Assembly: GCA_964453265.1 (NCBI GenBank)
Contig: CAYVNU010000002.1
Coordinates: 40,619-104,618, forward strand
Length of the DNA stretch: 64,000 nucleotides
Direction: 5' to 3'
Source of the DNA: an uncultured Candidatus Saccharibacteria bacterium
Lineage (GTDB): Bacteria; Patescibacteriota; Doudnabacteria; UBA920
Shown: piece by piece, positions 1 through 64,000 of the stretch
Layout of the letters: each line of letters opens with the position of its first letter
How positions within the stretch are numbered: position 1 is the first letter of the stretch
The notes under the pieces: generated by a model
What the model was told of the DNA's origin: nothing
The model's input: the letters and a program-made list of their open reading frames with translations, nothing else
The model's database searches: none
Program-made: the position numbers and the translations under genes

Positions 1-166
1 CCATAAGCGTGTACAAAATAGTCCAAACTGGTCCAAAAACCCAGTTAGGTGGGCTAAAAAAAGGTTTTATAAGTCCTTTATACCAGGTTTGAATTGAATT
101 TCTGGTAAACAGCGCTCCAAAAATACCTGCCGCTTGGCACAAAACAATAAAAATAGCGTAAATCAT
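1..166 (-). CDS. TspO/MBR family protein (N-terminal part; the gene runs off the window start)
   Basis: The minus-strand translation from the ATG at 164-166 reads MIYAIFIVLCQAAGIFGALFTRNSIQTWYKGLIKPFFSPPNWVFGPVWTILYTLM. This carries the TspO signature L.KP..PP.W.F..VW..LY. Confidence 0.55.
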   Translation of the reverse strand, partial: MIYAIFIVLCQAAGIFGALFTRNSIQTWYKGLIKPFFSPPNWVFGPVWTILYTLM

Positions 167-183
167 AATAGTATAGTATTAAA

Positions 184-918
184 TTAAAAATCTTTTAGTA
201 TTTTCTCCAAAAAAGCATTCGCCCAGTTTTCATAACCTAAATCGCTTGGATGAAAATGGTCAGCCGCGTAGGTTTTTTTAAGGTCAGGATAGTTTTCCCA
301 GCCAAAGTCGTGAATATTTATTATTTTTAGCCTACCTGCTTCCAAACTTAAAATTTGTTTATTAATTTTACTGCTGCGGTATTCTAAAAACTTTCTGTAA
401 AACCAGGGCAGAATATCCGCATCGTCAAAGTGAGGAATATTAGTAATATAAATTTTGGCAGTAGTCTCTTCGGTCAATCTTTTTATTATTGTGCGGTAGT
501 TATTTAAAATATTATTAGAGCTTACTAAATGTGTAGCATCGTTTCCGCTAATTGATATTAAAACTATATCCGGCTTAAAAGCAATAATTTGCTCAAGCTG
601 ATGTTTTATTACATCACTAGTCTTATAACCTTTAACCGCAATATTTTTATATTCAATTGTATTTTTCGCAGACAAAGTTTGTGCGACTCTAAAAGCAAAA
701 GTTTTTTCGGTTTTACTTGCGCCCAAACCTAACCCCGCGCTGTCCCCTGCGACAATATACCGTAAATTCCGTCCTTGTCCAAAAGTCTTGTCAGATTGGT
801 CTATGGCAGGCAGGTTTGGTATTTGAACATATTTAATAGCAAATAAAACCAGTTCATAAGAAATGTAAAAAGCGATTAAATAAATTAATGTTTTTATCAT
901 ATTACTTAAGTATACCAA
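184..918 (-). CDS. SGNH/GDSL family hydrolase (lipase/acylesterase-like)
   Basis: Contains GDS block I (VAGDSAGLG), GxND block III (ISGNDATH) and DxxH block V (DHFHPSDLGY). Has an N-terminal TM/signal segment. Confidence 0.75.
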   Translation of the reverse strand: MVYLSNMIKTLIYLIAFYISYELVLFAIKYVQIPNLPAIDQSDKTFGQGRNLRYIVAGDSAGLGLGASKTEKTFAFRVAQTLSAKNTIEYKNIAVKGYKTSDVIKHQLEQIIAFKPDIVLISISGNDATHLVSSNNILNNYRTIIKRLTEETTAKIYITNIPHFDDADILPWFYRKFLEYRSSKINKQILSLEAGRLKIINIHDFGWENYPDLKKTYAADHFHPSDLGYENWANAFLEKILKDF

Positions 919-939
919 ATTTTAACCACTCCACCTACG

Positions 940-986
940 CCCCTCCTTCGCTAAAGCTTCGGCGGGCAAAGCAAGGCTTCGGCGGA
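940..986. repeat. Dispersed GC-rich repeat, copy R1 (cctccttcgctaaagcttcggcgg...)
   Basis: Shares cctccttcg(c/t)taaagcttcggcgg with copy R4, and gcttcggcgg (reverse-complemented) with copy R5. Confidence 0.45.
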
Positions 987-1020
987 TTATTCGCTATAAT
1001 TATTAAAATAATGAGAATAA

Positions 1021-1055
1021 AAAATCCCGCCCCCTTTACGGGGACGGGGTTTTTA
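1021..1055 (-). terminator. Rho-independent terminator downstream of the cold-shock gene
   Basis: GC-rich hairpin cccgccccctttacggggacggg, flanked by an A-run on one side and a T-run on the other. Confidence 0.5.
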
Positions 1056-1064
1056 AAAGCAAAA

Positions 1065-1262
1065 CTATGCTCTTTGTACGTTAACTGCGTTAGGACCCTT
1101 AGGAGATTCTTCAACCTCAAAAGATACGGTGTCGCCTTCGTTAAGTTCTTCGAAAGTTACACCGACTAAGGACTTACTGTGAAAAAATAAGTCTTTGTCT
1201 TGTCCAGCTACAGTAATAAAACCAAAACCTTTATCGGTTTTCTTTTTGATTACACCAGTCAT
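1065..1262 (-). CDS. cspA: Cold-shock protein (CspA family, S1-like cold-shock domain)
   Basis: 65 aa containing KGFGFI and the FFH motif, which are RNP1/RNP2-like. Confidence 0.9.
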   Translation of the reverse strand: MTGVIKKKTDKGFGFITVAGQDKDLFFHSKSLVGVTFEELNEGDTVSFEVEESPKGPNAVNVQRA

Positions 1263-1319
1263 GGAAGTTTAAATTTAGTTATTTAAGTGCAAAATTTGCA
1301 CCGCCTGTTAAGGCAAAGT

Positions 1320-1395
1320 GTGTACCCCGTTAGAAGTCCGGTGTCTTTAAGACACCGACAGACGCCTTTTGGGCGTCTTACTTCTAACCGGGTGA
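1320..1395 (-). promoter_or_regulatory. Structured leader upstream of csp: a three-way junction with a long closing stem and two internal hairpins
   Basis: Closing stem ccgttagaagt / acttctaacgg. It encloses hairpins cggtgtctttaagacaccg and gacgccttttgggcgtc. The element lies 65-130 nt upstream of the csp ATG. Confidence 0.3.
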
Positions 1396-1495
1396 ATATG
1401 TTAGTGAAATTCGACTAGATTTGTGACATAAATGTTTGCCCACTAAGTATGACACATTACTGGGGTTTTGTATAGGGGCAAATATTTAGTAAAAT

Positions 1496-2062
1496 TTACA
1501 GAATTTCTTTTAACAGCTCGCTAATTCCGCTCTTTTTCTCGGCTGAAACCGGCATGACTTTAACTTTACCGGCCTGTTCTTGAATGTTCTTTAGTTGTTT
1601 TTGCAGTTGTGAACTTTTTATTTTATCTATTTTATTTGCAGCTATTATTACGTTTTTATTTTCCTGATTAAGACTGTATAGCATTTGCATGTCTGTATTA
1701 GTTAAACCAATTTCAGCATCTATAATCATTACTACTTTTTTTTGTTCGTAAATTGGGTTAAATAAATACCAATGAATTAAATTTTGAAGTTTTTCCTGTG
1801 TTTCCTTGGAAGCTTTGGCAAAACCATACCCCGGCAAATCGACAAAATACAACTCCTTGTTTATCAAAAAAATATTAATTTCCTGGGTTCTGCCGGGAAA
1901 CGAACTAGTTTTTGCTAAGTTTTTGTTGCCTGTCAGCACATTAATCAAACTAGATTTACCGGCGTTAGATCTTCCTATAAAAGCAATTTGAGGTTTTGTA
2001 TCGTTTAAAATTTCATCGTCTTCAACAACACCCTTTATAAATTGAGCGGATTTTATATTCAT
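1496..2062 (-). CDS. engB: Ribosome biogenesis GTPase EngB/YihA (YsxC)
   Basis: G1 motif GRSNAGKSS, G3 motif DLPGYG and G4 motif NKID. Confidence 0.85.
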   Translation of the reverse strand: MNIKSAQFIKGVVEDDEILNDTKPQIAFIGRSNAGKSSLINVLTGNKNLAKTSSFPGRTQEINIFLINKELYFVDLPGYGFAKASKETQEKLQNLIHWYLFNPIYEQKKVVMIIDAEIGLTNTDMQMLYSLNQENKNVIIAANKIDKIKSSQLQKQLKNIQEQAGKVKVMPVSAEKKSGISELLKEIL

Positions 2063-2107
2063 AGTTTAAAGTATAACAAATTCTAGGCATTTTGCCGATT
2101 AAATGTT

Positions 2108-2133
2108 AAAGGCTCAACATAGGTTGAGCCTTT
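2108..2133 (-). terminator. Terminator hairpin
   Basis: aaaggctcaac-ata-ggttgagccttt, a perfect 11-bp stem. Confidence 0.45.
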
Positions 2134-2159
2134 AACTATAACTTAATCTATTTAAACAA

Positions 2160-2879
2160 TTACGGGCAAGCAAGAGCCGCTCGGCATTCAGCTTTTACGT
2201 TACCGGATAAATTTTCGCATGCCAAACACTGTACGCTTTTATTTGCCGAAGGACTCGAGGCTTCGGAAGGCGCAGTAGTTTGAGTACTGCCGGAAGTTTT
2301 AACCTGTGTATTTGATTTATAGGTATTCATAATGGCAGTATAATCTGTAAATTTTATATTGCTCGGTATTAAAAATACGCTTGAATCTTCACTCCAATCT
2401 GAACACTTGTATTCATGTTTAGCATTTATATCAAATGCTGCCATAGTATTCTGGTCAGGCAATTTTTGATTGTTGGCATTTTGCTCTAGTGACATTTTAA
2501 ATGCCATTTGATTACTGCCTTCTACCCAAATATATTGGTTTGTGCCGTCATTTATTATGTGGGTAGTTTGACTTTTTCCATTTACATTTGAATTCACATC
2601 GGCGCGCATTTTACCGCCACCAACATATACTTGTGTTTGGCTGCTGGTATTTTCATTATGATATACAACTTCGCATTTTTGACTCCCCTTTAAAGCAAGC
2701 TCTTTTAAAGATAGATTGGAGTTCGTCATACTGCCTTTAATGTCTAAAGAATATTCCTTTGCTTCTTTATGTTTGAAATACCAGCCTAACCCGGCTAAAA
2801 TAACCACAATTAAAATCGCAATTACAATATTTTTTCCTCTGCCGCTTGCCGGCTTTGGCATTTGTTCGTTTGTTTCCAT
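2160..2879 (-). CDS. Hypothetical membrane-anchored secreted protein with a Cys-rich C-terminus
   Basis: N-terminal TM helix, a Ser/Thr/Asn-rich body, and four Cys in the last 25 aa. Confidence 0.55.
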   Translation of the reverse strand: METNEQMPKPASGRGKNIVIAILIVVILAGLGWYFKHKEAKEYSLDIKGSMTNSNLSLKELALKGSQKCEVVYHNENTSSQTQVYVGGGKMRADVNSNVNGKSQTTHIINDGTNQYIWVEGSNQMAFKMSLEQNANNQKLPDQNTMAAFDINAKHEYKCSDWSEDSSVFLIPSNIKFTDYTAIMNTYKSNTQVKTSGSTQTTAPSEASSPSANKSVQCLACENLSGNVKAECRAALACP

Positions 2880-3060
2880 AATATTATTTTAATAATTGAT
2901 TTATTAAAAATAGCAAAATAATTAATTTTAGACAATGAAAGCTTCTAAATAAAAAAGGGCAGCGGGGTTACTGCCCAAAAATTCCGCATTGCAGTCCGCC
3001 TTCTAAGGTTCGCCTGCAATGGAGTTCTGGGTGCAAACTGCACACCAAGTAGTTGGTGCG

Positions 3061-3249
3061 TCAGCCAGGCACCCAAATTAAAATTCCCCTGTATATTTCT
3101 AACTCCTCGCATACCGGGCACCCATCGCCCGGTTTATACCCATATGGTATTTCGCCGGACGGAACCGGCTTGCCATATGTTGCAAAAAGAACATCCTCCT
3201 CTTCAAGCCACTGCTGGAAAACCAGCAGGGTGGCTTCATTATGAGTCAT
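3061..3249 (-). CDS. Hypothetical small protein (62 aa)
   Basis: The ORF sits in a local GC-rich patch and a plus-strand ORF overlaps it. It has a CPVC pair. This is a weak call. Confidence 0.3.
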   Translation of the reverse strand: MTHNEATLLVFQQWLEEEDVLFATYGKPVPSGEIPYGYKPGDGCPVCEELEIYRGILIWVPG

Positions 3250-3287
3250 TTAGATATGTTAGCATATTTTATGAAATGTTTTAAAAT

Positions 3288-3318
3288 AAAAAAAACGCCA
3301 CTTTTGTAGGCGTTTTTT
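3288..3318 (-). terminator. Terminator hairpin
   Basis: aaaacgccacttttgtaggcgtttt, flanked by A and T runs. Confidence 0.5.
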
Positions 3319-3319
3319 A

Positions 3320-3646
3320 CTAGTTTAACTCAGGTTTTTTTGTGTATCCTGAAACAAGACCTATTCTTCTTAAAGTCCAACTGGTAATGAGCTCGGTTAA
3401 GCCTTTGCCTGCAGCTGAATTTTGCAAAGCTTTTTCAACATCTGCAAGGAAACTTTCAGGGTCTAATACGTGTAATTCAGCCAGTAAGCTTTGAGCGGCA
3501 TCACCGTGTATTAACAAAAAGCCAAATGAACTATCGGAATCTGTGTCCATATTTTCCCGAACACATTCAAGGAACAAATCTTCTAATTCTTCCAACAACC
3601 TCATTTTCTTCATTTCTTTTGGCTCTTCGCCATATTCTCCACTCAT
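3320..3646 (-). CDS. Hypothetical acidic protein (108 aa)
   Basis: The ORF has a coherent frame. No motif was recognised. Confidence 0.5.
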   Translation of the reverse strand: MSGEYGEEPKEMKKMRLLEELEDLFLECVRENMDTDSDSSFGFLLIHGDAAQSLLAELHVLDPESFLADVEKALQNSAAGKGLTELITSWTLRRIGLVSGYTKKPELN

Positions 3647-3681
3647 AATTGTTTTAAATTTATTTACACATTATTCCAAGT

Positions 3682-3873
3682 TTACTTGTTTTTAAAAGTT
3701 TTATTTAACCAAAACAATACAAGTAAGAATATAATTAATACCAATGCGCGTATTGGATGTAATTTAAGTTCAGACCAAAGCATGGAAATTATTAAACTTA
3801 AAAAGCTCCAAAAAAACTGCCAGGCATTAATTACTACATTTTTGATTAATTCCCAAAAATTTATTTTCGGCAT
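3682..3873 (-). CDS. Hypothetical small membrane protein (63 aa, two TM segments)
   Basis: Hydrophobic segments. An antisense ORF overlaps it. Confidence 0.4.
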   Translation of the reverse strand: MPKINFWELIKNVVINAWQFFWSFLSLIISMLWSELKLHPIRALVLIIFLLVLFWLNKTFKNK

Positions 3874-3957
3874 ATTAAATCTTCATCTTTAATCCTTTAT
3901 TCATATAAGTTAGTTAACTTTAAACTAACGGGTCATGTCCCCATTTTTCATTTTAAA

Positions 3958-4731
3958 TTATAAAAAAAATACTTCGATGAAGACAAACATTACCAGAGAA
4001 GAAATAATAATTGAAGATAAGGACCAGCGCAGTAACCATGGTTTCATTGGTTGATGACTCAGTTCGGTTTTAATTAGCTCGTATATGGTTTTAAGACCGT
4101 CACTATTTTTACTATCTGAAATTAATACAATATGCCTATATTTTCTATAACTATAGATTTGATTTGCTAAGCCTTTGAGTTTTGGATCTAATCTGGAAAC
4201 CTCTCTTTCAAAATCTTCAAAACTAACTTTATCGTCACTAGCTTTATTTTCAAGCGACTTTTGAATTAGCATACTATCCACTGGGTTTGAGTCTAATATT
4301 TTATTTTCTGAGGCAACTATCTCATTATACTGTTCTATTTTCTGATGTAAAATAGAAATTTTTTTTATGAGTTTATCGGAAATTAAGCTGATTCCTCCTA
4401 TACCGCCACGCATTCTTTTTGTAAGTTCTTTCGTTGCATCGCTAGGCACGGGCTTCCACTGATAAATTGGTAAATAAGACTTTTTATCATGGAAGCCTTG
4501 TTCTGAGTACTCACCTTCAACCCATTCTGCTATTTCATCCCGTAAATTCTTAAGCAAACTTAAGATGGAGTCAAATTCTTTCTTCACTGGATATTGGTAA
4601 GCCAAAAAAGCAAGAATTATTGCCGAGTAGGTCAGCACGTCGCCACTTTTAATGGGTATTGCCACCAATAGGTCTCTTAGCAGCTTTAATAGATGACCTA
4701 AGTAATTAATAATGAAATTAATGTGAGACAT
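3958..4731 (-). CDS. Hypothetical membrane protein (TM at both ends, coiled-coil middle)
   Basis: 257-aa ORF with N- and C-terminal hydrophobic helices. Confidence 0.55.
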   Translation of the reverse strand: MSHINFIINYLGHLLKLLRDLLVAIPIKSGDVLTYSAIILAFLAYQYPVKKEFDSILSLLKNLRDEIAEWVEGEYSEQGFHDKKSYLPIYQWKPVPSDATKELTKRMRGGIGGISLISDKLIKKISILHQKIEQYNEIVASENKILDSNPVDSMLIQKSLENKASDDKVSFEDFEREVSRLDPKLKGLANQIYSYRKYRHIVLISDSKNSDGLKTIYELIKTELSHQPMKPWLLRWSLSSIIISSLVMFVFIEVFFL

Positions 4732-4795
4732 ACTATTTCTTTAATACCGCCAAAAACGCTTCTTGCCCGTTCGACAGACTCAGGGCAGTCGGCTT

Positions 4796-6622
4796 TTACT
4801 TCTTAAGAACAGCTAGGAAAGCTTCTTGGGGGATTTCGACGCGGCCGATTTGCTTCATACGTTTTTTACCCTTTTTTTGCTTGTTTAGGAGCTTCATTTT
4901 TCTAGTTACGTCACCGCCGTATAGGTAGCCGGTTACGTCTTTACGTAGGGCTGAAATAGTTTCGCGGGCTATTATTTTGCCGCCAATGGCTGCTTGAATT
5001 GCTATTTCAAATTGGTGTTTTGGAATTAACTGCTTTAATTTATCTACTAATTCTTTACCATCGTTAGCTGCGGTAGACCTATGCATTATGGCAGAAAGCG
5101 CAGCAACGGGTTCGCCGGCTACTAAAACGTCTACTTTAACCAAGTCCCCAATTCTTTCTTCTATAAATTCATAATTAAGAGATGCATAACCGGAAGAGAC
5201 TGATTTTAGTTTATCGTAAAAGTCTATAATAATATTGGAAAGTGGCATTTCAAAAGACATGTCTACACGACTAGAGCCAATGTATTTTATGTCTTTGCTT
5301 ACAGCGCGACGCTGGTTGGCAATTTCCATTATAGGACCTATATATTCACTGGGGGTTAAAATATTTACAGTCATCCACGGTTCCCAAATATTTTTTATAA
5401 CGCTGGGGTCGGGCATTTCGGCGGGGTTATGAATATAAAATTCTTTAGCATCGGTTTTTTCTATACGGTACGCAACACTTGGCGCAGTTAAAATTAAATC
5501 AAGATTGTATTCACGGGTCAAACGCTCCTGCACAATATCCATATGAAGAAGACCTAAAAATCCCGTGCGGAAACCAAAGCCAATAGAAGGGATGTTTATA
5601 GGTTCGAATTCTAAAGCCGCATCGGAAAGTTTTAATTTACCCATACCTTCTCTTAAAACCGGGTAATCGTCGCCGGAGACCGGAAAAATTGTCGCGTAAA
5701 CCATGGGCTTTACATGTTTATATCCTGGTAAAGCCTTTGCCTGCGATTTATCTTCAATCAAAGTTATTGTGTCACCTACTCTGGCCTTACTAACATCACG
5801 AAGCCCCGTAACAATATACCCCACTTCACCAACCAAAATTTTATCAGAACGTTCCATTTTTGGTTTAAAGTAGCCTATTTCCAATGTCTCACTTTCTGTA
5901 TCACTACCAATCATATAAATTTTTTTCCTTGGAAAAAGTTCGCCGTCAAAAACGCGAACGTAAGCTACTACGCCGCGGTGAATGTCGTATATAGAGTCAA
6001 AAATCAAAGCTGTAACCGGCTTTTTAGGGTCGCCTTTAGGAGCCGGCACTCTTTTTATAACTTCTTTTATAATATTTTCTACGCCTTCACCGGTTTTACC
6101 GCTAGCATACAAAATTTCTTCGTCTGTAAAACCAAAAGCTGATTTTAATTCTTCGGCAGTTTTTTTACGGTCAGAGTTTGGCAAATCTATTTTATTTACT
6201 ACTGGGATAATGGTTAAGTCATGTTCCAAAGCCAAATAAACATTTGCCAAAGTTTGCGCCTCAATACCCTGTGTGCTGTCTACGACTAAAATAGCGCCTT
6301 CACAACAAGCGAGTGAGCGTGATACTTCGTAAGTGAAGTCTACGTGGCCCGGGGTATCAATAAGGTTTAATATATAAGATTTATGATTTAAAATTTCAGG
6401 CACATCACCTAAATTATCATCCAGTTCATAATCCATGCGAACCGGTTGTAATTTGATGGTAATACCTCTTTCGCGTTCTAAATCCATTTGATCCAACAGC
6501 TGGGCTTTCATTTCTCGCATTTGCACAGTTTTAGTAATTTCCAAAAGCCTGTCCGCGAGAGTGCTTTTCCCGTGATCTATATGAGCTATTATACAAAAGT
6601 TACGAATATTTTCTTGAGACAT
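4796..6622 (-). CDS. lepA: Elongation factor 4 (LepA)
   Basis: G1 motif AHIDHGKST, G3 motif DTPGHVDF, G4 motif NKID, and full-length similarity to EF4. Confidence 0.95.
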   Translation of the reverse strand: MSQENIRNFCIIAHIDHGKSTLADRLLEITKTVQMREMKAQLLDQMDLERERGITIKLQPVRMDYELDDNLGDVPEILNHKSYILNLIDTPGHVDFTYEVSRSLACCEGAILVVDSTQGIEAQTLANVYLALEHDLTIIPVVNKIDLPNSDRKKTAEELKSAFGFTDEEILYASGKTGEGVENIIKEVIKRVPAPKGDPKKPVTALIFDSIYDIHRGVVAYVRVFDGELFPRKKIYMIGSDTESETLEIGYFKPKMERSDKILVGEVGYIVTGLRDVSKARVGDTITLIEDKSQAKALPGYKHVKPMVYATIFPVSGDDYPVLREGMGKLKLSDAALEFEPINIPSIGFGFRTGFLGLLHMDIVQERLTREYNLDLILTAPSVAYRIEKTDAKEFYIHNPAEMPDPSVIKNIWEPWMTVNILTPSEYIGPIMEIANQRRAVSKDIKYIGSSRVDMSFEMPLSNIIIDFYDKLKSVSSGYASLNYEFIEERIGDLVKVDVLVAGEPVAALSAIMHRSTAANDGKELVDKLKQLIPKHQFEIAIQAAIGGKIIARETISALRKDVTGYLYGGDVTRKMKLLNKQKKGKKRMKQIGRVEIPQEAFLAVLKK

Positions 6623-6692
6623 TTAATTTAGAAAACTTAGACAAATATTTTATGATATTTAGCAATTTATTTAGACTAACAAATAACCATTC

Positions 6693-6732
6693 TCTCCTCC
6701 GTCATTGCGAGTATAGCCAAAACAATCTATAT
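6693..6732. repeat. Dispersed GC-rich repeat, copy R2 (ctcctccgtcattgcgag...caatctatat)
   Basis: Shares cgtcattgcgag and caatctatat with R5, and ctcctcc(g/t)tc with R4. Confidence 0.45.
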
Positions 6733-6819
6733 TTTTCCCGAATCTCCAAGCCCTTAGCTGAATTTTAATAATCTCCTCACATTAGTTCGTTTAGAAGCTA
6801 TATTCTACCAAAACTAAAG

Positions 6820-8433
6820 CTATTTGTCATATATTAAGCCCAAGGTTTTTTTAAGAAATTTTAAAACACTTTCCGCATTTTTGAGCTTTAATATTATGGC
6901 AAAAATGAAAAATCCCGCAAAGCCAAACAGACTGGCAGTACTAAATTGAATTAAAATACCTATACCAGTTTTAGTATTTAAAAATGGAGCAGATAGATAT
7001 AGAAAAATGTAACCTAAAAGACCACCAACTATACTTGAAAGCAATAGTTTTGCCAAAAAATCTGACAAATTTTTGTCAAAAACCCAATCAGACTTATTTG
7101 GTGAATAATCTTGTAACATGCTTTGTCTCAATAAAACAAACAAAATTCCTGCGTTTAGTATACTTGCAATTACAAAAGCTACGGCAATTCCAATGACTCC
7201 CAATTTAGGCGCCAGATACCATGCAAAAAAAATATTAAGAGCCATACAAATTAAACCAATAATAACCGGTGTTTTAGTATTTTGTCGTGCATAAAACGCT
7301 CTGGACAAAAGAGGTAAAATTGATTGACTAAATAAACCAAAACAAAAAACACCTAAAGTCTGAAAAGTTAAAATGGTATCTTCCCAATTAAAATTGCCGG
7401 CGCCATAGACAAGTCTAACAATATAAGCCCTAAAAATTAAAATAAAAATTGAAATAGGAATTACAAAAAATAAAATTTGCATAAGACTGTTGTAAAAATT
7501 TTCAGCATACTCTCTAAAATTATTTTTCGCATAACTTTCAGACATGCTGGGGAAAATTGCCATGGCAGTTGAAACACCAAAAATCCCTGTTGGTACTGCC
7601 TGTAAATTGTTAGCCAAATTTAAAATCGCAATAGAACCAGAGTTCAAATATGAGCCCACAATCGACCCTATTAACAAACTTAGTTGTGAAGTATCTACGC
7701 CAAATATTCTTGGGAAAAAAAGTTTTCCAATTTTTTTAACTGCGGGATCTCGCAAATCTAACTCAAAAGAAAATTTATAGCCTGTCGCCGCGTTTTCAAT
7801 AATTTGCGCAAATAAATGTAAAAAAGCGCCGAGTATTACTCCAAAACCTAAACCGTTTAAACCGTATTTGGGAAATAAAACTAAAATTCCAAAAACAATT
7901 CCTCCATTATAGAGAATTGGAGCAAGACTGGAAACTAAAAATCTTTTTTTCGCGTTGAGCATGCTGCCAAAAAAATTCGATAAAGTAAAAATTATTGGCG
8001 AAAGCAAAAATATTTTAGTAAGACTAATAGTGTCTGTTAATTTCTGACCGTTAAATCCCGGAACCATTAACTTAGTAAGCCAATGTGCGTTAAAATAGAG
8101 CGCAATACAAATTACAGACATCGACAAAAACGAAAAGCTTAAAATTGTATTAGCAATTTTATCCGCTCTGTTTTTATCTTTATTTAGCCACTCTGTAAAA
8201 ACGGGGATAAAAGCTGCTGAAAGAGTGCCTAGAATAAGTAAATTAAAAATAAAGTCCGGAAGTCTAAAAGCAGCATAATAGCTGTCTAACGTATCACCTG
8301 CGCCAAAGCGGCTGGCCAATAGCCTGTCTCTTAACAAACCCACAAACCTAGAAACTAACGCGAAAAAACCGACTATAAAGGCGGCTTTAGTTAGAGAAAA
8401 ATTAGATTCCCAGTTTCTTATTTTATTTATCAT
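6820..8433 (-). CDS. murJ: Lipid II flippase MurJ (MviN)
   Basis: The N-terminus RFVGLLRDRLLASRFGAGDTLDSYYAAFRLPD is typical of MurJ. The protein is 537 aa and polytopic. Confidence 0.9.
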   Translation of the reverse strand: MINKIRNWESNFSLTKAAFIVGFFALVSRFVGLLRDRLLASRFGAGDTLDSYYAAFRLPDFIFNLLILGTLSAAFIPVFTEWLNKDKNRADKIANTILSFSFLSMSVICIALYFNAHWLTKLMVPGFNGQKLTDTISLTKIFLLSPIIFTLSNFFGSMLNAKKRFLVSSLAPILYNGGIVFGILVLFPKYGLNGLGFGVILGAFLHLFAQIIENAATGYKFSFELDLRDPAVKKIGKLFFPRIFGVDTSQLSLLIGSIVGSYLNSGSIAILNLANNLQAVPTGIFGVSTAMAIFPSMSESYAKNNFREYAENFYNSLMQILFFVIPISIFILIFRAYIVRLVYGAGNFNWEDTILTFQTLGVFCFGLFSQSILPLLSRAFYARQNTKTPVIIGLICMALNIFFAWYLAPKLGVIGIAVAFVIASILNAGILFVLLRQSMLQDYSPNKSDWVFDKNLSDFLAKLLLSSIVGGLLGYIFLYLSAPFLNTKTGIGILIQFSTASLFGFAGFFIFAIILKLKNAESVLKFLKKTLGLIYDK

Positions 8434-10613
8434 CTTTTGTAAATTACAGCCCCAAACAACTGATCTTTGTCTAATAGTATATCAACAGAGTCTGCGTTTG
8501 TCTGCAGGTTGCTAAAACTGAAGTTTTGCCATACCAAAGATCTGCCTGGAAAAGAAAGTGTCCAATTAAAATTTTGAACTTTTGTACCTGGTTGTTTTTG
8601 AAGCATTAATACATATCTGTCTATTTCGGAGTCTGAAAAATTATAAGGCAAAATATACTTTAACTTAACAACTTTCGTCTCCCCACCTTGAACATTTAGC
8701 CAGTTGCCAAAAAAAGTTTTTCCCGCTTCTTGGCCAATAAGCGTTCCGCTTATAACATCTTTAACTGAATTTTTTTCCCACTCATAAACATCTGGGTCAG
8801 TTTTGTATTCATACTTTTTTTGATTTTCTAAAACTTTATTGTCAAAACCGGAATTAAAAACTAGTCTACTACCCAACGGTACTAAAATACGAATAAAACT
8901 TGAATTAAAAGTATTATAACTTTTAGGCATGCTATTGCTTCGAGAGATTTCTAATTCTTCAATTATTTGCCCGTCTTTTTGTATACTTGTATTTAGTTTT
9001 ACTTTTTGATCTATATATAAATCAGTCTTTGTTCCGCCTAGGTTCGAGGTTGAAATTTGTAAATAATCGCGATCCGATGACAAAACTTTTCCGGCCCAAT
9101 TAAAGTCTTCAAATGTTTTTTGAATACTCGGGATTCTGGAGTAGGCTAATATATTTTTAGAATTTAAATTTCTTTGCAAAGCTTCAAATACTGTTAACCA
9201 GTTTTCTGGTGATAAATTTTCTAGTTTTTGAAAAATAAGCGGTATGCAATCCGCTAAAACTTGTTTTGGTTGACCTGGGGTTATTGCTCCATATCCAACT
9301 GAGGAAGCAAGCTGTATTTGCTCAAAAAAATTATCAGAATCTAAAATTAAGTTATACTTTGGCAGCTCAATTGGCCCGGTAATTTTTAACAAATCTTGCA
9401 CAAAGTCAGGAGTTAAAGCAACTATTACATCGGGGGTTTCACCACCTTCTTTTTCATAAAAACCACTCATTAACTTAGCGGATTGAGGGAAATTTACAAA
9501 CCAATTACTATCTCTTAAAAACCATTGAGAATTAACATTTAATATTGGAGTAGGCGGAGAAATTTTTTCAGAAAGTTGTCCGTCCAAATCATATATACTG
9601 CTAACGTGGAGAGTATCTATTTTTCCGTTTTTCAAAATTAAGCTCCCAAATGTCCCCAAAAATCCGCCCGAAGTTCTAAGTTCATTGTTATTTTGAAAAA
9701 TCAATAAAATATTTTTTCTATCGGCATGTAACGCGTATAAAATCTTAAACATTTTTTCAAAACTTTCAAACGTTTGTTTTACAGCATGCAATTTTGTTTG
9801 TGCCGAAAAGAATTGTTCGGCATAGCTCTTAGGTAAATTATTTGGGTTAACTTCATTTGAAATTTCAACTGCTTGATTTATATTTTGACTAATGTTATTT
9901 ACGGAAGCATTCAAATTTTCCCAGGTTCTTTGATCCAAACCCTCTATGCCTAAGCTACTAAATTTTAAATTTTTTAAAGTATCATAAAAGCTAACAAACT
10001 CTTTACCACTTGTTGAAATTAAAGAAGCTATCTGGAGTAAGTTCCCAGCATCATGGGTTTGTGGTAATAAGTTAGTAACTTTTGAAAAGTCGGTAGCAGC
10101 TTGTTTTAATTTCTCTTGCCCGTTTTGAAAACTTTTATATGCCATGAGAAAGCTATTATTTGCGCTTTCAAAATCCTGATTTTGAATGGAGTTCTTAGCC
10201 GACTCTAAATACTTGGCTCCTTGTATTGATGTTTGAATTATCTCATCTTTTTTTTCTAGACCTACTGCAATAAATTTACCAGAAAATATTACAAAAATAC
10301 TGAAAATGGAAAATATTGCAAAGATTAAAAGGGTGTAAGCGCTTGAGGTTTTCAAAAAAGTTTTATACCGAATAGAAAAATAATAAAGTGTTTTTTTCCA
10401 CTCATTAGAGAAACTTTTGGAAAAATTCAAATATATAACATAGCAAAGTTTTTTAATTTTAAGGCATAAACCATAAACGAACTTACTAAAAGCTAGAAAG
10501 AATTTTAATACAAACAAACCAATATAATAAAAAAATAGAAAAACCCTGCTGGTTTTTGAAGCAGTTAATTTAATGGACTGATATTTGTGAATATGGAGTT
10601 TGAATTTTGCCAT
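8430..10613 (-). CDS. Large membrane-anchored protein, probably a DUF4012-family envelope protein
   Basis: N-terminal TM helices, a TSGGFLGTFG motif and a 727-aa extracytoplasmic body. Sits within the mur/fts cluster. The family assignment is from memory. Confidence 0.5.
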   Translation of the reverse strand: MAKFKLHIHKYQSIKLTASKTSRVFLFFYYIGLFVLKFFLAFSKFVYGLCLKIKKLCYVIYLNFSKSFSNEWKKTLYYFSIRYKTFLKTSSAYTLLIFAIFSIFSIFVIFSGKFIAVGLEKKDEIIQTSIQGAKYLESAKNSIQNQDFESANNSFLMAYKSFQNGQEKLKQAATDFSKVTNLLPQTHDAGNLLQIASLISTSGKEFVSFYDTLKNLKFSSLGIEGLDQRTWENLNASVNNISQNINQAVEISNEVNPNNLPKSYAEQFFSAQTKLHAVKQTFESFEKMFKILYALHADRKNILLIFQNNNELRTSGGFLGTFGSLILKNGKIDTLHVSSIYDLDGQLSEKISPPTPILNVNSQWFLRDSNWFVNFPQSAKLMSGFYEKEGGETPDVIVALTPDFVQDLLKITGPIELPKYNLILDSDNFFEQIQLASSVGYGAITPGQPKQVLADCIPLIFQKLENLSPENWLTVFEALQRNLNSKNILAYSRIPSIQKTFEDFNWAGKVLSSDRDYLQISTSNLGGTKTDLYIDQKVKLNTSIQKDGQIIEELEISRSNSMPKSYNTFNSSFIRILVPLGSRLVFNSGFDNKVLENQKKYEYKTDPDVYEWEKNSVKDVISGTLIGQEAGKTFFGNWLNVQGGETKVVKLKYILPYNFSDSEIDRYVLMLQKQPGTKVQNFNWTLSFPGRSLVWQNFSFSNLQTNADSVDILLDKDQLFGAVIYKR

Positions 10614-11728
10614 TATACCGATTGTTTATGGATATTTAACAAAATGCCCATCGCGGAAAGATTTACTATCATTGCACTACCCCCGTAACTAAAAAAGGGT
10701 AGCGGTATGCCAGTTAAGGGAACCAGATTGACCATTGCCGCAATATTTATCGCAACCTGAAAACCAATCCAAGCTGTTATGCCAAAAGCAAGCATTTTAC
10801 CAAAAGTATCTCTAGCATTTTTTGCAATTTTAAAACCTTGAAAAACTAAATATACAAATAAAATAATCACCAATAGAATTCTGAAAAACCCAAGCTCTTC
10901 CGCAGTAACAGCAAAAATTGAGTCCCCCATTACTTCAGGCAAATAATTATGTTTTTGCCTGGAAAGCCCGTAACCATAACCCCAAAACCCCCCTGAGCCA
11001 ATTGCAAGTAGCGCCTGATTAATATGATAGCTAATACCTTTTGGGTCTATACTAGGGTCTAAAAACGATGTCAGCCGCCTAGCTCTATATGGCGCAAAGT
11101 GAATAAAGGAATACAACGACAGCACTCCCACAACAGCTGTCCAAAAAAAGTATTTTAAATTTATCCCTGCAACATAAATCATACTCGCTGCAACTGAAAC
11201 CAAAACTAACATTGTCCCCAAATCAGGCTGCCATAGAATCAAAGCCGCGTACAGAGCAGTTATGGTTAATGTCGGCAATATTCCGAAATAAAAATTATTT
11301 AAATCTTGTTTTTGCCGACCAGCCCATGAAGCTATATAAACAACTACCGCTAATTTTGCTAACTCCGAAGGTTGAAAAAAAATCGGCCCAATATGTATCC
11401 ACCTTGTCGCGCCTCCTGCGCTAAACCCGAGGCCTGGAATTTTCACTGCAACTAAAAGCAAGATTGAACCATATATTAAAACTTTTAAATATTTTTCGAA
11501 TATATGGTAATCAACCTTTGATGCTAAGAACATACCAATTAGTCCTAAACCAACTCCATACATAAGTTGATGCACTACGTAATATGTTGTATTGCCAAAA
11601 TTTTTATAAGAATCAACAGTTGAAGCAGAATATAAGGCAATTAAACCAAAGGCAAGCAAAAACCCAACAACAATAAGTAGCTGCAGGTTTATTGAATTTT
11701 TACTTAAGTTTTTTGTTTGATGACGCAT
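10613..11728 (-). CDS. ftsW: SEDS-family peptidoglycan polymerase FtsW/RodA
   Basis: 371-aa 10-TM protein located between murD and the DUF4012-like protein. The C-terminal stretch PLPFFSYGGSA is characteristic of SEDS proteins. Confidence 0.85.
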   Translation of the reverse strand: MRHQTKNLSKNSINLQLLIVVGFLLAFGLIALYSASTVDSYKNFGNTTYYVVHQLMYGVGLGLIGMFLASKVDYHIFEKYLKVLIYGSILLLVAVKIPGLGFSAGGATRWIHIGPIFFQPSELAKLAVVVYIASWAGRQKQDLNNFYFGILPTLTITALYAALILWQPDLGTMLVLVSVAASMIYVAGINLKYFFWTAVVGVLSLYSFIHFAPYRARRLTSFLDPSIDPKGISYHINQALLAIGSGGFWGYGYGLSRQKHNYLPEVMGDSIFAVTAEELGFFRILLVIILFVYLVFQGFKIAKNARDTFGKMLAFGITAWIGFQVAINIAAMVNLVPLTGIPLPFFSYGGSAMIVNLSAMGILLNIHKQSV

Positions 11729-13104
11729 TAATAACTATATACAAAATTTTTAAATTGTTGTCCCCTATCCTGGTAATTTTTAAACATGTCAAAACTCACA
11801 CATGCAGGACTAAGCAGCACAATATCACCGCTTATTGCCACGGATTTGATTTGCTCAAAAATTTCAACCATATTTTTCGCGCCCAAAATATATTTAAGCT
11901 TAGGATTATTTATAGCTTGTTTTAATCTTTCTGCCTCAACTCCAATTAAAATAACGGCTTTAATTTTATTGGAGTTAGAAATAACTTTTCCCAGTTCATC
12001 AAAATTACTTTTTTTGCTTGCGCCGCCGAGTATTAAAATTATAGGCTCATTAAATGAATTTATAGCGGCAATTGTTGTCTCGGGAGTTGTAGAAAATGAA
12101 TCATCATAAAATGAAATGCCATTTTTTTTTGCAACTAGCTCTAAACGGTGCTCTAAGCCTTTAAAATTATCAATTACAGATTGTATTAAATTAAAATTCT
12201 TCACTCCAGATGCCAAACTAGCAGCAATTGCTGCTTCAATATTTTCCAGATTATGAACACCTTTTAGTTGGTAGTGAGTTGTTGGGAGTGAGTAGTCTGC
12301 ACCAAGCAGATCCTTAACTTGGATTTCGTCCTTTTTTAAGTAAATACCGCTTGTTAATTCTTTCTGGCGGCTAAAATATATTTTTTTTCCAGTACCCTGT
12401 TCTCCAATGAAAACCGATGACGGAAAATCTGCGTTTACAATAGCGAAGTCTTCAGAACCCTGGTATTTAACAATTGCTGTTTTAGCTTCTATGTATTCAT
12501 CTTGATCTGCGTGGTAGTCCAAATGTTCCGAGGTTGTCATTAAAACTACCCCAATGTGAGGACTTTTTCTTAGGTCTTGGAGTTGAAAACTAGAAAGTTC
12601 ATAGACGACCAAATCATCAGGTTTCAGGCTATCAAGAAATTCAAGAGACTGGATTTTACCAATGTTTCCAGTTAAAAAAATTTCAGATTTAAGATTTAAG
12701 ATTTTTGTTTGATTAGAAAGAATTTCATAAATTAGAGTCGATGTTGTACCCTTGCCTTTTGTGCCGGTAACGCCAATAATTTTGCAGGGACAATTATCGA
12801 AAAAAAAATTCGTCTGCGAAGTAATTAGACCTTTAAAATTTTTTAATTGTGTTAATTTTATACCGGGGCTTCTAAACGCAACATCAAAACCTGTTAACTC
12901 TAAAAATGCGTCCGGTCCAAAAATAAAATTTAAACCGAGAGATTTAATTTCTATTTGTTCTAATTCATTCCACTCTTGCCAAGGCCTTTGATCAAACAGC
13001 ACGGGTTTTACTCCGTGCTTAATTAAATATTTTGTAACTGCACGGCCTTCAGTGCCATATCCCAAAACAGCAACAAGATTTTTTTTTAAATCATGAATTT
13101 TCAT
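11728..13104 (-). CDS. murD: UDP-N-acetylmuramoylalanine--D-glutamate ligase MurD
   Basis: N-terminal VLGYGTEGRA Rossmann motif, P-loop GVTGTKGKGTT, and the Mur ligase middle and C-terminal domains. Confidence 0.9.
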   Translation of the reverse strand: MKIHDLKKNLVAVLGYGTEGRAVTKYLIKHGVKPVLFDQRPWQEWNELEQIEIKSLGLNFIFGPDAFLELTGFDVAFRSPGIKLTQLKNFKGLITSQTNFFFDNCPCKIIGVTGTKGKGTTSTLIYEILSNQTKILNLKSEIFLTGNIGKIQSLEFLDSLKPDDLVVYELSSFQLQDLRKSPHIGVVLMTTSEHLDYHADQDEYIEAKTAIVKYQGSEDFAIVNADFPSSVFIGEQGTGKKIYFSRQKELTSGIYLKKDEIQVKDLLGADYSLPTTHYQLKGVHNLENIEAAIAASLASGVKNFNLIQSVIDNFKGLEHRLELVAKKNGISFYDDSFSTTPETTIAAINSFNEPIILILGGASKKSNFDELGKVISNSNKIKAVILIGVEAERLKQAINNPKLKYILGAKNMVEIFEQIKSVAISGDIVLLSPACVSFDMFKNYQDRGQQFKNFVYSY

Positions 13105-13106
13105 GT

Positions 13107-14672
13107 CTAACTCTTTTTTAATACATAACCAGGTTTTCTGCTCGTAAAAATTTTGTTATTTACCACCGCTTGCCCGTTTACAAACACGTAATCAAAGCCC
13201 GTACTAAACTGATTTGGGTTTAAATAAGTACTTTTGCTTGAAAGTTCGCTTGGAGTAAAAATAACTAAATCTGCAAAATTGCCAACTGCTATTTTACCTC
13301 TACTTTTTAGTCCAATTTTATTTGCAGGCCCTAAAGTTAATTTATTAATTGCACTCTCTAAAGAAATTGCTTTTTTTTCTATTACAGTTTGCAGGAATTT
13401 AGCACTAGTTCCAAAGCACCTTGGATGCACAAGCCGACTTTGGTTTTTTTCAGGGAAACCAGCTCCATCGGTAGCTATGAAAGAAAGTGGATGAAAAAGC
13501 AGTTTTTCCACTGAAGCAATATCTAAATTTTCTTCAAAAACCAAAATTTCACTTCCCCCATTTTCTAAAATATGTAGTAAGGCCTGCTCACTAGACATTT
13601 CTAAATTTTTTGCGACTTGTCCTATTGTTTTACCTGTAAAATTTAGTTTATTGGTTGTCGAAGCAATCATTAAATTACTGAATTTCACCCCGCTATTATT
13701 TAAGTAACTAAGTATTTTATTTTTCTGAATCGGATCTGAAAAATGCCTCAACATAACGGCCCTACCACCTTCAATTGCCCACTTAGGTAAATATGAATAC
13801 AGGACCTGCCATATTGACTCATAAGGATAAGCATCAAAATGAACATTTAGTCCTTGGTGAAAAGCGGTATCAATTTCAGCAATAACATCAGCCAACTTAT
13901 TCCAATTTTGCTCATTACGTATTTTTAAATGTGAAATTTTTAAATTTAAATTTCCTGCTTTGGCAATATCCAAGGCTTCTGAGACAGCTTCAACAACTTC
14001 CGCTCCTTCGCTACGTAAGTGAATAGAAAAAAGACCCTCGTATTCTTTAACTATTTTTGCAAGTTCAAAAAGCTCCAGTTCACTAATTATAATTTCATGT
14101 GCGTAAGAAAGACCGCTTGAAAAGCCAAATGCGCCAGCATTCAAACTTTCACGCAATGCTTTTTTTAGAACTTCTAGTTCATCTTTTTGTAAAGAACGAA
14201 TTTCATCACCAACAACTCCGCGTCTTAAAGTTGAATACCCAACAAGACTCGCAATATTGCATCCAAACTGCATTTTTCCGAGCTGTTCTAAATACTCCCC
14301 GAAAGACTGCCAATTAATATTAGCCCCTTCTAAGTTATGCCATTTCTGAATTGAAAGTAAGGCATTTTTTGAAAGTAGTGGCGCCAAACTAGCCCCACAG
14401 TTACCAATTAAGATTGAAGTAAATCCCTGAGTAACCATACTATCTAGAGAAGGGTTATCAAAAATTTGCCAATAACTATCGCTATGGTTTTGAATATCAA
14501 TAAACCCGGGAGTCAAAACTTTCCCCGAAGCATCAATGGTTGAAATGGCATTGCCGGAAATTTTTTCTGAAATATTTACAATCCTGTCACCCTCAACCGC
14601 AACATCTAAAATTTGCCCTGACTTGCCACTCCCATCAATAACATTTGCATTTTTTATAATTAAGCTATACAT
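13107..14672 (-). CDS. Amidohydrolase-family protein (N-acyl-D-amino-acid deacylase / D-aminoacylase-like)
   Basis: An N-terminal composite-domain beta-sandwich followed by the metal-binding PGFIDIQNHSD motif. 521 aa. Confidence 0.7.
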   Translation of the reverse strand: MYSLIIKNANVIDGSGKSGQILDVAVEGDRIVNISEKISGNAISTIDASGKVLTPGFIDIQNHSDSYWQIFDNPSLDSMVTQGFTSILIGNCGASLAPLLSKNALLSIQKWHNLEGANINWQSFGEYLEQLGKMQFGCNIASLVGYSTLRRGVVGDEIRSLQKDELEVLKKALRESLNAGAFGFSSGLSYAHEIIISELELFELAKIVKEYEGLFSIHLRSEGAEVVEAVSEALDIAKAGNLNLKISHLKIRNEQNWNKLADVIAEIDTAFHQGLNVHFDAYPYESIWQVLYSYLPKWAIEGGRAVMLRHFSDPIQKNKILSYLNNSGVKFSNLMIASTTNKLNFTGKTIGQVAKNLEMSSEQALLHILENGGSEILVFEENLDIASVEKLLFHPLSFIATDGAGFPEKNQSRLVHPRCFGTSAKFLQTVIEKKAISLESAINKLTLGPANKIGLKSRGKIAVGNFADLVIFTPSELSSKSTYLNPNQFSTGFDYVFVNGQAVVNNKIFTSRKPGYVLKKS

Positions 14673-15714
14673 AATTTTGACTTAAGAAATAAATAATAAT
14701 ACCAAAAATACCCATCACTGCTGAAATTATCCAAAAGCGCATAGTAACTTTTGCCTCGGGCCAACCCAGTGCCTGAAAATGATGATGAATAGGCGCTGAC
14801 AAGAAAACCTTTTTTTGAAATACTTTTTTTGAAAAAATTTGCAGGATTGTAGAAAAGGCTTCCAAAACAAAAACAAAACCAATAATTGGTAAAAGTAAAA
14901 CTGAGTTAGTTAAAAAAGCTACGACAGCTAAAAGCACTCCCAAGCCCATTGATCCGGTATCTCCCATAATAAACCTAGCCGGATAAACATTAAACCACAA
15001 AAATGCCAGTAATGCTCCGGCAATTACGCCAATAAAAGCTGCTAAATCATGTTTGTTTTGAAAAAATGCAATTAAACCGTAAGAAAAAAATGAGATCATT
15101 AGAATACCGCCCGCAAGTCCATCTAAACCATCAGTTTGATTAACAGAAAAACTTGTGGCAATAACCACTAAAATAAAAAAAGGAATGAAGATCCAGCCTA
15201 AATGTAAGTTTCCATAAAAAGGAATGTTCAGATAATCAAAACCCAGTTTAAAATAAAACCACCACGCACCAATAACTGCAACTAAAATATATAGCCAAAT
15301 TTTAAACCTAAATCTTAAGCCTCTGCCATTATGTCCGAGTCTTCGAACATCAAGCCAATCATCAACAGCTCCGACTAAGGAAGAACCGATTAAAGCGCCA
15401 AAAGGCAAAAGCGTTTCTTTTCTGGAAAAGAAATTTAAGAATTTTAGGCTTTGAAAATGAAGAATTTCTGAAAAAAGCCAAAAAAATCCTAAAAGAACAG
15501 TTAGTGTCCCCCAAACCAAAACTCCGCCCATAGTTGGCGTACCGGCTTTTGAACTATGTAGTTTCGAAAAAATGGGCGTGCTGCCATCATTTCTAATTTG
15601 TTTACCTAATTTATGGTTATATAAAAACTGCGTCAATAAAGGTGTGAAAAAAAGCGCGGCTCCAAAACCGAGCGTGGTTAAAATAAAAATCTTAATTAAA
15701 GCGAGATTCTCCAT
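14665..15714 (-). CDS. mraY: Phospho-N-acetylmuramoyl-pentapeptide transferase MraY
   Basis: Polytopic 349-aa protein with the conserved motifs DD..D, NQTDGLDGLA and MGDTGS. Confidence 0.9.
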   Translation of the reverse strand: MENLALIKIFILTTLGFGAALFFTPLLTQFLYNHKLGKQIRNDGSTPIFSKLHSSKAGTPTMGGVLVWGTLTVLLGFFWLFSEILHFQSLKFLNFFSRKETLLPFGALIGSSLVGAVDDWLDVRRLGHNGRGLRFRFKIWLYILVAVIGAWWFYFKLGFDYLNIPFYGNLHLGWIFIPFFILVVIATSFSVNQTDGLDGLAGGILMISFFSYGLIAFFQNKHDLAAFIGVIAGALLAFLWFNVYPARFIMGDTGSMGLGVLLAVVAFLTNSVLLLPIIGFVFVLEAFSTILQIFSKKVFQKKVFLSAPIHHHFQALGWPEAKVTMRFWIISAVMGIFGIIIYFLSQNYV

Positions 15715-15770
15715 TTATTACTAAATTTTCTTAAGAAAAGTTTAATTAATTATACCATACTTCTTAGGTA

Positions 15771-16739
15771 TTACAAAGTCACTTTATCTTTTAAATACTT
15801 AAGTAAAATGTCTTCTAAAATTAGCACGTCGTTTTCCCTATCCTTGCTACCCAAAACTAAAATAATATAACTCCCGGACTTAGTATTTACTCTTATTGCC
15901 ATAGACCCAAGACTATTTTCGGTATAACCGGTCTTTATTGCTTCAATTTCAGGATGGCTAGAAATTAACTTATTTGTTGACTCAATTTTAAAGGCTTTTT
16001 TTAAAGATACGTCTTTAAAACCGTAATTTTTATAGCGGCTTATATTTTTAAAGGCACCTAATTGCTGAGTTGCTAAAATAATTTTTTTCAAATCATCGGC
16101 GGTCGAGAAATTTCTATCGCTATCAAAACCCATAGGATTACTGAAATTACTATTCTGCATTCCTAAATTTTTTGCTTCCGAATTCATTAATTCAACAAAA
16201 TTATGTCCAGTAACACGAGCAGTTTCATTTGCCAAGGCTTTTGCTGCATCATTAGCCGAACCAATTAGCATGGCATTAAATAGATCCAAAGAACTCACTT
16301 CATCATTGACCCTGAGCCCAAGAATTGGGGCAACATCAACAAAATCTTCGTAATTTATTTTCAGACTAGAATTTAAATCCAAATTCCTATACGCTACATA
16401 TGCTGTTAAAAGCTTGGTCAAACTTGCTATCCCTAGTTTTATATTAATTTCGCTTGTTAATAAATTTTGACCGGAATTTTCGTTATAAATCAAATAACTT
16501 TTTGCTGAAACATTTTTTAGCTCCGAACTGTTTTGGTCTATAAACTCGGGTCTAAGAGGCAGAATAAATGTTGGAGTAGTAGAAGTTGACTGTCCTAAAA
16601 CCATGGGTTTCGACAAAATAATAACCTGCTTTGGTCTGTATAATCCTAGGCTTAGCTGAGAAGAAAAATACCAACCACAAAATACAGAAAAAAACAGTAT
16701 AAAAAGACTAAAAAATATTTTTGTTTTTGTATTTAACAC
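15771..16739 (-). CDS. dacA: Serine-type D-Ala-D-Ala carboxypeptidase (PBP5/DacA family)
   Basis: SxxK motif (ASLTK), SxN motif (SAN) and KTG motif (KTGYT). Has an N-terminal signal/TM segment. Confidence 0.8.
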   Translation of the reverse strand: MLNTKTKIFFSLFILFFSVFCGWYFSSQLSLGLYRPKQVIILSKPMVLGQSTSTTPTFILPLRPEFIDQNSSELKNVSAKSYLIYNENSGQNLLTSEINIKLGIASLTKLLTAYVAYRNLDLNSSLKINYEDFVDVAPILGLRVNDEVSSLDLFNAMLIGSANDAAKALANETARVTGHNFVELMNSEAKNLGMQNSNFSNPMGFDSDRNFSTADDLKKIILATQQLGAFKNISRYKNYGFKDVSLKKAFKIESTNKLISSHPEIEAIKTGYTENSLGSMAIRVNTKSGSYIILVLGSKDRENDVLILEDILLKYLKDKVTL

Positions 16740-16798
16740 TTTTATTAAAATGGCTTAATTTTCAGCTTGTGTCCTTAATTATATAGGTCAAATAACGG

Positions 16799-16827
16799 TT
16801 GACAAAGCTTCGGGTTGTGGATAATAT
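16799..16827 (+). promoter_or_regulatory. Sigma-70-type promoter for trxA
   Basis: TTGACA at 16799-16804, a 17-bp spacer, then TAATAT at 16822-16827. The trxA ATG is at 16855. Confidence 0.5.
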
Positions 16828-16854
16828 AACTAAGCATAATTAACAAAAAAATAT

Positions 16855-17175
16855 ATGTCCTCAATCAAAATTGACGAAGTAAATTTTAAAACTGAAGTAT
16901 TAGATGAAACTTTACCTGTTTTAGTCGATTTTTGGGCTGTTTGGTGCGGACCCTGTAAAATAATTGGCCCAATAATAGAAGAACTTTCTTCTGAATACGC
17001 TGGAAAAATGAAATTTGGCAAAGTAAATGTAGACGAAAATAACTCACTTGCTTCCCAATTTGGCGTTATGAGCATACCAACCCTTAAAATCTTTAAAAAT
17101 GGCAAAGTTGTCGGCGAAATGATCGGAGCAGCACCTAAACAGGTTTTAGAAGACGAAATTAAGAAGCATATTTAA
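16855..17175 (+). CDS. trxA: Thioredoxin
   Basis: The WCGPC active site (WAVWCGPCK) and a length of 106 aa. Confidence 0.9.
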   Translation: MSSIKIDEVNFKTEVLDETLPVLVDFWAVWCGPCKIIGPIIEELSSEYAGKMKFGKVNVDENNSLASQFGVMSIPTLKIFKNGKVVGEMIGAAPKQVLEDEIKKHI

Positions 17176-17252
17176 TTAAATACTTGGATCAATCGAGAAA
17201 GTTTAAAACTTTTGAGACTGGTAACTAAATTGGTTGGTGTTAAAGTACAATT

Positions 17253-17280
17253 AAGCCTTGAATAAAGGCTTTTTTGTTTG
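17253..17280 (+). terminator. Rho-independent terminator of trxA
   Basis: aagccttgaataaaggctt followed by tttttg. Confidence 0.6.
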
Positions 17281-17339
17281 TTTTTCATTAACCAATTTCG
17301 TGTATGAAATCAGTATGTAAATATTGAAATAAGAACCAT

Positions 17340-17692
17340 CCAGATCCGCCAAAGTCCCGACTGGTCGGGACGACGGTGGAAGAGTCGCTGGCGCTCTGAG
17401 TGGCTAAACTGATTAATTACCAACCTAAAAGGTTACCAGTCGCAAACTTTTTTACCAATATACTCTAATAACCTCCTCCCCGGGTTCCGATAACTCCACC
17501 CGGGGTTTCCAACACGGCGCCCGCGATGATTATCAATCGCTAAGAGCTTACCTGCTGGCGGGCGTAACTTGCTTTCCAAAACGGGGATGGTTTTGGAAAG
17601 AACAGAGCCGTTCATCCCCGGACGGCGGTGAAGATCTGTTTTAAGCTTATGGCTTCAATGCTGGCCGCCTGTCCGGGGTTTTCTGGCAGACT
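17340..17692 (+). ncRNA. GC-rich structured region and candidate ncRNA; class unresolved (tmRNA, SRP RNA and 6S-like RNA not excluded)
   Basis: A roughly 350-nt island of about 50% GC sits in an AT-rich genome. It contains nested hairpins: gtcccgac/gtcgggac, ccccgggt/acccgggg, ctttccaaaac/gttttggaaag and cggggatg/catccccg. A strong terminator hairpin follows. The only ORF in the region is a spurious antisense one. Confidence 0.3.
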
Positions 17693-17728
17693 AAAAAGAG
17701 CCTGTAATTACAGGCTCTTTTGTATTTT
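17693..17728. terminator. Bidirectional terminator hairpin
   Basis: aaaaa-gagcctgtaattacaggctc-ttttgtatttt. Confidence 0.55.
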
Positions 17729-17773
17729 ATTAGCAACCAATTTATGCACCAGTCACCAGTCTCGTACATTTTC

Positions 17774-19555
17774 TCAAACGATTTTATGAACCTGACCTGG
17801 CTTTATTACTGTTTTAGTGTTTACAGGATTTATGATTTTATTTATATTGTCAGCATCGTGGATATCTGCATTTTTTTGGTTTCCAATACTTTTATTAAGA
17901 TCTCCTAACTGACGCTGTTTTTTTTCTCTTTCTAAATTAGCTATTGTATTCCAGATTGGATTTTCTTTTTTTCCTTCAGTTTTTTTTGTATTATTTTTTT
18001 TCTCAGAAAATTTAGGATTTTGATGAATTTTTGTTTTAAAATCTTTTTTTGATTTAACAACTTCTTCGTGGGGCTTACTCGAAAAAGTTTGTGTTATAGG
18101 TTTTACAGCTATTTCCCGACTGCTTGTATCAGGAGTTTTTACCAAAGGTTTTTCAGGCAAGGCTGTAATTTGTTCTATGTTATTCAAATTTAAATCAGTA
18201 TTTTCATTTTCCAAATCCTCAGAGCTATCTTTTAAAATAGCTGTCTCCTCATGAAATTCCGCACCCATCCAACGAGAAATTTTTTCTTCTACATCTAAAA
18301 CAGGGTTAGTATACCTCTCTCTGGAAACTTTTATAACTTTGTCAAAATTACCGGAATAATATTCGGGGTTTGGAGATAAGGTAATGGCAGAAAACGGTTC
18401 ACTAGCAACGCCATTTATCATTAATTTTAAAATAATTTGATATTTAGGCAGGTTTACCATGTCGTTTGGCGTAAAAATCGGTTCAAATTCAGTTTCTAAA
18501 AACTCCGCGTCAGCAGCACCAATCCTAAACAACACAATTGTTCCCACGTTTCCAAAAATAGCGTCTCTAACTTTTGTACTACGATCTTGTTCTAACTGAG
18601 CAATGTACTGATGCCCGACAATCAAATTTAAGCGGTATTTTCTGGCTTCACTTAAAATTGTCGCGAAACTTTCAGTGGCAAAATTTTGAAATTCATCAAC
18701 GTACAAATAAAAATCTTTTCTTTCGTGCTCAGGAATGTCTGTTCTTGACATGGCTGCAAGTTGAAGTTTTGTTACCACCATTGCCCCCAAAAGGGCGCTG
18801 TTGTCTTCGCCTACTTTACCTTTAGACAAATCCATAATTAAGATTTTGCGCTTATCCATTATTTCGCGCAAATCTATTGTGCTTTTCGGCTGGCCAACAA
18901 TATTTCTAATAATGCCGCTAGATAAAAATTGTCCTACTTTATTTTGAATAGGGGCAATAGCTTCTGTTCTATACTTCTCATTATAATTAGCAAATTCATC
19001 GACCCAGAAAGCCTTAACCATAGGGTCTTTAATATTATCAACAATTTTCTTTCTATACTTTTTATCAACATACATTCTGGTAATACCTAAAAGAGTATTG
19101 CCAGGGCTATCTAGCAAAGCCAAAATTGTATTATTTAAAATATATTCCATTCTCGCTGACCATAAGTTTGCCCAAATTTTAGTAAATACACCCATAAGCC
19201 CGCTAGCTACCAAATGTTTATATTTAGCGTCAACAGCCTCTAAAATATTAAATGCTACGGGAAATTCCAAATCAGCTGGGTTAAAATATATTACGTCATT
19301 AACACGGTTAGATGGGATGGAATTTAATATTCTTTGAACTGAGTCTCCGTGCGGGTCTAAAAACGCCACACCATTGCCGTTACGGATATCCTGAATGACC
19401 ATATTTTCCATTAATGTGGTTTTACCCATTCCCGTTTTACCAATTAAGTACATGTGCCTTCTTCGATCATCGGTTTTAATACCAAAAGCCACATCTTTAT
19501 TTCGGAAGTTGGTTTTAGCAAAAACAGTAATTTTGTTTTCTTGATTATTTTCCAT
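17774..19555 (-). CDS. AAA-like ATPase of the TraD/VirD4 coupling-protein (AAA_10/TraG-D_C) family
   Basis: N-terminal Walker A (LIGKTGMGKTT) followed by FLDPHGD, a Walker B (LYVDEFQNF), and a Lys/Asn-rich tail of about 130 aa. Confidence 0.65.
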   Translation of the reverse strand: MENNQENKITVFAKTNFRNKDVAFGIKTDDRRRHMYLIGKTGMGKTTLMENMVIQDIRNGNGVAFLDPHGDSVQRILNSIPSNRVNDVIYFNPADLEFPVAFNILEAVDAKYKHLVASGLMGVFTKIWANLWSARMEYILNNTILALLDSPGNTLLGITRMYVDKKYRKKIVDNIKDPMVKAFWVDEFANYNEKYRTEAIAPIQNKVGQFLSSGIIRNIVGQPKSTIDLREIMDKRKILIMDLSKGKVGEDNSALLGAMVVTKLQLAAMSRTDIPEHERKDFYLYVDEFQNFATESFATILSEARKYRLNLIVGHQYIAQLEQDRSTKVRDAIFGNVGTIVLFRIGAADAEFLETEFEPIFTPNDMVNLPKYQIILKLMINGVASEPFSAITLSPNPEYYSGNFDKVIKVSRERYTNPVLDVEEKISRWMGAEFHEETAILKDSSEDLENENTDLNLNNIEQITALPEKPLVKTPDTSSREIAVKPITQTFSSKPHEEVVKSKKDFKTKIHQNPKFSEKKNNTKKTEGKKENPIWNTIANLEREKKQRQLGDLNKSIGNQKNADIHDADNINKIINPVNTKTVIKPGQVHKIV

Positions 19556-19559
19556 AAAT

Positions 19560-20897
19560 TTAATATTCTGCTATTGGTAAATTAGGAGGGGCTTGCGACC
19601 TGCGACTATTAGTTTTCTCTATTGCTGTAGGTACTGTTGTAGTCTTAGTTGTTATTGGGAAATGATACAAAGTCGCAATCTCTTCAACATTTAATACATA
19701 CATAGGTGAGCCGATATGAATCTCCCTATTTTTAAACCCTTTGAGTATATACTTTTTTTTCTTATTTAGAATTTTTTGCAAATAAAGTTGTTCTAAAGTT
19801 TTAGAAAATTTATACTCTGCACTAGTCCAAGTATTGCCGTCGGGCTTTAATTTATTTGTCATACTAGAACCAAGAGGTCTGTATGAGCCAATTATTAAAC
19901 TTTTTTTATTTGCATCAAATTTATCTTTATGAGCAATGTATAAAAAACGGATTTTGGTTTTGTAGCCGGGTTTACTAATCTTCCTTTCAATGAGACTAAC
20001 GCGATCTTTCTCAGCTTCCGTCATACTCATCCAATTATTTTTGGGTTTATTTTCTTCAGCTCCGTGATCATGACCGTGACCTCCACCCAATATTGAATTT
20101 TTTAAATCAAATTGAGAAAATTTAGAAACCGGAGCCATTAAAGCACCGCTATACGAAACCTCGTGAGCACGCTCTTCGCCGATCAAATCTTTAATTTTAT
20201 CCTCCCCTTTTGGCTTCCATTCTTCGTCTGCCAGAGGCTGAATAATAATTTGTGTTGCAAAAAGTTCGTGTGGATTCATTTTTCCCATACCTTCAAAAAA
20301 GTTTGAAAGCGGATCAATAACCGTTTCTTCTGCTGCAGGATGTTCAAAATCTTTATACGTTTTTAAAGGTATAACTTCCGATTCAACTAACTTCCATTCA
20401 GTTCCCCAAATTTCAAAATCGCCCGGATTTTCTGGATCAAAAGAAAAATTCTCCAAGTAATCATTGCATTCTGTAATTTCAGCCTGTTGATACTGCGAAT
20501 AAAAAGCAGCTTCTACTAACTCTTTTGTCTTTTTTGGCACCCTTAGTATAAATGAAACTTTACCACCCAAACTAACAATTTCCAAACTATACCAAAGCTG
20601 AATTTGTCCTTCTACATATTTATCAGGAAAAGTTTTGGCTGAATGCAAAGCATGCATTTGTGTAAAAATACTCTCCACTGCTAAAGTACTGACTAAGTTT
20701 TCTTTCGGAACTTTAATGCTTAAAAAAATCCATTCCTGACTGTGCACGAACTGATGTTGAATTTCATGCAAATAGGTTTTCCAAAGCAAATAAATAGCAG
20801 CCAAAGCAAAAATTACCCAGCCGCCATTTATAAAAAAGATTCCGAAAATTTTAAATATTTCCAAAAACTGCGGGGTTATATTAGAAAATATTTGCAT
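19560..20897 (-). CDS. Hypothetical membrane protein, operonic with the TraD/VirD4-like ATPase
   Basis: N-terminal TM pair and a 445-aa body. Only 5 nt separate it from the ATPase gene. Confidence 0.6.
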   Translation of the reverse strand: MQIFSNITPQFLEIFKIFGIFFINGGWVIFALAAIYLLWKTYLHEIQHQFVHSQEWIFLSIKVPKENLVSTLAVESIFTQMHALHSAKTFPDKYVEGQIQLWYSLEIVSLGGKVSFILRVPKKTKELVEAAFYSQYQQAEITECNDYLENFSFDPENPGDFEIWGTEWKLVESEVIPLKTYKDFEHPAAEETVIDPLSNFFEGMGKMNPHELFATQIIIQPLADEEWKPKGEDKIKDLIGEERAHEVSYSGALMAPVSKFSQFDLKNSILGGGHGHDHGAEENKPKNNWMSMTEAEKDRVSLIERKISKPGYKTKIRFLYIAHKDKFDANKKSLIIGSYRPLGSSMTNKLKPDGNTWTSAEYKFSKTLEQLYLQKILNKKKKYILKGFKNREIHIGSPMYVLNVEEIATLYHFPITTKTTTVPTAIEKTNSRRSQAPPNLPIAEY

Positions 20898-20918
20898 TTT
20901 GTTTTAGTTTAAATAACT

Positions 20919-22058
20919 TTAGGCTGCGATTTCGTAAAGATTTTTTCCAACTTTTTTGAATTGTTTTTTGTCTGATAGACCGACTAAAATTGTATTTTTC
21001 TTTACTACACGTCTTTTTAAAACTTCTTCTACAATTTTCTCTTTTGGAAGTGGTTGTTTTAATTCTAATAGGATTTCACGGATAACATCCGATACAACGC
21101 CAGACTTATAACCCCATTCTGACAACGCGTAAATTCCCCTTCCAATTAAAATAAAGCGCCTGTCTTTTATTAATTCGTTGTGCACTGTTTCTTTATAAGC
21201 TGTTCTTGAATCAAAACCAGCTTTATTTATCATTTCTGTAATTACCGAGTAATGCTCAGGCTTTTTATGGAACTTCATAACCAAATAAGCTTTATCACCT
21301 ACATCTTTTGGCTTAATTTCCTTCCAAAAATTCATTCCCCAAAGCCCAAAAACATTCTTTTCTATTTCTATCGCTAGATCCAAAAAATTGAGTATGATTT
21401 TATCATTTAAATCCTGTTGATTTGCAATATAAAACTCAGTTTTTTTAAAATTTTCTAAAAATTCATGGGCAGCCATAGGAACACTAGAGGTAATAAAAAT
21501 TTGTTTGGTATGCTCAGTAAATTTATGTACCACATCATCCTTAAACAAGGTATGTACCCAAGATTTTTTGTAGTTTTGATGAATAAAATTTTCTATCTCA
21601 TCTATTAAACTTAGCAAAAAAACTACTGCGTTTTTTTCTGTTTCAGTTTTTAAATTTAAGTAAAGAAATAAATTTTCTTCAGCTATAATTTTTCCGTGTT
21701 CTAAAATAACATTTATTAAAAATTCTTTTGTTTGCAAAAATGCTTTATTGCTTGAAGAAGTTTTTCTAAGCTGCTTAATAATGTCTTTTTCAATTTGCCT
21801 AACTCTCTCCCTAGTTAAACCCTGTTCCTGACCAATAGAAGCTAGGGTTTTTGCCTGGTTACCAAGCAAACCGTAGCGATGAATAAGGATTTTTTTATCT
21901 CTTTCCTTCAGCATTGCCAAAATTTCCTCAACCACCCTATTTGGTTCAAAGGTGTTTAAAGATTCTTGCTGCTTTGTTGTAATTATTGTGTCTAAAATTC
22001 CCATTTCAGTAAAATAAATTATCGGATTTAGTATAGCATAAACTTGTTTACTTGTCAA
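20919..22058 (-). CDS. Sigma-70 region-4 (HTH) domain protein with a long C-terminal domain of unknown function
   Basis: Residues about 45-100 (DKKILIHRYGL...LTRERVRQIEKDIIKQLRK) match sigma-70 regions 4.1/4.2. No region 2 is present. Uses a TTG start. Confidence 0.6.
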   Translation of the reverse strand: MTSKQVYAILNPIIYFTEMGILDTIITTKQQESLNTFEPNRVVEEILAMLKERDKKILIHRYGLLGNQAKTLASIGQEQGLTRERVRQIEKDIIKQLRKTSSSNKAFLQTKEFLINVILEHGKIIAEENLFLYLNLKTETEKNAVVFLLSLIDEIENFIHQNYKKSWVHTLFKDDVVHKFTEHTKQIFITSSVPMAAHEFLENFKKTEFYIANQQDLNDKIILNFLDLAIEIEKNVFGLWGMNFWKEIKPKDVGDKAYLVMKFHKKPEHYSVITEMINKAGFDSRTAYKETVHNELIKDRRFILIGRGIYALSEWGYKSGVVSDVIREILLELKQPLPKEKIVEEVLKRRVVKKNTILVGLSDKKQFKKVGKNLYEIAA

Positions 22059-22074
22059 TTACAATGATTAAATT

Positions 22075-22102
22075 AAAAACCCTCTTAAATAAGAGGGTTT
22101 TT
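22075..22102 (-). terminator. Terminator hairpin downstream of secF
   Basis: aaaaaccctcttaaataagagggttttt. Confidence 0.5.
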
Positions 22103-22118
22103 AAAAAAAAGATTACAC

Positions 22119-23006
22119 TTATTTCGTTTTCCACTTTTGCCAAACAACTAGTACCGGACTTGCTATAAAAATTGAGGAATAGGTTCCGACAATAACACCA
22201 ACAAACAAGGCCAAAACGAAATATCTAATTGTCTCACCCCCGAATAATAAAAGCGATAATAACACAAACAGCACTGTTAAGCTCGTGTTTAATGAACGGA
22301 CTATAGTTTGTGCAATACTATGATTAACAACATAATCTATAGACTGTCCTGGATAAATTTTTAAATTTTCTCGAATTCTGTCAAACACAACAATTGTGTC
22401 ATGTACCGAAAAACCAAGCACGGTTAACATGGCAGTAACGAACAAACTGTCTACTTCAACACCCTTATAATGCCCTAATATTGAGAATAAACCTAAAACA
22501 AACAACAAGTCGTGAAGCAAAGCAATAATAGCAGACCAGCCAAATCTCCAAGAAGTTACGGGCTTAGCTACTTTTCTAAAAGCATAACCAATATAAGCAA
22601 CAATACCAAACGAAACTAAAAGTAACTGATAAATAGCATTCTTTTTTAATTCTTTGCCAATAATTGGGCCAATAGAATCTAATTTTGTCTCACTAAACTC
22701 CCCTGCTGACTTAGAAATATTTAAAAGCATCTGGTCATGTCTTTCTTTTTCCAGACTTTCAGTCTTTATAATCAATTGATTGTTTTCGGCTGATTGAAGC
22801 TGAAAATTACCAATACCGCTCTTTGTCACGGCTTCCTGAACTTTATTTAATTCAAAAGCATTTTTAAACTGAATTTCTGTTAATGTCCCGCCTTTAAAAT
22901 CAATACCCAGCTTCAAACCATAAAAAGACAGGGAAAAAATTCCAAAAATTAAAATTAAAGCTGAAATTGTAAACCAAAACTTGTAATATTTTAAGGTATT
23001 AAACAT
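22119..23006 (-). CDS. secF: Protein translocase subunit SecF
   Basis: 295-aa six-TM protein with the SecD/SecF signature, placed immediately after secD. Confidence 0.9.
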   Translation of the reverse strand: MFNTLKYYKFWFTISALILIFGIFSLSFYGLKLGIDFKGGTLTEIQFKNAFELNKVQEAVTKSGIGNFQLQSAENNQLIIKTESLEKERHDQMLLNISKSAGEFSETKLDSIGPIIGKELKKNAIYQLLLVSFGIVAYIGYAFRKVAKPVTSWRFGWSAIIALLHDLLFVLGLFSILGHYKGVEVDSLFVTAMLTVLGFSVHDTIVVFDRIRENLKIYPGQSIDYVVNHSIAQTIVRSLNTSLTVLFVLLSLLLFGGETIRYFVLALFVGVIVGTYSSIFIASPVLVVWQKWKTK

Positions 23007-23038
23007 AAAGTTTAGAATTTTATAAGGTTGAAGTTAAT

Positions 23039-24520
23039 TTAATTATTATTGCTTTTCTTTTTAGAGACTCCAAATAACCACGGGTGGCTTAAAATGTTGT
23101 TACCGACAAAAAGTTTTAAAAATGTTCTGGTAACAGAAATAGCAGTAAACATTGAAATTAAAATACCAATCCCTAGTGTGACTGCAAACCCCTTGATTGA
23201 CGGAGTGCCAAAAATATAAAGTATGGCGGTTGTAATTAAGCTAGACATATTTGAATCTCTTATAGACAGCCAGGCTCTAGCAAAACCATCATCCACTGCT
23301 TTATGAATTTCTTTTCCAACCCTAATTTCTTCTTTAACTCTTTCAAAGATTAAAATATTCGCGTCAACAGCCATACCAATAGATAAAATAAAACCGGCAA
23401 TACCAGCCAAAGTTAAAGTCACCGGCGACAAGCCATTTAATAGCATTAAAATAATGTAACTTATTAAAGCAGCTGCGCCAAACCATGCATTTACAGTTAA
23501 TCCTAAGAAAAAGAAAGCTCCCACCAAAACCAAAGCTGTAAATGATAAACCTATTTTGAAAACGGCAAAAGAAACCAAAGCGTATATTATTAAAGCCAAA
23601 ACTGCCAATAAACCAGGGAAACGGTAATACATAATCATAAATAATGCTATAAGCAATACACCAATTAAACCCGCTACCACAGACTTATGAACAGATTCCT
23701 TACCCAAAGTCGCGCCAACATTTTGTTGGGAAATTAATTTAATTGGCACTGGTAGTGCACCGCTATTAAGTCTGGTAGCTAAATCTTTAGCCTGCTGGGT
23801 AGTAAAGTTACCTGTTATTATTGCTACTCCGTCGGTAATAGCATTTTGAACAGTGGGTGTGCTAATTGGCTGGCCGTCTAAAATAATTGCTACAGGCTTG
23901 CCGACATTAGCAGAAGTTATTTCCCCGAATAATTTTTTTCCTTCATTGTTAAATTCCAAACGAACTACAACTTGATTATCCAAACTCCTGCCTTGCTGAA
24001 AATCCACCGAAGCTCTGGAAAGCTGTTTACCGGAAAGACCGGTAGACTGCCATTGACCTAATGGATCTAAAGTAATCTGTCCGTTTGTGTCGGGTTTAAC
24101 CTCCGTCGGTTTTGGATTTACGACCATAAATTCCAGATACGGGGTTTGGCCGATTTGCTTAATGGCTTCGTTTACATCTTTGATACCAGGAAGCTCAACA
24201 ATAATTCTATCTGTGCCTGCAACCTGAACTAACGGCTCAGAAACACCAAAGCTGTTTACTCTTCTTTCTATAGTGTCCCTGATTGAATTTAAAGCATCAG
24301 CTCTGTCTTCCGGCTTTATGTCTTTAAAATCTGCTTGGTAAACCAAGTGGCTACCGCCCTGCAAATCTAAACCTAAATGCACCTTAAATTCTTGTTTATA
24401 AGGAATTTTAATTTTATTTAAATCTATTTTACTGCCCTTTGGATGATCTATATACAGAGCAGCTGCGGCCATTAAAACTATAAAAAATAACGAGCTAAAG
24501 AGTTTAAATTTTGGATGCAT
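23039..24520 (-). CDS. secD: Protein translocase subunit SecD
   Basis: 493 aa with a periplasmic domain and a C-terminal six-TM block containing GLDLQGG. Confidence 0.9.
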   Translation of the reverse strand: MHPKFKLFSSLFFIVLMAAAALYIDHPKGSKIDLNKIKIPYKQEFKVHLGLDLQGGSHLVYQADFKDIKPEDRADALNSIRDTIERRVNSFGVSEPLVQVAGTDRIIVELPGIKDVNEAIKQIGQTPYLEFMVVNPKPTEVKPDTNGQITLDPLGQWQSTGLSGKQLSRASVDFQQGRSLDNQVVVRLEFNNEGKKLFGEITSANVGKPVAIILDGQPISTPTVQNAITDGVAIITGNFTTQQAKDLATRLNSGALPVPIKLISQQNVGATLGKESVHKSVVAGLIGVLLIALFMIMYYRFPGLLAVLALIIYALVSFAVFKIGLSFTALVLVGAFFFLGLTVNAWFGAAALISYIILMLLNGLSPVTLTLAGIAGFILSIGMAVDANILIFERVKEEIRVGKEIHKAVDDGFARAWLSIRDSNMSSLITTAILYIFGTPSIKGFAVTLGIGILISMFTAISVTRTFLKLFVGNNILSHPWLFGVSKKKSNNN

Positions 24521-24598
24521 ATTTGATTATATCTTTTAATTCAAATAAATCTGGCTTTCGCTATTATAGCAAAATCGCGATTTTTGGCAATGCCGAGG

Positions 24599-25279
24599 TT
24601 AATTTATATAAATATACCCCATCATTGCCTTAACTTTTTTAGGCTTATCACGTCTAAACGAAAAATATTTATCTTTGCTGCAATATGTACAAATATTTGA
24701 AGATTTAATATTTCTTTTTGAGACTCCGGCTAAAATAATTCGATTTTTTATAATTTTAGGCAAATCAACATAATATTTAAAGTTTTGTTTTACGAGTGCT
24801 TGTTTGTAACTACAAAATTTACTTAAAACATCCTTCTTTACTTCAAAATGACATTTTTGAATGCCGGGGCCAACATAAACTTTTAAGGTTTTAAAAGGTT
24901 TTAAGTATTTTAAACAATTTGGCAAAAGTCTATTAATACTCCCCCTCCAACCACAATGCGCAATACCAATAATTTTTGATGATGTGTTATAAAAATAAAT
25001 TGGAAAACAGTCAGCAAAACTTAAAGTTAAAACAATATTTTTTTTAGAAGTCAATAAAGCATCATAGTCTTTATAAACAACATCTTTATTTATACTTGAA
25101 ATAAATTTAGCTCTGGAAGTATGCTTTTGAATTGAGGAAATTATTGGAATTTTTGCAGAAATTTGTTTAGCTATAAATTTTTTGCGGTTAATTAAAGCAC
25201 TTAAATCTGTTTTTTCAATTTTCATTTGACCATCCGTGCTGTCTGAAAAACCAAATTTAACTTTTTTATTAAAGCGCAT
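24599..25279 (-). CDS. pgeF: YfiH/PgeF-family protein (DUF152 purine-nucleoside phosphorylase / laccase-domain protein)
   Basis: Contains ADCFPIYFY, IAHCGWRG and the CTYC C-terminal motif. Confidence 0.75.
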   Translation of the reverse strand: MRFNKKVKFGFSDSTDGQMKIEKTDLSALINRKKFIAKQISAKIPIISSIQKHTSRAKFISSINKDVVYKDYDALLTSKKNIVLTLSFADCFPIYFYNTSSKIIGIAHCGWRGSINRLLPNCLKYLKPFKTLKVYVGPGIQKCHFEVKKDVLSKFCSYKQALVKQNFKYYVDLPKIIKNRIILAGVSKRNIKSSNICTYCSKDKYFSFRRDKPKKVKAMMGYIYIN

Positions 25280-27809
25280 TTAAAAACTCCTGTAATATTT
25301 TTCCGTCTCGTCTTAGCCAATCGGCATTGGAACGAATTTTTTCTAAAGTTTGCTTTAAAGATCTGGCAGCACCAGGAGCTTTATGAATTTTAAAAAACTT
25401 TTCAATTTTTTTAGCGTCTTTCTCTGAATAAAAATTATCCATAGCGCCAATTAATCTCGAAATCATACTTAGGCCTGAAGAATATTTTTCCGTTAATTTT
25501 TTCCAATTTTCAAAAATGAAATCAAGCGCTAAACTTGCACCATCGGGATTTTTTAAAACTCCGACTAAAATAAACGGTGCATCCTGGTCGCGAACTTTAG
25601 AGCTCATGGCAAATTTCAAAGTTTTTAAAAGCAGTTTTTTGTTACTAAATTGGGTCAAGGCTCTACCAATCCTATCTTTTTCGGACTGCAAGGATTCTTT
25701 TTCGTACATATTTATAAATTGTGCGTGTTCTTTCTGGGCACCGTCTTTAGCAACCGCATAATACAAAACTGCTTTTAAATTAACATCTACTGTTTTGCCG
25801 GCAAATAAACTTTTTGCTTTTTGGATTGTTTTTTTATGCCCCCATTTTACAGCCTGCTGCAAAACCAAGGTTCTTAAAAAAACCGCCGAACTTTCTTCTT
25901 TACTTTTTGCCTTAAAACTTGTCTGTTCTAAAATTTTTGAAAAAACTACTAAGGCAAAGTTCTTGTATTTTTCCGAATTCTCTATTTGCCTGGCAATGCC
26001 CCCAATTAAAGAAAGACCGAATGCCATAATTAGCCAAACGTTATAATCATTTTCAGTTTGATAATTTTTTACAAAGTCCAGTGCTTCTTTTGCATCCATA
26101 TGTCCTGACTCGGCCAAAGAAAACACATCACGTAAAACACCTAACCTGTCAGAAGCGCCAAGCTGTTTTGTTTTAACCGCTTTGCCTGTTTCCCTTAACA
26201 TTTGAGTCGGATACTTGGTTCTAAATAAACCTGTTTCCCCGGAATTAAATTTTAACCATGTTTTATTTTTCTTTGGCAAAACCATTTCAGCTTGCGTAAA
26301 CAAAAACTTCTCATGTGATTTTTTACCAAAACTTATATTTAAAGGTATTTGCCACACATTTTTATCTTGATTACTTTTGCCAAAAAGCGCGCTGGAATAA
26401 AATCTACTTTGGCTAATTAATAAATTTTTGGGTTTTTCTGTAATTTTAATAAGCGGATAGCCGGGCTTTAGCGTCCAATTTTTCATGATTTCTAAAACCG
26501 GTTTTTTTGAGACTTTTTCAAAAGCCTGCCATAAATGCACAGTGGAAGTATTTTTATAGGAGTGAGTTTTTAAATAATATCTAAGCCCGTCTCTAAAATT
26601 TTTCGCACCTAAATACTCAGCGAGCATACGGATTACCACCGAACCTTTGGCATAACTGACAGCGTCAAAAATTTCGCTAATTTCTTCCGGATGATTTACA
26701 TTAACTTCAATCGGATGGGTATTTGAAAGAGCGTCCAGCTCCATAGCGGAATTAAATCTTTCCGCAACATATTGCTGCCAAATTTTCCAGTTTGGGAAAA
26801 GAGCGTCAACGCATAAGTACTCCATGTAAGAGGCAAAACCTTCATTAAGCCACAAATGCGTCCACCATTCCATGGTTACTAAATTACCAAACCATTGATG
26901 CGCGATTTCATGGGCAATAACAATGGCAACCCACTGTTTATTTGTTAACGAAGATTTTTCTTCATCTATTAAAAGCGCGGATTCCCTATAAGTAATTGCG
27001 CCCCAGTTTTCCATAGCAGCACTGCTAAAATCCGGAATCGCTATCATGTCGAGCACAGGCAATGGATAATTTATGGCGAAATATTTTTCATAAAATTCTA
27101 ATGCCTTTACTGCGGTCATAAGGGCAAATTTTGCCTGATGTTTTTTGCCGCGCGTGGTAAAAACCCGTACCTTCACCCCCCTTTTAGTTTTTGCTTCAAT
27201 AAACTCAAAATCACCTACAATAAAAGCCAACAAATAAGTAGACATTTTAGGCGTAGGCTCAAACTTGACCAGCTTATAGCCTGGCGAATGTTCAATAATT
27301 TGCGACTCAACAGTATTTGAAATAGCTGTTAAACCTTCAGGCACAGCAATACTTACGTCAAAAACCGCTTTTTGAGCCGGTTCATCGAAGCAAGGAAAGG
27401 CTCTGCGGGCATCTGTTGCTTCAAATTGGGTTGTAGCAAGGTGTTTTTCCTTGCCCTCGTGCACATAACGGCTCCTATAAAAACCCCTCATTTTATCGTT
27501 TAAAACGCCTTGAAAATTTAAGCTTAAAGCACCTTTGCCTTTTGGCAATTTACCCTTGAATTTGATTGTAACTGTTTCAGTCTTTTCATTGTAAACCAAG
27601 TCTTTTGCTTTATAAACGGCATTTTTTATTTTATAAAAAGGCTCAGTAATTTTTAATTCTTTTGAGTGTAAAGTCAACTCCGCTGTCGGTTTATTTAAAA
27701 CCAGTTCAATTGATTCTTGCCCTAAAAAAGTAAAGCCGTTTAAATTCGGCTTTAAAAATATTGTATAGTTTTCCGGCTTTACATGCGCCGACAATCTTGT
27801 ATGCTTCAT
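25269..27809 (-). CDS. pepN: Aminopeptidase N (M1 zinc metallopeptidase)
   Basis: GAMEN-like AMENWG, the HEIAHQWFGN zincin motif, LNEGFASY, and a length of 846 aa. Confidence 0.9.
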   Translation of the reverse strand: MKHTRLSAHVKPENYTIFLKPNLNGFTFLGQESIELVLNKPTAELTLHSKELKITEPFYKIKNAVYKAKDLVYNEKTETVTIKFKGKLPKGKGALSLNFQGVLNDKMRGFYRSRYVHEGKEKHLATTQFEATDARRAFPCFDEPAQKAVFDVSIAVPEGLTAISNTVESQIIEHSPGYKLVKFEPTPKMSTYLLAFIVGDFEFIEAKTKRGVKVRVFTTRGKKHQAKFALMTAVKALEFYEKYFAINYPLPVLDMIAIPDFSSAAMENWGAITYRESALLIDEEKSSLTNKQWVAIVIAHEIAHQWFGNLVTMEWWTHLWLNEGFASYMEYLCVDALFPNWKIWQQYVAERFNSAMELDALSNTHPIEVNVNHPEEISEIFDAVSYAKGSVVIRMLAEYLGAKNFRDGLRYYLKTHSYKNTSTVHLWQAFEKVSKKPVLEIMKNWTLKPGYPLIKITEKPKNLLISQSRFYSSALFGKSNQDKNVWQIPLNISFGKKSHEKFLFTQAEMVLPKKNKTWLKFNSGETGLFRTKYPTQMLRETGKAVKTKQLGASDRLGVLRDVFSLAESGHMDAKEALDFVKNYQTENDYNVWLIMAFGLSLIGGIARQIENSEKYKNFALVVFSKILEQTSFKAKSKEESSAVFLRTLVLQQAVKWGHKKTIQKAKSLFAGKTVDVNLKAVLYYAVAKDGAQKEHAQFINMYEKESLQSEKDRIGRALTQFSNKKLLLKTLKFAMSSKVRDQDAPFILVGVLKNPDGASLALDFIFENWKKLTEKYSSGLSMISRLIGAMDNFYSEKDAKKIEKFFKIHKAPGAARSLKQTLEKIRSNADWLRRDGKILQEFLNAL

Positions 27810-28387
27810 TGATTTTTTAATAAATAATTTTTTAATTTAGTAGCCGCAATTACTCGGGGATTAAAACTATATAATCTATTTTCCTTTAATTCAGCCGAAG
27901 TTTTAAGGCTGCCCTTTGGCTGCAAAATCGGATCAAAACCAAAGCCGCCTCTACCTTTTGGCTTTACTATTTTGCCGGACATAGCTCCGGTAAAATATTT
28001 AATCTGGTTGTTTTCTTTCGCGTACGCAATAGTTATTTTATATTTAGCTCCGGGTTTTTTTGCTTGAGCAGTTAAATTAACAATATCCAAATTACTCATG
28101 GCCTGCAAAAACCACTTTATGAGTGTGCCGGGAAATTTATAATTAAACGCTTCTAAATTTAGGTTGCCGTCTTCAATAATAAACTCGCCTTTATGATGCT
28201 TAAAAGCTTCCTTTAGCTTATGCTCAATAACTTTTCTCGGATCCAGCTCCTGAATTTCCACCAAGTCGATTTCTAGCTGCTCAACCGGAATCGGAGAAAG
28301 AAGCTTTTGCATTTCTTTAAATTTATTTTTATTGCCGGTTATAAACTTTAACATGGGCTTAATTGTTTTGGTATTTAATTTCGTCAA
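27806..28387 (-). CDS. rdgB: Non-canonical purine NTP pyrophosphatase (RdgB/Ham1 ITPase)
   Basis: FITGNKNKFKEM at the N-terminus and the GFGFDPI motif. Confidence 0.8.
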   Translation of the reverse strand: MTKLNTKTIKPMLKFITGNKNKFKEMQKLLSPIPVEQLEIDLVEIQELDPRKVIEHKLKEAFKHHKGEFIIEDGNLNLEAFNYKFPGTLIKWFLQAMSNLDIVNLTAQAKKPGAKYKITIAYAKENNQIKYFTGAMSGKIVKPKGRGGFGFDPILQPKGSLKTSAELKENRLYSFNPRVIAATKLKNYLLKNQ

Positions 28388-28949
28388 AAGTATATTTGCT
28401 CATGGTGCTAACTTTTAGGCCGTAATACTTTTCAATTAAATTGCCGGCATTTTCATAAATCGCATCCGCCCAGTTTAAACCCAAAAGCTCAGCAGTATTT
28501 TTTAATGCATGTTCAGACGGACCTTCTATTTCCAAATAGGTAGGAACTTGCGGCCAAGTATCTATATCTACAATTACATTGTCTTTTTTAAACGAATGTC
28601 GCTTTTTTTCCTGGGTTCTGAAATCTGTTAAATTTATTGCTTTTAAAAAATCCCTGGCAGCTTCTAAGCTGGAAACATAAAATTCAATTTCCGCAGCTTC
28701 AACAGTTTTTACGTCTTGCCTATGATTTTTATAAGTTAAAAGTATGCCGGCTTTTGTTTTCCTCAGCCTAACATAGGTTGTTTGAATTTTCCGGTTTTTT
28801 ACCCACTCAAGCGCTTTGTCGTAAAAAACTATTTCCGTAAAAAAGTCTTCACTCAAATCTTCAAAACCATTTTTCAAAAGACGGGTTTTTATTTCATCAA
28901 CATTAATTTCTTTAAATCTAATTTCAATTTCTTTATTTTGGTTGTTCAT
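28359..28949 (-). CDS. CYTH-domain protein (triphosphate tunnel metalloenzyme; CyaB / ThTPase-like)
   Basis: EIEIRF, VRLRK and EIEF. These are the ExExK...RxR...ExE motifs of CYTH. Confidence 0.7.
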   Translation of the reverse strand: MNNQNKEIEIRFKEINVDEIKTRLLKNGFEDLSEDFFTEIVFYDKALEWVKNRKIQTTYVRLRKTKAGILLTYKNHRQDVKTVEAAEIEFYVSSLEAARDFLKAINLTDFRTQEKKRHSFKKDNVIVDIDTWPQVPTYLEIEGPSEHALKNTAELLGLNWADAIYENAGNLIEKYYGLKVSTMSKYTFDEIKYQNN

Positions 28950-29754
28950 TGGTTGGTTTTTTAAATCTTACTTCAGCAAGTTTCTTTGGGTCTATTTTAA
29001 ACTTTTCTTTATACATATCCGCGTCAGTGCCATTAAAAAGCTCTGAATCTTTAAAACCTAAAAGCTTAATTACTTTATTTCTAACGCTATTATCCGCACA
29101 CTCAACTTCCAGCCAGTTTGGAACATTTATAAAAGGACTAGTGTCATATTTAACCTTTACATGCTGATCTTGAAAATCAAATTCGTAATTTGTCCGTTTT
29201 TTTTCCCGCACAGTTTCAAGATTATAGCCAAAAGTTTTTAGAATATTTACCAACTTATCTTTTTGAGTTATCCTAGCCTCTATTTCATCTCTTTCTTTAT
29301 GGGATTTTTTCTTTGTAATTTCACCTTTAACTGAAAAAATTACAGCATCTCCATCTATTCTTAATCTAACTGTTTTTGTTGAATCGTAATATTTTGATGA
29401 AATATACAAAAAATCTTCTGAGCTATAATAGCCCATTTGATTTTCAATTTTTACACCTAAAAAATCAAGTGCTGATTTTAGCTTATCAGATTCTTCTTTA
29501 TTCTCAGCAATCCTTTCAAAATCTACCTGGGAAAAACTTTCCCCTCCGGTATGCATTTGTCCATCATGAGCAAATTTTGCGTCAGACAAAAGCCTGTCTT
29601 TTTCTCCTATTACTTGAGCTTTAAAAAGCTTAACTAAGTCTTGCTCTAACCTTTCCCTATCAATTCCGCCATTAGGAATAACCTTAACTTCTCGTGCAGA
29701 AGTCGGTTTATGAAAAAATTCCACCATCCTGCTGCCTACTTCCCTTATGCCCAT
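28933..29754 (-). CDS. Second CYTH-domain protein with an N-terminal extension of about 110 aa
   Basis: TVRLRIDGDAVIFSVKGE, EIEARI, YEFDF and WLEVE in the C-terminal 160 aa. Overlaps the downstream CYTH gene by 17 nt. Confidence 0.55.
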   Translation of the reverse strand: MGIREVGSRMVEFFHKPTSAREVKVIPNGGIDRERLEQDLVKLFKAQVIGEKDRLLSDAKFAHDGQMHTGGESFSQVDFERIAENKEESDKLKSALDFLGVKIENQMGYYSSEDFLYISSKYYDSTKTVRLRIDGDAVIFSVKGEITKKKSHKERDEIEARITQKDKLVNILKTFGYNLETVREKKRTNYEFDFQDQHVKVKYDTSPFINVPNWLEVECADNSVRNKVIKLLGFKDSELFNGTDADMYKEKFKIDPKKLAEVRFKKPTNEQPK

Positions 29755-29762
29755 AATTAAAA

Positions 29763-30032
29763 TTATTTTTGTTCTTCTGGTTTTGCTGCCTTTGCCTTTT
29801 CTAATTCATCTATAGCTTCATTGATTTTTTTGCTGTAATCCTGCACTTCCTGGCGTTTAGTGGTTAAATATTCAGCAATGGTTTTCGGGTCTGCCTTAGT
29901 CATTAAAGCTAAAATCGCAATAAATGCTGAATTCGTAACTAAATTTCTGTCCATTGCTTGCATGTGACTGGCTATTTCGTATAAAGCCATTTCGGTTTTA
30001 GTCGGTTGTTTTTGCTTAAAATCATTTGCCAT
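29763..30032 (-). CDS. Hypothetical small helical protein (89 aa)
   Basis: ORF lying between the HD hydrolase and the CYTH genes. Confidence 0.45.
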   Translation of the reverse strand: MANDFKQKQPTKTEMALYEIASHMQAMDRNLVTNSAFIAILALMTKADPKTIAEYLTTKRQEVQDYSKKINEAIDELEKAKAAKPEEQK

Positions 30033-30109
30033 AAAGTTATGGTGCCTTTCGTATTAATTTAATACCTTCCACTCCGTAAATAAAAAATTATTTAATAAAT
30101 TTTGATTAA

Positions 30110-30721
30110 TTATTTTTTCCAACTTCTGTCTTTTGCTTTTCTGTCTACAAACCAGGCGTCTTTGGCGTTAAACCACCAGCCATCCGGATGAGTTTTGGCC
30201 AAAACTTTCCCCAATTCTTTACCGGTTTTAGTCTTAAGCCGTTTTTGCGCTATTACAATCCACTGTTTTGCTTTGCTGTTGCCTTTAATCTCCTCTTCTC
30301 TTAACGTAGACATCCATTCTAATTGGTCGGCATCTTTTACTAATTTCGCCTCTAAACTAATTTTTAATTGCTCTTCTTTAAATAAAGCTAAAATTTCCTC
30401 ACCAAAAGGCAAATTCTTTGCAATATCTTTTACTGCTTCGTCTTCCGCCAAACGGCCATACCTTTGGTGCACATAATTATGATCTGAGGTTCTACCTTCG
30501 CCAATATCATGGAAAAGTGCCATTAGCACTGTCTTACCTACGTTAGCTTTTTTCTCCATTTTTGCCAACACATAGGCAATCATAGCTGTATGAAATAAAT
30601 GTTCAGCTACAGACTGACTGCCACTGCCTAAAAACCATAAACCAGACCTGGGAGTCTTACTGTGAATTCCGGTTTCATAAACAAAACCGGCCAGCTGTTT
30701 GTAAATATTAGTTTTTTTCAT
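30110..30721 (-). CDS. HD-domain phosphohydrolase (YfbR-like 5'-deoxynucleotidase)
   Basis: HLFHTAMIA, LFHDIGE and DADQLE. This is the H...HD...D arrangement of an HD domain. Confidence 0.7.
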   Translation of the reverse strand: MKKTNIYKQLAGFVYETGIHSKTPRSGLWFLGSGSQSVAEHLFHTAMIAYVLAKMEKKANVGKTVLMALFHDIGEGRTSDHNYVHQRYGRLAEDEAVKDIAKNLPFGEEILALFKEEQLKISLEAKLVKDADQLEWMSTLREEEIKGNSKAKQWIVIAQKRLKTKTGKELGKVLAKTHPDGWWFNAKDAWFVDRKAKDRSWKK

Positions 30722-30730
30722 AAAAATATT

Positions 30731-33490
30731 TTATGATTTTTTATGATACGGCGCGTTTACCATTCCGCACTTTTTATACTTATACACTTTGCCGGTTTCG
30801 GGGTTAATTGCTCCGCAAGGGCAAGGGTCGTTGCGGCCTACATTTTCTGTTTTTACGCCTTCGGATGAATTATAATTTGAAGATAATAAGGGACTTTCAG
30901 TTTTATTGGTAACTAAATTGCTCGGAACAGAAGTTTGCTGATTTGCTGATAAATTGGGCTGAACATTAATATGAAAAATGGTATAAACCATTTGCTTGTT
31001 CATTTCTTTTATTAAGTTTTGAAACATAATAAAACCCTCTTTTTTGTACTCAACCAACGGGTCTCTTTGACCATAGCCTCTTAAGCGCACAGAGTCCCTT
31101 AAATGATCCATGGTATCTAAATGCTCCATCCATAAAGTATCCATAGCCTGCAAAGCTACAAAACGCATGGCTCCGTCAAACACTTCCTCTCCCATTTCTT
31201 TTTCTTTTTCCTCAAAAAGTTTTACCGCTTTTTGGCTCAGCGCGTCAACAACGGCAAATTCTTTATTTGCAGCGTTTTGAGCTGCGGTTTTTATTTCATT
31301 TGCCAAAGCTGTGTCAACAGGAATAATTGCGCCAATTGTTTTAATTAAGCTATCCCAATCTTCTTTAGTATTACCGTTTTCATCGAGAGTGTTTAAATTT
31401 TGAGTTGCTAGTTCCGAAAATTCATTCTTTATTAACTCCAAAAACTCTTCTTTCAATGTTTTACTATCTTCCAGTTTTTCCTTTGGATAGCCGGGCAAAA
31501 AACGCCTGCGGATTTTGTAAATTATATTGCGCTGATGGTTTAATACGTCATCAAATTCCAAAACGTGCTTGCGAGTGTCAAAGTTAAGGCCTTCAATTTT
31601 CTTTTGCGCAGATTCAATCGAGCGAGAGACCATTTTGGCCTCTATTGGCTGCTCGTCGGGAAGACCCAAAGAAGTCATAAGACTTTTCATCCGCTCACCA
31701 CCAAAAAGACGCATAAGGTCATCTTCCATGGAAACAAAGAACTGCGAAGAACCCGGGTCGCCTTGGCGTCCGGATCTACCTCTTAATTGATTGTCAATTC
31801 TGCGAGATTCATGGCGCTCCGTGCCTAAAATATGCAACCCACCGGCCTTTTTGACCGCTTCTGCCTCTTCAGGGTTAACCGGATTACCACCAAGCAAAAT
31901 GTCCACACCACGGCCGGCAATATTTGTAGCTAAAGTTACTGAACCAAAACGCCCGGCCTGAGAAATAATATGCGCTTCACGTTCATGATTTTTGGCATTT
32001 AAAATTTCAAATTGCACACCTTCCTTTTTTAAAACTTCCGCCAACATTTCATTTTTCGCAATACTAACAGTACCGATTAACACCGGTTGGCCTTTTTTAT
32101 TTCTCTCTTTAACTTCTTGAGCAATGGACTTAAATTTTGCTTCTTCAGTTTTATAAACTACATCGGGCAAATCTTGCCTAACCATAGTTCTGTTAGTCGG
32201 AATCTGTTCAATAGTCAGCCTATAAATTTTAAAGAATTCCTCTTCTTCAGTTTTCGCCGTGCCGGTCATGCCGGATAAAAACCAATACAGTCTAAACAAA
32301 TTCTGAAAAGTAATAGTGGCTAAGGTTTTACTTTCTTGTTGAATTTTTACATTTTCTTTCGCCTCAATTGCCTGATGAAGTCCTTCGCTATATCTACGGC
32401 CAAACATAAGCCTGCCAGTAAATTCGTCGACAATAATAATTTCTCCTTCACGGACAACATAATCACGGTCAACTTTAAACAAAGTTCTTGCTCTTAAAGC
32501 CTGCTCAATATGATGAATGGTAGTTACGCCTTTACTGGTGTCGTAAATATTCGGAACTTTTAAAATGCCTTCTATTTTATTTATACCCGCATCGGTTAAA
32601 CTGGCGGCTTTATGTTTTTCGTCTACTGTGTAGTCTAGTTTTTCATCTAAACGGTCGATAATTTTAGCGTATTCATAATATTTACTGGTCGGCTCAGTGT
32701 CGGGCGTACTAATAATTAAAGGCGTCCTGGCTTCATCTATTAAAATTGAGTCAACTTCGTCGACAATTGCAAAAAATAAATCACGCTGAGTCATTTGGCT
32801 AAAATGCTGAACCATGTTGTCGCGCAAATAATCAAAACCAAATTCATTGTTAGTTCCGTAAGTTATATCGGCCGCGTAAGCTTCTTTTCTGGTAATAGGT
32901 CTCATGTGCTTAACGTCTAAAACAAGTCCTTGAGTTTCGCCTTCCAACTTTTTTACTTCTTCGTCTTCCGGCTTATATTCCGGGTCATACAAAAAACTCG
33001 CTTCATGCTGAATGGAGGCAACGCTTAAGCCTAAAAATTTAAACAAAGGACCAATTAAAGAAGCTTGCCAGCGGGCTAAATAATCGTTAACGGTAACTAA
33101 ATGTGCGCCCTTGCCTGCAAGTGCATATAAAACCAAAGGCAAAGTAGCGGTTAAAGTCTTGCCTTCACCGGTTTTCATTTCTGAAATTTTGTTGTCTGAA
33201 AGCGCGAGTCCGCCGACAATTTGCACGTCGTAATGAGTTTGCCCCAAAGTTCTTTTACTAGCTTCTCTTACCAATGCAAAAACTCTGGTTCTTACTTCCA
33301 GAATTTTTTCTTTTATTTCTTCTTTGGTCTGCAGCTTAGAAAATTCCTGCTTAAAATTTGCTATTTCAGCCTGGATTTGTTCTTGAGTTAAACCCGCGAT
33401 TTCTTCTTTAAAACTATTAACTTCTAAAAGTTCGGTTTTATAGCTATCCAATGCGCTTTTTTCACCGAATAATTTGTTTAAAAATGACAT
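30731..33490 (-). CDS. secA: Preprotein translocase ATPase SecA
   Basis: 919 aa with DEAD motor motifs (MKTGEGKT, DEVDSILIDEARTPLIIS) and a C-terminal Cys-rich tail (CPCG...C). Confidence 0.95.
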   Translation of the reverse strand: MSFLNKLFGEKSALDSYKTELLEVNSFKEEIAGLTQEQIQAEIANFKQEFSKLQTKEEIKEKILEVRTRVFALVREASKRTLGQTHYDVQIVGGLALSDNKISEMKTGEGKTLTATLPLVLYALAGKGAHLVTVNDYLARWQASLIGPLFKFLGLSVASIQHEASFLYDPEYKPEDEEVKKLEGETQGLVLDVKHMRPITRKEAYAADITYGTNNEFGFDYLRDNMVQHFSQMTQRDLFFAIVDEVDSILIDEARTPLIISTPDTEPTSKYYEYAKIIDRLDEKLDYTVDEKHKAASLTDAGINKIEGILKVPNIYDTSKGVTTIHHIEQALRARTLFKVDRDYVVREGEIIIVDEFTGRLMFGRRYSEGLHQAIEAKENVKIQQESKTLATITFQNLFRLYWFLSGMTGTAKTEEEEFFKIYRLTIEQIPTNRTMVRQDLPDVVYKTEEAKFKSIAQEVKERNKKGQPVLIGTVSIAKNEMLAEVLKKEGVQFEILNAKNHEREAHIISQAGRFGSVTLATNIAGRGVDILLGGNPVNPEEAEAVKKAGGLHILGTERHESRRIDNQLRGRSGRQGDPGSSQFFVSMEDDLMRLFGGERMKSLMTSLGLPDEQPIEAKMVSRSIESAQKKIEGLNFDTRKHVLEFDDVLNHQRNIIYKIRRRFLPGYPKEKLEDSKTLKEEFLELIKNEFSELATQNLNTLDENGNTKEDWDSLIKTIGAIIPVDTALANEIKTAAQNAANKEFAVVDALSQKAVKLFEEKEKEMGEEVFDGAMRFVALQAMDTLWMEHLDTMDHLRDSVRLRGYGQRDPLVEYKKEGFIMFQNLIKEMNKQMVYTIFHINVQPNLSANQQTSVPSNLVTNKTESPLLSSNYNSSEGVKTENVGRNDPCPCGAINPETGKVYKYKKCGMVNAPYHKKS

Positions 33491-33580
33491 AAATATAGCT
33501 GTTTATTACCTAAAGAGTATATCATTATTACCGGCATTTGAAAACCCTTAAATTTAAGCTTGTTACTAATAATACTACAA

Positions 33581-33619
33581 GGCCGGCCATCATGATTTTG
33601 ATGGCCGGCTGGGTTTTTT
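33581..33619 (+). terminator. Strong terminator-like hairpin
   Basis: ggccggccatca-tgattt-tgatggccggc followed by tgggtttttt. Confidence 0.5.
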
Positions 33620-34079
33620 CCCGAAAAGTTTTTCAAACTTTTCGGGGCTCATCTCCTCAACCTTTCTGCCGGACATCCCGGCAAAAAATGAAGAGATTTC
33701 ATAGCACACCCTCAAGGTGTGCTCGGAGCTCCACTCAAACGAGTGGAGCTGATATGTTTTTCCCATACCGCCTCCTCGCAGGCAAGCCCAGCGCGCTTGT
33801 AATTCCCGCTATGTGATTTTGCGCTGGCGATTAGTTACAAAAATAACCAATCGCCAATTCAAATTTAGAGTCCTTTTGCACTAGCGTACTAGCCTGCCCG
33901 CCGACTCGTCCGACAAAGTCCGCCTCAGGCGGACGAAGTTGGAAGCTTTAGTGAAGGAGGGTACGGTGATACACGGAAATATTTAAGGGAAACCTCTTCT
34001 TAATCAACTATTTAAATAACTAACTAAGAAAGGGTGGCAGGTTTTTTAGGCCTGCCAAAATTGTTGATTTCAAAACTCA
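33620..34079. other. GC-rich hairpin-dense non-coding block
   Basis: Six or more perfect or near-perfect hairpins, for example cccgaaaagt/acttttcggg, agcacacc/ggtgtgct, gctccactc/gagtggagc, gtccgcc/ggcggac and ggcagg/cctgcc. The only ORF (33538..33816 +) looks spurious. Confidence 0.3.
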
Positions 34080-34526
34080 CTACTTCTCAAAAATTTTTTT
34101 CTGCAGGGAATTTATTAGACAAAAACGACTCTTTTGATTCTTGGACGTAATGATTTCCCCTTTACGCTCAGCCTTATAGAAGGCCTTTAAAACACCCAGT
34201 AGTTGTTTTGTCCAAAGCATTTTTTTGTACCCCTGAACTACAAAGGCTTCTAATTCCCTAGAGTATCTATTTTGAGAGGCAATTTCTGCCAGTAAATCTT
34301 CTTGAGTAATTTTTGCCATCAACAGCTCTCTAGCCTCTCGTTTTCGATCATTGGTTTCTATGACAACATATGTTTTCCCAGTCAAACTGCTCAGAGTTTT
34401 GAGCAATACAGCAATCTTTTGTTCCCGACGAGTAACAACTGAGTTATGGACAACTCCTTTTTGTTGAAAAACCATTGAACCCTCTTTCCTTGCAAGCGAG
34501 TACCCTAGCGCTCTTACCGCCTGCAT
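34080..34526 (-). CDS. Hypothetical protein (148 aa), an orphan ORF embedded in the GC-rich block
   Basis: ORF only. No recognisable motif. Flanked by the ttttgcgctgg direct repeats. Confidence 0.4.
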   Translation of the reverse strand: MQAVRALGYSLARKEGSMVFQQKGVVHNSVVTRREQKIAVLLKTLSSLTGKTYVVIETNDRKREARELLMAKITQEDLLAEIASQNRYSRELEAFVVQGYKKMLWTKQLLGVLKAFYKAERKGEIITSKNQKSRFCLINSLQKKIFEK

Positions 34527-34617
34527 TGTAGTTTTGCGCTGGTGACCAGGCTGTCATTCCAAACGTGGTGAGAAATCCCTTATAATTTAACGTTCGATCA
34601 TTGTTAGATAATCAAAA

Positions 34618-34682
34618 GTTAAGGGATCCCTCCGCTCCTCGCCAATTTTATTTCATTAAAATTGGCTCGTCGGTCGGGATGA
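34618..34682. repeat. Dispersed GC-rich repeat, copy R3 (gttaagggatccctccgctcctcgcc...cgggatg)
   Basis: Shares the 15-mer ttaagggatccctcc and the terminal cgggatg with R4. Confidence 0.45.
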
Positions 34683-34859
34683 CAAAACTCATCAAAACAA
34701 AACCACCTTCCGCAAAGAAAGGTGGTTAGGAAAGTTTTGTAACAATGCTAAACCCCAGACTTTGCGAAAGAAGGCAAAGTCCACCAAGCTGATACTGTAT
34801 ATTTTATAACTGCTTTACTCATAAAAATATGATAAACCATCGACTGGCCTATGTCAATA

Positions 34860-34873
34860 GCGTACTAGTACGC
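34860..34873. promoter_or_regulatory. Perfect 14-bp palindrome gcgtactagtacgc, a TrpR-family operator-like CTAG site upstream of yerC
   Basis: Perfect palindrome located 105 bp upstream of the TrpR-like gene. A related CTAG-n4-CTAG site (ctagcgtactag) lies at 33881-33892. Confidence 0.4.
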
Positions 34874-34977
34874 TGAAACACATAAATAATTAAGTTTATT
34901 TGAATTATCCACATCTTTATTTACAAAATCTTTTACTAATGTTACCGTACAAGTAACTCTACTAATAACAAATATTT

Positions 34978-35268
34978 ATGAAATACAAGCATGAGTACGG
35001 TGTAGAATTAGAAAAGTTAATAGAAAAAATAGGTCAAACCAAAGACAATAAACTAATGCGTGAGTTTTTGTTTGATTTACTCTCCCCTGCTGAGTACCGA
35101 GAAGTGGCTGTTAGATGGCAAATTGTCAAAATGCTTAACAAAAACATTCCACACCGGGAAATATCTAAAACACTAAAAGTTGGTTTAGCTACAATAAACC
35201 GAGGCGCGAGAGAATTGGTCAATAAAAAAGGCGGCTTTAAAACTGTATTAAATAAATTTTTTAAATAA
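34978..35268 (+). CDS. yerC: TrpR-like DNA-binding protein (YerC/YecD family)
   Basis: 96 aa. The stretch REVAVRWQIVKML...ISKTLKVGLATINRGAREL matches the TrpR/YerC helix-turn-helix. Confidence 0.75.
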   Translation: MKYKHEYGVELEKLIEKIGQTKDNKLMREFLFDLLSPAEYREVAVRWQIVKMLNKNIPHREISKTLKVGLATINRGARELVNKKGGFKTVLNKFFK

Positions 35269-35324
35269 GCTGTAAAAAATCTTATCAAAAATTAAACCCT
35301 GTTTTATACAGGGTTTAACTTATT

Positions 35325-35642
35325 TTATATTTTCTGTCTGCGTCTTCTAAGGCTAACTTGCTTGTCTTTCTCTTTAGCCAATTGTTCTTTTATTTTAGGC
35401 AAAACTAAGTCTAAAGCTGCGTAAAAATCTATACCTAAACTATCTGCGTAATAACCCGCCGGCTGAATATCTATTTCCGCCCTGTGTACCATGCCTTTGT
35501 TATGTTTTTTTAAAACTTCCAGCTCTACTCGAATTTTGTGTTCAGGTTTAATAAACTTAGAAATTGATTCTAGCTTATTTTCAATAACTTCCCTTATTGC
35601 CGGGGTAATGGTGGTGTTAGTTGCTTTGATGTTTATATTCAT
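35325..35642 (-). CDS. hpf: Ribosome hibernation promoting factor (HPF/RaiA family)
   Basis: MNINIKATN...ITPAIREVIENKL...VELEV. The true start is probably the internal Met at 35642; the ORF track extends to 35666. Confidence 0.8.
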   Translation of the reverse strand: MNINIKATNTTITPAIREVIENKLESISKFIKPEHKIRVELEVLKKHNKGMVHRAEIDIQPAGYYADSLGIDFYAALDLVLPKIKEQLAKEKDKQVSLRRRRQKI

Positions 35643-35742
35643 AGAATGATTGACATAATTGAACAAGAATGACCATAAATGACATGATTAAATCTTGCTT
35701 AATCCTTAATTCTTTTAAATCTTGCTTTATACAGCTATTATA

Positions 35743-36957
35743 TCACACTAATTCTTTTAAATCAGAGTCAGAAAAACCTATTAATTCCGGCTCAATGTGG
35801 ATATTTATCCCGAGCTTTTCTAGGGCGGTTTTTTTAACTTGCTTAGCCAGATTTAAGACATCGCTTGCGGTAGCTTTGCCGGTTTGGTTAATTATAACCA
35901 AAGGTTGATTTTTATTAATAGCCGCCCCACCGAAAGCAAAATCTTTCAATCCGCAAATATCAAGCAAAAATGCAGTTGGTACTTTTACGCTATTGGCGTC
36001 AGTAAATTTTTTCTGTTCAAGTTTTTCAGCAGTTTCTTGGCCAAATTCTTTTTGCAACCTATTTTTTAAAATTAAAAATTCTTCTTGATTTAAAATTAAA
36101 TTTTTAAAAAATGAGCCGGCGTTACCTTTTTTAGCTTCTGTGGGAAACGGAAATTTTTTATTTCTTATTTCTATAATTGCCTGACGAATTTCTAACAGGC
36201 TTGGCTTTATATTGGCAAATTTTTGAGCTAAATCTCGGTAATTTAAAATCGGCAGAGGGTTTTTTGAAAGTTTAAAGACAATTTCAAAAATAATATACCT
36301 GCCTTTTTCAGTGCTATTAAATATGCTCTTTCGATACGAAAATCCGCAATCTGTTTTATTTAGACTTAATATTTGATGGGTTTGTTTGTCAAAAACCGTT
36401 ACAGATTCTATGAGATTTTTAGCTTCCTGTCCGTAAGCCCCGACATTTTGCACGGCAATAGCACCTGTGCTCCCGGGAATATGCGATAAATTTTCCATTC
36501 CCCACCAATTATTTTTTACCGCAAAATCAACCACACTGTCCCAATTTTCACCTGAAGCCACTTTAAGAAAAATAAAATTTTTATCCGATCCGAGTCCGCC
36601 AATTGGCGGAGAGGAATCGATTTTTTGTACATGCTGATTTATATTAAGGGATCCCTCCTCCTTCGTTAAAGCTTCGGCGGACAAGTCGGCCGCACTCGGG
36701 ATGGTTAAAACATGAAAACTTTCGATTACTTCAATCCCCTTATTTACAACCCTAATAACCAACCCGCTAAATCCACTGTCAGCTATTAATAAATTACTAC
36801 CCCCGCCCAAAATAAACACGGGTAAGTTTTTTGCTTGAGCAAATTCAAAAGCCGTTAAAGCATCAAACTGGTCTTTAACCTCGCAAAAATATTTGGCCGG
36901 CCCGCCTATTTTAAAAGTGGTGTAAGGTGCTAATTGTATATTTTCTAAAACTTTCAT
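35743..36957 (-). CDS. murB: UDP-N-acetylenolpyruvoylglucosamine reductase MurB, carrying an in-frame repeat-derived insertion
   Basis: N-terminal FAD-binding motifs (YTTFKIGGPAKYF, ILGGGSNLL). The 404-aa length exceeds typical MurB, and the dispersed GC-rich repeat at 36645-36705 lies in-frame inside it. Confidence 0.85.
   Translation of the reverse strand: MKVLENIQLAPYTTFKIGGPAKYFCEVKDQFDALTAFEFAQAKNLPVFILGGGSNLLIADSGFSGLVIRVVNKGIEVIESFHVLTIPSAADLSAEALTKEEGSLNINQHVQKIDSSPPIGGLGSDKNFIFLKVASGENWDSVVDFAVKNNWWGMENLSHIPGSTGAIAVQNVGAYGQEAKNLIESVTVFDKQTHQILSLNKTDCGFSYRKSIFNSTEKGRYIIFEIVFKLSKNPLPILNYRDLAQKFANIKPSLLEIRQAIIEIRNKKFPFPTEAKKGNAGSFFKNLILNQEEFLILKNRLQKEFGQETAEKLEQKKFTDANSVKVPTAFLLDICGLKDFAFGGAAINKNQPLVIINQTGKATASDVLNLAKQVKKTALEKLGINIHIEPELIGFSDSDLKELV
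36645..36705. repeat. Dispersed GC-rich repeat, copy R4, in-frame inside murB
   Basis: ttaagggatccctcctccttcgttaaagcttcggcggacaagtcggccgcactcgggatgg. In the murB frame it encodes TIPSAADLSAEALTKEEGSLN. Confidence 0.5.
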
Positions 36958-36997
36958 TATATGGTAGAATCTTTAAATAAATATTTAATATAATTTT

Positions 36998-37390
36998 ATG
37001 CCAAACAACCAACAAGATATAAACCAGCAAGTAGCCGAAGCGCGAGAACATTTTAACGCCGGGCTAAACTTTACTAACCAAGGTAATTATACTGAGTCTG
37101 TTAAAGAATATGAACAGGCCGCTAAAATTTTCCCTTATTTCTACGAAGCTCTGGATAATGCCGGTTTTGACAGAATGGAACTGGGAGATATTGAGGGAGC
37201 AAAAAAGAATTTTGAAGACTCGTTACAGATTGAAGCTAATAACTATACTGCGTTATGTAAGCTAGGAGAATGCCTCTTAAAACTTGGTAATAAAGAAGAA
37301 GCTAAAACTTACTTTATGAAAGCGGCAGCAGCAGCCTCTAACCCTGGTGATGCAGAATATGCCGAACTTTCTGCAGCTCAATGCGACTAA
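36998..37390 (+). CDS. Tetratricopeptide-repeat protein
   Basis: 130 aa with three TPR-like units (AxxxxxxGNYxxA patterns). Confidence 0.7.
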   Translation: MPNNQQDINQQVAEAREHFNAGLNFTNQGNYTESVKEYEQAAKIFPYFYEALDNAGFDRMELGDIEGAKKNFEDSLQIEANNYTALCKLGECLLKLGNKEEAKTYFMKAAAAASNPGDAEYAELSAAQCD

Positions 37391-37409
37391 ATTACTCAAC
37401 TTCCATCAA

Positions 37410-37520
37410 TTCATAAGACAAACGATTAAAATCCCCCACTGCCATAACGACTACCACGTCCCCTTCCTTGGTTTTTTTAAAATATCCAAGGATTCTTTTT
37501 TATTGCCAACAAGATGCATA
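37410..37520 (-). pseudogene. Remnant copy of the murC 3' end (last ~40 codons plus stop), roughly 85% identical to 38876-38983
   Basis: The minus-strand translation is LVGNKKESLDILKKTKEGDVVVVMAVGDFNRLSYELMEVE*. The murC C-terminus is ...LVHNKQEALDILKKEAKEGDVVVVMAVGDFNRLSYELNENL*. The copy is not in frame with the upstream ORF. Confidence 0.6.
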
Positions 37521-37536
37521 TTTCTTTAATTTGCAT

Positions 37537-37980
37537 TTATGCTGGGAAGTTTATAAAAATTACTTTAGGCCTTATCCCTAAAACCCTAGCTATCATTAAA
37601 CGTGTATTTCCAGCTACTTTGTGATACCTTCCATTCATCTTAAAAATAATTGGGGCTGCCATGGGAACTCCTTTCTTCATATCAGCCAATTTATTCTCCC
37701 AGCTTCTCTTATTCAACGCAGCAATTTCTTCAAGCTTTTCAACTTCACCCTCTGAAAGATCTTGGAAAGAATCTGTATTTTCTAGGACAGACCATATTTC
37801 ATCCGATAAAGTTTCGAGCTGCGCATTGTCAAACTGATTTTTAAAGGCCCACATTATTTGCTTGTATAATTCTTTATCACCTCGTGAAAACTCTTTAGCT
37901 GTACGATCAATTTCACCAAACTCATATTCTAGATTTGGCTTCTCCCATTGTTCGGGCTTTTGTTTTTCAAATTCTCTCAT
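37537..37980 (-). CDS. Hypothetical protein with a C-terminal ParB/Srx-like motif
   Basis: 147 aa. The C-terminal RYHKVAGNTRLMIARVLGIRPKVIFI resembles the ParB N-terminal domain pattern (Y.iiaGerRlrAa..lG...pviv). This is a weak call. Confidence 0.45.
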   Translation of the reverse strand: MREFEKQKPEQWEKPNLEYEFGEIDRTAKEFSRGDKELYKQIMWAFKNQFDNAQLETLSDEIWSVLENTDSFQDLSEGEVEKLEEIAALNKRSWENKLADMKKGVPMAAPIIFKMNGRYHKVAGNTRLMIARVLGIRPKVIFINFPA

Positions 37981-38028
37981 ATCAGCACTTTCGTTAATTT
38001 GTATCCAAATCTCTTTAAATTCACTACT

Positions 38029-38856
38029 TTAATTGCCATATAATTTAATAGCCTCATTAAGACCAAAAGCCATTTTCGTTAGTTTACCCATTTCTAAAGC
38101 TGAATCTTTCAATTTTTTTGGATTTGACTCAACTCTATCCCAAATACTACTTTTGGCGGGAAATATGTTATAAATTCTCTTAGAGTCAAACGAATTTAAA
38201 ATTGTCTTTGCACACTCATACTGTTCAAATTCATTATACACAATTAAAATATCTGTGGCTGCGGTTTTTAAAACATGCGTAACATGTTCAATGGTTTGAG
38301 AGTCCCTGGCAATAGGGTCTTTAAATTTTTCTGTACCTATCTTAACATACCCAGGAGCAAAAAATGGCGCGGAAGCTGCTGCTTTAAAAAGTTTTACATA
38401 GTCTATTTCTTTAAAATTGTGAACTTCTAAATATTCGTCTAGATTTTTTGTTAAATTATTTAAACGCAAATATAGTTTAGTTGACTGATCTAGTATATTA
38501 CTTACATTCACATTTTTTTGCTTTTGCAAAACACTAATTAAATAATCTGAATCAATTAACTTCCAAAATCTAAAAGGATTAAAAAACTTTTTTGAACATA
38601 AATCCTCATAATACACACTAACATTTTTTAAACCATCACCGGACAAAAAACTTGAAGCATTAAAGAACCCTGATGAAATTGTATATATAGAGTCAAAAGC
38701 TTGCCCAAAGCCCATTTCAAGCAAAGCTGCCATAGCTCCTGCGCTTCTAACCCCACTCATAAATCCGCCAAAATTTACTAAGGCAATCGTTAGACCATCT
38801 TTAGTAGGAACTTTTTTATTTTTTCTTGCAAAAATATGTCCGAGTACTGGGTGCAT
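38029..38856 (-). CDS. Patatin-like phospholipase paralogue; the active-site motifs are partly degenerate
   Basis: The glycine-rich LVNFGGFMSGVRSAG stretch sits where the oxyanion motif falls. TISSG replaces GxSxG. No clear DGG motif is present. Confidence 0.55.
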   Translation of the reverse strand: MHPVLGHIFARKNKKVPTKDGLTIALVNFGGFMSGVRSAGAMAALLEMGFGQAFDSIYTISSGFFNASSFLSGDGLKNVSVYYEDLCSKKFFNPFRFWKLIDSDYLISVLQKQKNVNVSNILDQSTKLYLRLNNLTKNLDEYLEVHNFKEIDYVKLFKAAASAPFFAPGYVKIGTEKFKDPIARDSQTIEHVTHVLKTAATDILIVYNEFEQYECAKTILNSFDSKRIYNIFPAKSSIWDRVESNPKKLKDSALEMGKLTKMAFGLNEAIKLYGN

Positions 38857-40347
38857 TTATAAATTTTCGTTTAGTTCATAACTTAGTCTGTTAAAGTCCC
38901 CCACTGCCATAACAACCACCACATCCCCTTCCTTGGCTTCTTTTTTTAAAATATCCAAGGCTTCTTGTTTGTTATGAACAAGTCGAACTTGATTTTTGTT
39001 ACTTGATTCTTGTTTCTTAATTTCTTTAATTACATCGGAAGAAGATATAGTGGCTTCTGATATTTTCTCGCGCGCGGGATAGATTTCGGAAATTAAAATT
39101 TCATCGGCAGCATCAAAAGCTTTAACTAAGTCAGGCAAAGTGGCTTTTGTCCGACTAAATGTATGCGGCTCAAAAACGGCCCACAACTTAGGTGTTAGGT
39201 TAGAGCTGTTAGGTTTTAGATTAGAAAAATACTTAAGACGAGCTGCTTCTAGTGTTTCGCGCACAGCGGTTGGGTGGTGAGCGTAATCGTCTATAATAGT
39301 CACGCCATTTTTTACACCCACAACTTCAAAGCGCCTCTTAAGGCCGGTAAAACTAATTAAGTCCAATAAAAACTGCTGCGGCTGAAAACCCAGTGCTCTG
39401 AGTGTAGCCACAGAAGCCAAAACATTGTAAACATTCAATTTTCCGGGCAGCTGGATTTTATACTCTTCAGTTTGACCAAGCAGCTGAGCGTTTAAATTTT
39501 TTGAAAATTTATTTATTACTTCAAAGTTTGTATATTGCCCGTATTGAATATTTTCAACTTTAAAATCAGCGTTATTATCTACTCCAAAACTTACTGAGGA
39601 CAGATTAGATTCGTGAACCAATCTAACTAAATTAGAATTATCCGCGTTGTAAACAATCAATCCATCTTCAGGCATTGCCGCAATTAACTGTCTAAATTCA
39701 TCTTCAAGCTCCTCTAAACTAGAAAAAATATCCGGGTGGTCGTATTCCAAGTTTGTTAGAACCAAAATGTCGGGTTTATAAAAATGAAATTTCGGGGTCG
39801 GATCGTCAAACTGTTCTTTGTATTCATCGCCCTCAAAAACAAAATAATTACCGTCGCCGGAATAAAAGTTTAAATTATAATTTTTTAAAACACCACCGGC
39901 CATAAAAGAACTATTATCCAAATTCTTCAGCAAATGACCAAGTAATGCTGTTGTTGTGGATTTCCCGTGAGTACCGGCAACAACAATTCTCAATTTGTCT
40001 TTACTTAAAAAATACAAATATTCAGCCAGGCCACAGCGAGTCAAATTGTTTTTTAAAATATAATCAACTTCCGGGTTTGTAAAACTTTCACCAGCAGATA
40101 TAACATACAAATCCGCGTGAGAGTTTTTAACCTGCTCTGAATCATAACCAACAAAATATTTTATTTGGTTTTTATCTAAAACATCTTTTGCCGGAGAATA
40201 AACACTTTTACTGTCGCTACCTAAAACTTCAAAACCCGCTTCTGAGGCTAAGTTAGCCGCTGCAGACATAGCAATACCGCCTATGCCCACAAAATATATT
40301 TTGGCGCCGGGAACAAGAATATTTTCTAAATCTAAGTTTGTATCCAT
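38857..40347 (-). CDS. murC: UDP-N-acetylmuramate--L-alanine ligase MurC (an Mpl-type ligase is not excluded)
   Basis: FVGIGGIAMS N-terminus, the P-loop VAGTHGKSTTT, and NLEYDHPDIF. Confidence 0.85.
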   Translation of the reverse strand: MDTNLDLENILVPGAKIYFVGIGGIAMSAAANLASEAGFEVLGSDSKSVYSPAKDVLDKNQIKYFVGYDSEQVKNSHADLYVISAGESFTNPEVDYILKNNLTRCGLAEYLYFLSKDKLRIVVAGTHGKSTTTALLGHLLKNLDNSSFMAGGVLKNYNLNFYSGDGNYFVFEGDEYKEQFDDPTPKFHFYKPDILVLTNLEYDHPDIFSSLEELEDEFRQLIAAMPEDGLIVYNADNSNLVRLVHESNLSSVSFGVDNNADFKVENIQYGQYTNFEVINKFSKNLNAQLLGQTEEYKIQLPGKLNVYNVLASVATLRALGFQPQQFLLDLISFTGLKRRFEVVGVKNGVTIIDDYAHHPTAVRETLEAARLKYFSNLKPNSSNLTPKLWAVFEPHTFSRTKATLPDLVKAFDAADEILISEIYPAREKISEATISSSDVIKEIKKQESSNKNQVRLVHNKQEALDILKKEAKEGDVVVVMAVGDFNRLSYELNENL

Positions 40348-40349
40348 AA

Positions 40350-41270
40350 TTATTTTTTCTCCTTTAACAAACTTTTAATTTTTGGCAAATAATTAAGCGC
40401 GTTCTGCCTGCCTAAATTATAATAATACAGCATAGCTTCTTCTGAAAGTTCTGTTCTGTTTAATTTAGGAATAATCGGGGTAATTAGTAAATCACATTTT
40501 TCTTTCGGTTTTAAAGCTGCTTTGTTAGCTAAGATAGCTAAATCCATACTCTTACCTAAAACCGTAAAAATATTTGGCGCGTGATGCGTCTGCTGATCAT
40601 CCTCGTTAGAAAATACCCCGTTTAGTAATTCACCAATTTGGTCAAAAAATAATATTTTTTTAAAAAAATTCAGGGTTTTTCTGAAATTAATCTGCCCCTC
40701 CGTAAAAATATGCTTAGTTCCTCTCATATTAATTCCAACCGTAACATCGGGCTGAAATTTTTTTAAAGACGAAACGGGAACCTGAGAAAGCAATCCTCCA
40801 TCTACTAAAATTTTATTTCCCCACATGACCGGTTCAAATATGCCGGGCAGAGTACAGGAAACAATTGCGGCTTTGGCAATATCTCCCATGCACATATCAA
40901 CCAAATTACCCGACTCAATATCAACTCCCACGAAAGACATAATTGGCCTAACTTCTTCGAAGTTTTTACCTTGGGTTAAATTTCTTAATTGTTCTTCCGC
41001 CGGATCTAGACTGTAGAGCCCTCCATGGCCAACGCTTTTCCCAATAAATTGCTTTATATTATTCTTATTTATTTTTAAAGTAATTTCTTTGAGTTTTTCT
41101 AAAGCCCCACAAGCATAAGCAGCTGCGGCCAAAGAACCCCCGGACATAGCCGTAATATAATCTACCCGCACACCAGCTTCCTTTAAAACCTCCAAAAAAC
41201 CAATATAAAAAGTAGTGCGATTACCGCTTCCGCTTAATGCCAAACCTAAAGTTAATTTCTGCTCATCCAT
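40350..41270 (-). CDS. Patatin-like phospholipase
   Basis: GSGNRT oxyanion motif, AMSGGS nucleophile elbow and the VDGG Asp motif. Confidence 0.8.
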   Translation of the reverse strand: MDEQKLTLGLALSGSGNRTTFYIGFLEVLKEAGVRVDYITAMSGGSLAAAAYACGALEKLKEITLKINKNNIKQFIGKSVGHGGLYSLDPAEEQLRNLTQGKNFEEVRPIMSFVGVDIESGNLVDMCMGDIAKAAIVSCTLPGIFEPVMWGNKILVDGGLLSQVPVSSLKKFQPDVTVGINMRGTKHIFTEGQINFRKTLNFFKKILFFDQIGELLNGVFSNEDDQQTHHAPNIFTVLGKSMDLAILANKAALKPKEKCDLLITPIIPKLNRTELSEEAMLYYYNLGRQNALNYLPKIKSLLKEKK

Positions 41271-42358
41271 TAGTCTGCTAATTTAATAATAATATTTGCG
41301 ATTTTTTCATCGGAATTTTTTGGCATAATTTTCTTTATATTTTTTGCTAAATCATTTTGCAAATTCTGATTAAATAAAATTTTACGGAGAATAACCGGAA
41401 AATTATTTTCATTTAAGTTTTTTTGGGAAATAACCAAAGCGGCATTTTCTTTCATTAAAGCCACGGCATTATACTCTTGATGCGAGTTGGGCATAGGAAC
41501 TATTATACTGATTTTCCCCAAATTTGACAATTCGGTTAAAGTTGAAAGTCCGGCCCTGCAAACTACAAAATCCGCAGCTGCGTAAGCTTCGCCCATATTG
41601 GCAATAAATGAAAAAGCCTTATAACGCTCTTTTTGAGCTTCCTTAACACTCTTACCATAGCCTTCTAAGTGCAAAATTTGAACGAACTGAGTTAACTGTT
41701 TTTTGCATTTTATTATAAGTGAGTTTAAAAATTCTGAACCTGTTCCGCCGCCTAAAACCAGTAAGGTTGGAAAGTTTTTTTCAAACCCGAAATTTTCAAG
41801 CGCCTGATTCTTTGAAAAATTTAAAAGTTTTTTTCTAAAAGGATTGCCGGTTAAAACTGTTTTTTGTTCATAACTTTTATAAAAAAAGCCGAAACCGGAA
41901 TTAAAATCTTTCAAAGATTCTTCGAATGTTACCGTGATTTTATTTGCCGGTATTTGGCATAATTTATTAGCCAAACTAGGGACAATGTCTTGTTGGTGAA
42001 TAACGCAAGGTATTTTAAAAAACCATGCGGCCCATATAACCGGCACCTGTACAAAACTGCCTGTCCCAAATACACACCTCGGCTTAAATTCTTTTAAAAT
42101 ACTAATTGCTTGAAAAAAACCTACCAATATAAAAAAAGGACTAAAAAAATTCTTAACACTAAAATATCGGCGAAATTTTCCAGCTGAAATTGCAACAAAA
42201 TTTATATTTGCTTCTTCAGCCATTTTTCTTTCTGGCCCATTTTTTGTTCCAACAAAAAGAAAAATTGAACCGGGTTTCTTTTCTTTTATACTATCGGCGA
42301 CTGACAATAGAGGACTAACACTCCCCCCACTCCCGCCACCTACCAATAAAATTTTCAT
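41270..42358 (-). CDS. murG: Undecaprenyldiphospho-muramoylpentapeptide beta-N-acetylglucosaminyltransferase MurG
   Basis: N-terminal GGSGG glycine-rich loop (LVGGGSGGSV) and a GT28 fold; 362 aa. Confidence 0.85.
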   Translation of the reverse strand: MKILLVGGGSGGSVSPLLSVADSIKEKKPGSIFLFVGTKNGPERKMAEEANINFVAISAGKFRRYFSVKNFFSPFFILVGFFQAISILKEFKPRCVFGTGSFVQVPVIWAAWFFKIPCVIHQQDIVPSLANKLCQIPANKITVTFEESLKDFNSGFGFFYKSYEQKTVLTGNPFRKKLLNFSKNQALENFGFEKNFPTLLVLGGGTGSEFLNSLIIKCKKQLTQFVQILHLEGYGKSVKEAQKERYKAFSFIANMGEAYAAADFVVCRAGLSTLTELSNLGKISIIVPMPNSHQEYNAVALMKENAALVISQKNLNENNFPVILRKILFNQNLQNDLAKNIKKIMPKNSDEKIANIIIKLAD

Positions 42359-43494
42359 TTATTCAGCAATGTTATTTGGTTATAAATTTCTATAGTCTTT
42401 TTGGCGCAACTCTGCCAGCTAAACATCTCGGAGCGTTTTAAACTTTTTTTTGAAAGTTCTTCATAGTATTGCTTGTCATTTGCCAATAAAAATAATTTTT
42501 CCGCTATGTCAGTTGTATCTAAAGGATTAAAATACACAGCGGAATTATCATAAACTTCATTAAAAGTTTTTATGTTGGATACCGCCAAAGGCAATCCGAA
42601 TTTCATTGCTTCAACACCGGGCAAACCAAAACCTTCATGCAAAGACGAGGATACAAAAGCAAAGGCTCCTTTATATAATGCGGGCAAATCCTCGTCTTCC
42701 ACAAAATCTGTAAATACTACGCGGTTATTATTTTTTATGTCTAATGCTTTATGTTTTATTTCCGGATAATGTTTATCTACCGGTCCGGCTATTACCAAAT
42801 CCATATCTAACTTATATTTTTCTAAAAATTCATTAAATCCTCTAGTTAAACTTACTATATTTTTTTTTCGTTCAAGGACACCCACAAACAAAAAGTAAGG
42901 CTTACTTAACAAATATTTCTCTTTAACTTCATCAAGTTTTTCAGACTCTACTTCTGGATTTAAAGACGAACCCTCATAAACAACTTCAACTTTTCTTGCT
43001 TGAACCTGTAGAAAGTTAATAATATCATTTTTTGAATTTTGAGAAACAGTTATTACGGCCCTGGCTTTTTTTGCAGCGGTTTCTATGACTTTTTTATAGG
43101 CTAAAAAGTGCAATAAATGGCTTTTTTTATTCCCACTAATTTTATGATGTACCATGTCATGAATTGTAACCACGTAAGGTTTTTTATAGAAAACAGGTAA
43201 GTTAAAATTCATAAAATGAATTAAATCTAAATTTAACTTATTTAGCTGTTTTAAAAATGCTGTTTGTTCGCTAAATGAATAATGTCTACTACTTGTCTGC
43301 ACAAATACAATATTTGGCGTTGAATTTAATAATTCAGCCAACCTTTCTTGTGCTATATTATTTTGATTAAAAATCACATAATACTCGTGCTCCGAATTCA
43401 AACTAAAAATATTCTTTACCAACTGCAAAGAATAACGGCCAATACCGCTTTGAATTTCACTAACCATTCTTAAATCAAGTCCAATTCGTGCCAC
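42355..43494 (-). CDS. Glycosyltransferase family 4 (GT-B, retaining)
   Basis: C-terminal E-x7-E region (EGFGLPGVEAM). Confidence 0.8.
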   Translation of the reverse strand: MARIGLDLRMVSEIQSGIGRYSLQLVKNIFSLNSEHEYYVIFNQNNIAQERLAELLNSTPNIVFVQTSSRHYSFSEQTAFLKQLNKLNLDLIHFMNFNLPVFYKKPYVVTIHDMVHHKISGNKKSHLLHFLAYKKVIETAAKKARAVITVSQNSKNDIINFLQVQARKVEVVYEGSSLNPEVESEKLDEVKEKYLLSKPYFLFVGVLERKKNIVSLTRGFNEFLEKYKLDMDLVIAGPVDKHYPEIKHKALDIKNNNRVVFTDFVEDEDLPALYKGAFAFVSSSLHEGFGLPGVEAMKFGLPLAVSNIKTFNEVYDNSAVYFNPLDTTDIAEKLFLLANDKQYYEELSKKSLKRSEMFSWQSCAKKTIEIYNQITLLNK

Positions 43495-43498
43495 TTTT

Positions 43499-44614
43499 TT
43501 ATGAATTAATATTATTAATAATATCTTTAGCTGTTTGCTGCCAAGTCAATTTTTCCGCAACTTTAGCTGCATTTTTTGTTAATTCTAGGCAAAGCCCCTT
43601 ATTACTCAACATAAGCGAAATTGAATCGCTAATTTCGTTTATATTATACGGATTAACAAGCATCCCGCCATTTTCAATTATTTCCGGTAGTGAAGTAACG
43701 TTACTAACTAAAACAGGAGTGCCACATGCCGCAGCTTCCATAGGCTGAAAACCAAAACCTTCATAATAAGAAGGGTAAGCCAATATTTGAGCCAACTTAA
43801 TAATAGCAGGTTTATCATTTTGAGGAACATACCCTAAATATTTTATTTTGTGTTTTTTAGGGCTGGCGTTAATAGCATTAAATACCTCGGAATACTTCCA
43901 GCCTTTCCTGCCGGCAATTACTAATGAACAAGGCAATTTAAGATTTTCAAACGCTTTAATTAAACTTAATAAATTTTTTCTGGGCTCTATTGTGTTCAAA
44001 AATAAAATATAATTACCAGGTAAGCCGTATTTATTTCGTGTTTGCCTTAATTTTTCCGAAGAAATTTCTGAATTAAATAATTTTTTATCAATACCCGGAT
44101 AAACTACCTGAATTTTATTTGGGTCTAGCGAAAAAACTTTAATTAAATCTGATTTTGTATATTCTGAGACGGCAAAAATTTTATCAGCTCTCGCGAACGC
44201 ATTTTTATAGTTTAAAAATTTATGCCACAATTGCCTTTTTAGGTCGTAAAATTCCGGCGTAATAACCGGAGACAAGTCATGTACTGTTAAAAACAGTTTG
44301 GCTTTTTTGGAAATATTGAATTGATTTAAATTAGGCATATACAATACATCAAAGTCGCCAATTAATTTTTCCAAGGTCAAAAGTTTTAATTTAAAAAGCA
44401 AATTTAAAAGTTTATTTGGCCAACGAGTTATTTTAATTTTTGCATTTATGTAATGAAACTCGGGCAACTCTGTCTTATAAAATGAATTAAAAAACAGCGT
44501 ATAGGAATTATTCCTATCTTGTTTTAACATATTGTCCAGCAGGTTTAAGGTATAATTCTCCACGCCCGAAACGCTGCCGGAAGATAAACTTCTTAAATCA
44601 ATCGCGATTTTCAT
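43499..44614 (-). CDS. Glycosyltransferase family 4
   Basis: EGFGFQPMEAAACGTPV motif. Confidence 0.8.
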   Translation of the reverse strand: MKIAIDLRSLSSGSVSGVENYTLNLLDNMLKQDRNNSYTLFFNSFYKTELPEFHYINAKIKITRWPNKLLNLLFKLKLLTLEKLIGDFDVLYMPNLNQFNISKKAKLFLTVHDLSPVITPEFYDLKRQLWHKFLNYKNAFARADKIFAVSEYTKSDLIKVFSLDPNKIQVVYPGIDKKLFNSEISSEKLRQTRNKYGLPGNYILFLNTIEPRKNLLSLIKAFENLKLPCSLVIAGRKGWKYSEVFNAINASPKKHKIKYLGYVPQNDKPAIIKLAQILAYPSYYEGFGFQPMEAAACGTPVLVSNVTSLPEIIENGGMLVNPYNINEISDSISLMLSNKGLCLELTKNAAKVAEKLTWQQTAKDIINNINS

Positions 44615-45677
44615 ATTTAATACTATCTCTAATAGAATTTTTAAACTTTTCCTTGCTAAATTTTACAGATTGTTGCTTTAAACCATTCAAACTAAATTTT
44701 TCCACTTCCCAGTTTAAAATAAGCTTTTTAATTTTTTCTTTGTCATAATTTTCAAACAACTCCCCAGTTACGCCGGGTACAACTGTTTCTAAAGCTCCGC
44801 CTTTGGCGTAAGCTAAAGTGGCCGTTCCGCAAGCAGCCGCCTCTAGCGGCATAAGGCCAAAATCTTCAACCTGGGGGTAAATAAAGCCTAAGGCTCCACT
44901 ATATTCGTCCCTGAGCTTAGCATCATCCACCGCTCCTAAAAATAGAATATTTGGCTTTGCAATTCCTCTTAAATACTCCGCTTGCCTGCCGGTGCCAACC
45001 ACATGAAGTAGCAAGCCAAGTTCATTAAATATTTCCACTATAAGTTCGTTATTTTTATGCGGCTGAAGTCGTCCGGCAATTAAAAAGTAATCCTGTTTTT
45101 CTACGGTTTTCTGCCAAAAATTAACATCGACACCCGGGTACACTACCGTACTAGTACACTGATAAACAGATAAAATGCGTTTTTGGACTTCTATTGAATT
45201 AGCAATAAATTGTGTAACGCGCTTTGACCCCGCCAAATCCCACTTGCGCATTTTACTAAGAAGATATTTTACAAATGGTCTTAATAAAAAAGGCACTTCT
45301 TGCTTTACGTAATTTTTATCTATCCACAAAAATCTGGGCGGCGTGTGACAATAGCAAATATGTTTAACGGTTTTAGGAACACGAATATTTTTTACAAACC
45401 CAGAACTGGACGAAATAACAACATCAAAGCCGCTAAAATCTAATTGGTCAACAGCCCAAGGTATCCAGGGCAAAAGGTATTGAAACTTGCCCAAGGCTAA
45501 ATACAAAGTCTGCAGCGGCGAAGTTCGAATGTCCCAAGTCTTATATTTTTCCTTAAACTTTGGATCAAAAACCAAAGTAAAAACAGGCGCGCCTGGAAAA
45601 AGTTCGTGGAGATGTTCAACCACGCGCTCCGCTCCTCCCATTTGAGTAAAACTGTCATGGACAATAGCAATTTTCAT
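44598..45677 (-). CDS. Glycosyltransferase family 4
   Basis: FGLMPLEAAACGT motif. Overlaps the downstream GT gene by 17 nt. Confidence 0.8.
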   Translation of the reverse strand: MKIAIVHDSFTQMGGAERVVEHLHELFPGAPVFTLVFDPKFKEKYKTWDIRTSPLQTLYLALGKFQYLLPWIPWAVDQLDFSGFDVVISSSSGFVKNIRVPKTVKHICYCHTPPRFLWIDKNYVKQEVPFLLRPFVKYLLSKMRKWDLAGSKRVTQFIANSIEVQKRILSVYQCTSTVVYPGVDVNFWQKTVEKQDYFLIAGRLQPHKNNELIVEIFNELGLLLHVVGTGRQAEYLRGIAKPNILFLGAVDDAKLRDEYSGALGFIYPQVEDFGLMPLEAAACGTATLAYAKGGALETVVPGVTGELFENYDKEKIKKLILNWEVEKFSLNGLKQQSVKFSKEKFKNSIRDSIKYENRD

Positions 45678-45681
45678 AGAT

Positions 45682-45773
45682 TTACGAAATACGAAATATT
45701 ACGAACTTACGAATCGCAAGTTTGAGCGACGAATTAATATTCGTACGTTCGTACTGATTCGTACTTCGTAAAT
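45682..45773. promoter_or_regulatory. 92-bp inverted array: four TACGAA repeats, a 13-bp centre, then four TTCGTA repeats with the same 2/4/2 spacing
   Basis: ttacgaaatacgaaatattacgaacttacgaatcg...cgaattaatattcgtacgttcgtactgattcgtacttcgtaa. Fills the whole gap between the sugar transferase stop and the GT4 start. Confidence 0.5.
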
Positions 45774-45774
45774 T

Positions 45775-47226
45775 CTAATAATCTTCCCTAGCCCGGTTAC
45801 CAAACACTAAAAGCCAAAAACTTTTTGCAAGAATTTTTATATCTAAACCCAAAGACCAATTTTCAATGTAGTAAGTATTAAGCCTAATTTCTTCTTCAAA
45901 CGGCAAGTCAGGAAAATTAACCTGCGCCATTTGCGACATTCCAAATATTCCAGGCTTTATACTAAACATTCTTCTATAGCGGTTTCTGTAGCGCTCAACC
46001 TCGTCTAAAACATGCGCCCTTGGGCCAACCATGCTCATATTGCCAATTAACACATTCCAAAACTGCGGGATTTCGTCTAGCTTAGTTTTTCGTAAAAAAC
46101 GGCCGACCGGAGTTACGCGCGGGTCATGTTTGATTTTTAAAAACGGGCCGTCTTTGCCGCCGCGATCATTTTTTTGCCAAAGTTCTTTTCGCACCTTTTC
46201 CGCCTGCTCCCCACCGTAACCTTCACCCACGGAAAGATGCTGATACATAGTTCTGAATTTATAAAATTTAAAGTCTTTCCCCCTGCCCCCTCGCATAGCA
46301 GAATAAATAACTTTGCCTTTGCTATCTAACTTAATGGCAATAGTAATTATTAAAAACAAAGGACTGGTTAAAACTAAACAAACTAAAGAGGCTAAAATAT
46401 CTAACAGTCTTTTAGCTACTCTGCCCCAACCGTCCAGCGGAGTATTTTTTAACCCAATAACCGGCACACCCTGAAGACTAGAGAGTTCAACAATATTTCG
46501 CTGTGCTTCAAATAAATTTGGGACAAAGCTAAACTGAAGCCCTTTGTTTCTTGCAAACTGTACTAAATCTAAATTTGCTTCGTCGTCTAGAGCAGGATTG
46601 GCTTGCAAAATTTCGTCAATTTTATTTTCAGAATACAATAGTTCAAGCTTATTTAATAAACTACTGTCATAATTTAATTCAGCAACCACAGCATAGCCAT
46701 GCTTTTTATTTTTATAAATTCTTTCAAGTATTGAAGTTTCCATAGCTTCCCCTCTTATTACAGCCAGCCTATGAAGCCCGATCCCCTGTTGAAAAAAATA
46801 TTCCTGAAAAAGCTTAAGCGTAACTCGGCCAAAAAATAAAAAAATAATTCCCAAACCCCAAGCAGCTAAAATAATAAACCGGGAGGGAAAAATATCTAAA
46901 AAGAAGTTTTTGTTGAAAAAGAAAAGTAAAATTATAATTAATAAACTCAGTGAAATAGCCGTAATAATTTTGCCCAGCTCCATAGCAAGACTGCGAGTAC
47001 TTCTTAAATTATAAAGCCCAAATAATGCTAAAATTATTAATAAAACCGGAATAGTTTTAAGACTTAAAAGAAAAAAGTCGTGAAATTGTAGTTTAAAGGC
47101 AAGCGGAATTTTAGCCACCACACCTGAGCTAATTCGCAAATAAAAAGACGCTACTCCTGCAAGTAAGAGCATGGCGGCATCGGTAGGAATTGCCGCAATA
47201 TTAAAAAGTAATTCACTTCGTTTCAT
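45775..47226 (-). CDS. Polyprenyl-phosphate hexose-1-phosphate transferase (WbaP/CpsE-type bacterial sugar transferase)
   Basis: N-terminal TM block, a central domain, and the C-terminal catalytic domain KFRTM...DEIPQF.NVL.G.MS.VGPR. Confidence 0.85.
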
Positions 47227-47375
47227 CCCGTTATAAATTTAGGATTAAATATTAAAAATCACCTTACTTTGACCCTTAAAACACACCCGTTAGATAATAA
47301 CTTCTAGCGGGATAAATCCTCTGTATTATACTGAATTTCCTTGACAAAAACAAGTTTTTTTGGTACCCTAAATGG

Positions 47376-47768
47376 GTTCTTAACAAACCGAATAATCGCT
47401 TTCCCGATTCATATCGGGAGGGAGGAAAGTCCGAACACTTATTTGATAGCCTCTTAAGAGTTATCAAAATTGGTAACGGGTAACGCCCGTATGGAGCAAC
47501 CCGCCGTCGCGTAAAGCTATGGCGAGCCAAGCCACGAGATGCGAACAGAAACGATTAAATCCGAAAGGGTTTAATATCCCCAAAGGGTAACCTTGGGATG
47601 TTCCGGTAGTAACACCGGAGTGAAACGGCTAAATTCTTACCTGAGTGCAAGGCCAAATTTGGTAGGCTGCTTGATCCCGGCAGTAATGTCTGGGGCAGAT
47701 AGATGATTATTTTTTCCGCCGTAAGGCGGGATGTTAAACAGAATTCGGCTTATGAGTTTGTTAAGAGC
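47376..47768 (+). ncRNA. rnpB: RNase P RNA, bacterial type A
   Basis: Contains the conserved blocks GGGAGGGAGGAAAGTCCGAACAC, GGGTAACGCCCGT...CAACCCGCCG, ACAGAAACG, GGAGTGAAACGG and GAGTGCAAGGCCAAATTTGGTAGGCTGCTTGATCCCGG...ACAGAATTCGGCTTATGAG. P1 pairs cttaacaaac with gtttgttaag. A TTGACA -35 hexamer lies at 47341. Confidence 0.85.
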
Positions 47769-47775
47769 ATAAAAA

Positions 47776-47807
47776 ATCCACTCCGATTTACGGAGTGGAT
47801 TTTTTTC
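47776..47807. terminator. Bidirectional terminator after rnpB
   Basis: atccactccg-attta-cggagtggat followed by ttttttt. Confidence 0.6.
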
Positions 47808-47849
47808 TGTAGGCATCTGTTGTGTATTTTCCTTTGTAATTCTGTAGTT

Positions 47850-48620
47850 TTATTTGACCTCGAACACCACACTCATTTGCGCTGTTATATCCTGACTGCC
47901 AGGTTCAACATTTGGAGAGACGGACTTGGCGCTGTCTAAAGCCATTCCACCACCCATACCTGCTCCTGCATACATCGGAACTGGATAGTCAAAATTTCCG
48001 CTTTCAGAAACACTAACAACTTTTCCTAAAGTTATACCTGCCGTTTTAGCAAGTTCTTGAGCTTTTGCTTTGGCTTTTTCAATTGCCTGCTGTCTTGCTT
48101 GCTGTCTTAAATTGTCAGGATCCTCAAAACTTAAAGCTACACCAGAAACTTCGTTTGCTCCATTATTTGTAGCGCCACTTAAAATTTTTCCCAAATTGTC
48201 ACTTGATTTGTCCACGCCTTTAACTTTTATACTTATAGTCTGCCTTGCTTCATAACCATTTATTTCATTTTTACCGTTGGTGTAGTCATACCTCGGATAT
48301 ACATTAAACTGGGAGGTTGAAATATCATCTTTTGTTATGCCTTGAGCTTTTATAAAGTCAATAATCTTATTGACCTTTTTACTATTTTGTTCTTGAACAT
48401 CAGCTGCATTAACCCCTTGCGAAACCACACCTAAAGTAACAGTAGCCAAGTCCGGCGTTGCCGAAACCTTGCCTTCAGCAGAAACTGTCATAACATTTTT
48501 AGGATTTTTATTACTGTACGTGTCACTAATTTCTTTACTTTTGCCCACGACTGACAAAGCAACAAAGGCTATTAAAAGGCCGCCTAAACCTACAACTAAC
48601 CATTTTGGTAATATTGGCAT
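47850..48620 (-). CDS. SIMPL-domain (DUF541) secreted protein
   Basis: N-terminal TM/signal segment, the SIMPL pattern (VSAEGKVSATPDLATVTLGV...) and a length of 256 aa. Confidence 0.8.
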   Translation of the reverse strand: MPILPKWLVVGLGGLLIAFVALSVVGKSKEISDTYSNKNPKNVMTVSAEGKVSATPDLATVTLGVVSQGVNAADVQEQNSKKVNKIIDFIKAQGITKDDISTSQFNVYPRYDYTNGKNEINGYEARQTISIKVKGVDKSSDNLGKILSGATNNGANEVSGVALSFEDPDNLRQQARQQAIEKAKAKAQELAKTAGITLGKVVSVSESGNFDYPVPMYAGAGMGGGMALDSAKSVSPNVEPGSQDITAQMSVVFEVK

Positions 48621-48730
48621 ATATTTTTCTTAATTAAGAATTATTTCTTACTAATCTTAATTATTTAGTTTAATGATATATATTCATTATACGATATATT
48701 TACAAAAAAGTAACAGTGGATAACAAAAAA

Positions 48731-49090
48731 TCATCTTTGTAAAAAGATGATTTTTAACACTATAAAAACTAACACTTGACCCATTTGAAACTTCATAGAG
48801 GGTTCTTTCGTCCTGAATAAACCCTTTAAATTTATTTCTATTTTTTTGTTGTTAACAATAAATTTCTGCTGCCAAATAAACTGTTTTACGAAGTCTGTCT
48901 TTACATTTTCTGCTGTCGCATTCATTACTCTCTGATGTTCGTCCTTGCATCTCTCTTTACTAACCGCGACGTAGTATTTATTTGCAATGCCTGTGCAACT
49001 AACAATATTACTGAAATAATTCTGTGACAAGGAATTGGATGGGGATATGTCTTTAAATATTTTTATTAAACTAAATATTCTTATATACAT
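48731..49090 (-). CDS. Hypothetical protein (119 aa); weak call
   Basis: ORF overlapping the upstream Schlafen-like gene by 20 nt. No motif recognised. Confidence 0.3.
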   Translation of the reverse strand: MYIRIFSLIKIFKDISPSNSLSQNYFSNIVSCTGIANKYYVAVSKERCKDEHQRVMNATAENVKTDFVKQFIWQQKFIVNNKKIEINLKGLFRTKEPSMKFQMGQVLVFIVLKIIFLQR

Positions 49091-50456
49091 CCGGATTTAT
49101 TTTCCAACCTCTTGTTTTAGTTTTTGTTCCTGGTAATAACATGATCTTATTTGCATCACTCAAACGTTTAAAAACTTTTCTCATTAAATAATCACTTTTT
49201 ATATGAGTTATTTCTCTAGCTTTGGAAGTTTGAATACTTGGATTTTTCTGAAGATATTGAAAAATAATATCTTCAGGAGAAGCTAATAGTTCATGTTTAA
49301 TAATTACTAAAACACCGTTTTCTAATTCTGTTATTACAGGTGATTTTAAACCTAGTTCTTCCATCTTTACAAAAGCAGTATTTAAACCCTCTCCTACGTC
49401 TTTATTTGGTGGGTTTGGAAATTTATTTAATATCCTCACAATAACACCGTTCCGAGCAAAACGCTGGTCTAATATATTTTTAGGAGTTATATTAGCTGGT
49501 AATCTACCTGGACTCTGAACCTCAACACGGTCATCAAAAATACGAATATGTATGTCATCCTTTATACTATAATCTCTATGCAAAACCGCATTGGCTAAGA
49601 TCTCATGAAGAGTTTCCTGAGGATATTTAATAGATTCGAATTTATCTCCATCAAATTTTGGTATTTGCTCAGTTATCTCAGTTGTTATTCTTACAGCTTC
49701 TTTTATTTGAGAATAAAGACAACCTTCGACTGTTAAAGGATCTTCCGCTAATAAATCCCTGTGACCTTCAAGTTCACGAGTTTTATATCTATAAATTTTA
49801 ATACCACAATGCTTAGAAAGAACAGCTTGCGGTTCGTCAGCAAAAATCAAAGTTCCTGCAACGCTAGGTTTAACATCTCTCAAAAGATTTTGCTTTTTTA
49901 ACCAACGCTCTGCTGTTGTAGTTGGCACCACTAATTTTATAAAATTTTCTGTAACTTCAGATTTCGTAATGACCTCTTTTGAAATATCCAATAGCTCGGT
50001 TTCAAATGAAGCAATACCTTTAGCCATTTCTAAATGTCGTACTTTATCAGGATCGGTTAAGGCTATACTTTGAGCACCCCTTCTCAAGTAAGGAATCCCG
50101 TTTGAAGCTTTAATTATGTGTTGCGCCTTTCCAATTTGAATATGCAGCACAATTCCAGAATATTTAGTACATTCCCAAAATTCATACTGAAAATTTGTGC
50201 CTAATGGAAAAAGTCCTTCAAAAACCTGCAAGTGCGCATTTGCTGCTTCAGTGTTTATAAAACCCACCCAATCTCTTTCTTTATCAGTTATCCCAATATA
50301 AAGATCGCCTCCATCCGCATTTGCAAAAGCTGATATATGGTTACTTAAAACACTGGGCTTAACTTCTACGGATTTCAAGTCAGTGAAGTGATTTTCTTCA
50401 ATCATTCGAATTTCATCCGCTTGTTCATCGGTGATTTTTGTTAGTGAAATTGGCAT
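49071..50456 (-). CDS. AlbA_2 (Schlafen-like 'putative DNA-binding domain', divergent AAA_4) protein with a C-terminal HATPase_c_4-like region
   Basis: FANADGGDLYIGI motif in the N-terminal domain. The 461-aa architecture is typical of RecG-like putative transcriptional regulators. Confidence 0.7.
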   Translation of the reverse strand: MPISLTKITDEQADEIRMIEENHFTDLKSVEVKPSVLSNHISAFANADGGDLYIGITDKERDWVGFINTEAANAHLQVFEGLFPLGTNFQYEFWECTKYSGIVLHIQIGKAQHIIKASNGIPYLRRGAQSIALTDPDKVRHLEMAKGIASFETELLDISKEVITKSEVTENFIKLVVPTTTAERWLKKQNLLRDVKPSVAGTLIFADEPQAVLSKHCGIKIYRYKTRELEGHRDLLAEDPLTVEGCLYSQIKEAVRITTEITEQIPKFDGDKFESIKYPQETLHEILANAVLHRDYSIKDDIHIRIFDDRVEVQSPGRLPANITPKNILDQRFARNGVIVRILNKFPNPPNKDVGEGLNTAFVKMEELGLKSPVITELENGVLVIIKHELLASPEDIIFQYLQKNPSIQTSKAREITHIKSDYLMRKVFKRLSDANKIMLLPGTKTKTRGWKINPDVYKNI

Positions 50457-50564
50457 ATCTAATATATATCAATTTAATCATAAAATGTCAATTTATTTTT
50501 TTACAAAAAAAATTTTATCCATTTAACAATTAAAGCTCTTGTCAAAAATATTACTTAAAATACA

Positions 50565-50592
50565 AAAGACCCCCGCAAAGGAGGTCTTTTTT
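50565..50592 (-). terminator. Terminator of the ribosomal-protein operon
   Basis: aaaagacccccgcaaaggaggtctttttt. Confidence 0.5.
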
Positions 50593-50627
50593 CTATAAAT
50601 ATTGTTGTAAGGTTTCTTCGAAATCTC

Positions 50628-51188
50628 TTAACGCTTCGCCCATTGTGGGCTTCTGCGGGCTCTTTTTAAGCCTGGTTTCTTTCTTTCTTTCTTTCTGTCG
50701 TCTCTGGTTAAGAGGCCATTTTTCTTTAAAACTCTTCTAACTTCTTCGGACATTTTGCCTAAAGCGGTTGAAATACCATGACTCAAAGCTCCGGCCTGGG
50801 AATGTTGCCCACCGCCATTTATATGCGCTGTAAAATAATAATCACCCTTAAGACCCGTTAATTCCAATGGCTTTAAAATTTCATGCTGATGGTATGTATA
50901 ACCAAAGTACTTATTAAAAGCTACCTTGTTAACAATATTTTCTTCTTGCCCGGAAAATAGCCTAACGTTTGCCACAGCGGTTTTTCTTCTGCCAGTAGCA
51001 AAAACATACCTGCCTTTAGCTACAACCGGTTTTTCAGAAACTTTATGATGAACCGGATGCTCTACTACTTCCTGTTTTGCTTCCAAAACTGGTTCATGGA
51101 CCAAAGCTTTCTTTTTTACCGAAACTGCTCTAGGCTTTTTAGGAGCCTTGCTTGTTGCTGATTTAGTTGTAGATTCTTTTGTAACCAT
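50628..51188 (-). CDS. rpsI: 30S ribosomal protein S9 with a Lys-rich N-terminal extension of about 55 aa
   Basis: C-terminal GGGQHSQAGALSHGISTAL...RRSPQWAKR. Confidence 0.9.
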   Translation of the reverse strand: MVTKESTTKSATSKAPKKPRAVSVKKKALVHEPVLEAKQEVVEHPVHHKVSEKPVVAKGRYVFATGRRKTAVANVRLFSGQEENIVNKVAFNKYFGYTYHQHEILKPLELTGLKGDYYFTAHINGGGQHSQAGALSHGISTALGKMSEEVRRVLKKNGLLTRDDRKKERKKPGLKRARRSPQWAKR

Positions 51189-51201
51189 AAATACTAATTA
51201 T

Positions 51202-51651
51202 TTAAATTTTCTTATCTATCTTAAAAGTATGATCTTGATTATTAACCAATTTCAATCTGGATATTAAAGTTTTTCTGAACTTAACTTCATCAAGCATGCT
51301 GTAAACGGCTCTTCGCAAAACTTGTTCCGGATGCTTTTCTAGCTCAGTCTTTAACGTTGTAGTTTTAAGTCCGCCTAAATAGCCAGAATGCCTATAATAC
51401 TGTTTTTGAGAAACTTTACGGCCGGTAAATTTTAAATTATTGCAATTTAGGGCAACTACAAAATCACCCATATCCATATGAGGAGTAAAATCTCTTTTAC
51501 CTTTTCCTCTAAGTAAATTTGCGATTTGAGTAGCAACTCTGCCTAAAGACTGTTTAGAAGCGTCAACTTCAAACCATTTTCTTACAACTGTTTTTGGTAA
51601 TGTAATACTTTGCGATTTCATATCTTTACAAATACTTATATTCTTTGACAA
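51202..51651 (-). CDS. rplM: 50S ribosomal protein L13
   Basis: WFEVDASKQSLGRVATQIANLLRGKGK. Confidence 0.9.
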   Translation of the reverse strand: MSKNISICKDMKSQSITLPKTVVRKWFEVDASKQSLGRVATQIANLLRGKGKRDFTPHMDMGDFVVALNCNNLKFTGRKVSQKQYYRHSGYLGGLKTTTLKTELEKHPEQVLRRAVYSMLDEVKFRKTLISRLKLVNNQDHTFKIDKKI

Positions 51652-51659
51652 ATAAATAA

Positions 51660-52004
51660 TTAATCAACTAATTCCAAAATTGCTTTTGATTTTCCAGCCT
51701 TTGGGTCATTTAATTTAATTAAACGGGTATAACCACCTTTTCTATCTTTAAATTTTGGTCCTAAAACTTCAATTGCTTTTTTCGCAGCCATGGCTGTTAA
51801 ACCGGAAATAAGCTGTCTTCTTACATGTAAAGAATTTTCTTTGGCTTTGGTAATTAGTTTTTCAGCATAAGATTTAGCTCCTCTGGCGTTTGCATAGCTG
51901 GTCTCAATTTTTTCATACAAAAACAGAGAAGAGGCCAAAGCTCTTAAAAGCTTTCTTCTGTGATCCATCCCTTTTCCTAATTTTTTCTTCTTTAAATGAC
52001 GCAT
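51660..52004 (-). CDS. rplQ: 50S ribosomal protein L17
   Basis: MRHLKKKKLGKGMDHRRKLLRAL. Confidence 0.9.
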   Translation of the reverse strand: MRHLKKKKLGKGMDHRRKLLRALASSLFLYEKIETSYANARGAKSYAEKLITKAKENSLHVRRQLISGLTAMAAKKAIEVLGPKFKDRKGGYTRLIKLNDPKAGKSKAILELVD

Positions 52005-52021
52005 AAAATAACAATATTATA

Positions 52022-52954
52022 TTATCTGCCTAAAAATTCAATAATTTCTTTAATGGTTTTATCACCCAAACCCTGCAAACCACCAATATCCTCGTTTGAC
52101 ATTGCCTGCAAAGCAGCCAAGGTAACAATTCCATTCTTAGTTAAAGCGTTTTTTGCTCGCGTGGATAAAGTTGTATCATCAATTTCATTCTGCTGGTTGA
52201 TTTTAGGTTCAGAAACTTCAGTTGACTGAGTTTCTGGCAGAATTTGTTCAGATACAATTGGAGCTATAGCTGCTCCGCCAAATACCATACTAAAATGATC
52301 AACTAAAATATGTGCTGCAATTTCAGAAGCCTCGCTGCCGCTTAAACTGCCGTCAGTTTCCATAACTATTTCGAGTTTATCAAAATTAGTTAGTTGACCA
52401 ACACGGACATTTGATACTTCGTAATGCACTGAACGGATTGGAGTGAATATTGCATCAACAGCTATCATGCCAACTTCTAATTTCAAATTTTCTCTGGACT
52501 CTACCGGACCATATCCCCTGCCTTGCTCTACCATAAGTTCAGCTTCAAATTCAGCATTTTTATTATCTAAAGTAGCAATATGAAGTTCTGGATTTATTAT
52601 TGAAACCTGGTCAGTGGCCTTTATATCTGCAGCTGTTACAGCGCGTTCGCCCTTAACTTTAATAGAAAGCCTAACCGGTTCACTACTAAAACTCTTAATT
52701 CTAAGCTGTTTTAAATTTAAAATTATTTGTATTACATCTTCCTTTACATTAGGCACAGTAGAAAATTCGTGGTCAACAAACTTAATTTTAACTCCGGTCA
52801 CAGCTGCTCCGGGCATTGAAGACAATAATACTCTTCTTAGAGCATTACCAATAGTAACACCGTAGCCTGGATAAAGAGGCTCGAGTATTATATTGTATTT
52901 ATTTTTTCCTAAATCTTGCACTTTTGCCTGGTTAGGCAATGGTATGGCTTCCAT
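52022..52954 (-). CDS. rpoA: DNA-directed RNA polymerase subunit alpha
   Basis: GYGVTIGNALRRVLLSSMPGAAVT in the N-terminal domain, and a C-terminal domain with HhH motifs. The likely start is the internal Met at 52954; the ORF track extends to 52996. Confidence 0.9.
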   Translation of the reverse strand: MEAIPLPNQAKVQDLGKNKYNIILEPLYPGYGVTIGNALRRVLLSSMPGAAVTGVKIKFVDHEFSTVPNVKEDVIQIILNLKQLRIKSFSSEPVRLSIKVKGERAVTAADIKATDQVSIINPELHIATLDNKNAEFEAELMVEQGRGYGPVESRENLKLEVGMIAVDAIFTPIRSVHYEVSNVRVGQLTNFDKLEIVMETDGSLSGSEASEIAAHILVDHFSMVFGGAAIAPIVSEQILPETQSTEVSEPKINQQNEIDDTTLSTRAKNALTKNGIVTLAALQAMSNEDIGGLQGLGDKTIKEIIEFLGR

Positions 52955-53044
52955 ATTTTCTCCAAAACTTATAACAGATAATAAATAGATAACCAATAAC
53001 TCCCTCTGTGGTCATCGGTTATAAGTAATTAGTTATTAGTTTAT

Positions 53045-53653
53045 TTAGGTGCGGCTATAATGTTCAACAATCAATTGAGTGTTGATTAAATTTTTCATAT
53101 CTTCTGCTTCAGGTGAACTTAATATTTTACCGGATAGCTTGGCAGGATTAAGTTCGAGCCATTCAAGAGTTTTAAAAGTTTTTACTTTTTCTTTAAGTTT
53201 TTCAGCCAACTTGCTTTTTAACTTAACTTCTCTTACTGCAACTAAATCACCGACTTTAGCAGAATAAGAAGGAATATCAACTTTTTTTGAGTTAACTTCA
53301 AAAAAACCATGACTAACCATTTGTCTAGCCTGAGCTCTAGTCTCCGCAAATCCTAAGCGAAAAACTAAATTATCTAAACGTAATTCAAGCATTTTTAACA
53401 AATTATCACCTGTAACACCCGGTTGTTTTAAAGCTTTTTGAAAATAGTTTGAAAATTGTTTTTCTAAAATACCGTAAGCAAATTTAGCTTTTTGCTTTTC
53501 TTTTAATTGAGTTCCGTATTCAGAAAGCCTAGCTCTATTTTTTCCATGTTGTCCGGGGGCAAACGCGCGCTTTTGTAATACCTTTGCCTCTTTCGGGGTA
53601 AAAGCTAGTCCAAGTCTACGGGCTTTTTTTGCTTTGGGTCCTGTGTATCTCAT
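53045..53653 (-). CDS. rpsD: 30S ribosomal protein S4
   Basis: MRYTGPKAKKARRLG... and an S4 RNA-binding domain. Confidence 0.9.
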   Translation of the reverse strand: MRYTGPKAKKARRLGLAFTPKEAKVLQKRAFAPGQHGKNRARLSEYGTQLKEKQKAKFAYGILEKQFSNYFQKALKQPGVTGDNLLKMLELRLDNLVFRLGFAETRAQARQMVSHGFFEVNSKKVDIPSYSAKVGDLVAVREVKLKSKLAEKLKEKVKTFKTLEWLELNPAKLSGKILSSPEAEDMKNLINTQLIVEHYSRT

Positions 53654-53754
53654 AATAAATTAATCAGGTTATAAACTTCTTAATGTTTATCAAGTGTTTT
53701 AAATTGCTTATTTAAACTTGCAACTTTACACACTTGATGAACTTATACTACAAA

Positions 53755-54216
53755 TTAAACGCGTCGTGGTTTCTTTGGTCTTACTCCACCGTGTGGAGTT
53801 GGTGTCTGGTCTTTAATACTTAAAACTGAAAGTCCAGATCCTTGTAAGGCTCTAATAGCAGATTCTCTTCCTGATCCAATACCTTTTATAAAAACATCAA
53901 CTTCATTTAATCCGCGTTCTTTTAGCTTAGCTAAAACATCTTCCATAACTCTCTGGCCGGCGTATGGTGTAGATTTCTTTGAACCTTTAAAACCAATTTT
54001 CCCGGCACTACCCCAAATTAAAACATTGCCGGTTAAATCGGTGACTGAAATAATAGTATTATTATAAGTTGAATTAACGAAAATTTTACCTTTTGTAACT
54101 TTAGCCTTGGACTTCTTTTTCTTTGAGGATTTAATTTTAGCAACAGCAGCTAAAACAGCAGAAGTTTCTTCGGCAGGTTTTTCAGTTATTTCGCTATTTT
54201 GTAATTCGTCTGGCAT
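53755..54216 (-). CDS. rpsK: 30S ribosomal protein S11 with an N-terminal extension
   Basis: IFVNSTYNNTIISVTD...PHGGVRPKKPRRV. Confidence 0.9.
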   Translation of the reverse strand: MPDELQNSEITEKPAEETSAVLAAVAKIKSSKKKKSKAKVTKGKIFVNSTYNNTIISVTDLTGNVLIWGSAGKIGFKGSKKSTPYAGQRVMEDVLAKLKERGLNEVDVFIKGIGSGRESAIRALQGSGLSVLSIKDQTPTPHGGVRPKKPRRV

Positions 54217-54242
54217 GAATTAAATTAAATTAATTATTGCTA

Positions 54243-54632
54243 TTAGGTCTTTTCAGATGCATTTTTTCTACCGCTTCCAGCAGTCTTTCTAACATTACCT
54301 CTTCTGGTTCTAGAATTAGTTTTAGTTCTCTGACCTCTGACCGGTAAACCTTTTATATGCCTAATGCCTCTATAACTCTGAATTTCCTTCATTCTTTTAA
54401 TATTAAGTAGAACCTGCTGTCTCAATTCACCTTCTACTTTAAAACTTTTTTCAATAAATTCTCGGATTTTATTTAACTCAGCTTCAGACAAATCTTTAGT
54501 GCGCTTATTTGGGTCAATGTTCGTAGCTGCCAAAATTTTCTTTGACAAGGTTAAGCCTACGCCATAAATATAAGGCAATGCCGCTTCAATTCTCTTTTCA
54601 TTTGGAATATTAATACCTGCGATACGAGCCAT
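54243..54632 (-). CDS. rpsM: 30S ribosomal protein S13
   Basis: [26 protein letters not shown]. Confidence 0.9.
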
Positions 54633-54725
54633 GTTATATTTGATAATTTATAATTAATAACTAATAACTTAAAAACCTTAAGGCTTAGAAATTACCAATT
54701 AATAATTATTAATTGGGTTTAAAAA

Positions 54726-54839
54726 CTAGCCTTGTCGCTGTTTATGCTTTGGGTTTTCACAAATAACATAAATACGGCCAAATCGCTTAACGACTTTGCA
54801 TTTTTTACACATTACTTTTACGCTTGCTCTAACTTTCAT
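54726..54839 (-). CDS. rpmJ: 50S ribosomal protein L36
   Basis: The minus-strand translation is [37 protein letters not shown]. At 37 aa it is absent from the ORF track. Confidence 0.85.
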
Positions 54840-54858
54840 AAATATAGATAGAAATTAT

Positions 54859-55116
54859 TTATCTCATTCTTCTAGTTATTCTGCCTTTAGACAAGTCATA
54901 GGGGGTCATTTCGATTATAACCCTATCTCCTGGCAATACTCGTATCATATTAACTCTCATTTTTCCGGCTAAATGCCCAATAACAACATGTCCTGAGTCT
55001 AATTGCACACGAAAAACAGCATTAGGCAAACTCTCTATTACTTTGCCCTCGAGTTCAATTACATCTTTTTTTGTTCCTGAGTTTGACTTACCTAAGTCTT
55101 GATTGCTGATTGGAAT
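54859..55116 (-). CDS. infA: Translation initiation factor IF-1, with no AUG/GUG/UUG start in frame; ATT at 55116 or ATC at 55110 is the proposed start
   Basis: The translation ...[70 protein letters not shown] aligns with IF-1. The frame is open back to a TAA at 55123-55125, and the only potential start codons are ATT and ATC. Confidence 0.7.
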
Positions 55117-55233
55117 AAACTTTTAACTTAAATATTTAGCTAATTCTATCACAAATACGTAAATTGTCAACTAATTAAATAAAAAAAATCTGGCTTATAA
55201 ATAAGCTTATTTTTCATTTTCATTATAACTACC

Positions 55234-56874
55234 TCACTTATTCACTTTTTTTTCTACCAAAATTTCAATTCTTTGACTTATTAATGGAAGATTTTTTTGC
55301 CAAGTTGGAGCCAAAGTAATTTCTATTGCGTCAATTTCTGCTTTTGACTTTAAAACTTCACTTGCCTGGTTTTGACTTTTCCCTTTTATTTGATTTGCAA
55401 AACTATCCGGATTTATGTTGTAAAAAGCAAAACCTTCAAAATGCGCCTGAATTGTTGCTGATTCTGAAGCTAAATCTATTGTTTTTAACTTAAATGATAG
55501 TTGAGAATCATCAAAATTAATTGTTTTGTTACCCAAAATAGTTTGTTTTATTCTGGAATTAATTAAGTTTTCCATTTCAAGAGATTTAAAAGCAAGTGCG
55601 TTTACAGTTGCGCTTAAATTTGCATTAAAGCTAGGACTCTCAACCCCTGCAAGTTTATCGGGCACAAATATAATATTATCAAGAACATATGCTTTATCAA
55701 CAATAGCTAAATTTTGAGACTTAAGTTCGTCGTAAAATTTTGACAAGAGCATTTCGCCAAGTTGCTGCCTTGCATAGGACAAATCTTGCTCAGAAATAAC
55801 AGACAAATATCTAGAATTACCGCCCGAAATTGGGGTTTGTGTTTTTGCATATAAAAGCAAAGGCCTGCTACCAAAAATTTGATTACTTATTTCTATTCTA
55901 GTACCAGCCGGAATATTATAACTCTCACCACCCTGTTCCGAAATTATTTCGTAGGTCTCTGAGAGACTAATTTCATCTACTTCCTTTGTCTGAGCATTTT
56001 TATAAACTGTTGGTTTTATTGCAGTCGCGTCTTTTACCAATAAGTAATTACGATTACCTAAAGAAAAACTAGTTGTACTAGCTTTTAAATTTATAGGCAG
56101 CTTTGTAAAGTTATAAATTCTAACTAAGCCCGAGGATTTACTCCCCACTTCTCGCTTTCCTTGAGTAGAAAATTTACCAGAAACCTCGACTTTACTGGAA
56201 ATCTTATTAGCCGGCAAAAGCAATCTATTTACGTCAGGTACTTGATTTTGTGTTGATATGGCGACTTCAATGTCTCTAGTTACTGGCTCAGCTTTCGCAT
56301 AAAGTACAATTTTAGCTTTCGGAAGAACTAAAAAAACCAAGACCAAAACGAAAGCCAAACATACTGCCAATAAACTATAAATAATTTTTTGATTAAAGTT
56401 TACTTTTTTACTCGCTTTATAAACTTCTTCTGCTTCTTTAGGAAAAATTACATCGTTAACTTCGACTTGTGGCAATGTCTGGCTAATTTGAGTTTGAACT
56501 GTTTTTACTTTATTAACCGGAGCGGGTTTGGAAATATTTTGTTGTTTATCTGCTTCATGAATAATTTGAGGCAGTGTAACATTTTTTTTAACAACATCAG
56601 AAAATCCGCCTGATTTTTTTACTTGTGGTAAAAATTTCAAACTAAACCCGGCTTCTCTGGCATACATTTGCCCCCGTTCATCCATGGTTAAAATAAAAAC
56701 TTCTCTGCCTAACAAATCAGTCTGTTTTTTTAACAACCTTAAGTTAATGCTGTCGTTAAATAAAAAACATCTTTTTGGACAAACCAAAACCAAGCTAGAA
56801 TTTTTTTCTTTTTTTATTCTAGCTATGACTTTAGGGACATCATCTTCAAGATTAATGTAGATGGAAGGGATCAT
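55234..56874 (-). CDS. Hypothetical single-pass membrane protein (546 aa)
   Basis: A cytoplasmic N-domain of about 150 aa, one TM helix (IIYSLLAVCLAFVLVLVFLVL), and a large C-terminal extracytoplasmic domain. Confidence 0.6.
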   Translation of the reverse strand: MIPSIYINLEDDVPKVIARIKKEKNSSLVLVCPKRCFLFNDSINLRLLKKQTDLLGREVFILTMDERGQMYAREAGFSLKFLPQVKKSGGFSDVVKKNVTLPQIIHEADKQQNISKPAPVNKVKTVQTQISQTLPQVEVNDVIFPKEAEEVYKASKKVNFNQKIIYSLLAVCLAFVLVLVFLVLPKAKIVLYAKAEPVTRDIEVAISTQNQVPDVNRLLLPANKISSKVEVSGKFSTQGKREVGSKSSGLVRIYNFTKLPINLKASTTSFSLGNRNYLLVKDATAIKPTVYKNAQTKEVDEISLSETYEIISEQGGESYNIPAGTRIEISNQIFGSRPLLLYAKTQTPISGGNSRYLSVISEQDLSYARQQLGEMLLSKFYDELKSQNLAIVDKAYVLDNIIFVPDKLAGVESPSFNANLSATVNALAFKSLEMENLINSRIKQTILGNKTINFDDSQLSFKLKTIDLASESATIQAHFEGFAFYNINPDSFANQIKGKSQNQASEVLKSKAEIDAIEITLAPTWQKNLPLISQRIEILVEKKVNK

Positions 56875-57020
56875 AAGGTAATAGTATTGGAAAAGTTAAT
56901 GTGAATCAAGGGTTGCAAATTAACCTAATTATTTTAATTGACCTAATTTCCAAATAAATCCCAATGGCTAAAAGCAACACTAGTAATTAGAAATTTTCAA
57001 TCTCGATAAAACCACTAAAT

Positions 57021-58190
57021 CTACAACAACCCTTTATACTGCAGTCTTTTTGTAAAGCTTATTTTTTTACTATTTTCCACTTCCGGCTGATCAAATGGGT
57101 CAACATTTCTAAGAAGTGATGAGTAAACCGCAAACAGCTGCCAAAACGCGTTAAAGGCTCCAATTTCTTCGGCTGAAAAACTAGTTAGCAATAAATGAAC
57201 CGCTGGGATTGACCGTATTCTAGAGTCCTCTATATTTGCCTCGGCCTCAGCTAACAAAGCAGCTTCTAAGGGAATTTTGTCTATATCATGTAAGTGATGA
57301 TTTTTAAGCTGTACGCTTTGAATTTGTGTTGGGTAACTATTTGTAGTTGGGTGAGTAAAATTGTCTACTGTTACAAAAAAACCGGCAATATTTTTTTGTC
57401 CACCATAGTAACGCTGCATAGTATGATGTTGCACTTCCGGTCCCTCATGCGCAAAATAACTTTGGCCTTTGCCATTTTTTCCAAAACTTTCATGGCACAG
57501 TTGGACAATACCGTAGCTAGACGGAAACAAAAAATGAGAATAAAAAAGTATTAAAACATCGGCAACGCCTTTTTGTTCAAGTTGGTTAAATACTGAAGCG
57601 GCCTTCCAAGCTAAGTTGTCTTTTTCATATTGTTTATAAAAAAACTGTCCCCCGTGCCACAAAGCCTCCACATCAATTCCGGCAATTGCGGCGCCGAGCA
57701 AATTAACTTCCGTCAAGCCAGTGTACCTACCGCCAATAGCCGGGTGTTCTAAAACTTGCCATTTCATTTTTTCGGCTATTGTTCGAAGCGGACTTTTTTT
57801 ACCAGTAACCACTAACATTGGGTATTCAGAAAAAGGCATAGTTTCTTCCAGCTGCGTAGTGTTTTCACCGGACTTACTAATAGATATAACTAGAGTATCG
57901 ACAACGGAAAGTTCTTGTTTAAGTTCAAAAATATAGTCAGGGTCAACAGTATTTAAAAAGTAGACATTTTTTTTCGCCTGATATTTTAGAGCGTTGTAAA
58001 TTCCATACAAAGGATTAATACTGCCCCCGTGAGCAATAATTAGTATATTTTGGTATTTTTGATTTTCTTCTGCTAACTTTTTTAACAACTCAAAATCCGG
58101 TTTGTAATTTACAAACAAAGGTTTTTCTTTAGGCAATATTTTCGCGCTAAACTCTTCAGGTTTAGGGCAATTGTAGAATTCGAGATTCAT
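57021..58190 (-). CDS. pgi: Glucose-6-phosphate isomerase (SIS-domain, bifunctional PGI/PMI-like)
   Basis: SKSGENTTQ (the SKSGNT(T/A)E SIS signature) and a length of 389 aa. Confidence 0.75.
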   Translation of the reverse strand: MNLEFYNCPKPEEFSAKILPKEKPLFVNYKPDFELLKKLAEENQKYQNILIIAHGGSINPLYGIYNALKYQAKKNVYFLNTVDPDYIFELKQELSVVDTLVISISKSGENTTQLEETMPFSEYPMLVVTGKKSPLRTIAEKMKWQVLEHPAIGGRYTGLTEVNLLGAAIAGIDVEALWHGGQFFYKQYEKDNLAWKAASVFNQLEQKGVADVLILFYSHFLFPSSYGIVQLCHESFGKNGKGQSYFAHEGPEVQHHTMQRYYGGQKNIAGFFVTVDNFTHPTTNSYPTQIQSVQLKNHHLHDIDKIPLEAALLAEAEANIEDSRIRSIPAVHLLLTSFSAEEIGAFNAFWQLFAVYSSLLRNVDPFDQPEVENSKKISFTKRLQYKGLL

Positions 58191-58203
58191 TTGTTTTTTT
58201 ATT

Positions 58204-58225
58204 CCTCTCCTTTTTAAAGGAGAGG
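58204..58225. other. SD-containing hairpin cctctccttttt/aaaggagagg between the DUF559 stop and the pgi start
   Basis: Perfect 9-bp stem that includes AAGGAGAGG. Confidence 0.4.
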
Positions 58226-58235
58226 TTAGGTGAGG

Positions 58236-58612
58236 TTATTTTGAAAATTCTTCTGATATTAATTTTTTCATAATTACTTGTAAAACCCCGTCAATATTTT
58301 CCATAACGTCTTTATTTGTAAATCGCAAAACTTTAAAATTTAATTCTTCAATATAACCCTGTCTCTGTTTATCTTTAACTACAACTTCTGAGCCTACATA
58401 ATGACTATCACCATCAACTTCTATAACTAATTTTTTTCAGTGCAACAAAAGTCTACAGAATAAGGTCCGATGCCGTATTGGCGACGAAATTTAAAACCTA
58501 ACAATTGGCGATTTCTTAGTTTTGACCAAAGAAGCCTTTCCGTAACAGGTTCGTCTTTTCTTAGTTTTCTTCTTATTTCTAAAGTGTCGGTAGGGTTATA
58601 AATATAAGCCAT
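58236..58612 (-). pseudogene. DUF559 (Vsr-like PD-(D/E)xK endonuclease domain) gene disrupted by a 1-nt frameshift in an A7/T7 homopolymer near 58430
   Basis: Frame 1 reads MAYIYNPTDTLEIRRKLRKDEPVTERLLWSKLRNRQLLGFKFRRQYGIGPYSVDFCCTEKN*. Adding one A gives ...TEKKLVIEVDGDSHYVGSEVVVKDKQRQGYIEELNFKVLRFTNKDVMENIDGVLQVIMKKLISEEFSK*, which is the canonical DUF559 VIE(V/L)DG core. Confidence 0.75.
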
Positions 58613-58665
58613 AATAACCTCCCTTAATCCCTCCTTTAAAAGGAGGGAAATAGACCCAGAACTAA

Positions 58666-60594
58666 CTACTTAATCACCGCTTTTATTCTGCGCACACCAG
58701 CGCTACTAGCTTCTTCTTTTTGTATTTTAAAAGTGCCAATCACTCCGGTATGTTCAACGTGTGGGCCGCCGCAAAATTCTCTTGAAACAACCTCGCCTGA
58801 TGATTCATCATAAACCGTATAAATAGACACAGTATCTGCATACTTTTCGCCGAACACGCCAATAGCGCCTAGACTTCTTGCTTCTTCTAAGCTCATAGTT
58901 TCGCGCTTTACTTTCAAATCACTAGCTATCCAGTCGTTAACTAAAGCTTCCACTGCGGCAATTTCTTCCGGGGTCATTTTTTTGTCATGAGTAAAATCAA
59001 ACCTAGTTCTTTCTTCTGTTATATTACTCCCCTTTTGCCACACGTTGTCACCTAAAACCTGACGCAGCGCTGCATTCATAAGGTGAGTTGCTGTATGAAG
59101 GCGCACGATTTTGTCTGAATGTGATGCCAAACCGCCTTTAAATTGCCCAGCACTAGCTGTGCGTGATAGCTCCTGATGTTTTTTAAATTCTGTTTCAAAT
59201 TCTTTATGATCAATTTTTTGCCCCATACTTTCGGCTAACTCTTTGGTTAATTCCCAAGGGAAGCCATATGTTTGATACAAATCAAAAGCATCTTTACCCG
59301 ATATTCGGGTCATTTGCCTGCCTACCGGCAAGGCAGAGACATTATTCGCAGATTCAGATCCCGACATTAGTTTTTCAAACTCTTTCAAGCCCTTGTCTAA
59401 AGTTGTTTCAAATTTTTTTTGCTCTTCTAGAATTACAGCGAAAATTTGTTCGGAATTTTCTACAAGTTCCGGGTAAGACTGGGCGTAAATAGCAATAACT
59501 TTACCAACCAAAGCTTCTAGCCAATGTCCTTGAAAATTAAGTAGCTTGGCCATAACCATTGTCCTTCTAAGCAGTCTTCGCAAAAAATACCCACGGTCTT
59601 TGTTAGAAGGCGCAACACCGTCGCTCACCATAAAAGTACCTGCTCTTATGTGGTCAGCTATAATTCTAACTTTTTTTACTTCATCACCCGAAAGTATTTC
59701 ATTACCTCTGCCTAAAGACTCGTACATTACGTCAAACAAAGGTTTAAAAACATCTGTATCAAAAACCGCCTGCTGTCCAACTGCAGCCGCCAAAATTCTT
59801 TCAAGCCCTCCACCAAAATCCACATTTTGTTGTTTTAACTTTTCAAACCCATTTTCAGTTTTAACGTATTCCATAAATACGTTATTGCCAATTTCCACAA
59901 ACCTACCACAGTCGCAATTAACATGACAAACGCTATTTTTAAATTCCGATTTTTCATGAATTTGCAAATGCGCCCCGTAGTCCCAAAACATTTCACTGTC
60001 CGGGCCACCGGGTTCGCCTACCGGCATATTTTTTGTAACACCCGCTCTTGACCACCAATTTTTTTCTTCAGGATAATAAAAAATCCTACCGCCCTGCATT
60101 CCATCACGCTCAGGAAAATCAATGATGCGCGAATCAATCCCTTTTGCTTCAAACAAGCCCTGCCAAATTTTGGCTGACTCATCATCTCGCGGGATTTTTA
60201 TGTCTTCTTTTCCCCTAAAAACAGTAACGTACAAATTTTTTGGATCAAGCCCCACTTCTTTGGTTAAGAACTCAAACATCCAGGGAATTTGTTCTTTTTT
60301 AAAGTAGTCACCTAAAGACCAATTGCCGAGCATTTCAAAAAACGTGATATGACGATTATCGCCAACTTCTTCTATATCTTGAGAACGAAAGCATTTTTGT
60401 GAATCTACAATTCTTGTACCTTTGGGGTGCTCCGCGCCAAGTAAGTAAGGTACCATAGGCTGCATTCCACTTCCCGTAAAAAGTGTTGTTGCATCATTCT
60501 CCGGCACCAAAGATGCCGAAGGGATAATGGTGTGTCCTTTGGATTTAAAAAATTCAAGATATTTAGAACGTAGTTCTTGTGCGGTAATTTTCAT
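58666..60594 (-). CDS. alaS: Alanine--tRNA ligase, short form lacking the C-terminal C-Ala domain
   Basis: Class II core (FTGSGMQP, HxxxH editing motif HTATHLMNAALRQVLG). 642 aa, against about 870 in canonical AlaRS. Confidence 0.9.
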   Translation of the reverse strand: MKITAQELRSKYLEFFKSKGHTIIPSASLVPENDATTLFTGSGMQPMVPYLLGAEHPKGTRIVDSQKCFRSQDIEEVGDNRHITFFEMLGNWSLGDYFKKEQIPWMFEFLTKEVGLDPKNLYVTVFRGKEDIKIPRDDESAKIWQGLFEAKGIDSRIIDFPERDGMQGGRIFYYPEEKNWWSRAGVTKNMPVGEPGGPDSEMFWDYGAHLQIHEKSEFKNSVCHVNCDCGRFVEIGNNVFMEYVKTENGFEKLKQQNVDFGGGLERILAAAVGQQAVFDTDVFKPLFDVMYESLGRGNEILSGDEVKKVRIIADHIRAGTFMVSDGVAPSNKDRGYFLRRLLRRTMVMAKLLNFQGHWLEALVGKVIAIYAQSYPELVENSEQIFAVILEEQKKFETTLDKGLKEFEKLMSGSESANNVSALPVGRQMTRISGKDAFDLYQTYGFPWELTKELAESMGQKIDHKEFETEFKKHQELSRTASAGQFKGGLASHSDKIVRLHTATHLMNAALRQVLGDNVWQKGSNITEERTRFDFTHDKKMTPEEIAAVEALVNDWIASDLKVKRETMSLEEARSLGAIGVFGEKYADTVSIYTVYDESSGEVVSREFCGGPHVEHTGVIGTFKIQKEEASSAGVRRIKAVIK

Positions 60595-60670
60595 ATGAGT
60601 AAGTAGTGGGTAGCGAATAGTAGGTAGCCAAACTTGTATGGCTAGATTACTACTTACTACCTACTATTAG

Positions 60671-61918
60671 CTATCTAACTATTTCTTCTAACGCTTTTTC
60701 CATTTGAGCGTCTTTGTTATTTTTAGCGTCTTCTTCTGTAATGGAAACTTTTACATCCGGTTCAAGTCCGTCTTTATTTAAATTCTTACCGTTTGGAGTT
60801 ATCCATTTGGCAATAGTTACTTTAACCGCGCTACCGTCTCTTAAATCTACCAATTCTTGCACACTGCCTTTACCAAAAGATTTTTCTCCGACTAATTTTG
60901 CAATTTTATAATCATGCAAAGCTCCGGATAAAATTTCCGCTGCCGAAGCACTGCCGCCGTTTATTAAAACTACAGTTGGCATATTCGCAAAACGGCTGGC
61001 TCCTTCTGCTTTGTAAACGGTGTTTTCGCCCGTGCTTTTTGCTTCAGTTACTACAGTCGTGCCACTCTTAAGCCAGTTAGAAGCCACAGCCACAGCAGTT
61101 TGCAAATAACCGCCCGGGTCATTGCGCAAATCTAAAACCAAACCTTCCGCGTTGTGGTTTAAAGCCTCGGTAACTGCCTGGTTAAAAAGCCCTTCTGTGT
61201 CATCGCCGAACTTAGACAGTGTAATAACCGCAATATTTTTTTTCTTACCATCTTTTTCAACAGTCTTAAATTCCCACTTTACACTTTTAACTTTTATAAC
61301 ATCTCGGATAATTTTTACATCAAAAGGCTTGTCTTTACCTTTTCTATAAATAGTCAAATTAACCGGAGTGCCTTTTTGACCGCGAATTTTTCCCACGGTT
61401 TCTTCCACTGACCAATTCTCGGTAGATTGCCCATCTACTTTAACAATAATGTCCTGAGCTTTTAACCCGGCTTTTTGCGCCGGACTTTCATCTAATGGAG
61501 CCACAATCACAATTAAACCGTCTTTTTTAGAAATTTCAGCGCCAATACCGTCAAAGCTGCCTTTTAAATCGGTTTTAAAGCTTTGCAAAGCTTTAGGTTC
61601 AAAAAAATCCGTGTAAGGGTCACCGGTAGATGCTACTGCGCCGCGAATCGCCCCGTATAAAACTTTTTGAGGGTTAACTGGCTTATCTATATATTTGGTG
61701 TCTAAAATATTTATGGCATCCCATAGTAAATTGTAGTCAACAACTTTAGGCTGATCTTGCTTGCTAATTACCTTAAAAGTTTTTGGTTCAAAAACCAAAC
61801 CTTTTTTCCCGGCTGCAAAACCCACTCTGTAGCTAATAGCCAATAAAGCAATAAAAAGTACAGCTATTCCGATTTTTTTCTGATTTTTCTTTGCAATTTC
61901 CTGATAATTTGTTTCCAT
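60671..61918 (-). CDS. ctpA: Carboxyl-terminal processing protease (S41 family, CtpA-like)
   Basis: N-terminal TM helix, a PDZ domain, and the S41 catalytic region GGSASAAEILSGAL. Confidence 0.85.
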   Translation of the reverse strand: METNYQEIAKKNQKKIGIAVLFIALLAISYRVGFAAGKKGLVFEPKTFKVISKQDQPKVVDYNLLWDAINILDTKYIDKPVNPQKVLYGAIRGAVASTGDPYTDFFEPKALQSFKTDLKGSFDGIGAEISKKDGLIVIVAPLDESPAQKAGLKAQDIIVKVDGQSTENWSVEETVGKIRGQKGTPVNLTIYRKGKDKPFDVKIIRDVIKVKSVKWEFKTVEKDGKKKNIAVITLSKFGDDTEGLFNQAVTEALNHNAEGLVLDLRNDPGGYLQTAVAVASNWLKSGTTVVTEAKSTGENTVYKAEGASRFANMPTVVLINGGSASAAEILSGALHDYKIAKLVGEKSFGKGSVQELVDLRDGSAVKVTIAKWITPNGKNLNKDGLEPDVKVSITEEDAKNNKDAQMEKALEEIVR

Positions 61919-61997
61919 ATTAAAAAATAGTTTATGAGGTAATATTTAATAATTTGAGCTTAGATTTTATTTAAACAAAAATAACTAGTATTTCAAT

Positions 61998-62036
61998 CGT
62001 CATTGCGAGAAGTGCATCCGCCGAAGCAATCTATAT
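61998..62036. repeat. Dispersed GC-rich repeat, copy R5 (cgtcattgcgagaagtgcatccgccgaagcaatctatat)
   Basis: Shares both end motifs with R2 and contains ccgccgaagc, the reverse complement of the R1/R4 core. Confidence 0.45.
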
Positions 62037-62151
62037 AGTTATCAGATTGCCCCATCATGTATACCCTATCTAAGACTAATAGTGATAATATAATCGCCAG
62101 AAGTTTGATAATTAAGTAAATTATACCAGGTTTTTTTAGCAATACCAAATT

Positions 62152-63111
62152 TTAAACCTGTTTGCTCACTACCGGATTTTTTTTAAAAAAGTTTATAACT
62201 ACCAATAAAAACAGCCTAAAATATATCCCCAAAAACACCAACCAGTTTAAAACAAACAAATATTTCTGGGCGTAATGTTTTTTATAAAAAATCCACATAG
62301 CCTCATGAAACCACTTTAAGGCTTTAAAAGGCGTCTTGCGCGACGAAGAACCTTTGTAGTGTGTGATAGATGTCTTTGGATAATACCAAACCTTGTACCC
62401 CGCCTCTTTAACACGCCAGCATAAATCTAAGTCCTCGCCGTACATAAAAAAGTCCTCGTCAAACAACCATGATCTCGTCTCCTTTACATTTTGCATTTTG
62501 AATTCTGAATTCCTCATTAACATAAACGCTCCCATGCAAGCATCAATTTCCTGAGACGCATTTTCGTCTGTGTCTAGCATATTATAATTAGCATTCGATA
62601 TTTTAAGTAGACGTAATAAACTATTCCAAGGGTTTGGAAATCTACGACGACAAGCTAAATCTAATTTGCCGTTCGGCAGCATTACTTTACAAGTACTAAT
62701 TCCAATTTCCCCGTGCTCTTCCATAAACTCATGCATAGTTTTAAGCGTATCTTTTTCAAGTTTAGTGTCCGGGTTTAAAATAAGTAAATACTTTCCTTTA
62801 GCTTCTTTGATTCCTAAATTATTTCCACAAGCAAAACCGTTATTTGAATTAAAAATCACTTTACAAAGTTCACGGCCGTGAACTTTGTAAAGTTCGGTTA
62901 TATAATCTTTTAACCATTTTTCTGTACCGTCGGTTGAACCATTATCAACTATAATTATTTCAGTTTTGTAGCGTGCTGATTTATCGGTCTCCTGATTGCC
63001 CATAAATGGGCGCGCTACAATATCAATTCCCTCACTCCCAAAAACACTCGGCAAAAGCCGCTCTAAGTCGTTTTTGGAATTATATGAAAGAATAATTATT
63101 GAAATATCCAT
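62152..63111 (-). CDS. Glycosyltransferase family 2
   Basis: ILSYNSKNDL...VDNGSTDGT N-terminal GT-A motifs, and a C-terminal TM helix. Confidence 0.8.
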   Translation of the reverse strand: MDISIIILSYNSKNDLERLLPSVFGSEGIDIVARPFMGNQETDKSARYKTEIIIVDNGSTDGTEKWLKDYITELYKVHGRELCKVIFNSNNGFACGNNLGIKEAKGKYLLILNPDTKLEKDTLKTMHEFMEEHGEIGISTCKVMLPNGKLDLACRRRFPNPWNSLLRLLKISNANYNMLDTDENASQEIDACMGAFMLMRNSEFKMQNVKETRSWLFDEDFFMYGEDLDLCWRVKEAGYKVWYYPKTSITHYKGSSSRKTPFKALKWFHEAMWIFYKKHYAQKYLFVLNWLVFLGIYFRLFLLVVINFFKKNPVVSKQV

Positions 63112-63115
63112 ATAA

Positions 63116-63838
63116 CTATTTTTTTAATAAAATTACTTGCCTGGAAAATTCCCCCCAATTCTTTTCTGTTTGAGTTGGTTTCCATACGCTCTGCAGTTCA
63201 AGACTTTTATCTCTTTTAAAACCCGCTTTTAAAGCCTCCTTAATCAAAAGTGTTTTAGATAAAAGAAAGAATGGCGGCGATACATTAACACCAGGTTTTG
63301 TGGTTCTTATATATTTAACCTGATCTTTATACTCTTTCATGCTTGAAACTAAATATTTATGCCAACCCCCATCTTCCCAACACGCAAAAAAAGGATAATT
63401 AAATCTTCCTTCCTCTGAGCATTTAGACGTAATAAGAATTTTACCATCAGGCTTTAAAACCCTAAAAGTTTCCAAAAATAACCCCTGTTTATTTGGCATA
63501 TGCTCAATCGCGTCTTTCAAATGGATAAAATCAAAACTTAAGTCATTATAAGGAAGCCTAGTGTAGTCGCCCAAAATAAAATTTCTATCAGTTTTAGGAT
63601 TTGCCAAATAAGCATCCGGTGAAATATCAAGTTCAAATACTTTTGCTTTTAACTTTTTCCTCATGTACTCAGCTTCGTTGCCTTTTCCGCTTGAAACATC
63701 TAAAACATTAGATTTTTCTTGTATTCCCAAAACATCCAAAACATTTTTTTCATAGCTATCAGAAGCTTCGGCGTCAGTATACGAATAACCTTTTTCTCCT
63801 TGTAAATAGTATAAAGTGGGATCCTTTTCTTTTAACAT
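63116..63838 (-). CDS. Class I SAM-dependent methyltransferase
   Basis: VLDVSSGKGNEA motif I and a Rossmann-like layout. Confidence 0.7.
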   Translation of the reverse strand: MLKEKDPTLYYLQGEKGYSYTDAEASDSYEKNVLDVLGIQEKSNVLDVSSGKGNEAEYMRKKLKAKVFELDISPDAYLANPKTDRNFILGDYTRLPYNDLSFDFIHLKDAIEHMPNKQGLFLETFRVLKPDGKILITSKCSEEGRFNYPFFACWEDGGWHKYLVSSMKEYKDQVKYIRTTKPGVNVSPPFFLLSKTLLIKEALKAGFKRDKSLELQSVWKPTQTEKNWGEFSRQVILLKK

Positions 63839-64000
63839 ATATCATTTAAAATACGTTGTTAAATAACATGGCCTGTAATTTTTACAATAACTAATAAACT
63901 ATTGACTTATATAAGTTATATATATATACTTTTTTCTGGTTTACAACCAGAAAGAGGCGAAAAAAGTATGATTTTGACTTGTACGGGATTGGACGCCAGT

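Follow-up and report, generated by a model that had tools for sequence, protein, structure and literature searches.

Nested hairpin repeats probably related to CGTC/TGTC-tagged REPs in spacers and genes of a Doudnabacteria genome

A 64-kb window (the whole stretch of DNA analysed) from a Candidatus Doudnabacteria bacterium, a member of the candidate phyla radiation (CPR), contains short GC-rich repeats that are probably (we put it at about 0.72) decayed, mutually nested, non-autonomous hairpin repeats of the CGTC/TGTC-tagged REP superfamily, behaving like Rickettsia palindromic elements. The sites fall into at least three hairpin-repeat families, occur in either orientation and are nested in one another. 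Units have entered this lineage facing either way. They occupy spacers, with a preference for places directly downstream of terminators or genes, as well as sites in or beside the loops of older units and in-frame positions in murB and alaS, and their gain and loss outpaces the divergence of the DNA around them. An earlier note on this DNA had described one family with five or more copies, sharing modules in both orientations. The orientations hold, and the single family gives way to several, whose mosaic of shared modules arose largely through insertion in or beside the loops of older units. Selfish hairpin repeats of this REP type, which many bacteria are known to have, here occupy a tiny CPR genome; their presence varies among close relatives, and essential genes, murB among them, contain copies in frame.

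Results

The five sites of the earlier note (S1–S5) contain the module strings where it had placed them. With both strands searched, exact matches in the window number two each for TTAAGGGATCCCTCC (34619, 36644), CGTCATTGCGAG (6700, 61998), AAGCTTCGGCGG (954, 36669) and CAATCTATAT (6723, 62027), and four for GCTTCGGCGG, three on the plus strand (956, 976, 36671) and one on the minus strand (reverse complement at 62018). Dinucleotide shuffles lead one to expect 0.04 copies of GCTTCGGCGG and 0.00 of the 12-mer and 15-mer modules, of which 2 each are observed. An unbiased recurrence test, in which patterns were not chosen post hoc, agrees with this excess: recurring GC-rich 13-mers number 12 vs a shuffle mean of 1.4 (maximum 6) and 14-mers 10 vs 0.8, the modules of the earlier note being among them. 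Two of its shorter markers, CGGGATG and CCTCC(G/T)TC, are too short to be informative by themselves (7 and 2–3 matches in the window). Its picture of GC-rich patches in an AT-rich background (window mean 35%) is apt for S1 and S4 (59–64%) and weaker for S3 and S5 (48–49%) and S2 (40%). An independent assembly of run SRR12487046 has the same S3 and S4 sequences, which excludes an artefact of the window assembly for both. Each family has only 2–3 copies in the 64 kb.

The units would share a plan: a (C/T)GTC head that stays unpaired, an outer stem of ATTGC/GCAAT, ATCCC/GGGAT or CGCC/GG(A)GG, purine-rich GA/GAA internal loops, a variable inner stem-loop and a short tail. S2 and S5 share CGTC·ATTGCGAG as head and GCAAT·C as tail (dots mark boundaries), and S3 and S4 the frame TGTC·ATCCCGA…GGGAT·CCC, with interiors that differ within each pair. 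Closing stems vary around one common core: in the relative L257, CGAGGAGTGCATCCGACG is flanked by ATTGC/GCAAT in one copy and by ATCTC/GAGAT in another. The third family, module A (in S1, S4 and S6, the last at ~33.9 kb), is a TGTC-tagged hairpin of 24 nt found in phage and CPR loci of 34–65% GC. Its compensatory changes fall at three pairs (U-A/C-G; G-C/U-A/A-U; A-U/U-A/U-G), and its covariation score of 0.164 (shuffles, 0.106) was matched by none of 500 shuffles, so that the fold has been under selection somewhere. In the window, about 3 elements lie sense and 3 antisense to the gene strand. Among S1–S5, only S3 is a significantly stable palindrome; the other four fold no better than shuffled sequence under standard DNA parameters. 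The window copies are degenerate, and probably most are relics with neither good hairpins nor a function of their own. Canonical CGTC units (stem 8–9 bp, loop 4–5 nt, CCA tail) number 0 in the window vs 1.0 in shuffles, and no Rfam family matches the elements, even at E<=1.

The intergenic sites have the context that had been proposed, S1 and S3 lying by terminators and S2 and S5 in spacers, 78–116 nt from the flanking genes, with S4 as the copy inside a gene. S1 (929..987), read on the minus strand as ATCCGCCGAAGC·CTTGCTT TGCC-CGCCGAAGC-TTTA-GCGAAGGAGG·GGCGTAGGTGGAG, has one full module-A hairpin at 942–968. This appears to occupy the apex of a second, degenerate copy (969–987 plus 929–941), a reading made from the sequence. 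On the gene strand, S1 is 39 nt downstream of a terminator-like hairpin (1048–1026), and the TTG start of a GDSL-lipase gene follows 11 nt further on. S2 (6700..6732, plus strand; CGTC·ATTGCGAG-TATAGCCAAAA-CAAT·CTATAT), in the murJ-lepA spacer, is a degenerate ATTGC-type unit with a CGTC head and a closing stem shrunk to ATTG/CAAT. It has no stable fold (z +0.4) and is not in the same spacer of 15 LepA-locus relatives. S3 (34619..34684, minus strand; TGTC·ATCCCGA-CCGACGA-(GCCAATTTTA ATGAAA TAAAATTGGC)-GAGGAGCG-GAGGGAT·CCCTTAA), which on the gene strand follows a terminator-like hairpin (34727–34701) at a distance of 17 nt, is a long form of the ATCCC-type hairpin and the sole well-preserved palindrome in the window (−13.4 kcal/mol, z −3.7; 0 of 200 shuffles equally stable). 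S5 (61998..62036, plus strand; CGTC·ATTGC-GAG-AAGTGCATCCGCC-GAA-GCAAT·CTATAT), flanked by genes for a family-2 glycosyltransferase (GT2) and an S41 protease, is better preserved than any other ATTGC-type CGTC unit of the window, its 12-nt head and 9-nt tail matching the pattern CGTCATTGCGAG N4-34 GAAGCAATC. Its spacer measures 233 nt vs 78 nt in the syntenic L343, and the two spacers are not alignable. A sixth site, S6 (33892..33961, minus strand), absent from the earlier list, is a module-A copy (CCCTCCTTCACTAAAGCT...TCGGCGGGCAGGC) split by a 39-nt hairpin (33905..33943, plus strand; CTCGTC·CGAC-AAA-GTCCGCC-TCA-GGCGGAC-GAA-GTTG GA) whose CGTC head leads into an outer stem of 4 bp, a purine-rich internal loop and an inner stem of 7 bp. 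The relative L253 provides the empty site, an uninterrupted module-A copy (CCCTCCTTCGTTAAAGCTTCGGCGGGCAGGC) at the orthologous place.

The murB insert (36577..36723, minus strand) is 147 nt long, has inverted ends and adds 49 codons in frame (amino acids 79–127, ESFHVLTIPSAADLSAEALTKEEGSLNINQHVQKIDSSPPIGGLGSDKN). It includes S4 (36644..36705, minus strand; ACC·ATCCCGAG-TGCGGCC-(module A)-GAGGGAT·CCCTTAA), an outer hairpin of ATCCC type translated in frame as TIPSAADLSAEALTKEEGSLN. L253 has a compact form, ACCATCCCGAGTGCGGCCGAGGGATCCCTTAA, at this place, and relative to it the module A in the S4 loop (36658..36687, minus strand), TGTC·CGCC-GAA-GC-TTTA-AC-GAA-GGAGG, is an exact 30-nt extra, GACTTGTCCGCCGAAGCTTTAACGAAGGAG. 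The insert also holds a second GC-rich piece (36585..36610, minus strand; TCCGCCAATTGGCGGACTCGGATCGG) with the palindrome CCGCCAATTGGCGG, and its right end ACTCGGATCGG is a degenerate inverted partner of its left end CCATCCCGAGT; in the murB insert of the relative L256 the ends form a clean 15-nt inverted repeat (TACCATCCCGACCGA...TCGCTCGGGATGGTA). Pfam FAD_binding_4 is matched in two separate stretches of the window murB, residues 79–128 correspond to chain residues 74–78 of E. coli MurB (1MBB), and the closest homolog (P0001/L002) has in the alignment a 6-residue remnant alone at the insert place. Further murB sites with in-frame inserts are seen in the relatives P0017, P0085 and P0086, and the GT4 (glycosyltransferase family 4) gene and rsmH of relatives carry such inserts too.

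A second in-frame insert, not on the earlier list, lies in alaS (59305..59364, minus strand; ~20 codons, SGSESANNVSALPVGRQMTR). It contains a degenerate copy (59318–59336, CTGCCTTGCCGGTAGGCAG) of the palindrome CCTGCCTRCCGGYAGGCAGG, whose family includes 48 IMG/VR loci and the L256 murB insert, and the alaS alignment presents the place as a hypervariable insertion hot-spot, empty in P0127, P0135, P0137 and P0150. The murB and alaS inserts would occupy surface loops, where an extra hydrophilic peptide would be tolerated.

Comparison with relatives reveals gain and loss. Syntenic relatives are without S3 (missing from L002 and L253), S4 with the murB insert, and S5. In 10.7 kb aligned with L002 at 85% identity, all indels of at least 6 nt map to elements, bar one 1.47-kb gene block. 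Two nested insertions are clean when filled and empty sites are compared, that of 30 nt into the S4 loop and that of 39 nt into module A, and they have a common left junction, CCGA·CT(T/C)GTCCG, and end in GGA; the remaining copies lack this arrangement. Ragged junctions characterise S3, S5 and the outer murB insert, and no target site or duplication is consistent across the junctions compared. The same murB site is filled in distant lineages, which could reflect one old insertion and many losses instead of repeated insertion.

The units are widely distributed. The head and tail of S2 and S5 match CGTC-tagged REPs of Alphaproteobacteria, Cyanobacteria, Helicobacter prophages and IMG/VR contigs, the CGTCATTGCGAG-N-GAAGCAATC pattern having at least 120 loci in IMG/VR. 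Its modal form among these, CGTCATTGCGAGCGAAGCGAAGCAATC(CAG), is often arranged as inverted pairs; it is present in at least 40 places in one Novosphingobium megaplasmid and also in Methylobacterium, Methylosinus, Aulosira and Helicobacter canis prophages. The ATCCC type has 50 IMG/VR loci, including long forms of 50–52 nt with the architecture of S3. Two phage contigs, L341 (P22-type portal, RuvC) and L038 (lysozyme), hold several copies each, and canonical TGTC-type units are present in other CPR loci. The statement in the earlier note that cattgcgag-type repeats occur in CPR genomes proved right, as a Doudnabacteria relative has an inverted pair of them inside a glycosyltransferase gene. 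The repeats are not CPR-specific: the same sequences recur in Novosphingobium, Methylobacterium, Methylosinus, a cyanobacterium, Helicobacter prophages and many IMG/VR contigs.

Discussion

Scanning about 50 ORFs of the window revealed no transposase of any kind. We therefore infer the means of spread and, as no enzyme is found or known, deduce mobility from gain and loss. Most likely, the units would be spread by an enzyme acting in trans, with the tagged hairpin recognised in single-stranded DNA. Candidates are enzymes of the HUH/Y1 type, the type of REP/RAYT and IS200/IS605, or other recombinases specific for hairpins. The gene for such an enzyme may lie elsewhere in the genome or arrive with phages, in which the same units are found.

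Alternatively, the sites may be functional cis-acting signals selected in place (RNA hairpins that stabilise or terminate transcripts, sequestration of ribosome-binding sites, or protein-binding DNA) and alike through function. The placement of S1 and S3 directly downstream of terminator-like hairpins and of S2 and S5 in 5´/3´ untranslated spacers would fit, as would the covarying pairs. Module A ends in AAGGAGG; in the phage contig L341 one copy lies 7 nt before an ATG, and the head strand is the coding strand in four of five copies. E. coli REPs have been reported as 3´UTR regulators. Yet the distance from GGAGG to the start is inconsistent (2, 7, 15, 24 nt or none), the elements are unconserved at orthologous positions in relatives, their orientation is mixed, Rfam is silent, and copies are found within coding sequences and also within other copies, whose older hairpin they destroy. 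We regard selection in place as unlikely. Nothing observed favours the roles suggested in the earlier note, as recombination hot-spots or protein-binding sites.

A similarly low probability is given to spread without transposition or a dedicated enzyme, whether by copying of tracts from other copies or phage DNA through recombination, gene conversion or repair, or by replication slippage in place. CGTC REPs have no known transposase and the window has none, genuine phage contigs hold several copies, three junctions are ragged, and the common ends and different interiors of S2/S5 and S3/S4 are what recombination between copies would be expected to leave. Each of the two nested insertions, however, is a discrete unit (one of 30 nt, the other of 39 nt) that shows the complete head-stem-loop plan, and their common junction and end look site- and unit-specific. 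Moreover, identical units of 24–30 nt occur in genomes of several phyla and 34–65% GC, which makes local slippage hard to credit. Far less probable than either is that the likeness stems from chance, from the composition of GC-rich islands in AT-rich DNA, or from an artefact of assembly. The two short markers are uninformative and several other repeated 12-mers of the window reflect chance or paralogy; nevertheless, this reading is refuted by the shuffles, the k-mer test, the presence of the same strings in hundreds of unrelated public contigs and the identical independent assembly.

Non-autonomous REP-type units accord best with these data, and the closest known system is that of the CGTC-tagged REPs (Di Nocera, De Gregorio & Rocco 2013, BMC Genomics 14:522; PMC3733652). 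These are defined by a CGTC/TGTC head, a stem starting A-T, a CCA-like tail and intragenic copies, lack a known transposase, take in Neisseria dRS3 and Rickettsia RPE-4/RPE-6, and have been reported from 5 phyla, CPR not among them (PMC3733652). The comparison with REPs made in the earlier note is upheld: the sites have heads and tails of this superfamily, both orientations, presence and absence between relatives, and one copy in a gene. Shared with it are the unpaired head directly before a stem that starts A-T, the short tail, a mostly intergenic position downstream of coding regions with occasional in-frame copies, and the lack of an associated transposase; S2 and S5 agree letter for letter with alphaproteobacterial units in head and tail. 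In contrast, the window copies have no perfect 8–9-bp stem with a 4–5-nt loop; their outer stems are 4–5 bp and their interiors 11–47 nt, partly because other units nest inside. Tails are CTA or CCC, not CCA, stems of module A and the 39-nt unit start C-G, inverted dimers are absent from the window, copy number is low, and the host is a CPR bacterium.

Other systems are more remote. REPINs are doublets of GTAG-tagged REPs, mobilised by a single-copy Y1 transposase (RAYT), lineage-specific and co-evolving with it. The present units resemble them as short hairpin repeats with a conserved unpaired tetranucleotide beside the stem, likely recognised in single-stranded DNA, and as inverted doublets in the relatives L257 and L290; they differ in their CGTC/TGTC head, in occurring across phyla and in that no RAYT gene was found. 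An affinity to MITEs, also suggested earlier, is not borne out. Like MITEs and Correia-like elements the units are short, dispersed and non-autonomous, and the L256 insert has its inverted ends, but no terminal (target-site) duplication or parent insertion sequence was found, and at 24–66 nt they are far below typical MITE length. Rickettsia palindromic elements, of which RPE-1 and relatives were reportedly described by Ogata et al. in 2000, measure ~100–150 nt and belong to a genome that is small, AT-rich and dependent on a host, where they lie in frame in unrelated housekeeping genes. Here the lineage is unrelated, the likeness to RPE-1 to RPE-8 is one of description, and each CPR insert is put together from several small units instead of one long element. 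Both systems have palindromic repeats that differ in presence between relatives and are translated in frame in unrelated housekeeping genes, putatively in surface loops, and the murB insert agrees with the Rickettsia elements in its length and inverted ends.

Results

Recurrent GC-rich strings and the units that contain them

The strings quoted in the earlier note were present at the quoted coordinates in all five sites, here termed S1 (929–987, minus strand), S2 (6700–6732, plus), S3 (34619–34684, minus), S4 (36644–36705, minus) and S5 (61998–62036, plus), in a window with a GC content of 35%. Judged against dinucleotide shuffles, the longer modules are commoner than chance: GCTTCGGCGG occurs four times versus 0.04 expected, and CGTCATTGCGAG and TTAAGGGATCCCTCC twice each versus 0.00 expected. 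The shortest modules (CGGGATG and CCTCCKTC) are uninformative taken alone. As a guard against patterns picked post hoc, every GC-rich k-mer recurring anywhere in the window was counted; this gave 12 recurring 13-mers versus a mean of 1.4 (maximum 6) in shuffles and 10 recurring 14-mers versus 0.8, with the modules of the note among them. An independent Logan assembly (run SRR12487046) contains S3 and S4 in identical form.

The sites do not form one family of five copies, as first proposed, and resolve instead into several hairpin families, with about ten units of at least three families within the 64-kb window; a plan common to all units is apparent once each is seen on its proper strand. S2 and S5 (plus strand) read CGTC, ATTGC-GAG...GAA-GCAAT, CTATAT, and S3 and S4 (minus strand) read (T)GTC, ATCCC-GA(G)...GA-GGGAT, CCCTTAA. 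The string common to S1 and S4, termed module A, reads (T/C)GTC, CGCC-GAA-GC-TTTA-GC-GAA-GGAGG on its head strand. A sixth site, S6 (33892–33961, minus), absent from the original list, was found by a relaxed scan, and the palindrome CCTGCCTRCCGGYAGGCAGG constitutes a fourth unit type with a degenerate copy in alaS of the window. CCGCCGAAGC, previously described as a reverse-complement module in S5, belongs to the head strand in S5 as well as in module A, so the reverse-complement likeness reflects elements inserted in opposite orientations.

With standard DNA parameters, the S3 hairpin folds at −13.4 kcal/mol (z −3.7; 0 of 200 shuffles as stable), and S1, S2, S4 and S5 have z-scores near 0, no better than shuffles, under parameters that give G·A pairs no credit. 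The window copies may thus be somewhat better structured than their z-scores, given that GA and GAA internal loops go uncredited by the energy model. In 14 distinct copies of module A, the proposed helix is 82.5% paired versus at most 58% with the partner slid, and both-sided changes occur at three pairs (U-A/C-G; G-C/U-A/A-U; A-U/U-A/U-G), giving a covariation score of 0.164 versus 0.106 in shuffles, a value reached by none of 500 shuffles. In a relative (L257), two copies of the core CGAGGAGTGCATCCGACG differ in the closing stem, which is ATTGC/GCAAT in one and ATCTC/GAGAT in the other. The covariation and the swapped closing stems together argue that the fold matters for the family.

Genomic setting

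To judge from MurB and AlaRS homologs, the window belongs to Candidatus Doudnabacteria, within the candidate phyla radiation (CPR)/Patescibacteria. Nearly all its genes are on the minus strand and have housekeeping roles (lepA, murJ, ftsW, murD-like, mraY-like, secDF, secA, murB, murC, murG, alaS, the alpha ribosomal operon and others), and no transposase domain was detected among about 50 ORFs scanned. The placement of the sites is as originally described: S1 and S3 lie 39 and 17 nt downstream, on the gene strand, of terminator-like hairpins, S2 and S5 are in intergenic spacers at 78–116 nt from the flanking genes, and S4 is within murB. No consensus sigma-70 promoter attributable to the elements was found, and the Rfam 15 covariance models gave no match at any site, at gathering score or at E ≤ 1. 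A role of module A, which ends AAGGAGG, as a hairpin sequestering the ribosome binding site was rejected on the basis of inconsistent spacing to start codons.

Gain, loss and nesting of units

The syntenic relative L002 shares 85% nucleotide identity with the window over 10.7 kb, and its MurB is 92% identical outside an insert of 49 codons in the window gene (36577–36723, minus). Both S3 and this insert are missing from L002, and every indel of at least 6 nt between the two sequences maps to GC-rich elements, bar one 1.47-kb two-gene block. This block (37401–38982), not found in L002, carries a second patatin-like gene (38029–38856) and an ORF of 147 aa without Pfam match (37537–37980), and is bounded by diverged direct repeats (37401–37513 and 38866–38982; 78–86% identical). 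S3 is also missing from another relative, L253. The spacer between the genes for a family-2 glycosyltransferase (GT2) and an S41 protease is 78 nt in L343, a relative with 80% identical AlaRS, versus 233 nt including S5 in the window. S2-like sequence in the murJ-lepA spacer is absent from 15 of 15 relatives compared at the LepA locus, one of which (L270) has a canonical TGTC pair in that spacer. For S1, no syntenic GTPase-GDSL locus was found among the relatives.

Two nested insertions could be resolved by comparison with L253. Its murB has a compact hairpin (ACCATCCCGAGTGCGGCC, GAGGGATCCCTTAA); in the window, the loop of this hairpin contains exactly 30 additional nt, corresponding to module A, and the sequence is otherwise the same. 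At the position of S6, module A is intact in L253, and the window copy is split just after the loop by a 39-nt CGTC-headed hairpin (33905–33943, plus). Both insertions have the junction CCGA, CT(T/C)GTCCG...GGA, with a 2-nt ambiguity. This junction is not shared by the flanks of other module A copies and is to be taken as a lead rather than a rule. From its sequence, S1 would be a module A in the apex of another module A. The “overlapping modules” of the earlier note follow from such nesting of units.

A block of approximately 715 nt (33793–34545) with a 148-aa ORF (34080–34526, no Pfam match) is flanked by a 38-nt direct repeat that takes in the ORF start and has the core CCAGCGCAAAA.(T/C)ACA..GC.GG; in L253, the repeat is likewise duplicated, and the ORF is a different one of 123 aa. 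The spacer after alaS (58191–58665) is what is left of a DUF559/Vsr-like endonuclease gene, of which L343 has an intact copy (11950–12384). In both genomes, the gene is bracketed by inverted hairpin-containing repeats (CCCTCCTTTTAAAGGAGGGATTAAGGGAGG ... CCTCACCTAACCTCTCCTTTAAAAAGGAGAGG), and the whole resembles a small, separate mobile cassette.

In-frame copies in conserved genes

The MurB of the window has 404 aa, versus typically 351–364 aa in relatives. The insert comprises residues 79–127, following the motif GIEVI; Pfam FAD_binding_4 matches the protein as two separate stretches, and alignment with E. coli MurB (1MBB) places window residues 79–128 opposite chain residues 74–78. Other Doudnabacteria MurBs have inserts of different length at this site with the common ends (V/I/L)PS... 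and ...S(L/V)GM, which are the two arms of an inverted repeat, seen as a clean 15-nt repeat in the relative L256 (TACCATCCCGACCGA / TCGCTCGGGATGGTA). In three more MurBs, inserts of the GC type occur elsewhere in the protein. AlaRS has a hypervariable hot-spot for insertion, delimited by EFxKL and ITGxDAF: four homologs have no insert there, the window has about 20 residues (59305–59364, minus), and other AlaRS sequences have up to about 80, including translated repeat units such as VIPSEALR, ESRDP and SARNDN. A glycosyltransferase family 4 (GT4) protein of L257 has 26 additional residues from an inverted pair of the ATTGC type, which the window ortholog lacks, and rsmH at locus L290 has a canonical TGTC pair in frame. 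The idea that the REP pairs of L290 flank a RAYT-like gene was discarded: they flank part of rsmH, and the first pair is inside it.

The class A RNase P RNA of the window (47380–47768, plus) scores 95.5 bits, just under the Rfam gathering score of 100, and is missed by a default scan. Its P10–P12 region spans 58 nt versus 23 in the Rfam model and holds the hairpin CGCCGTCGCGTAAAGCTATGGCG (47502–47524), which is built like module A (CGCC, a 3-nt internal loop, GC and a TAAA loop) and may be an inserted unit. At locus L327 (14724–14808), a tRNA-Val(UAC)-like gene directly following a normal tRNA-Val(CAC) has a D-loop with a 22-nt palindrome (ACCTGCCTGCCGGCAGGCAGGT). ARAGORN does not call this gene, and a further tRNA-like remnant with other palindromes comes after it.

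Occurrence outside the window

The pattern CGTCATTGCGAG-N(4-34)-GAAGCAATC, which S5 fits, was found at at least 120 IMG/VR loci, with the modal units CGTCATTGCGAGCGAAGCGAAGCAATC(CAG) and a 33-mer, often as inverted pairs. The former matches a megaplasmid of Novosphingobium resinovorum with 100% identity at no fewer than 40 positions and also occurs in N. aromaticivorans, Methylobacterium, Methylosinus, the cyanobacterium Aulosira and Helicobacter canis prophages. The ATCCC type was found at 50 IMG/VR loci, including long forms of 50–52 nt with the same head, extended hairpin and GAGGGATCCC tail as S3, and the palindrome CCTGCCTRCCGGYAGGCAGG at 48. Four IMG/VR loci, ranging in GC content from 34 to 65%, contain module A; one of them, L341, is a genuine phage contig (with P22-type portal and RuvC) and has five copies. 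Among the matches listed, a scan of genome contigs with the MurB alignment gave hardly anything outside Bacteroidota and Proteobacteria; one CPR locus, L173, was useful. When the repeat strings were searched for in full-text literature, only primers were found.

Discussion

The repeats are of a known kind, the CGTC-tagged REPs and Rickettsia palindromic elements (RPE), and what is new is their host group, the CPR. No paper that connects REP- or RPE-type repeats to CPR genomes came up in a full-text literature search, and the recent REP papers examined do not mention the CPR in their main text. CGTC-tagged REPs (Di Nocera et al., 2013; PMC3733652) have an unpaired head (CGTC, with TGTC and CCTC as variants), a stem of 8–9 bp starting A-T, a loop of 4–5 nt, a total length of 20–40 bp and a CCA-like tail; inverted dimers are frequent, intragenic copies occasional, and there is no dedicated transposase. 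The superfamily takes in Neisseria dRS3 and Rickettsia RPE-4 and RPE-6, and N. aromaticivorans is a species listed for CGTC-2 (PMC3733652). The head is shared by our units, as CGTC in S2, S5 and the 39-nt unit and as TGTC in S3 and module A of S4, and is degenerate in the outer S4 unit (AACC) and module A of S1 (TGCC). Stems start A-T in S2, S3, S4 and S5 (ATTGC or ATCCC), whereas module A and the 39-nt unit start CG, and sequence identity with described members is found for a consensus built on the head and tail of S5. The canonical dimensions are not those of the window copies, which have outer stems of 4–5 bp and long interiors, and their tails are CTA (S2, S5) or CCC (S3, S4) rather than CCA; canonical copies in IMG/VR and the CPR mostly end CCAG. 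Strictly defined canonical units number zero in the window versus 1.0 in shuffles. In 894 kb, the same scan gave 18 versus 5.3 expected, with units in other CPR loci: four in L290, and others in L270, L326 and L327. A generic detector of GTC followed by an AT stem (10 matches versus 14 expected) was useless in AT-rich DNA.

In-frame copies in conserved genes are the hallmark of RPEs, and palindromic insertions of this type that vary among relatives are seen in murB and alaS and, in relatives, in the GT4 gene and rsmH. By sequence, the only link to RPE-1 to RPE-8 is the placement of RPE-4 and RPE-6 among the CGTC REPs (PMC3733652). REPIN/RAYT systems differ in having a GTAG head and a flanked RAYT gene; heads here are CGTC or TGTC, and no Y1_Tnp or other transposase match was obtained in about 50 window ORFs. 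As for MITEs, inverted ends are seen only at the composite murB insert, no junction has a target-site duplication beyond the 2-nt ambiguity, and no insertion sequence was found. The REP-type reading of the earlier note holds in substance; its “single family”, “MITE” and “CPR-typical” aspects find no support.

Gains and losses of these discrete, orientation-independent units take place over short time-scales, and the sites that they enter are spacers, hairpins already present and coding loops. The units also occur in phages and distant phyla. By analogy with REP/RAYT and IS200/IS605, they would spread as hairpins in single-stranded DNA, with a putative trans-acting enzyme reading the (C/T)GTC tag beside the stem; the copies in the window are probably relics for the most part. 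Less probably, units could be copied from one another or from phage DNA by recombination or conversion. That the elements are regulatory signals acting in place is unlikely, since they are not conserved in position, their orientation relative to genes is mixed and older hairpins are destroyed by later insertions. One further possibility, improbable at perhaps one chance in five, is that CGTC/TGTC-tagged hairpins are still active in CPR bacteria and the phages of these, inserting preferentially at the single-stranded apex of existing hairpins as well as into loops of essential enzymes and possibly structured RNA genes. Three nested cases, including S1 by inference, bear on this, two of them with the junction CCGA, CTYGTCCG; for structured RNA, the tRNA-Val-like gene of L327 would be an example, as might the P12 region of the window's RNase P. 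If the hairpins are indeed active, profiling of copy number against gene content in the CPR, with genomes of only about 700–1000 genes, could identify the enzyme mobilising CGTC REPs, missing since 2013, or reveal phage delivery.

Of most interest are the in-frame inserts that decorate essential CPR enzymes, the nesting, and the prospect of finding the mover of CGTC REPs with the help of small CPR genomes. The repeats explain GC-rich peptides such as VIPSEA.., SARNDN, LPAGRQ and AEALAKEG in CPR “hypothetical proteins” as well as length variation in conserved enzymes (MurB 351–404 aa, AlaRS 621–704 aa). Inserts can break gene and RNA callers, as with RNase P under its Rfam threshold and the palindrome-bearing tRNA-like gene missed by ARAGORN. 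Near-identical hairpins of 24–30 nt are shared by several phyla and phages with no known transposase, a question that small CPR genomes could make tractable.

Additional features of the window

Three GC-rich (40–44%) non-coding blocks of 340–670 nt (2880–3319, 17106–17773 and 33491–33830), with several strong hairpins, had no Rfam, tRNA or tmRNA match and could represent either repeat-unit clusters or structured RNAs not yet recognised; an example of their content is GTCCCGActggTCGGGAC at 17354–17371, followed by GACG. Beside the 668-nt block among these, in an otherwise housekeeping region, is a homolog of TraG/VirD4-type coupling proteins (17774–19555; TrwB_AAD_bind, TraG-D_C). An operator-like perfect palindrome, AGCGTACTAGTACGCT (34859–34874), is located about 100 nt upstream of a Trp-repressor gene (34978–35268, plus), and the related CTAGTACGCTAGTGC (33878–33892) is 1 kb away. 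In L256, the repressor gene adjoins trpEGDC; no trp genes follow it in the window. The alpha-operon ribosome binding site leader (RF00140, 39.2 bits) precedes rpsM at 54600–54697 (minus) and is the sole Rfam match in the window above gathering score. N-terminal extensions precede the Pfam domains of ribosomal proteins S9 (50628–51188; about 65 residues) and S11 (53755–54216; about 42 residues). Finally, a perfect 36-nt palindrome with 16-bp arms, ACTTTACAAAGTTCAC ggcc GTGAACTTTGTAAAGT, is found at 62858–62893 within the coding sequence of the GT2 gene (62152–63111).

What the first reader, a model, noticed from the sequence alone, without database searches (positions are those of the whole stretch)
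17340..17728. Unclassified GC-rich structured RNA candidate with its own terminator, downstream of trxA
A roughly 350-nt island of about 50% GC stands out in a roughly one-third-GC genome. It has at least four strong nested hairpins and a clean intrinsic terminator (17693-17728). It has no plausible coding capacity and sits in a 600-bp gap between convergent genes. These are the hallmarks of a stable ncRNA such as tmRNA, SRP RNA or a 6S-like RNA, or of a lineage-specific RNA. I looked for tmRNA hallmarks (a 5' GGGG...UUCGAC and a 3' T-arm with CCACCA) and did not find them convincingly. There is a tag-like frame after gtcGCAAAC (A-N-F-F-T-N-I-L then two stops), which is suggestive but atypical. 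If this turns out to be neither tmRNA nor SRP RNA, it is a candidate novel RNA family.
Basis: seen in the sequence. Interest (0 to 1): 0.6.

Follow-up and report, generated by a model that had tools for sequence, protein, structure and literature searches.

The report
Orphan repeat-flanked hairpin-rich non-coding insertion
The GC-rich, hairpin-packed stretch after trxA is real, but it is not tmRNA, SRP, 6S or RNase P RNA; it is a single-species, repeat-flanked non-coding insertion at a variable spot in a Patescibacteria (CPR) genome, with no detectable relatives, so no new RNA family can be claimed.

Summary
Positions 17340-17690 are 53% GC in a 35% GC window. They fold far better than shuffles (z -5.5 on +, -6.0 on -) and carry six perfect hairpins of 7 bp or more, against 0.85 expected. 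They have no coding signal and are followed by a strong bidirectional terminator. The named-family interpretation fails. Rfam 15 and ARAGORN find nothing, and the real RNase P RNA lies at 47380-47768. The 'tag-like' string is part of an inverted copy of the element's own left arm. Six related genomes with the same gene order have only a 30-66 bp terminator between the VirD4-like gene and trxA. Two others carry different insertions at that junction. The roughly 550 bp here is therefore a lineage-specific gain at a hotspot. It is bipartite: GC blocks at 17340-17400 and 17476-17690 sit in AT-rich sequence. That sequence holds three significant copies of a ~35-nt 'arm' and two terminator hairpins sharing the relative's AGCCT/AGGCT stem. 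Near-identity searches of 185,579 species genomes, JGI metagenomes, IMG/VR, phages, plasmids and 5.8 billion proteins found no relative. Best reading: a MITE-like or recombination-scar insertion. An orphan small RNA is not excluded. Strand and transcription are unresolved.

The parts
17205..17252 (+). Left 'arm': AT-rich sequence, copy 1 of the repeated ~35-45 nt arm motif (GAGACTGGTAACTAAATTGGTTGGTGTTAAAGTAC)
   Evidence: It has inverted copies at 17419-17452 and 17722-17754. Each beats all 500 shuffles.
17253..17281 (+). T1: intrinsic terminator hairpin AAGCCTTgaataAAGGCTT plus a T-tract, serving trxA
   Evidence: Terminator scan. The stem core AGCCT/AGGCT is shared with T2 and with the single terminator of the closest relative, L010.
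17272..17339 (+). AT-rich spacer (24% GC). It contains a weak partial arm copy (17281-17301) and a possible extended -10 box, TGTAAATAT, at 17316-17324.
   Evidence: Composition. The partial arm copy is matched by 12 of 500 shuffles. No consensus promoter was found. The -10 reading is by eye.
17340..17400 (.). GC block 1 (66% GC). Contains hairpin 17354-17371 (7 bp, CUGG loop) inside a 5-bp helix 17346-17350/17375-17379, and a second small hairpin 17381-17397. The 5' strand of a 5-bp closing helix lies at 17340-17344.
   Evidence: Folds and pair probabilities of 0.96-0.99. Composition.
17419..17452 (-). Internal inverted copy of the left arm (34 nt, 76%).
   Evidence: 0 of 500 shuffles. On the - strand it forms the 3' half of a 13-bp helix (17477-17465 with 17439-17427) that contains four G-U pairs.
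17476..17690 (.). GC block 2 (56% GC). Hairpins: 17478-17505 (8 bp), 17572-17600 (11 bp) and 17616-17678 (8+6 bp with a bulge). Alternative 8-bp pairing: 17582-17589 with 17613-17620. A domain that folds only on the - strand lies at 17509-17558. The 3' strand of the closing helix lies at 17682-17686.
17694..17721 (.). T2: perfect 12-bp palindromic hairpin with an A-tract before it and a T-tract after it. It is a bidirectional intrinsic terminator.
   Evidence: I4, 100% complementary.
17722..17772 (-). Right 'arm': inverted copy of the left arm. With T2 it forms a 61-nt, 75%-identical terminal inverted repeat against 17216-17275. It contains a 7-nt tandem duplication, ACCAGTC-ACCAGTC.
   Evidence: (E 6.5e-5).

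Best explanation
The roughly 550 bp between about 17205 and 17772 is a young, lineage-specific, non-coding insertion. It landed in, and partly duplicated, the single bidirectional terminator that separates trxA from the VirD4-like gene in related Patescibacteria.

It consists of two GC-rich hairpin blocks, probably of foreign origin, set in AT-rich sequence. That AT-rich sequence carries three copies of a ~35-nt arm and two copies of the terminator hairpin. The outermost copies form a 61-nt imperfect terminal inverted repeat.

The most likely nature is a miniature or decayed mobile element (MITE-like), or the scar of one or more integration or recombination events at a known insertion hotspot.

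Proposed working (inferred). The two end hairpins now act as separate intrinsic terminators for the two convergent genes and shield the core from read-through. The core itself has no demonstrated cellular function. Its perfect palindromes are what a DNA-level element or a recently formed element would show.

Shown: presence/absence across relatives, the repeats, the structure, and the lack of homologues and of coding signal. Inferred: mobility, foreign origin and terminator function.
For: 1. Insertion.
- Gene order SecD-SecF-sigma/HARE-HTH-DUF8128-VirD4-like, then convergent trxA, then PBP-MraY-amidohydrolase, is conserved in L002-L006 and L010. Their VirD4-like proteins are 70-85% identical to the window's.
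- In those loci the VirD4/trxA gap is 30-66 bp and holds one terminator.

2. Hotspot.
- L008 has an unrelated 102-aa ORF at the same junction.
- L011 and L012 have an HsdM + SMODS + SLATT island there.

3. Repeats.
- A 61-nt, 75% terminal inverted repeat.
- Arm copies at 17419-17452 and 17722-17754, each beating all 500 shuffles.
- T1, T2 and the L010 terminator share the AGCCT/AGGCT stem.

4. Composition.
- GC of 66% and 56% in the two blocks against 35% for the genome. The element is bipartite.

5. No relatives.
- Multi-seed scans of GTDB species genomes, JGI metagenomes and IMG/VR.
- Phage and plasmid blastn.
- Six-frame pieces against 5.8 billion proteins and against Pfam.
- nhmmer against 536 kb of related CPR loci.

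6. Main stems are perfect palindromes with no G-U pairs: 7, 8, 11 and 8+5 bp.

7. No consensus promoter faces the core on either strand, and a terminator faces it from each side.

8. The same genome holds another small insertion flanked by inverted repeats: a frameshifted DUF559 gene between 32-nt repeats at 58212-58641.
Against: - Only one copy is seen in the 64-kb window. No other copy of the arms or the core occurs in any locus or collection searched.
- No target-site duplication of ordinary length is evident.
- The terminal repeats are only 75% alike, which is odd for an insertion younger than the split from an 85%-identical relative.
- The core is more elaborately folded than typical MITEs.
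- Some helices exist on only one strand through G-U pairs, which points to selection on a single-stranded molecule. On the - strand these are a 13-bp helix with four G-U pairs (p about 0.015 in shuffles) and the 17509-17558 domain. On the + strand it is the helix 17346-17350/17375-17379.
- The search methods detect only close sequence relatives: roughly 24-nt seeds that tolerate third-codon-position changes.
Confidence: 0.45

Rival explanations
1. An orphan, horizontally acquired small-RNA gene on the + strand. It would be transcribed from a weak extended -10 promoter (TGTAAATAT, 17316-17324), begin near 17331, be closed by the 5-bp helix 17340-17344/17682-17686 and end at T2 (17694-17721 plus U-tract). 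Its cellular role is unknown.
For: - It lies between a terminator for trxA (T1) and its own strong terminator.
- A 24%-GC spacer lies upstream.
- Fold z-score is -5.5.
- The 3' third (17520-17690) folds better on the + strand: -41.5 and -45.8 against -33.9 and -38.3 kcal/mol.
- The G-U pair in helix 17346-17350/17375-17379 is possible only on the + strand.
- RNase P RNA in this window has the same layout, a + strand RNA gene among - strand genes.
Against: - No consensus promoter. trxA and rnpB both carry a perfect TTGACA box.
- The central 150 nt fold poorly on the + strand, with pair probabilities of 0.3-0.5.
- Overall, MFE and positional entropy favour the - strand.
- No conservation anywhere, and absent from all syntenic relatives.
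Confidence: 0.2
2. A structured RNA on the - strand. It would be a 3'-UTR extension or a 3'-derived RNA of the SecDF-sigma-DUF8128-VirD4-like operon, made by read-through of T2. It would form a chain of eight hairpins that could stabilise the message or block convergent transcription.
For: - The - strand has lower MFE (-136.1 against -130.8), lower ensemble diversity (50 against 72) and lower entropy (0.61 against 0.86). The same measures pick the correct strand for RNase P.
- Three abutting high-probability hairpins (17558-17427) contain about nine internal G-U pairs that become A-C mismatches on the + strand.
- The 13-bp helix has p about 0.015 in shuffles.
- Two other GC-rich islands in the window also favour the - strand, which is the coding strand.
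Against: - T2 is a good terminator on the - strand too, and it sits upstream of the core.
- The hairpin downstream on the - strand (T1) has no U-tract.
- No promoter was found.
- Absent from relatives that have the same operon.
Confidence: 0.12
3. A divergent housekeeping RNA (tmRNA, SRP RNA, 6S RNA or RNase P RNA) that the standard models miss.
For: - Size and GC content resemble such RNAs.
- The string CCAGUCGCAAAC...UAAUAACCU resembles the start and end of the E. coli tag region. This is from my memory only. A blastn of 17400-17500 against E. coli genomes found nothing.
- RNase P RNA of this genome fell just under Rfam's gathering score, so gathering-level scans can miss real RNAs here.
Against: - No hit to any of these families at E<=10 on a 651-nt query.
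- ARAGORN finds no tmRNA.
- RNase P RNA is at 47380-47768.
- No tRNA-like domain, T-arm or CCA end.
- The tag would be ANFFTNIL, and it lies in a repeat copy.
Confidence: 0.01
4. The RNA component, or a relic, of an RNA-guided or defence system: a TIGR stem-loop array, an IscB/TnpB omega RNA, or a retron or DRT non-coding RNA. It would have been left behind at a defence-island hotspot.
For: - The same junction carries a restriction-modification plus SMODS/SLATT island in L011 and L012.
- TIGR stem-loop arrays with variable palindromic stems occur in CPR bacteria (PMC12045711).
Against: - No Tas/Nop, IscB/TnpB or reverse-transcriptase gene nearby; the neighbours are conserved housekeeping genes.
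- The hairpin loops (4, 7 and 12 nt) cannot hold two 8-12 nt spacers with box C/D motifs.
- No HEARO or retron hit in Rfam.
Confidence: 0.04

Closest known systems
Miniature inverted-repeat transposable elements that sit between genes and act as terminators (for example neisserial Correia elements, enterobacterial ERIC, pneumococcal RUP). From general knowledge.
   Same: Small (<600 bp) and without an ORF. Flanked by inverted repeats. Present or absent between close relatives. Intergenic between convergent genes. Highly folded. End hairpins usable as terminators.
   Different: Only one copy seen. No short target-site duplication. Long (about 60 nt) and only 75%-identical terminal repeats, plus a third internal arm copy. 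The core is 18-30 GC points above the host and is made of several unrelated perfect hairpins.
REP/BIME clusters (REPINs). From general knowledge.
   Same: GC-rich palindromes clustered between convergent genes.
   Different: REP families are repeated many times per genome with a shared sequence. Here the stems are unique: motifs such as CCCCGG or GTCCCG are not enriched elsewhere in the window.
tmRNA (ssrA)
   Same: Size range, GC richness, a short open frame beginning GCA AAC and ending in two stop codons, and a following terminator.
   Different: No tRNA-like domain. No ARAGORN or Rfam signal. The tag lacks the usual hydrophobic C-terminus. The frame start lies in a repeat copy.
Orphan GC-rich intergenic RNA candidates found by GC/length screens of AT-rich genomes (the Breaker-laboratory approach). 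From general knowledge.
   Same: It was detected by exactly that criterion, and it is strongly folded with a terminator.
   Different: Accepted candidates rest on covariation among homologues. None exist here.
TIGR stem-loop arrays (PMC12045711)
   Same: Tandem hairpins with variable palindromic stems in a CPR genome.
   Different: No adjacent Tas protein, no box C/D-like periodic motifs, and loops too short for dual spacers.

Membership tests
tmRNA | tRNA-like domain: acceptor stem, T-arm and 3' CCA | tested here: not met
   ARAGORN reports 0 genes. No tmRNA-clan hit at E<=10. No T-loop hairpin is visible in the sequence.
tmRNA | Tag reading frame with a resume codon and a protease-recognised C-terminus | tested here: not met
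   The frame 17442-17471 encodes ANFFTNIL followed by two stops. Its first 11 nt belong to an inverted copy of the left arm.
SRP RNA / 6S RNA | Match to the family covariance model (domain IV motif; central bubble) | tested here: not met
   No hit at the gathering score or at E<=10.
RNase P RNA | P4 and the CR-I/CR-V core; one gene per genome | tested here: not met
   The true rnpB is at 47380-47768 (95.5 bits, E 7e-30). The candidate gives no RNase P hit.
MITE-like element | Terminal inverted repeats | tested here: met
   17216-17275 against 17754-17694: 61 nt, 75% identical, E 6.5e-5. Arms alone: 0 of 500 shuffles reach the score.
MITE-like element | Small, no transposase or ORF | tested here: met
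   About 550 bp. No ORF longer than 60 aa. No Pfam or protein homologue.
MITE-like element | Presence/absence polymorphism at the site among relatives | tested here: met
   Absent from L002-L006 and L010. The junction is otherwise occupied in L008, L011 and L012.
MITE-like element | Multiple copies in the genome or in relatives | tested here: not met
   No second copy in the 64-kb window, in 0.5 Mb of related loci or in the public collections. The rest of the source genome could not be read.
MITE-like element | Short direct target-site duplication | tested here: inconclusive
   No short duplication abuts the repeats. Instead the terminator plus adjacent arm is duplicated directly: 17254-17298 against 17699-17743, about 76% identical.
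Conserved structured non-coding RNA family | Homologues with covarying base pairs | tested here: not met
   No homologue was found by any search. Covariation therefore cannot be assessed.
Independent small-RNA gene | Own promoter and terminator; a discrete transcript | tested here: inconclusive
   The terminator is present. No consensus promoter was found on either strand. Transcription cannot be tested with these tools.
TIGR stem-loop array | Adjacent Tas (Nop-domain) gene; units with two 8-12 nt spacers flanked by box C/D motifs | tested here: not met
   The neighbours are trxA and a VirD4-like gene. The loops are 4-12 nt. The family description is from PMC12045711.

The most novel reading that the evidence does not exclude
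A species-specific, horizontally acquired structured RNA of about 350-400 nt in a CPR bacterium, possibly itself mobile. On this reading the GC blocks are cassettes that integrate next to a repeated ~35-nt arm or terminator sequence. It would belong to no described RNA class and would sit at a hotspot that holds defence genes in relatives.
Probability: 0.15. Interest if true: 0.55.

Novelty: new member of a known kind. Interest (0 to 1): 0.25.

Why it matters
If it is only a MITE-like scar, the main value is cautionary. GC-rich, hairpin-rich islands in AT-rich CPR genomes are not automatically RNA genes. Their absence from syntenic relatives is a quick test.

It also marks the VirD4-like/trxA junction as an insertion hotspot in this lineage. 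In relatives that junction carries defence genes.

If the core proved to be transcribed and functional, it would be a rare case of a very recently acquired large structured RNA in a reduced episymbiont genome. That would be worth following with transcriptomics.

Tried and rejected
Known RNA families
- Rfam at gathering score on the whole window, and at E<=10 on 17150-17800. The only hits were terminator look-alikes and a 26.9-bit RSV_PBS match, which is chance.
- ARAGORN: nothing.

Sequence relatives
- blastn of the element against phages and plasmids: nothing.
- Stop-free translations used as multi-seed probes against genome contigs, metagenome contigs and viral contigs: nothing. The source genome itself is evidently not in those collections.
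- Six-frame pieces against Pfam and against the 5.8-billion-protein set, to catch spurious ORF calls on homologous elements: nothing.
- nhmmer against the window and against 536 kb of related loci: nothing.
- blastn of the tag-like region against E. coli genomes: nothing.

A possible shared motif
- The motif AAAGTCC-hairpin-GGACGAnGnTGGAAG occurs at 17351-17385 and 33915-33946.
- It gave 12 hits in 185,579 species genomes against about 10 expected by chance. None was Patescibacteria and most were coding.
- The local alignment of the two islands is not significant (z 1.5). I treat it as unproven.

Alternative origins
- Remnant of the accessory ORFs found at the same junction in L008 or L011: no similarity.
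- REP-like family: the stem motifs are not repeated in the window.
- TIGR array: rejected on anatomy.
- Group I or II intron, hammerhead, HEARO, riboswitch: no Rfam signal, and no gene downstream.

Wider sampling
- The 80 extra VirD4-like loci from JGI metagenomes are only 51-71% identical and lack trxA synteny, so they added no information about this junction.

Full report
**1. Observation**

The window is 35% GC and almost all its genes lie on the - strand. trxA (16855-17175, +) and a VirD4/TrwB-like ATPase gene (17774-19555, -) converge on a 598-bp gap.

- Positions 17340-17690 are 52.7% GC.
- The segment 17330-17735 folds with z = -5.5 on the + strand and -6.0 on the - strand.
- The core has six perfect hairpins of at least 7 bp, against 0.85 expected. 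None of 1000 shuffles reached six.
- A 12-bp perfect palindrome at 17694-17721, with an A-tract before it and a T-tract after it, is a bidirectional intrinsic terminator. trxA has its own terminator at 17253-17271.
- No frame shows coding signal.
- The sequence is identical in two other assemblies.

The island is bipartite: 66% GC at 17340-17400, 33% at 17401-17475 and 56% at 17476-17690.

**2. It is not a known RNA**

- Rfam 15 gives nothing at the gathering score. A lax scan of 17150-17800 at E<=10 gives nothing credible.
- ARAGORN finds no tmRNA or tRNA.
- As a control, a GC-rich gap elsewhere in the window turned out to be the genome's RNase P RNA. It lies at 47380-47768 on the + strand and scores 95.5 bits, E 7e-30, just under Rfam's cut-off of 100.
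- Divergent housekeeping RNAs of this organism therefore still score strongly in that mode. The candidate does not, and RNase P is accounted for.

**3. Organism and synteny**

The VirD4-like protein places the window in Patescibacteria, near Candidatus Doudnabacteria.

- Contigs encoding homologues 70-85% identical (L002-L006, L010) keep the whole neighbourhood: SecD, SecF, sigma/HARE-HTH, DUF8128, VirD4-like, convergent trxA, PBP, MraY, amidohydrolase.
- In those contigs only 30-66 bp separate the two convergent genes, and that space holds a single bidirectional terminator.
- Two relatives about 87% identical have other things at this junction. L008 has an unrelated 102-aa ORF. L011 and L012 have an HsdM + SMODS + SLATT island.

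The roughly 550 extra bases in the window are therefore a gain in this lineage, at a junction that repeatedly accepts foreign DNA.

**4. Anatomy of the insertion**

- The left 'arm' (17205-17252) recurs inverted at the right end. With the terminator hairpin, the two ends match over 61 nt at 75% identity (17216-17275 against 17754-17694).
- The arm also recurs inverted inside the core at 17419-17452 (34 nt, 76%). Both copies beat all 500 shuffles.
- A weaker partial copy follows T1 (17281-17301). It makes 17224-17301 one long imperfect palindrome.
- T1, T2 and the single terminator of the closest relative share the stem AGCCT/AGGCT. This suggests that the ancestral terminator was duplicated.
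- The layout is: arm, T1, (arm'), AT spacer, GC block 1, arm', GC block 2, T2, arm'.
- No arm or core copy occurs elsewhere in the window or in any fetched locus.

**5. Search for relatives**

Only exact-pattern or protein-seeded scans of the large collections were available. I therefore used stop-free translations of the core as multi-seed probes.

- No relative in 185,579 species genomes, JGI metagenomes or IMG/VR.
- No relative among phage or plasmid records.
- No relative among 5.8 billion predicted proteins.
- No relative in 536 kb of related CPR DNA by nhmmer.
- These methods see only fairly close sequence relatives. Remote structural homologues cannot be excluded.
- A motif shared by eye with another island (33915-33946) did not hold up as a conserved signature.

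**6. Strand and transcription**

- *Whole-core measures.* These mildly favour the - strand: MFE -136 against -131 kcal/mol, and entropy 0.61 against 0.86. The same measures pick the correct strand for RNase P.
- *Region by region.* Positions 17400-17550 fold much better on the - strand. They form three abutting hairpins with about nine internal G-U pairs, including a 13-bp helix with p about 0.015. Positions 17520-17690 fold better on the + strand.
- *Signals favouring the + strand.* T1 lies upstream, then an AT-rich spacer, and T2 lies downstream with a good U-tract.
- *Promoters.* Neither strand has a consensus promoter facing the core. trxA and rnpB have perfect TTGACA boxes.
- *Stems.* The four strongest stems are perfect palindromes with no G-U pairs. 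A DNA-level or very young element would look like this.

Strand and transcription remain unresolved.

**7. Verdict**

The best-supported reading (about 0.45) is a MITE-like element or integration scar. It is non-coding, repeat-flanked and lineage-specific, and its end hairpins now terminate the two convergent genes.

The rivals are:
- an orphan small-RNA gene on the + strand (about 0.2);
- a structured RNA on the - strand downstream of the VirD4-like operon (about 0.12);
- a relic of an RNA-guided or defence system (about 0.04);
- a divergent housekeeping RNA (about 0.01).

Interest is low to moderate. The feature is real and unclassified, but it is single-copy, has no relatives and has no functional handle.

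Noticed in passing
window 47380-47768 (+): The RNase P RNA gene (bacterial class A) scores 95.5 bits, E 7e-30. That is just below Rfam's gathering score of 100, so a standard annotation run would miss it. A TTGACA box lies at 47341-47346, 17 nt before a TACCCT box.
   Followed up: yes
window 33560-34065: A second GC-rich gap with no ORF, upstream of secA (30731-33490, -). It is packed with perfect hairpins: fold z -11.5 on the - strand and -8.3 on the + strand. It has no Rfam hit. It may be a long structured secA leader or another insertion. Conservation in relatives was not checked.
   Followed up: partly
window 2930-3320: A third GC-rich hairpin cluster between two - strand genes of unknown function (z -7.8 on -, -6.1 on +). 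No Rfam hit, and no sequence similarity to the other islands.
   Followed up: partly
window 942-969 (-), 36657-36684 (-), 33937-33958 (+): The short repeat (C)CCGCCGAAGCTTTAGCGAAGGAGG occurs three times. One copy lies inside the MurB-like ORF (35743-36957), splitting its FAD-binding domain match into two stretches. This suggests an in-frame insertion of a small repeat.
   Followed up: partly
window 17346-17385 and 33910-33946 (+): The two sites have similar local anatomy: a 5-bp helix with a central G-U pair, then AAA, then a GUCC...GGAC hairpin, then GA(C/A), then the 3' strand of the helix, then AAG. There is a compensatory C-G to A-U change in the outer helix. It is not significant as an alignment and is not found in other species, so it stays unexplained.
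   Followed up: partly
window 58212-58641: A frameshifted DUF559 gene (Pfam E 1.9e-15 for the N-terminal 61 aa) is flanked by 32-nt inverted repeats that are 84% complementary. This is another small repeat-flanked insertion in the same genome.
   Followed up: yes
L011 6245-10244 and L012 (same junction in a relative ~87% identical): Downstream of the VirD4-like gene these loci carry an HsdM methyltransferase, a SMODS nucleotidyltransferase and a SLATT-domain gene in place of trxA. This is a defence island at the junction where the window has its insertion.
   Followed up: partly
L001 (Logan SRR12487046), contig end = window 17500: This independent contig stops 30 nt into GC block 2. That is what a k=31 graph would do if the sequence from about 17471 onward occurred in two contexts. 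It could equally be low coverage.
   Followed up: no
L007 5247-5288 against window 17144-17157: The ENA strain differs from the window by a ~28-nt indel at the 3' end of trxA (trxA was called as 111 aa instead of 106). Across the rest of the 6.2 kb it shows only 6 substitutions, and none falls inside the element.
   Followed up: partly
window 60852-60973 (+): A partial sub-threshold Rfam match to Rickettsia sRNA47 (40 bits, E 8e-7, model positions 36-157 of 316) lies antisense within the ORF 60671-61918. It probably reflects a conserved coding sequence.
   Followed up: no

What the first reader, a model, noticed from the sequence alone, without database searches (positions are those of the whole stretch)
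17774..22058. Putative operon: a protein with only sigma-70 region 4, a membrane protein, and a TraD/VirD4-like AAA ATPase
Three co-directional genes with gaps of 5 and 22 nt. The first has only the region 4.1/4.2 helix-turn-helix of a sigma factor plus a 280-aa domain of unknown function. The second is a 445-aa membrane protein. The third is a coupling-protein-like ATPase with an N-terminal Walker A followed by DPHGD, and a low-complexity Lys/Asn tail. Together this looks like a minimal DNA or protein translocation module, with a transcription-factor-like component and no other T4SS parts. I recall such ATPase-membrane pairs being reported in candidate-phyla genomes, but the function remains unproven. 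The sigma-r4 fusion protein is the least understood part.
Basis: partly seen in the sequence, partly recalled or inferred. Interest (0 to 1): 0.55.

Follow-up and report, generated by a model that had tools for sequence, protein, structure and literature searches.

The report
Patescibacterial split coupling-ATPase operon with sigma-like partner
This is a real three-gene operon, conserved across the ultra-small Patescibacteria, that pairs a probably essential sigma-factor-like DNA-binding protein with a membrane-anchored motor ATPase split into two genes; its function is still unknown, but it can now be tested.

Summary

B and C behave as one split protein. They are fused in Saccharibacteria-like contigs (hhalign E 1e-51) and in Bacillus phage proteins. 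In 80 species-level genomes, C follows B in 62 of 75 loci and A precedes B in 51 of 75. Starting from A, B follows in 12 of 14.

The window holds only housekeeping genes, with no relaxase or other type IV secretion parts. Published Tn-seq in Southlakia calls the A-type gene essential and the adjacent fused B-C-type gene dispensable, and a canonical FtsK is present.

My best reading is a membrane-tethered DNA motor with a sigma-like DNA-binding partner. The anatomy is shown; the substrate and A's role are inferred. I rate it a new variant of a known kind.

The parts
22080..22097 (-). Hairpin CCCTCTT-ATTT-AAGAGGG followed by TTTTT, just after the secF stop codon (22119-22121). Terminator-like, it separates secDF from the trio.
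   Evidence: Read directly from the sequence. The pattern scanner did not list it.
22030..22058 (-). Sigma-70-type promoter: -35 TTGACA (22058-22053), 17-nt spacer, extended -10 TGcTATACT (TG 22038-22037, TATACT 22035-22030).
   Evidence: 11 of 12 consensus matches with TG. Sequence. The same TTGACA-17-TGnTAnanT is present upstream of the A gene in L001, L003, L058 and L006, and shifted in L021.
20919..22004 (-). Gene A, 361 aa: sigma-70 region 4, a helical region, a HARE-HTH winged helix and a C-terminal winged helix. No sigma regions 1-3 and no enzyme domain.
21762..21920 (-). Sigma region 4 of A (aa 29-81). The 4.2 recognition helix LTRERVRQIEK is aa 63-73 (21786-21818).
   Evidence: R65, E66, R67, R69, Q70 and E72 are invariant across 35 family members.
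21114..21293 (-). HARE-HTH winged helix of A (aa 238-297).
   Evidence: Pfam PF05066. Conserved block DKAYLVLK...TVHNELIKD.RFVLVGRGIYAL.
20928..21098 (-). C-terminal winged helix of A (aa 303-359).
   Evidence: Secondary structure H-H-H-E-E in the AF2 model. Conserved in most relatives. Missing in L059, L063 and L080.
19560..20897 (-). Gene B, 445 aa, Pfam DUF8128. An N-out/C-in single-pass anchor plus a cytoplasmic domain with the fold of the VirB4 N-terminal domain.
20781..20849 (-). The single transmembrane segment of B (aa 17-39, IFGIFFINGGWVIFALAAIYLLW).
   Evidence: Hydropathy. Positive-inside analysis of 35 family members: 0.57 K+R before the segment and 2.7 after it.
19656..19697 (-). 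Most conserved motif of B (aa 401-414, VLNVEEIATLYHFP). In fused homologues it lies at the junction with the ATPase.
   Evidence: Invariant E405, A408, H412 and P414. Its position in the fused proteins is shown.
17774..19555 (-). Gene C, 593 aa: a soluble coupling-protein-type (VirD4/TrwB) P-loop ATPase. Conserved core aa 1-430 (18266-19555), then a variable Lys/Asn/Glu-rich tail aa 431-593 (17777-18265).
   Evidence: Pfam TrwB_AAD_bind 53.7, DUF87 35.8 and TraG-D_C 33.9 bits. Profile against PDB: DotL 6e-9, TrwB 9e-9. No hydrophobic segment. Tail length in relatives is 83-356 aa, median net charge +5.
19418..19441 (-). Walker A GKTGMGKT (aa 39-46) of C.
   Evidence: Invariant G39, G42, G44 and K45.
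18692..18709 (-). Walker B YLYVDE (aa 283-288) of C.
   Evidence: E288 is invariant and D287 nearly invariant.
17694..17721 (-). Palindromic 12-bp-stem hairpin (AAAAGAGCCTGT-AATT-ACAGGCTCTTTT) with a T run, 53 nt after the stop codon of C. Terminator-like end of the operon; the next gene (thioredoxin) converges on it.
   Evidence: Thioredoxin at 16855-17175 on the plus strand.

Best explanation
The locus is an operon with its own promoter and terminator, conserved across Patescibacteria. It encodes two things.

1. Genes B and C together make one membrane-anchored motor protein written as two genes. B puts a short N-terminus outside the cell and crosses the membrane once. Its cytoplasmic domain has the fold of the VirB4 N-terminal domain. 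C is a coupling-protein-type (VirD4/TrwB clade) P-loop ATPase with intact Walker motifs and no membrane segment of its own. B docks C at the inner face of the membrane. There C would form a ring, as its relatives do, and use ATP to move a polymer, most likely DNA. The pair has no channel, relaxase or pilus genes beside it. It is therefore not a conjugation system or a complete secretion system.

2. Gene A is a sigma-region-4 plus multi-winged-helix protein. It keeps the residues that, from general knowledge of primary sigma factors, contact the -35 promoter box. I propose that it binds promoter-like DNA (or RNA polymerase), and that it is functionally coupled to the motor as a DNA-recognition or regulatory partner. 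It must also have a role of its own.

Shown here: gene anatomy, domain and fold assignments, the B-C fusions, and conservation of A-B-C. Inferred: B-C contact in the split form, ring formation, DNA as the substrate, and what A does.
For: Operon anatomy: a terminator-like hairpin after secF, a conserved extended -10 promoter, gaps of 21 and 4 nt, and a terminal hairpin.

B-C as one protein:
- The B profile aligns end to end (aa 22-445) with residues 12-374 of a 923-aa ORF in L098, whose residues 404-716 are the TrwB-type ATPase (hhalign probability 100%, E 1.4e-51).
- The same fusion occurs in L095 and, without the membrane segment, in Bacillus phage G gp156 (E 2.3e-15). It is weaker in SPO1 gp27.4.
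- The fold of B matches VirB4/TrwK by two methods. No other P-loop ATPase appears in either hit list, so the match is to the VirB4-specific N-terminal domain.
- Charge distribution predicts that the soluble domain of B is cytoplasmic.

Identity of C: closest to the coupling proteins DotL, TrwB and TrsK over the whole nucleotide-binding domain. Walker motifs are invariant. The core is 55-79% identical across classes in which B is only about 30% identical.

Linkage: B to C in 62/75 loci, A to B in 51/75. Starting from A, B follows in 12/14. A-B persists without SecDF or C.

DNA as substrate: all characterised relatives act on DNA, including CedD, a chromosomal VirD4-like ATPase needed for DNA import. 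The SPO1 homologue sits between genes annotated 'partition protein' and 'replication initiation by nicking'. A is built only of DNA-binding folds, and its LTRERVRQIE helix is invariant.
Against: - No experiment or complex model shows that B binds C, or that either binds A.
- In Southlakia Tn-seq the A-type gene is called essential while the adjacent fused B-C-type gene is not. A's main role therefore cannot be to serve the motor.
- A is missing next to B in about a third of loci, and C in about a sixth.
- TTGACA shows no strand polarity in the window (10 versus 16), so there is no FtsK/KOPS-like guidance by that motif.
- Some coupling proteins move proteins rather than DNA.
- Orthology of the Southlakia genes rests on synteny and matching domain coordinates, not on their sequences.
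Confidence: 0.5

Rival explanations
1. B-C is the missing coupling ATPase of the patescibacterial type IV secretion system (VirB4, VirB6 and VirB2-like pilins encoded elsewhere in the genome). It feeds DNA or proteins into that machine, or receives incoming DNA from it as CedD does in Sulfolobus. A regulates it or binds the substrate.
For: - Coupling-protein genes are often encoded far from virB4.
- The Southlakia T4SS cluster lacks a recognisable coupling protein.
- CedD is a precedent: a chromosomal VirD4-like ATPase encoded apart from its system, and some of its orthologues lack a membrane segment.
- C has the TraG-D_C domain.
Against: - VirD4-type homologues are in 2,918 of 3,035 Patescibacteria genomes, while VirB4 is in only 2,417.
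- In Southlakia the T4SS genes are essential, but the fused B-C-type gene SEML1_0293 is not.
- No T4SS gene lies in the 64-kb window.
- The conserved neighbours are SecDF and cell-wall genes.
Confidence: 0.2
2. A and B-C are functionally separate. A is an essential RNA-polymerase-associated or global transcription factor: a mimic of sigma region 4 with a delta-subunit-like HARE-HTH. It merely shares, or autoregulates, an old operon with an unrelated membrane ATPase.
For: - The Southlakia A-type gene is essential and the B-C-type gene is not.
- Both domains of A come from RNA polymerase partners, sigma region 4 and the delta subunit.
- A perfect TTGACA lies in the operon's own promoter.
- A is absent from about a third of B loci.
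- In the UGA-recoded lineage, the A homologue is not next to B.
Against: - Starting from A, B is the next gene in 12 of 14 loci. These include divergent lineages with only 25-30% identity in B and the Saccharibacteria-like fused form.
- A-B adjacency survives loss of both SecDF and C.
- Linkage that persistent across a phylum usually reflects shared function.
Confidence: 0.2
3. B-C is a protein-handling motor that works with the Sec pathway, as suggested by its conserved position directly after secD-secF.
For: SecF lies within 3 kb upstream of B in 48 of 69 loci. SecA is also nearby in the window. Some coupling proteins translocate proteins (general knowledge).
Against: - A terminator-like hairpin and a conserved promoter separate secF from the trio.
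- SecDF is absent next to A-B-C in many loci, including the Saccharibacteria-like ones.
- No Sec-related domain is found in A, B or C.
Confidence: 0.05
4. The ATPase is a housekeeping FtsK- or HerA-type DNA translocase for chromosome segregation.
For: It has a weak DUF87/HerA-central Pfam hit (35.8 bits). It sits in the core genome beside cell-division and cell-wall genes. The logic of membrane anchor, motor and winged helix resembles FtsK.
Against: - There is no FtsK_SpoIIIE hit, and the best matches are coupling proteins.
- Southlakia has a canonical FtsK with gamma domain and 4TM region (SEML1_0096), which becomes essential in the later Tn-seq calls (GD/ES/ES), alongside the dispensable B-C-type gene.
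- There is no TTGACA strand skew.
Confidence: 0.03
5. The pair is an anti-phage defence module related to MADS (mad8).
For: PADLOC mad8 hit, E 1.8e-16.
Against: - B has no PADLOC hit, and A matches only the sigma region 4 of MzaA (E 3e-8).
- No methylase or nuclease lies nearby.
- The locus is a single copy in fixed housekeeping synteny across hundreds of species, unlike defence islands.
Confidence: 0.02

Closest known systems
Type IV coupling proteins (VirD4, TrwB, TraD, DotL/IcmO)
   Same: C shares the P-loop nucleotide-binding domain with its helical insert and the TraG-D_C region. The best Pfam and PDB-profile matches are to this family.
   Different: C has no N-terminal membrane domain; B supplies the anchor in trans. 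No relaxase or mating-pair genes are nearby. It is a core chromosomal gene in housekeeping synteny. Scores fall far below every NCBIfam coupling-protein cutoff.
VirB4/TrwK, including the split TrsD-TrsE pair of plasmid pGO1
   Different: The ATPase half is closer to coupling proteins than to VirB4's C-terminal domain (4ag5 scores only E 0.046). B shows no sequence-level similarity to TrsD, TrsE or any PDB chain. There are no VirB3, VirB6 or VirB8 neighbours.
CedD/TedD of the archaeal Ced/Ted DNA-import systems
   Same: It is a chromosomal VirD4-like ATPase that is not part of a mobile element and is encoded apart from its partners. Some orthologues lack a membrane segment and are thought to be anchored by another protein.
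   Different: Only a weak NCBIfam hit over about 80 residues (22.9 bits against a cutoff of 600). It is archaeal. CedD works with CedA and CedB, for which no counterpart is seen here.
FtsK/SpoIIIE
   Same: The same superfamily and the same parts list: membrane anchor, ring motor and a winged-helix DNA reader.
   Different: A different clade with no FtsK_SpoIIIE or gamma-domain match. A canonical FtsK coexists with the module in Southlakia.
EccE with EccC of type VII (ESX) secretion
   Different: The match is weak and partial. No other ESX components are present, and the ATPase belongs to a different clade.
Sigma-70 region 4 and the RNA polymerase delta subunit (RpoE), as relatives of gene A
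   Same: Region 4 matches at 44 bits and keeps the LTRERVRQIE helix. The HARE-HTH is the fold of the delta subunit's N-terminal domain.
   Different: A has no sigma regions 1.2, 2 or 3, so it cannot be a sigma factor. It has no acidic delta-type tail and carries extra winged helices instead.
Bacillus phage G gp156, and SPO1 gp27.4 and CP-51 gp91 (PHROG 5156, function unknown)
   Same: Each is a single chain containing a DUF8128-like domain followed by the same ATPase type.
   Different: The phage G alignment starts after the position of the membrane segment in B, so the phage protein seems to lack the anchor. Identity to C is only 24-28%. They sit in phage replication and partition gene neighbourhoods.

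Membership tests
Type IV coupling protein (VirD4/TrwB/TraD) | P-loop nucleotide-binding domain of the FtsK-HerA superfamily with Walker A and B motifs | tested here: met
   GKTGMGKT and YLYVDE are conserved. Pfam TrwB_AAD_bind scores 53.7 bits against a cutoff of 20.5.
Type IV coupling protein (VirD4/TrwB/TraD) | N-terminal transmembrane domain in the same polypeptide | tested here: not met
   C has no hydrophobic segment. The only anchor is in B, or in the fused forms.
Type IV coupling protein (VirD4/TrwB/TraD) | Genetic association with a relaxase and/or mating-pair-formation genes | tested here: not met
   None among the ORFs scanned in the 64-kb window. The literature reports only 148 of 5,713 patescibacterial homologues near virB4.
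Type IV coupling protein (VirD4/TrwB/TraD) | Reaches a curated family score (NCBIfam TraD or VirD4 models) | tested here: not met
   Best scores are 47.3 bits against a cutoff of 366 (SXT_TraD) and 42.1 against 250 (CD1115).
VirB4 | VirB4-type N-terminal domain | tested here: met
VirB4 | N-terminal domain and ATPase in one chain, with a VirB4-type C-terminal domain | tested here: not met
   The two parts are split into B and C here. C is closer to coupling proteins than to VirB4 (4ag5 E 0.046, against DotL 6e-9). The TrsE alignment covers only the Walker B region.
VirB4 | Neighbouring VirB3, VirB6 or VirB8-type genes | tested here: not met
   Absent from the window.
Pfam DUF8128 (PF26449) | Match to the family model | tested here: met
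   Indirect. The local Pfam copy lacks this model. PF26449 is on record for homologues 51-91% identical over the full length and for the syntenic gene in L001.
Sigma-70 family sigma factor | Region 4 (recognition of the -35 box) | tested here: met
   Pfam Sigma70_r4 scores 44.3 bits against a cutoff of 24.1. PDB hits to RpoS and RpoD region 4.
Sigma-70 family sigma factor | Region 2 (core binding, recognition and melting of the -10 box) | tested here: not met
   No Sigma70_r2 or r3 hit. All NCBIfam sigma models match only their C-terminal ends, far below cutoff. A is not a sigma factor.
RNA polymerase delta subunit (RpoE) | N-terminal HARE-HTH followed by a long acidic tail | tested here: not met
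FtsK/SpoIIIE | FtsK_SpoIIIE motor domain and gamma winged helix | tested here: not met
   No Pfam or PDB-profile hit to FtsK. A canonical FtsK exists separately in Southlakia.
MADS defence system | mad8 together with the other mad genes, including the methyltransferase | tested here: not met
   Only C hits mad8 (E 1.8e-16). B has no PADLOC hit, and A matches only the sigma region of MzaA. The context is housekeeping.

The most novel reading that the evidence does not exclude
The A-B-C unit is a previously unrecognised housekeeping system found across Patescibacteria. Its motor keeps a VirB4-type N-terminal domain joined, or split but adjacent, to a VirD4-type ATPase. That would make it a third lineage, or an evolutionary intermediate, between the two ATPases of type IV secretion. 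It would work with a probably essential sigma-region-4/HARE-HTH protein to tether or move promoter-bearing DNA, or transcribing RNA polymerase, at the cell membrane, independently of any secretion system.
Probability: 0.2. Interest if true: 0.8.

Novelty: new variant of a known kind. Interest (0 to 1): 0.6.

Why it matters
Patescibacteria are a large share of uncultivated bacterial diversity. Their conserved genes of unknown function are the main obstacle to understanding them.

A 2025 survey reported that almost every patescibacterial genome carries 'orphan' coupling-protein homologues of unknown role. This analysis adds three things for one such homologue:
- A defined partner, DUF8128, which turns out to be a membrane anchor with a VirB4-like N-terminal domain.
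- Proof from natural fusions that the two are one functional protein.
- A persistently linked sigma-like DNA-binding protein whose Southlakia counterpart is already called essential in published Tn-seq data.

A vague 'hypothetical protein plus ATPase' pair becomes a concrete hypothesis that can be tested in a genetically tractable organism. It also bears on how the two ATPases of type IV secretion diverged.

I found no paper describing DUF8128 or the sigma-region-4/HARE-HTH combination.

Tried and rejected
Explanations rejected:
- **FtsK replacement or KOPS-like guidance.** There is no FtsK Pfam or PDB hit. A canonical FtsK exists in Southlakia. TTGACA is not strand-skewed (10 versus 16).
- **Mobile element or conjugation.** No relaxase, integrase or mating-pair genes are in the 64 kb, and the chromosomal synteny is fixed.
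- **Defence system.** Only a P-loop-level mad8 hit.
- **Co-transcription with secDF.** A terminator-like hairpin and a conserved promoter lie between them.
- **A as a true sigma factor.** It has no region 2 or 3.
- **B as a degenerate ATPase.** The fold hit lists contain no TrwB, FtsK or HerA chains, so the match is to VirB4's N-terminal domain.

Searches that found nothing:
- Sequence-level links of B to known proteins: PDB profile search, pGO1 TrsD and TrsE, tblastn against phage genomes, and IMG/VR scans with the protein and with the alignment.
- Literature searches for DUF8128 and for the sigma-4 plus HARE-HTH combination.
- tRNA and Rfam scans found no RNA gene in or next to the operon.

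- The afdb50 fold library was unavailable.
The model of A therefore rests on a shallow alignment (65-75% identity) and has low pTM (0.40).
- No multimer prediction was available.
- The metagenome scan with A returned mostly ordinary sigma factors. Only 18 of its 80 loci were full-length A homologues.

Full report
**1. The observation**

The window is low-GC (about 0.34), and nearly all its genes are on the minus strand. Three consecutive minus-strand ORFs occupy 17774-22058:
- A: 20919-22058 as listed.
- B: 19560-20897, 445 aa.
- C: 17774-19555, 593 aa.

The gaps are 21 nt and 4 nt.

A's true start is almost certainly the ATG at 22004, giving 361 aa:
- Nearly all of the 120 best homologues are 359-367 aa and cover 95% of the 379-aa ORF.
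- The N-terminus MGILD is conserved.
- The listed TTG at 22058 is the first base of a TTGACA -35 box. A 17-nt spacer and an extended -10 (TGcTATACT) follow it.
- The same promoter architecture precedes the A gene in five relatives.

Upstream, secF ends at 22119 and is followed by a hairpin plus T run (22080-22097). Downstream, a 12-bp palindromic hairpin with a T run (17694-17721) lies 53 nt after C's stop codon, and the next gene, thioredoxin, converges on it. The trio is therefore a self-contained transcription unit.

**2. What the three proteins are**

*Gene A.* It has sigma-70 region 4 (Pfam 44.3 bits) and a HARE-HTH (32.3 bits). It has no sigma regions 1-3.
- The 4.2 helix reads LTRERVRQIEK. 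R65, E66, R67, R69, Q70 and E72 are invariant across the family. From general knowledge of primary sigma factors, these positions contact the -35 box.
- The AF2 model (pLDDT 75.5, pTM 0.40) is a string of helical and winged-helix domains.

*Gene B.* It belongs to Pfam DUF8128 (PF26449), going by precomputed hits on close homologues. The family has about 1,560 clusters at 50% identity.
- B has a single hydrophobic segment at aa 17-39.
- Across 35 members, the N-terminal flank carries 0.57 Lys+Arg and the 15 residues after the segment carry 2.7. This predicts an N-out/C-in topology with a cytoplasmic soluble domain.
- The AF2 model is good (pLDDT 83, pTM 0.78).
- Foldseek independently ranks 13 TrwK chains first (E 5e-5 to 4e-3).
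- Neither list contains TrwB, FtsK or HerA chains, and B has no Walker motifs. The match must therefore be to VirB4's own N-terminal domain. This step is an inference.
- No sequence method detects the relationship.

*Gene C.* It matches TrwB_AAD_bind (53.7 bits), DUF87 (35.8) and TraG-D_C (33.9).
- A family profile hits DotL/IcmO (6e-9, over residues 16-328) and TrwB (9e-9). VirB4 scores only 0.046, and FtsK is not hit at all.
- C aligns with pGO1 TrsK (a VirD4 type) across the whole nucleotide-binding domain.
- The Walker A and B motifs are conserved.
- C has no membrane segment.
- The roughly 430-aa core is followed by a variable tail, which in relatives is 83-356 aa with a median net charge of +5.

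**3. B and C are one protein in two pieces**

- PHROG 5156 matches B over profile positions 78-300 and C over positions 393-813.
- Bacillus phage G gp156 (825 aa) aligns with the DUF8128 profile at residues 15-323 (hhalign 98.5%, E 2.3e-15). Its C-terminal half matches C.
- SPO1 gp27.4 and CP-51 gp91 are similar but weaker.
- The decisive case is in metagenomic contigs L098 and L095. There an A homologue is followed by a single ORF of 923 or 878 aa.
  - That ORF starts with a membrane segment.
  - It aligns with the whole of B (aa 22-445 against residues 12-374; probability 100%, E 1.4e-51).
  - It continues straight into the TrwB-type ATPase at residues 404-716.

The order of N-terminal domain then ATPase is that of VirB4. 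pGO1's TrsD-TrsE pair is a precedent for splitting off an N-terminal piece.

**4. Conservation and context**

A scan of one genome per species found at least 549 matches to B. The 80 best are all Patescibacteria of many classes. Among these loci:

| Relationship | Count |
|---|---|
| C directly follows B | 62 of 75 loci with room |
| A directly precedes B | 51 of 75 |
| SecF lies within 3 kb upstream | 48 of 69 |

Median identity to the window's proteins is 65% for C, 35% for A and 31% for B. A-B adjacency persists where SecDF or C is absent. Where C is missing, the downstream genes are unrelated.

I also searched starting from A. Twelve of 14 full-length A homologues with room downstream have B (or fused B-C) as the next gene. 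The two exceptions belong to a UGA-recoded lineage.

The rest of the window is housekeeping: LepA, MurJ, FtsW, Mur ligases, MraY, a penicillin-binding-type peptidase, SecA, SecD, SecF, RpoA and AlaRS. It contains no relaxase, integrase, VirB4, VirB6, pilus or competence genes.

**5. What the literature adds**

- Quinonero-Coronel et al. 2025 found 5,713 VirD4-type homologues in 2,918 of 3,035 Patescibacteria genomes. Only 148 are near virB4, and VirB4 itself is in 2,417 genomes. The authors suggested the homologues may have been exapted for another function.
- Wang et al. 2023 (Tables S1 and S2) list three relevant genes in Southlakia epibionticum:

| Gene | Features | Tn-seq call |
|---|---|---|
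| SEML1_0294 | 349 aa; Sigma70_r4 at 27-72, HARE-HTH at 225-283; one tri-helical and three winged domains | Essential at all three time points (24 insertions in the input DNA, 1-2 after selection) |
| SEML1_0293 (adjacent) | 921 aa; TrwB-type domain at 402-719 | Non-essential, but normalised reads fall 5817, 2940, 1372 |
| SEML1_0096 | Canonical FtsK | GD, then ES, ES (becomes essential) |

- L098 has the same gene order (A, fused B-C, GNAT) and the same domain coordinates as SEML1_0294, 0293 and 0292. I therefore treat these as the same module. This rests on synteny, not on the Southlakia sequences, which I could not read.
- CedD of Sulfolobus shows that a chromosomal VirD4-like ATPase, encoded apart from its partners, can serve DNA import.

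**6. Interpretation**

*Shown:*
- The operon anatomy.
- The domain and fold assignments.
- The B-C fusions.
- The phylum-wide A-B-C linkage.

*Inferred:*
- B docks C at the cytoplasmic face of the membrane, and C works as a ring motor.
- The substrate is DNA. All characterised relatives act on DNA, the SPO1 homologue sits among replication and partition genes, and A is made only of DNA-binding folds.
- A is a DNA- or RNA-polymerase-binding partner or regulator.

Because the Southlakia A-type gene is essential and the B-C-type gene is not, A must have a role beyond the motor.

*Rivals still open:*
- The motor may act in trans as the coupling ATPase of the patescibacterial T4SS.
- A and B-C may be functionally separate.

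The FtsK/HerA, defence and Sec-coupled readings are poorly supported.

**7. Verdict**

This is a real conserved module with a coupling-protein-like ATPase. It is not, however, a complete translocation machine, and the 'membrane protein' is really the detached N-terminal half of the motor.

I rate it a new variant of a known kind, with interest 0.6.

Noticed in passing
window 22119-24520 (secF 22119-23006, secD 23039-24520); loci L003-L082: secD-secF lies directly upstream of the module in 48 of 69 loci across many patescibacterial classes. A hairpin and a promoter nevertheless separate them in this window. This could be old synteny or a functional link with protein export.
   Followed up: partly
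Southlakia epibionticum SEML1_0142 (literature): A second coupling-protein-like paralogue (1019 aa, P-loop at 381-800, also with a roughly 380-aa N-terminal region of unknown nature) is essential in Tn-seq. Patescibacteria average about two such homologues per genome. Its relation to the B-C module was not examined.
   Followed up: no
L101 5034-6053 and L102 2163-3182: Divergent A homologues (about 29% identity) lie on contigs that have only one ORF of 120 aa or more under the standard bacterial code but read through under code 25 (UGA = Gly). Here A is not followed by B or C. A deaminase-like 179-aa ORF follows instead.
   Followed up: partly
window 55234-56874 and 57021-58190 (minus strand): Two large ORFs (546 and 389 aa) have no Pfam match at E <= 1e-5. 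They sit between the ribosomal/rpoA region and alaS.
   Followed up: no
window 8430-10613; also L059 12597-15146: A large DUF4012 protein (727 aa) sits inside the cell-wall gene cluster, between ftsW and murJ. Another DUF4012 protein lies two genes downstream of DUF8128 in L059.
   Followed up: no
window 17176-17773: An unusually long (about 600 nt) stretch lies between the converging thioredoxin gene and gene C. It holds a 60-aa ORF (17433-17615, minus strand) and a second hairpin at 17253-17271. No tRNA or Rfam family was found there.
   Followed up: partly
window 38029-38856 and 40350-41270: Two patatin-like phospholipase genes flank a Mur-ligase gene, in the same run as murG (41270-42358). 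This is an odd place for lipases.
   Followed up: no
window 49071-50456: A Schlafen/AlbA_2 plus HATPase_c_4 protein (461 aa) is the only gene in the window with a possible defence or regulatory flavour.
   Followed up: no
window 54600-54697 (minus strand): The only Rfam hit in the window is the Alpha_RBS element of the alpha ribosomal-protein operon (39.2 bits, gathering score 38). It is just above threshold.
   Followed up: no
window 20040-20126 (B aa 258-286): B contains a Gly/His-rich, low-confidence loop (GGGHGHDHGAEENKPKNN; pLDDT below 50). Most relatives do not conserve it. It might bind a metal or simply be disordered.
   Followed up: no
L085 (SPO1) 1774-9589; L166 (CP-51): In SPO1-like phages, the fused homologue gp27.4 lies between genes annotated 'partition protein' and 'replication initiation by nicking'. 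It is a few genes from the phage sigma factor gp28. A motor near a sigma factor recurs here, possibly by coincidence.
   Followed up: partly
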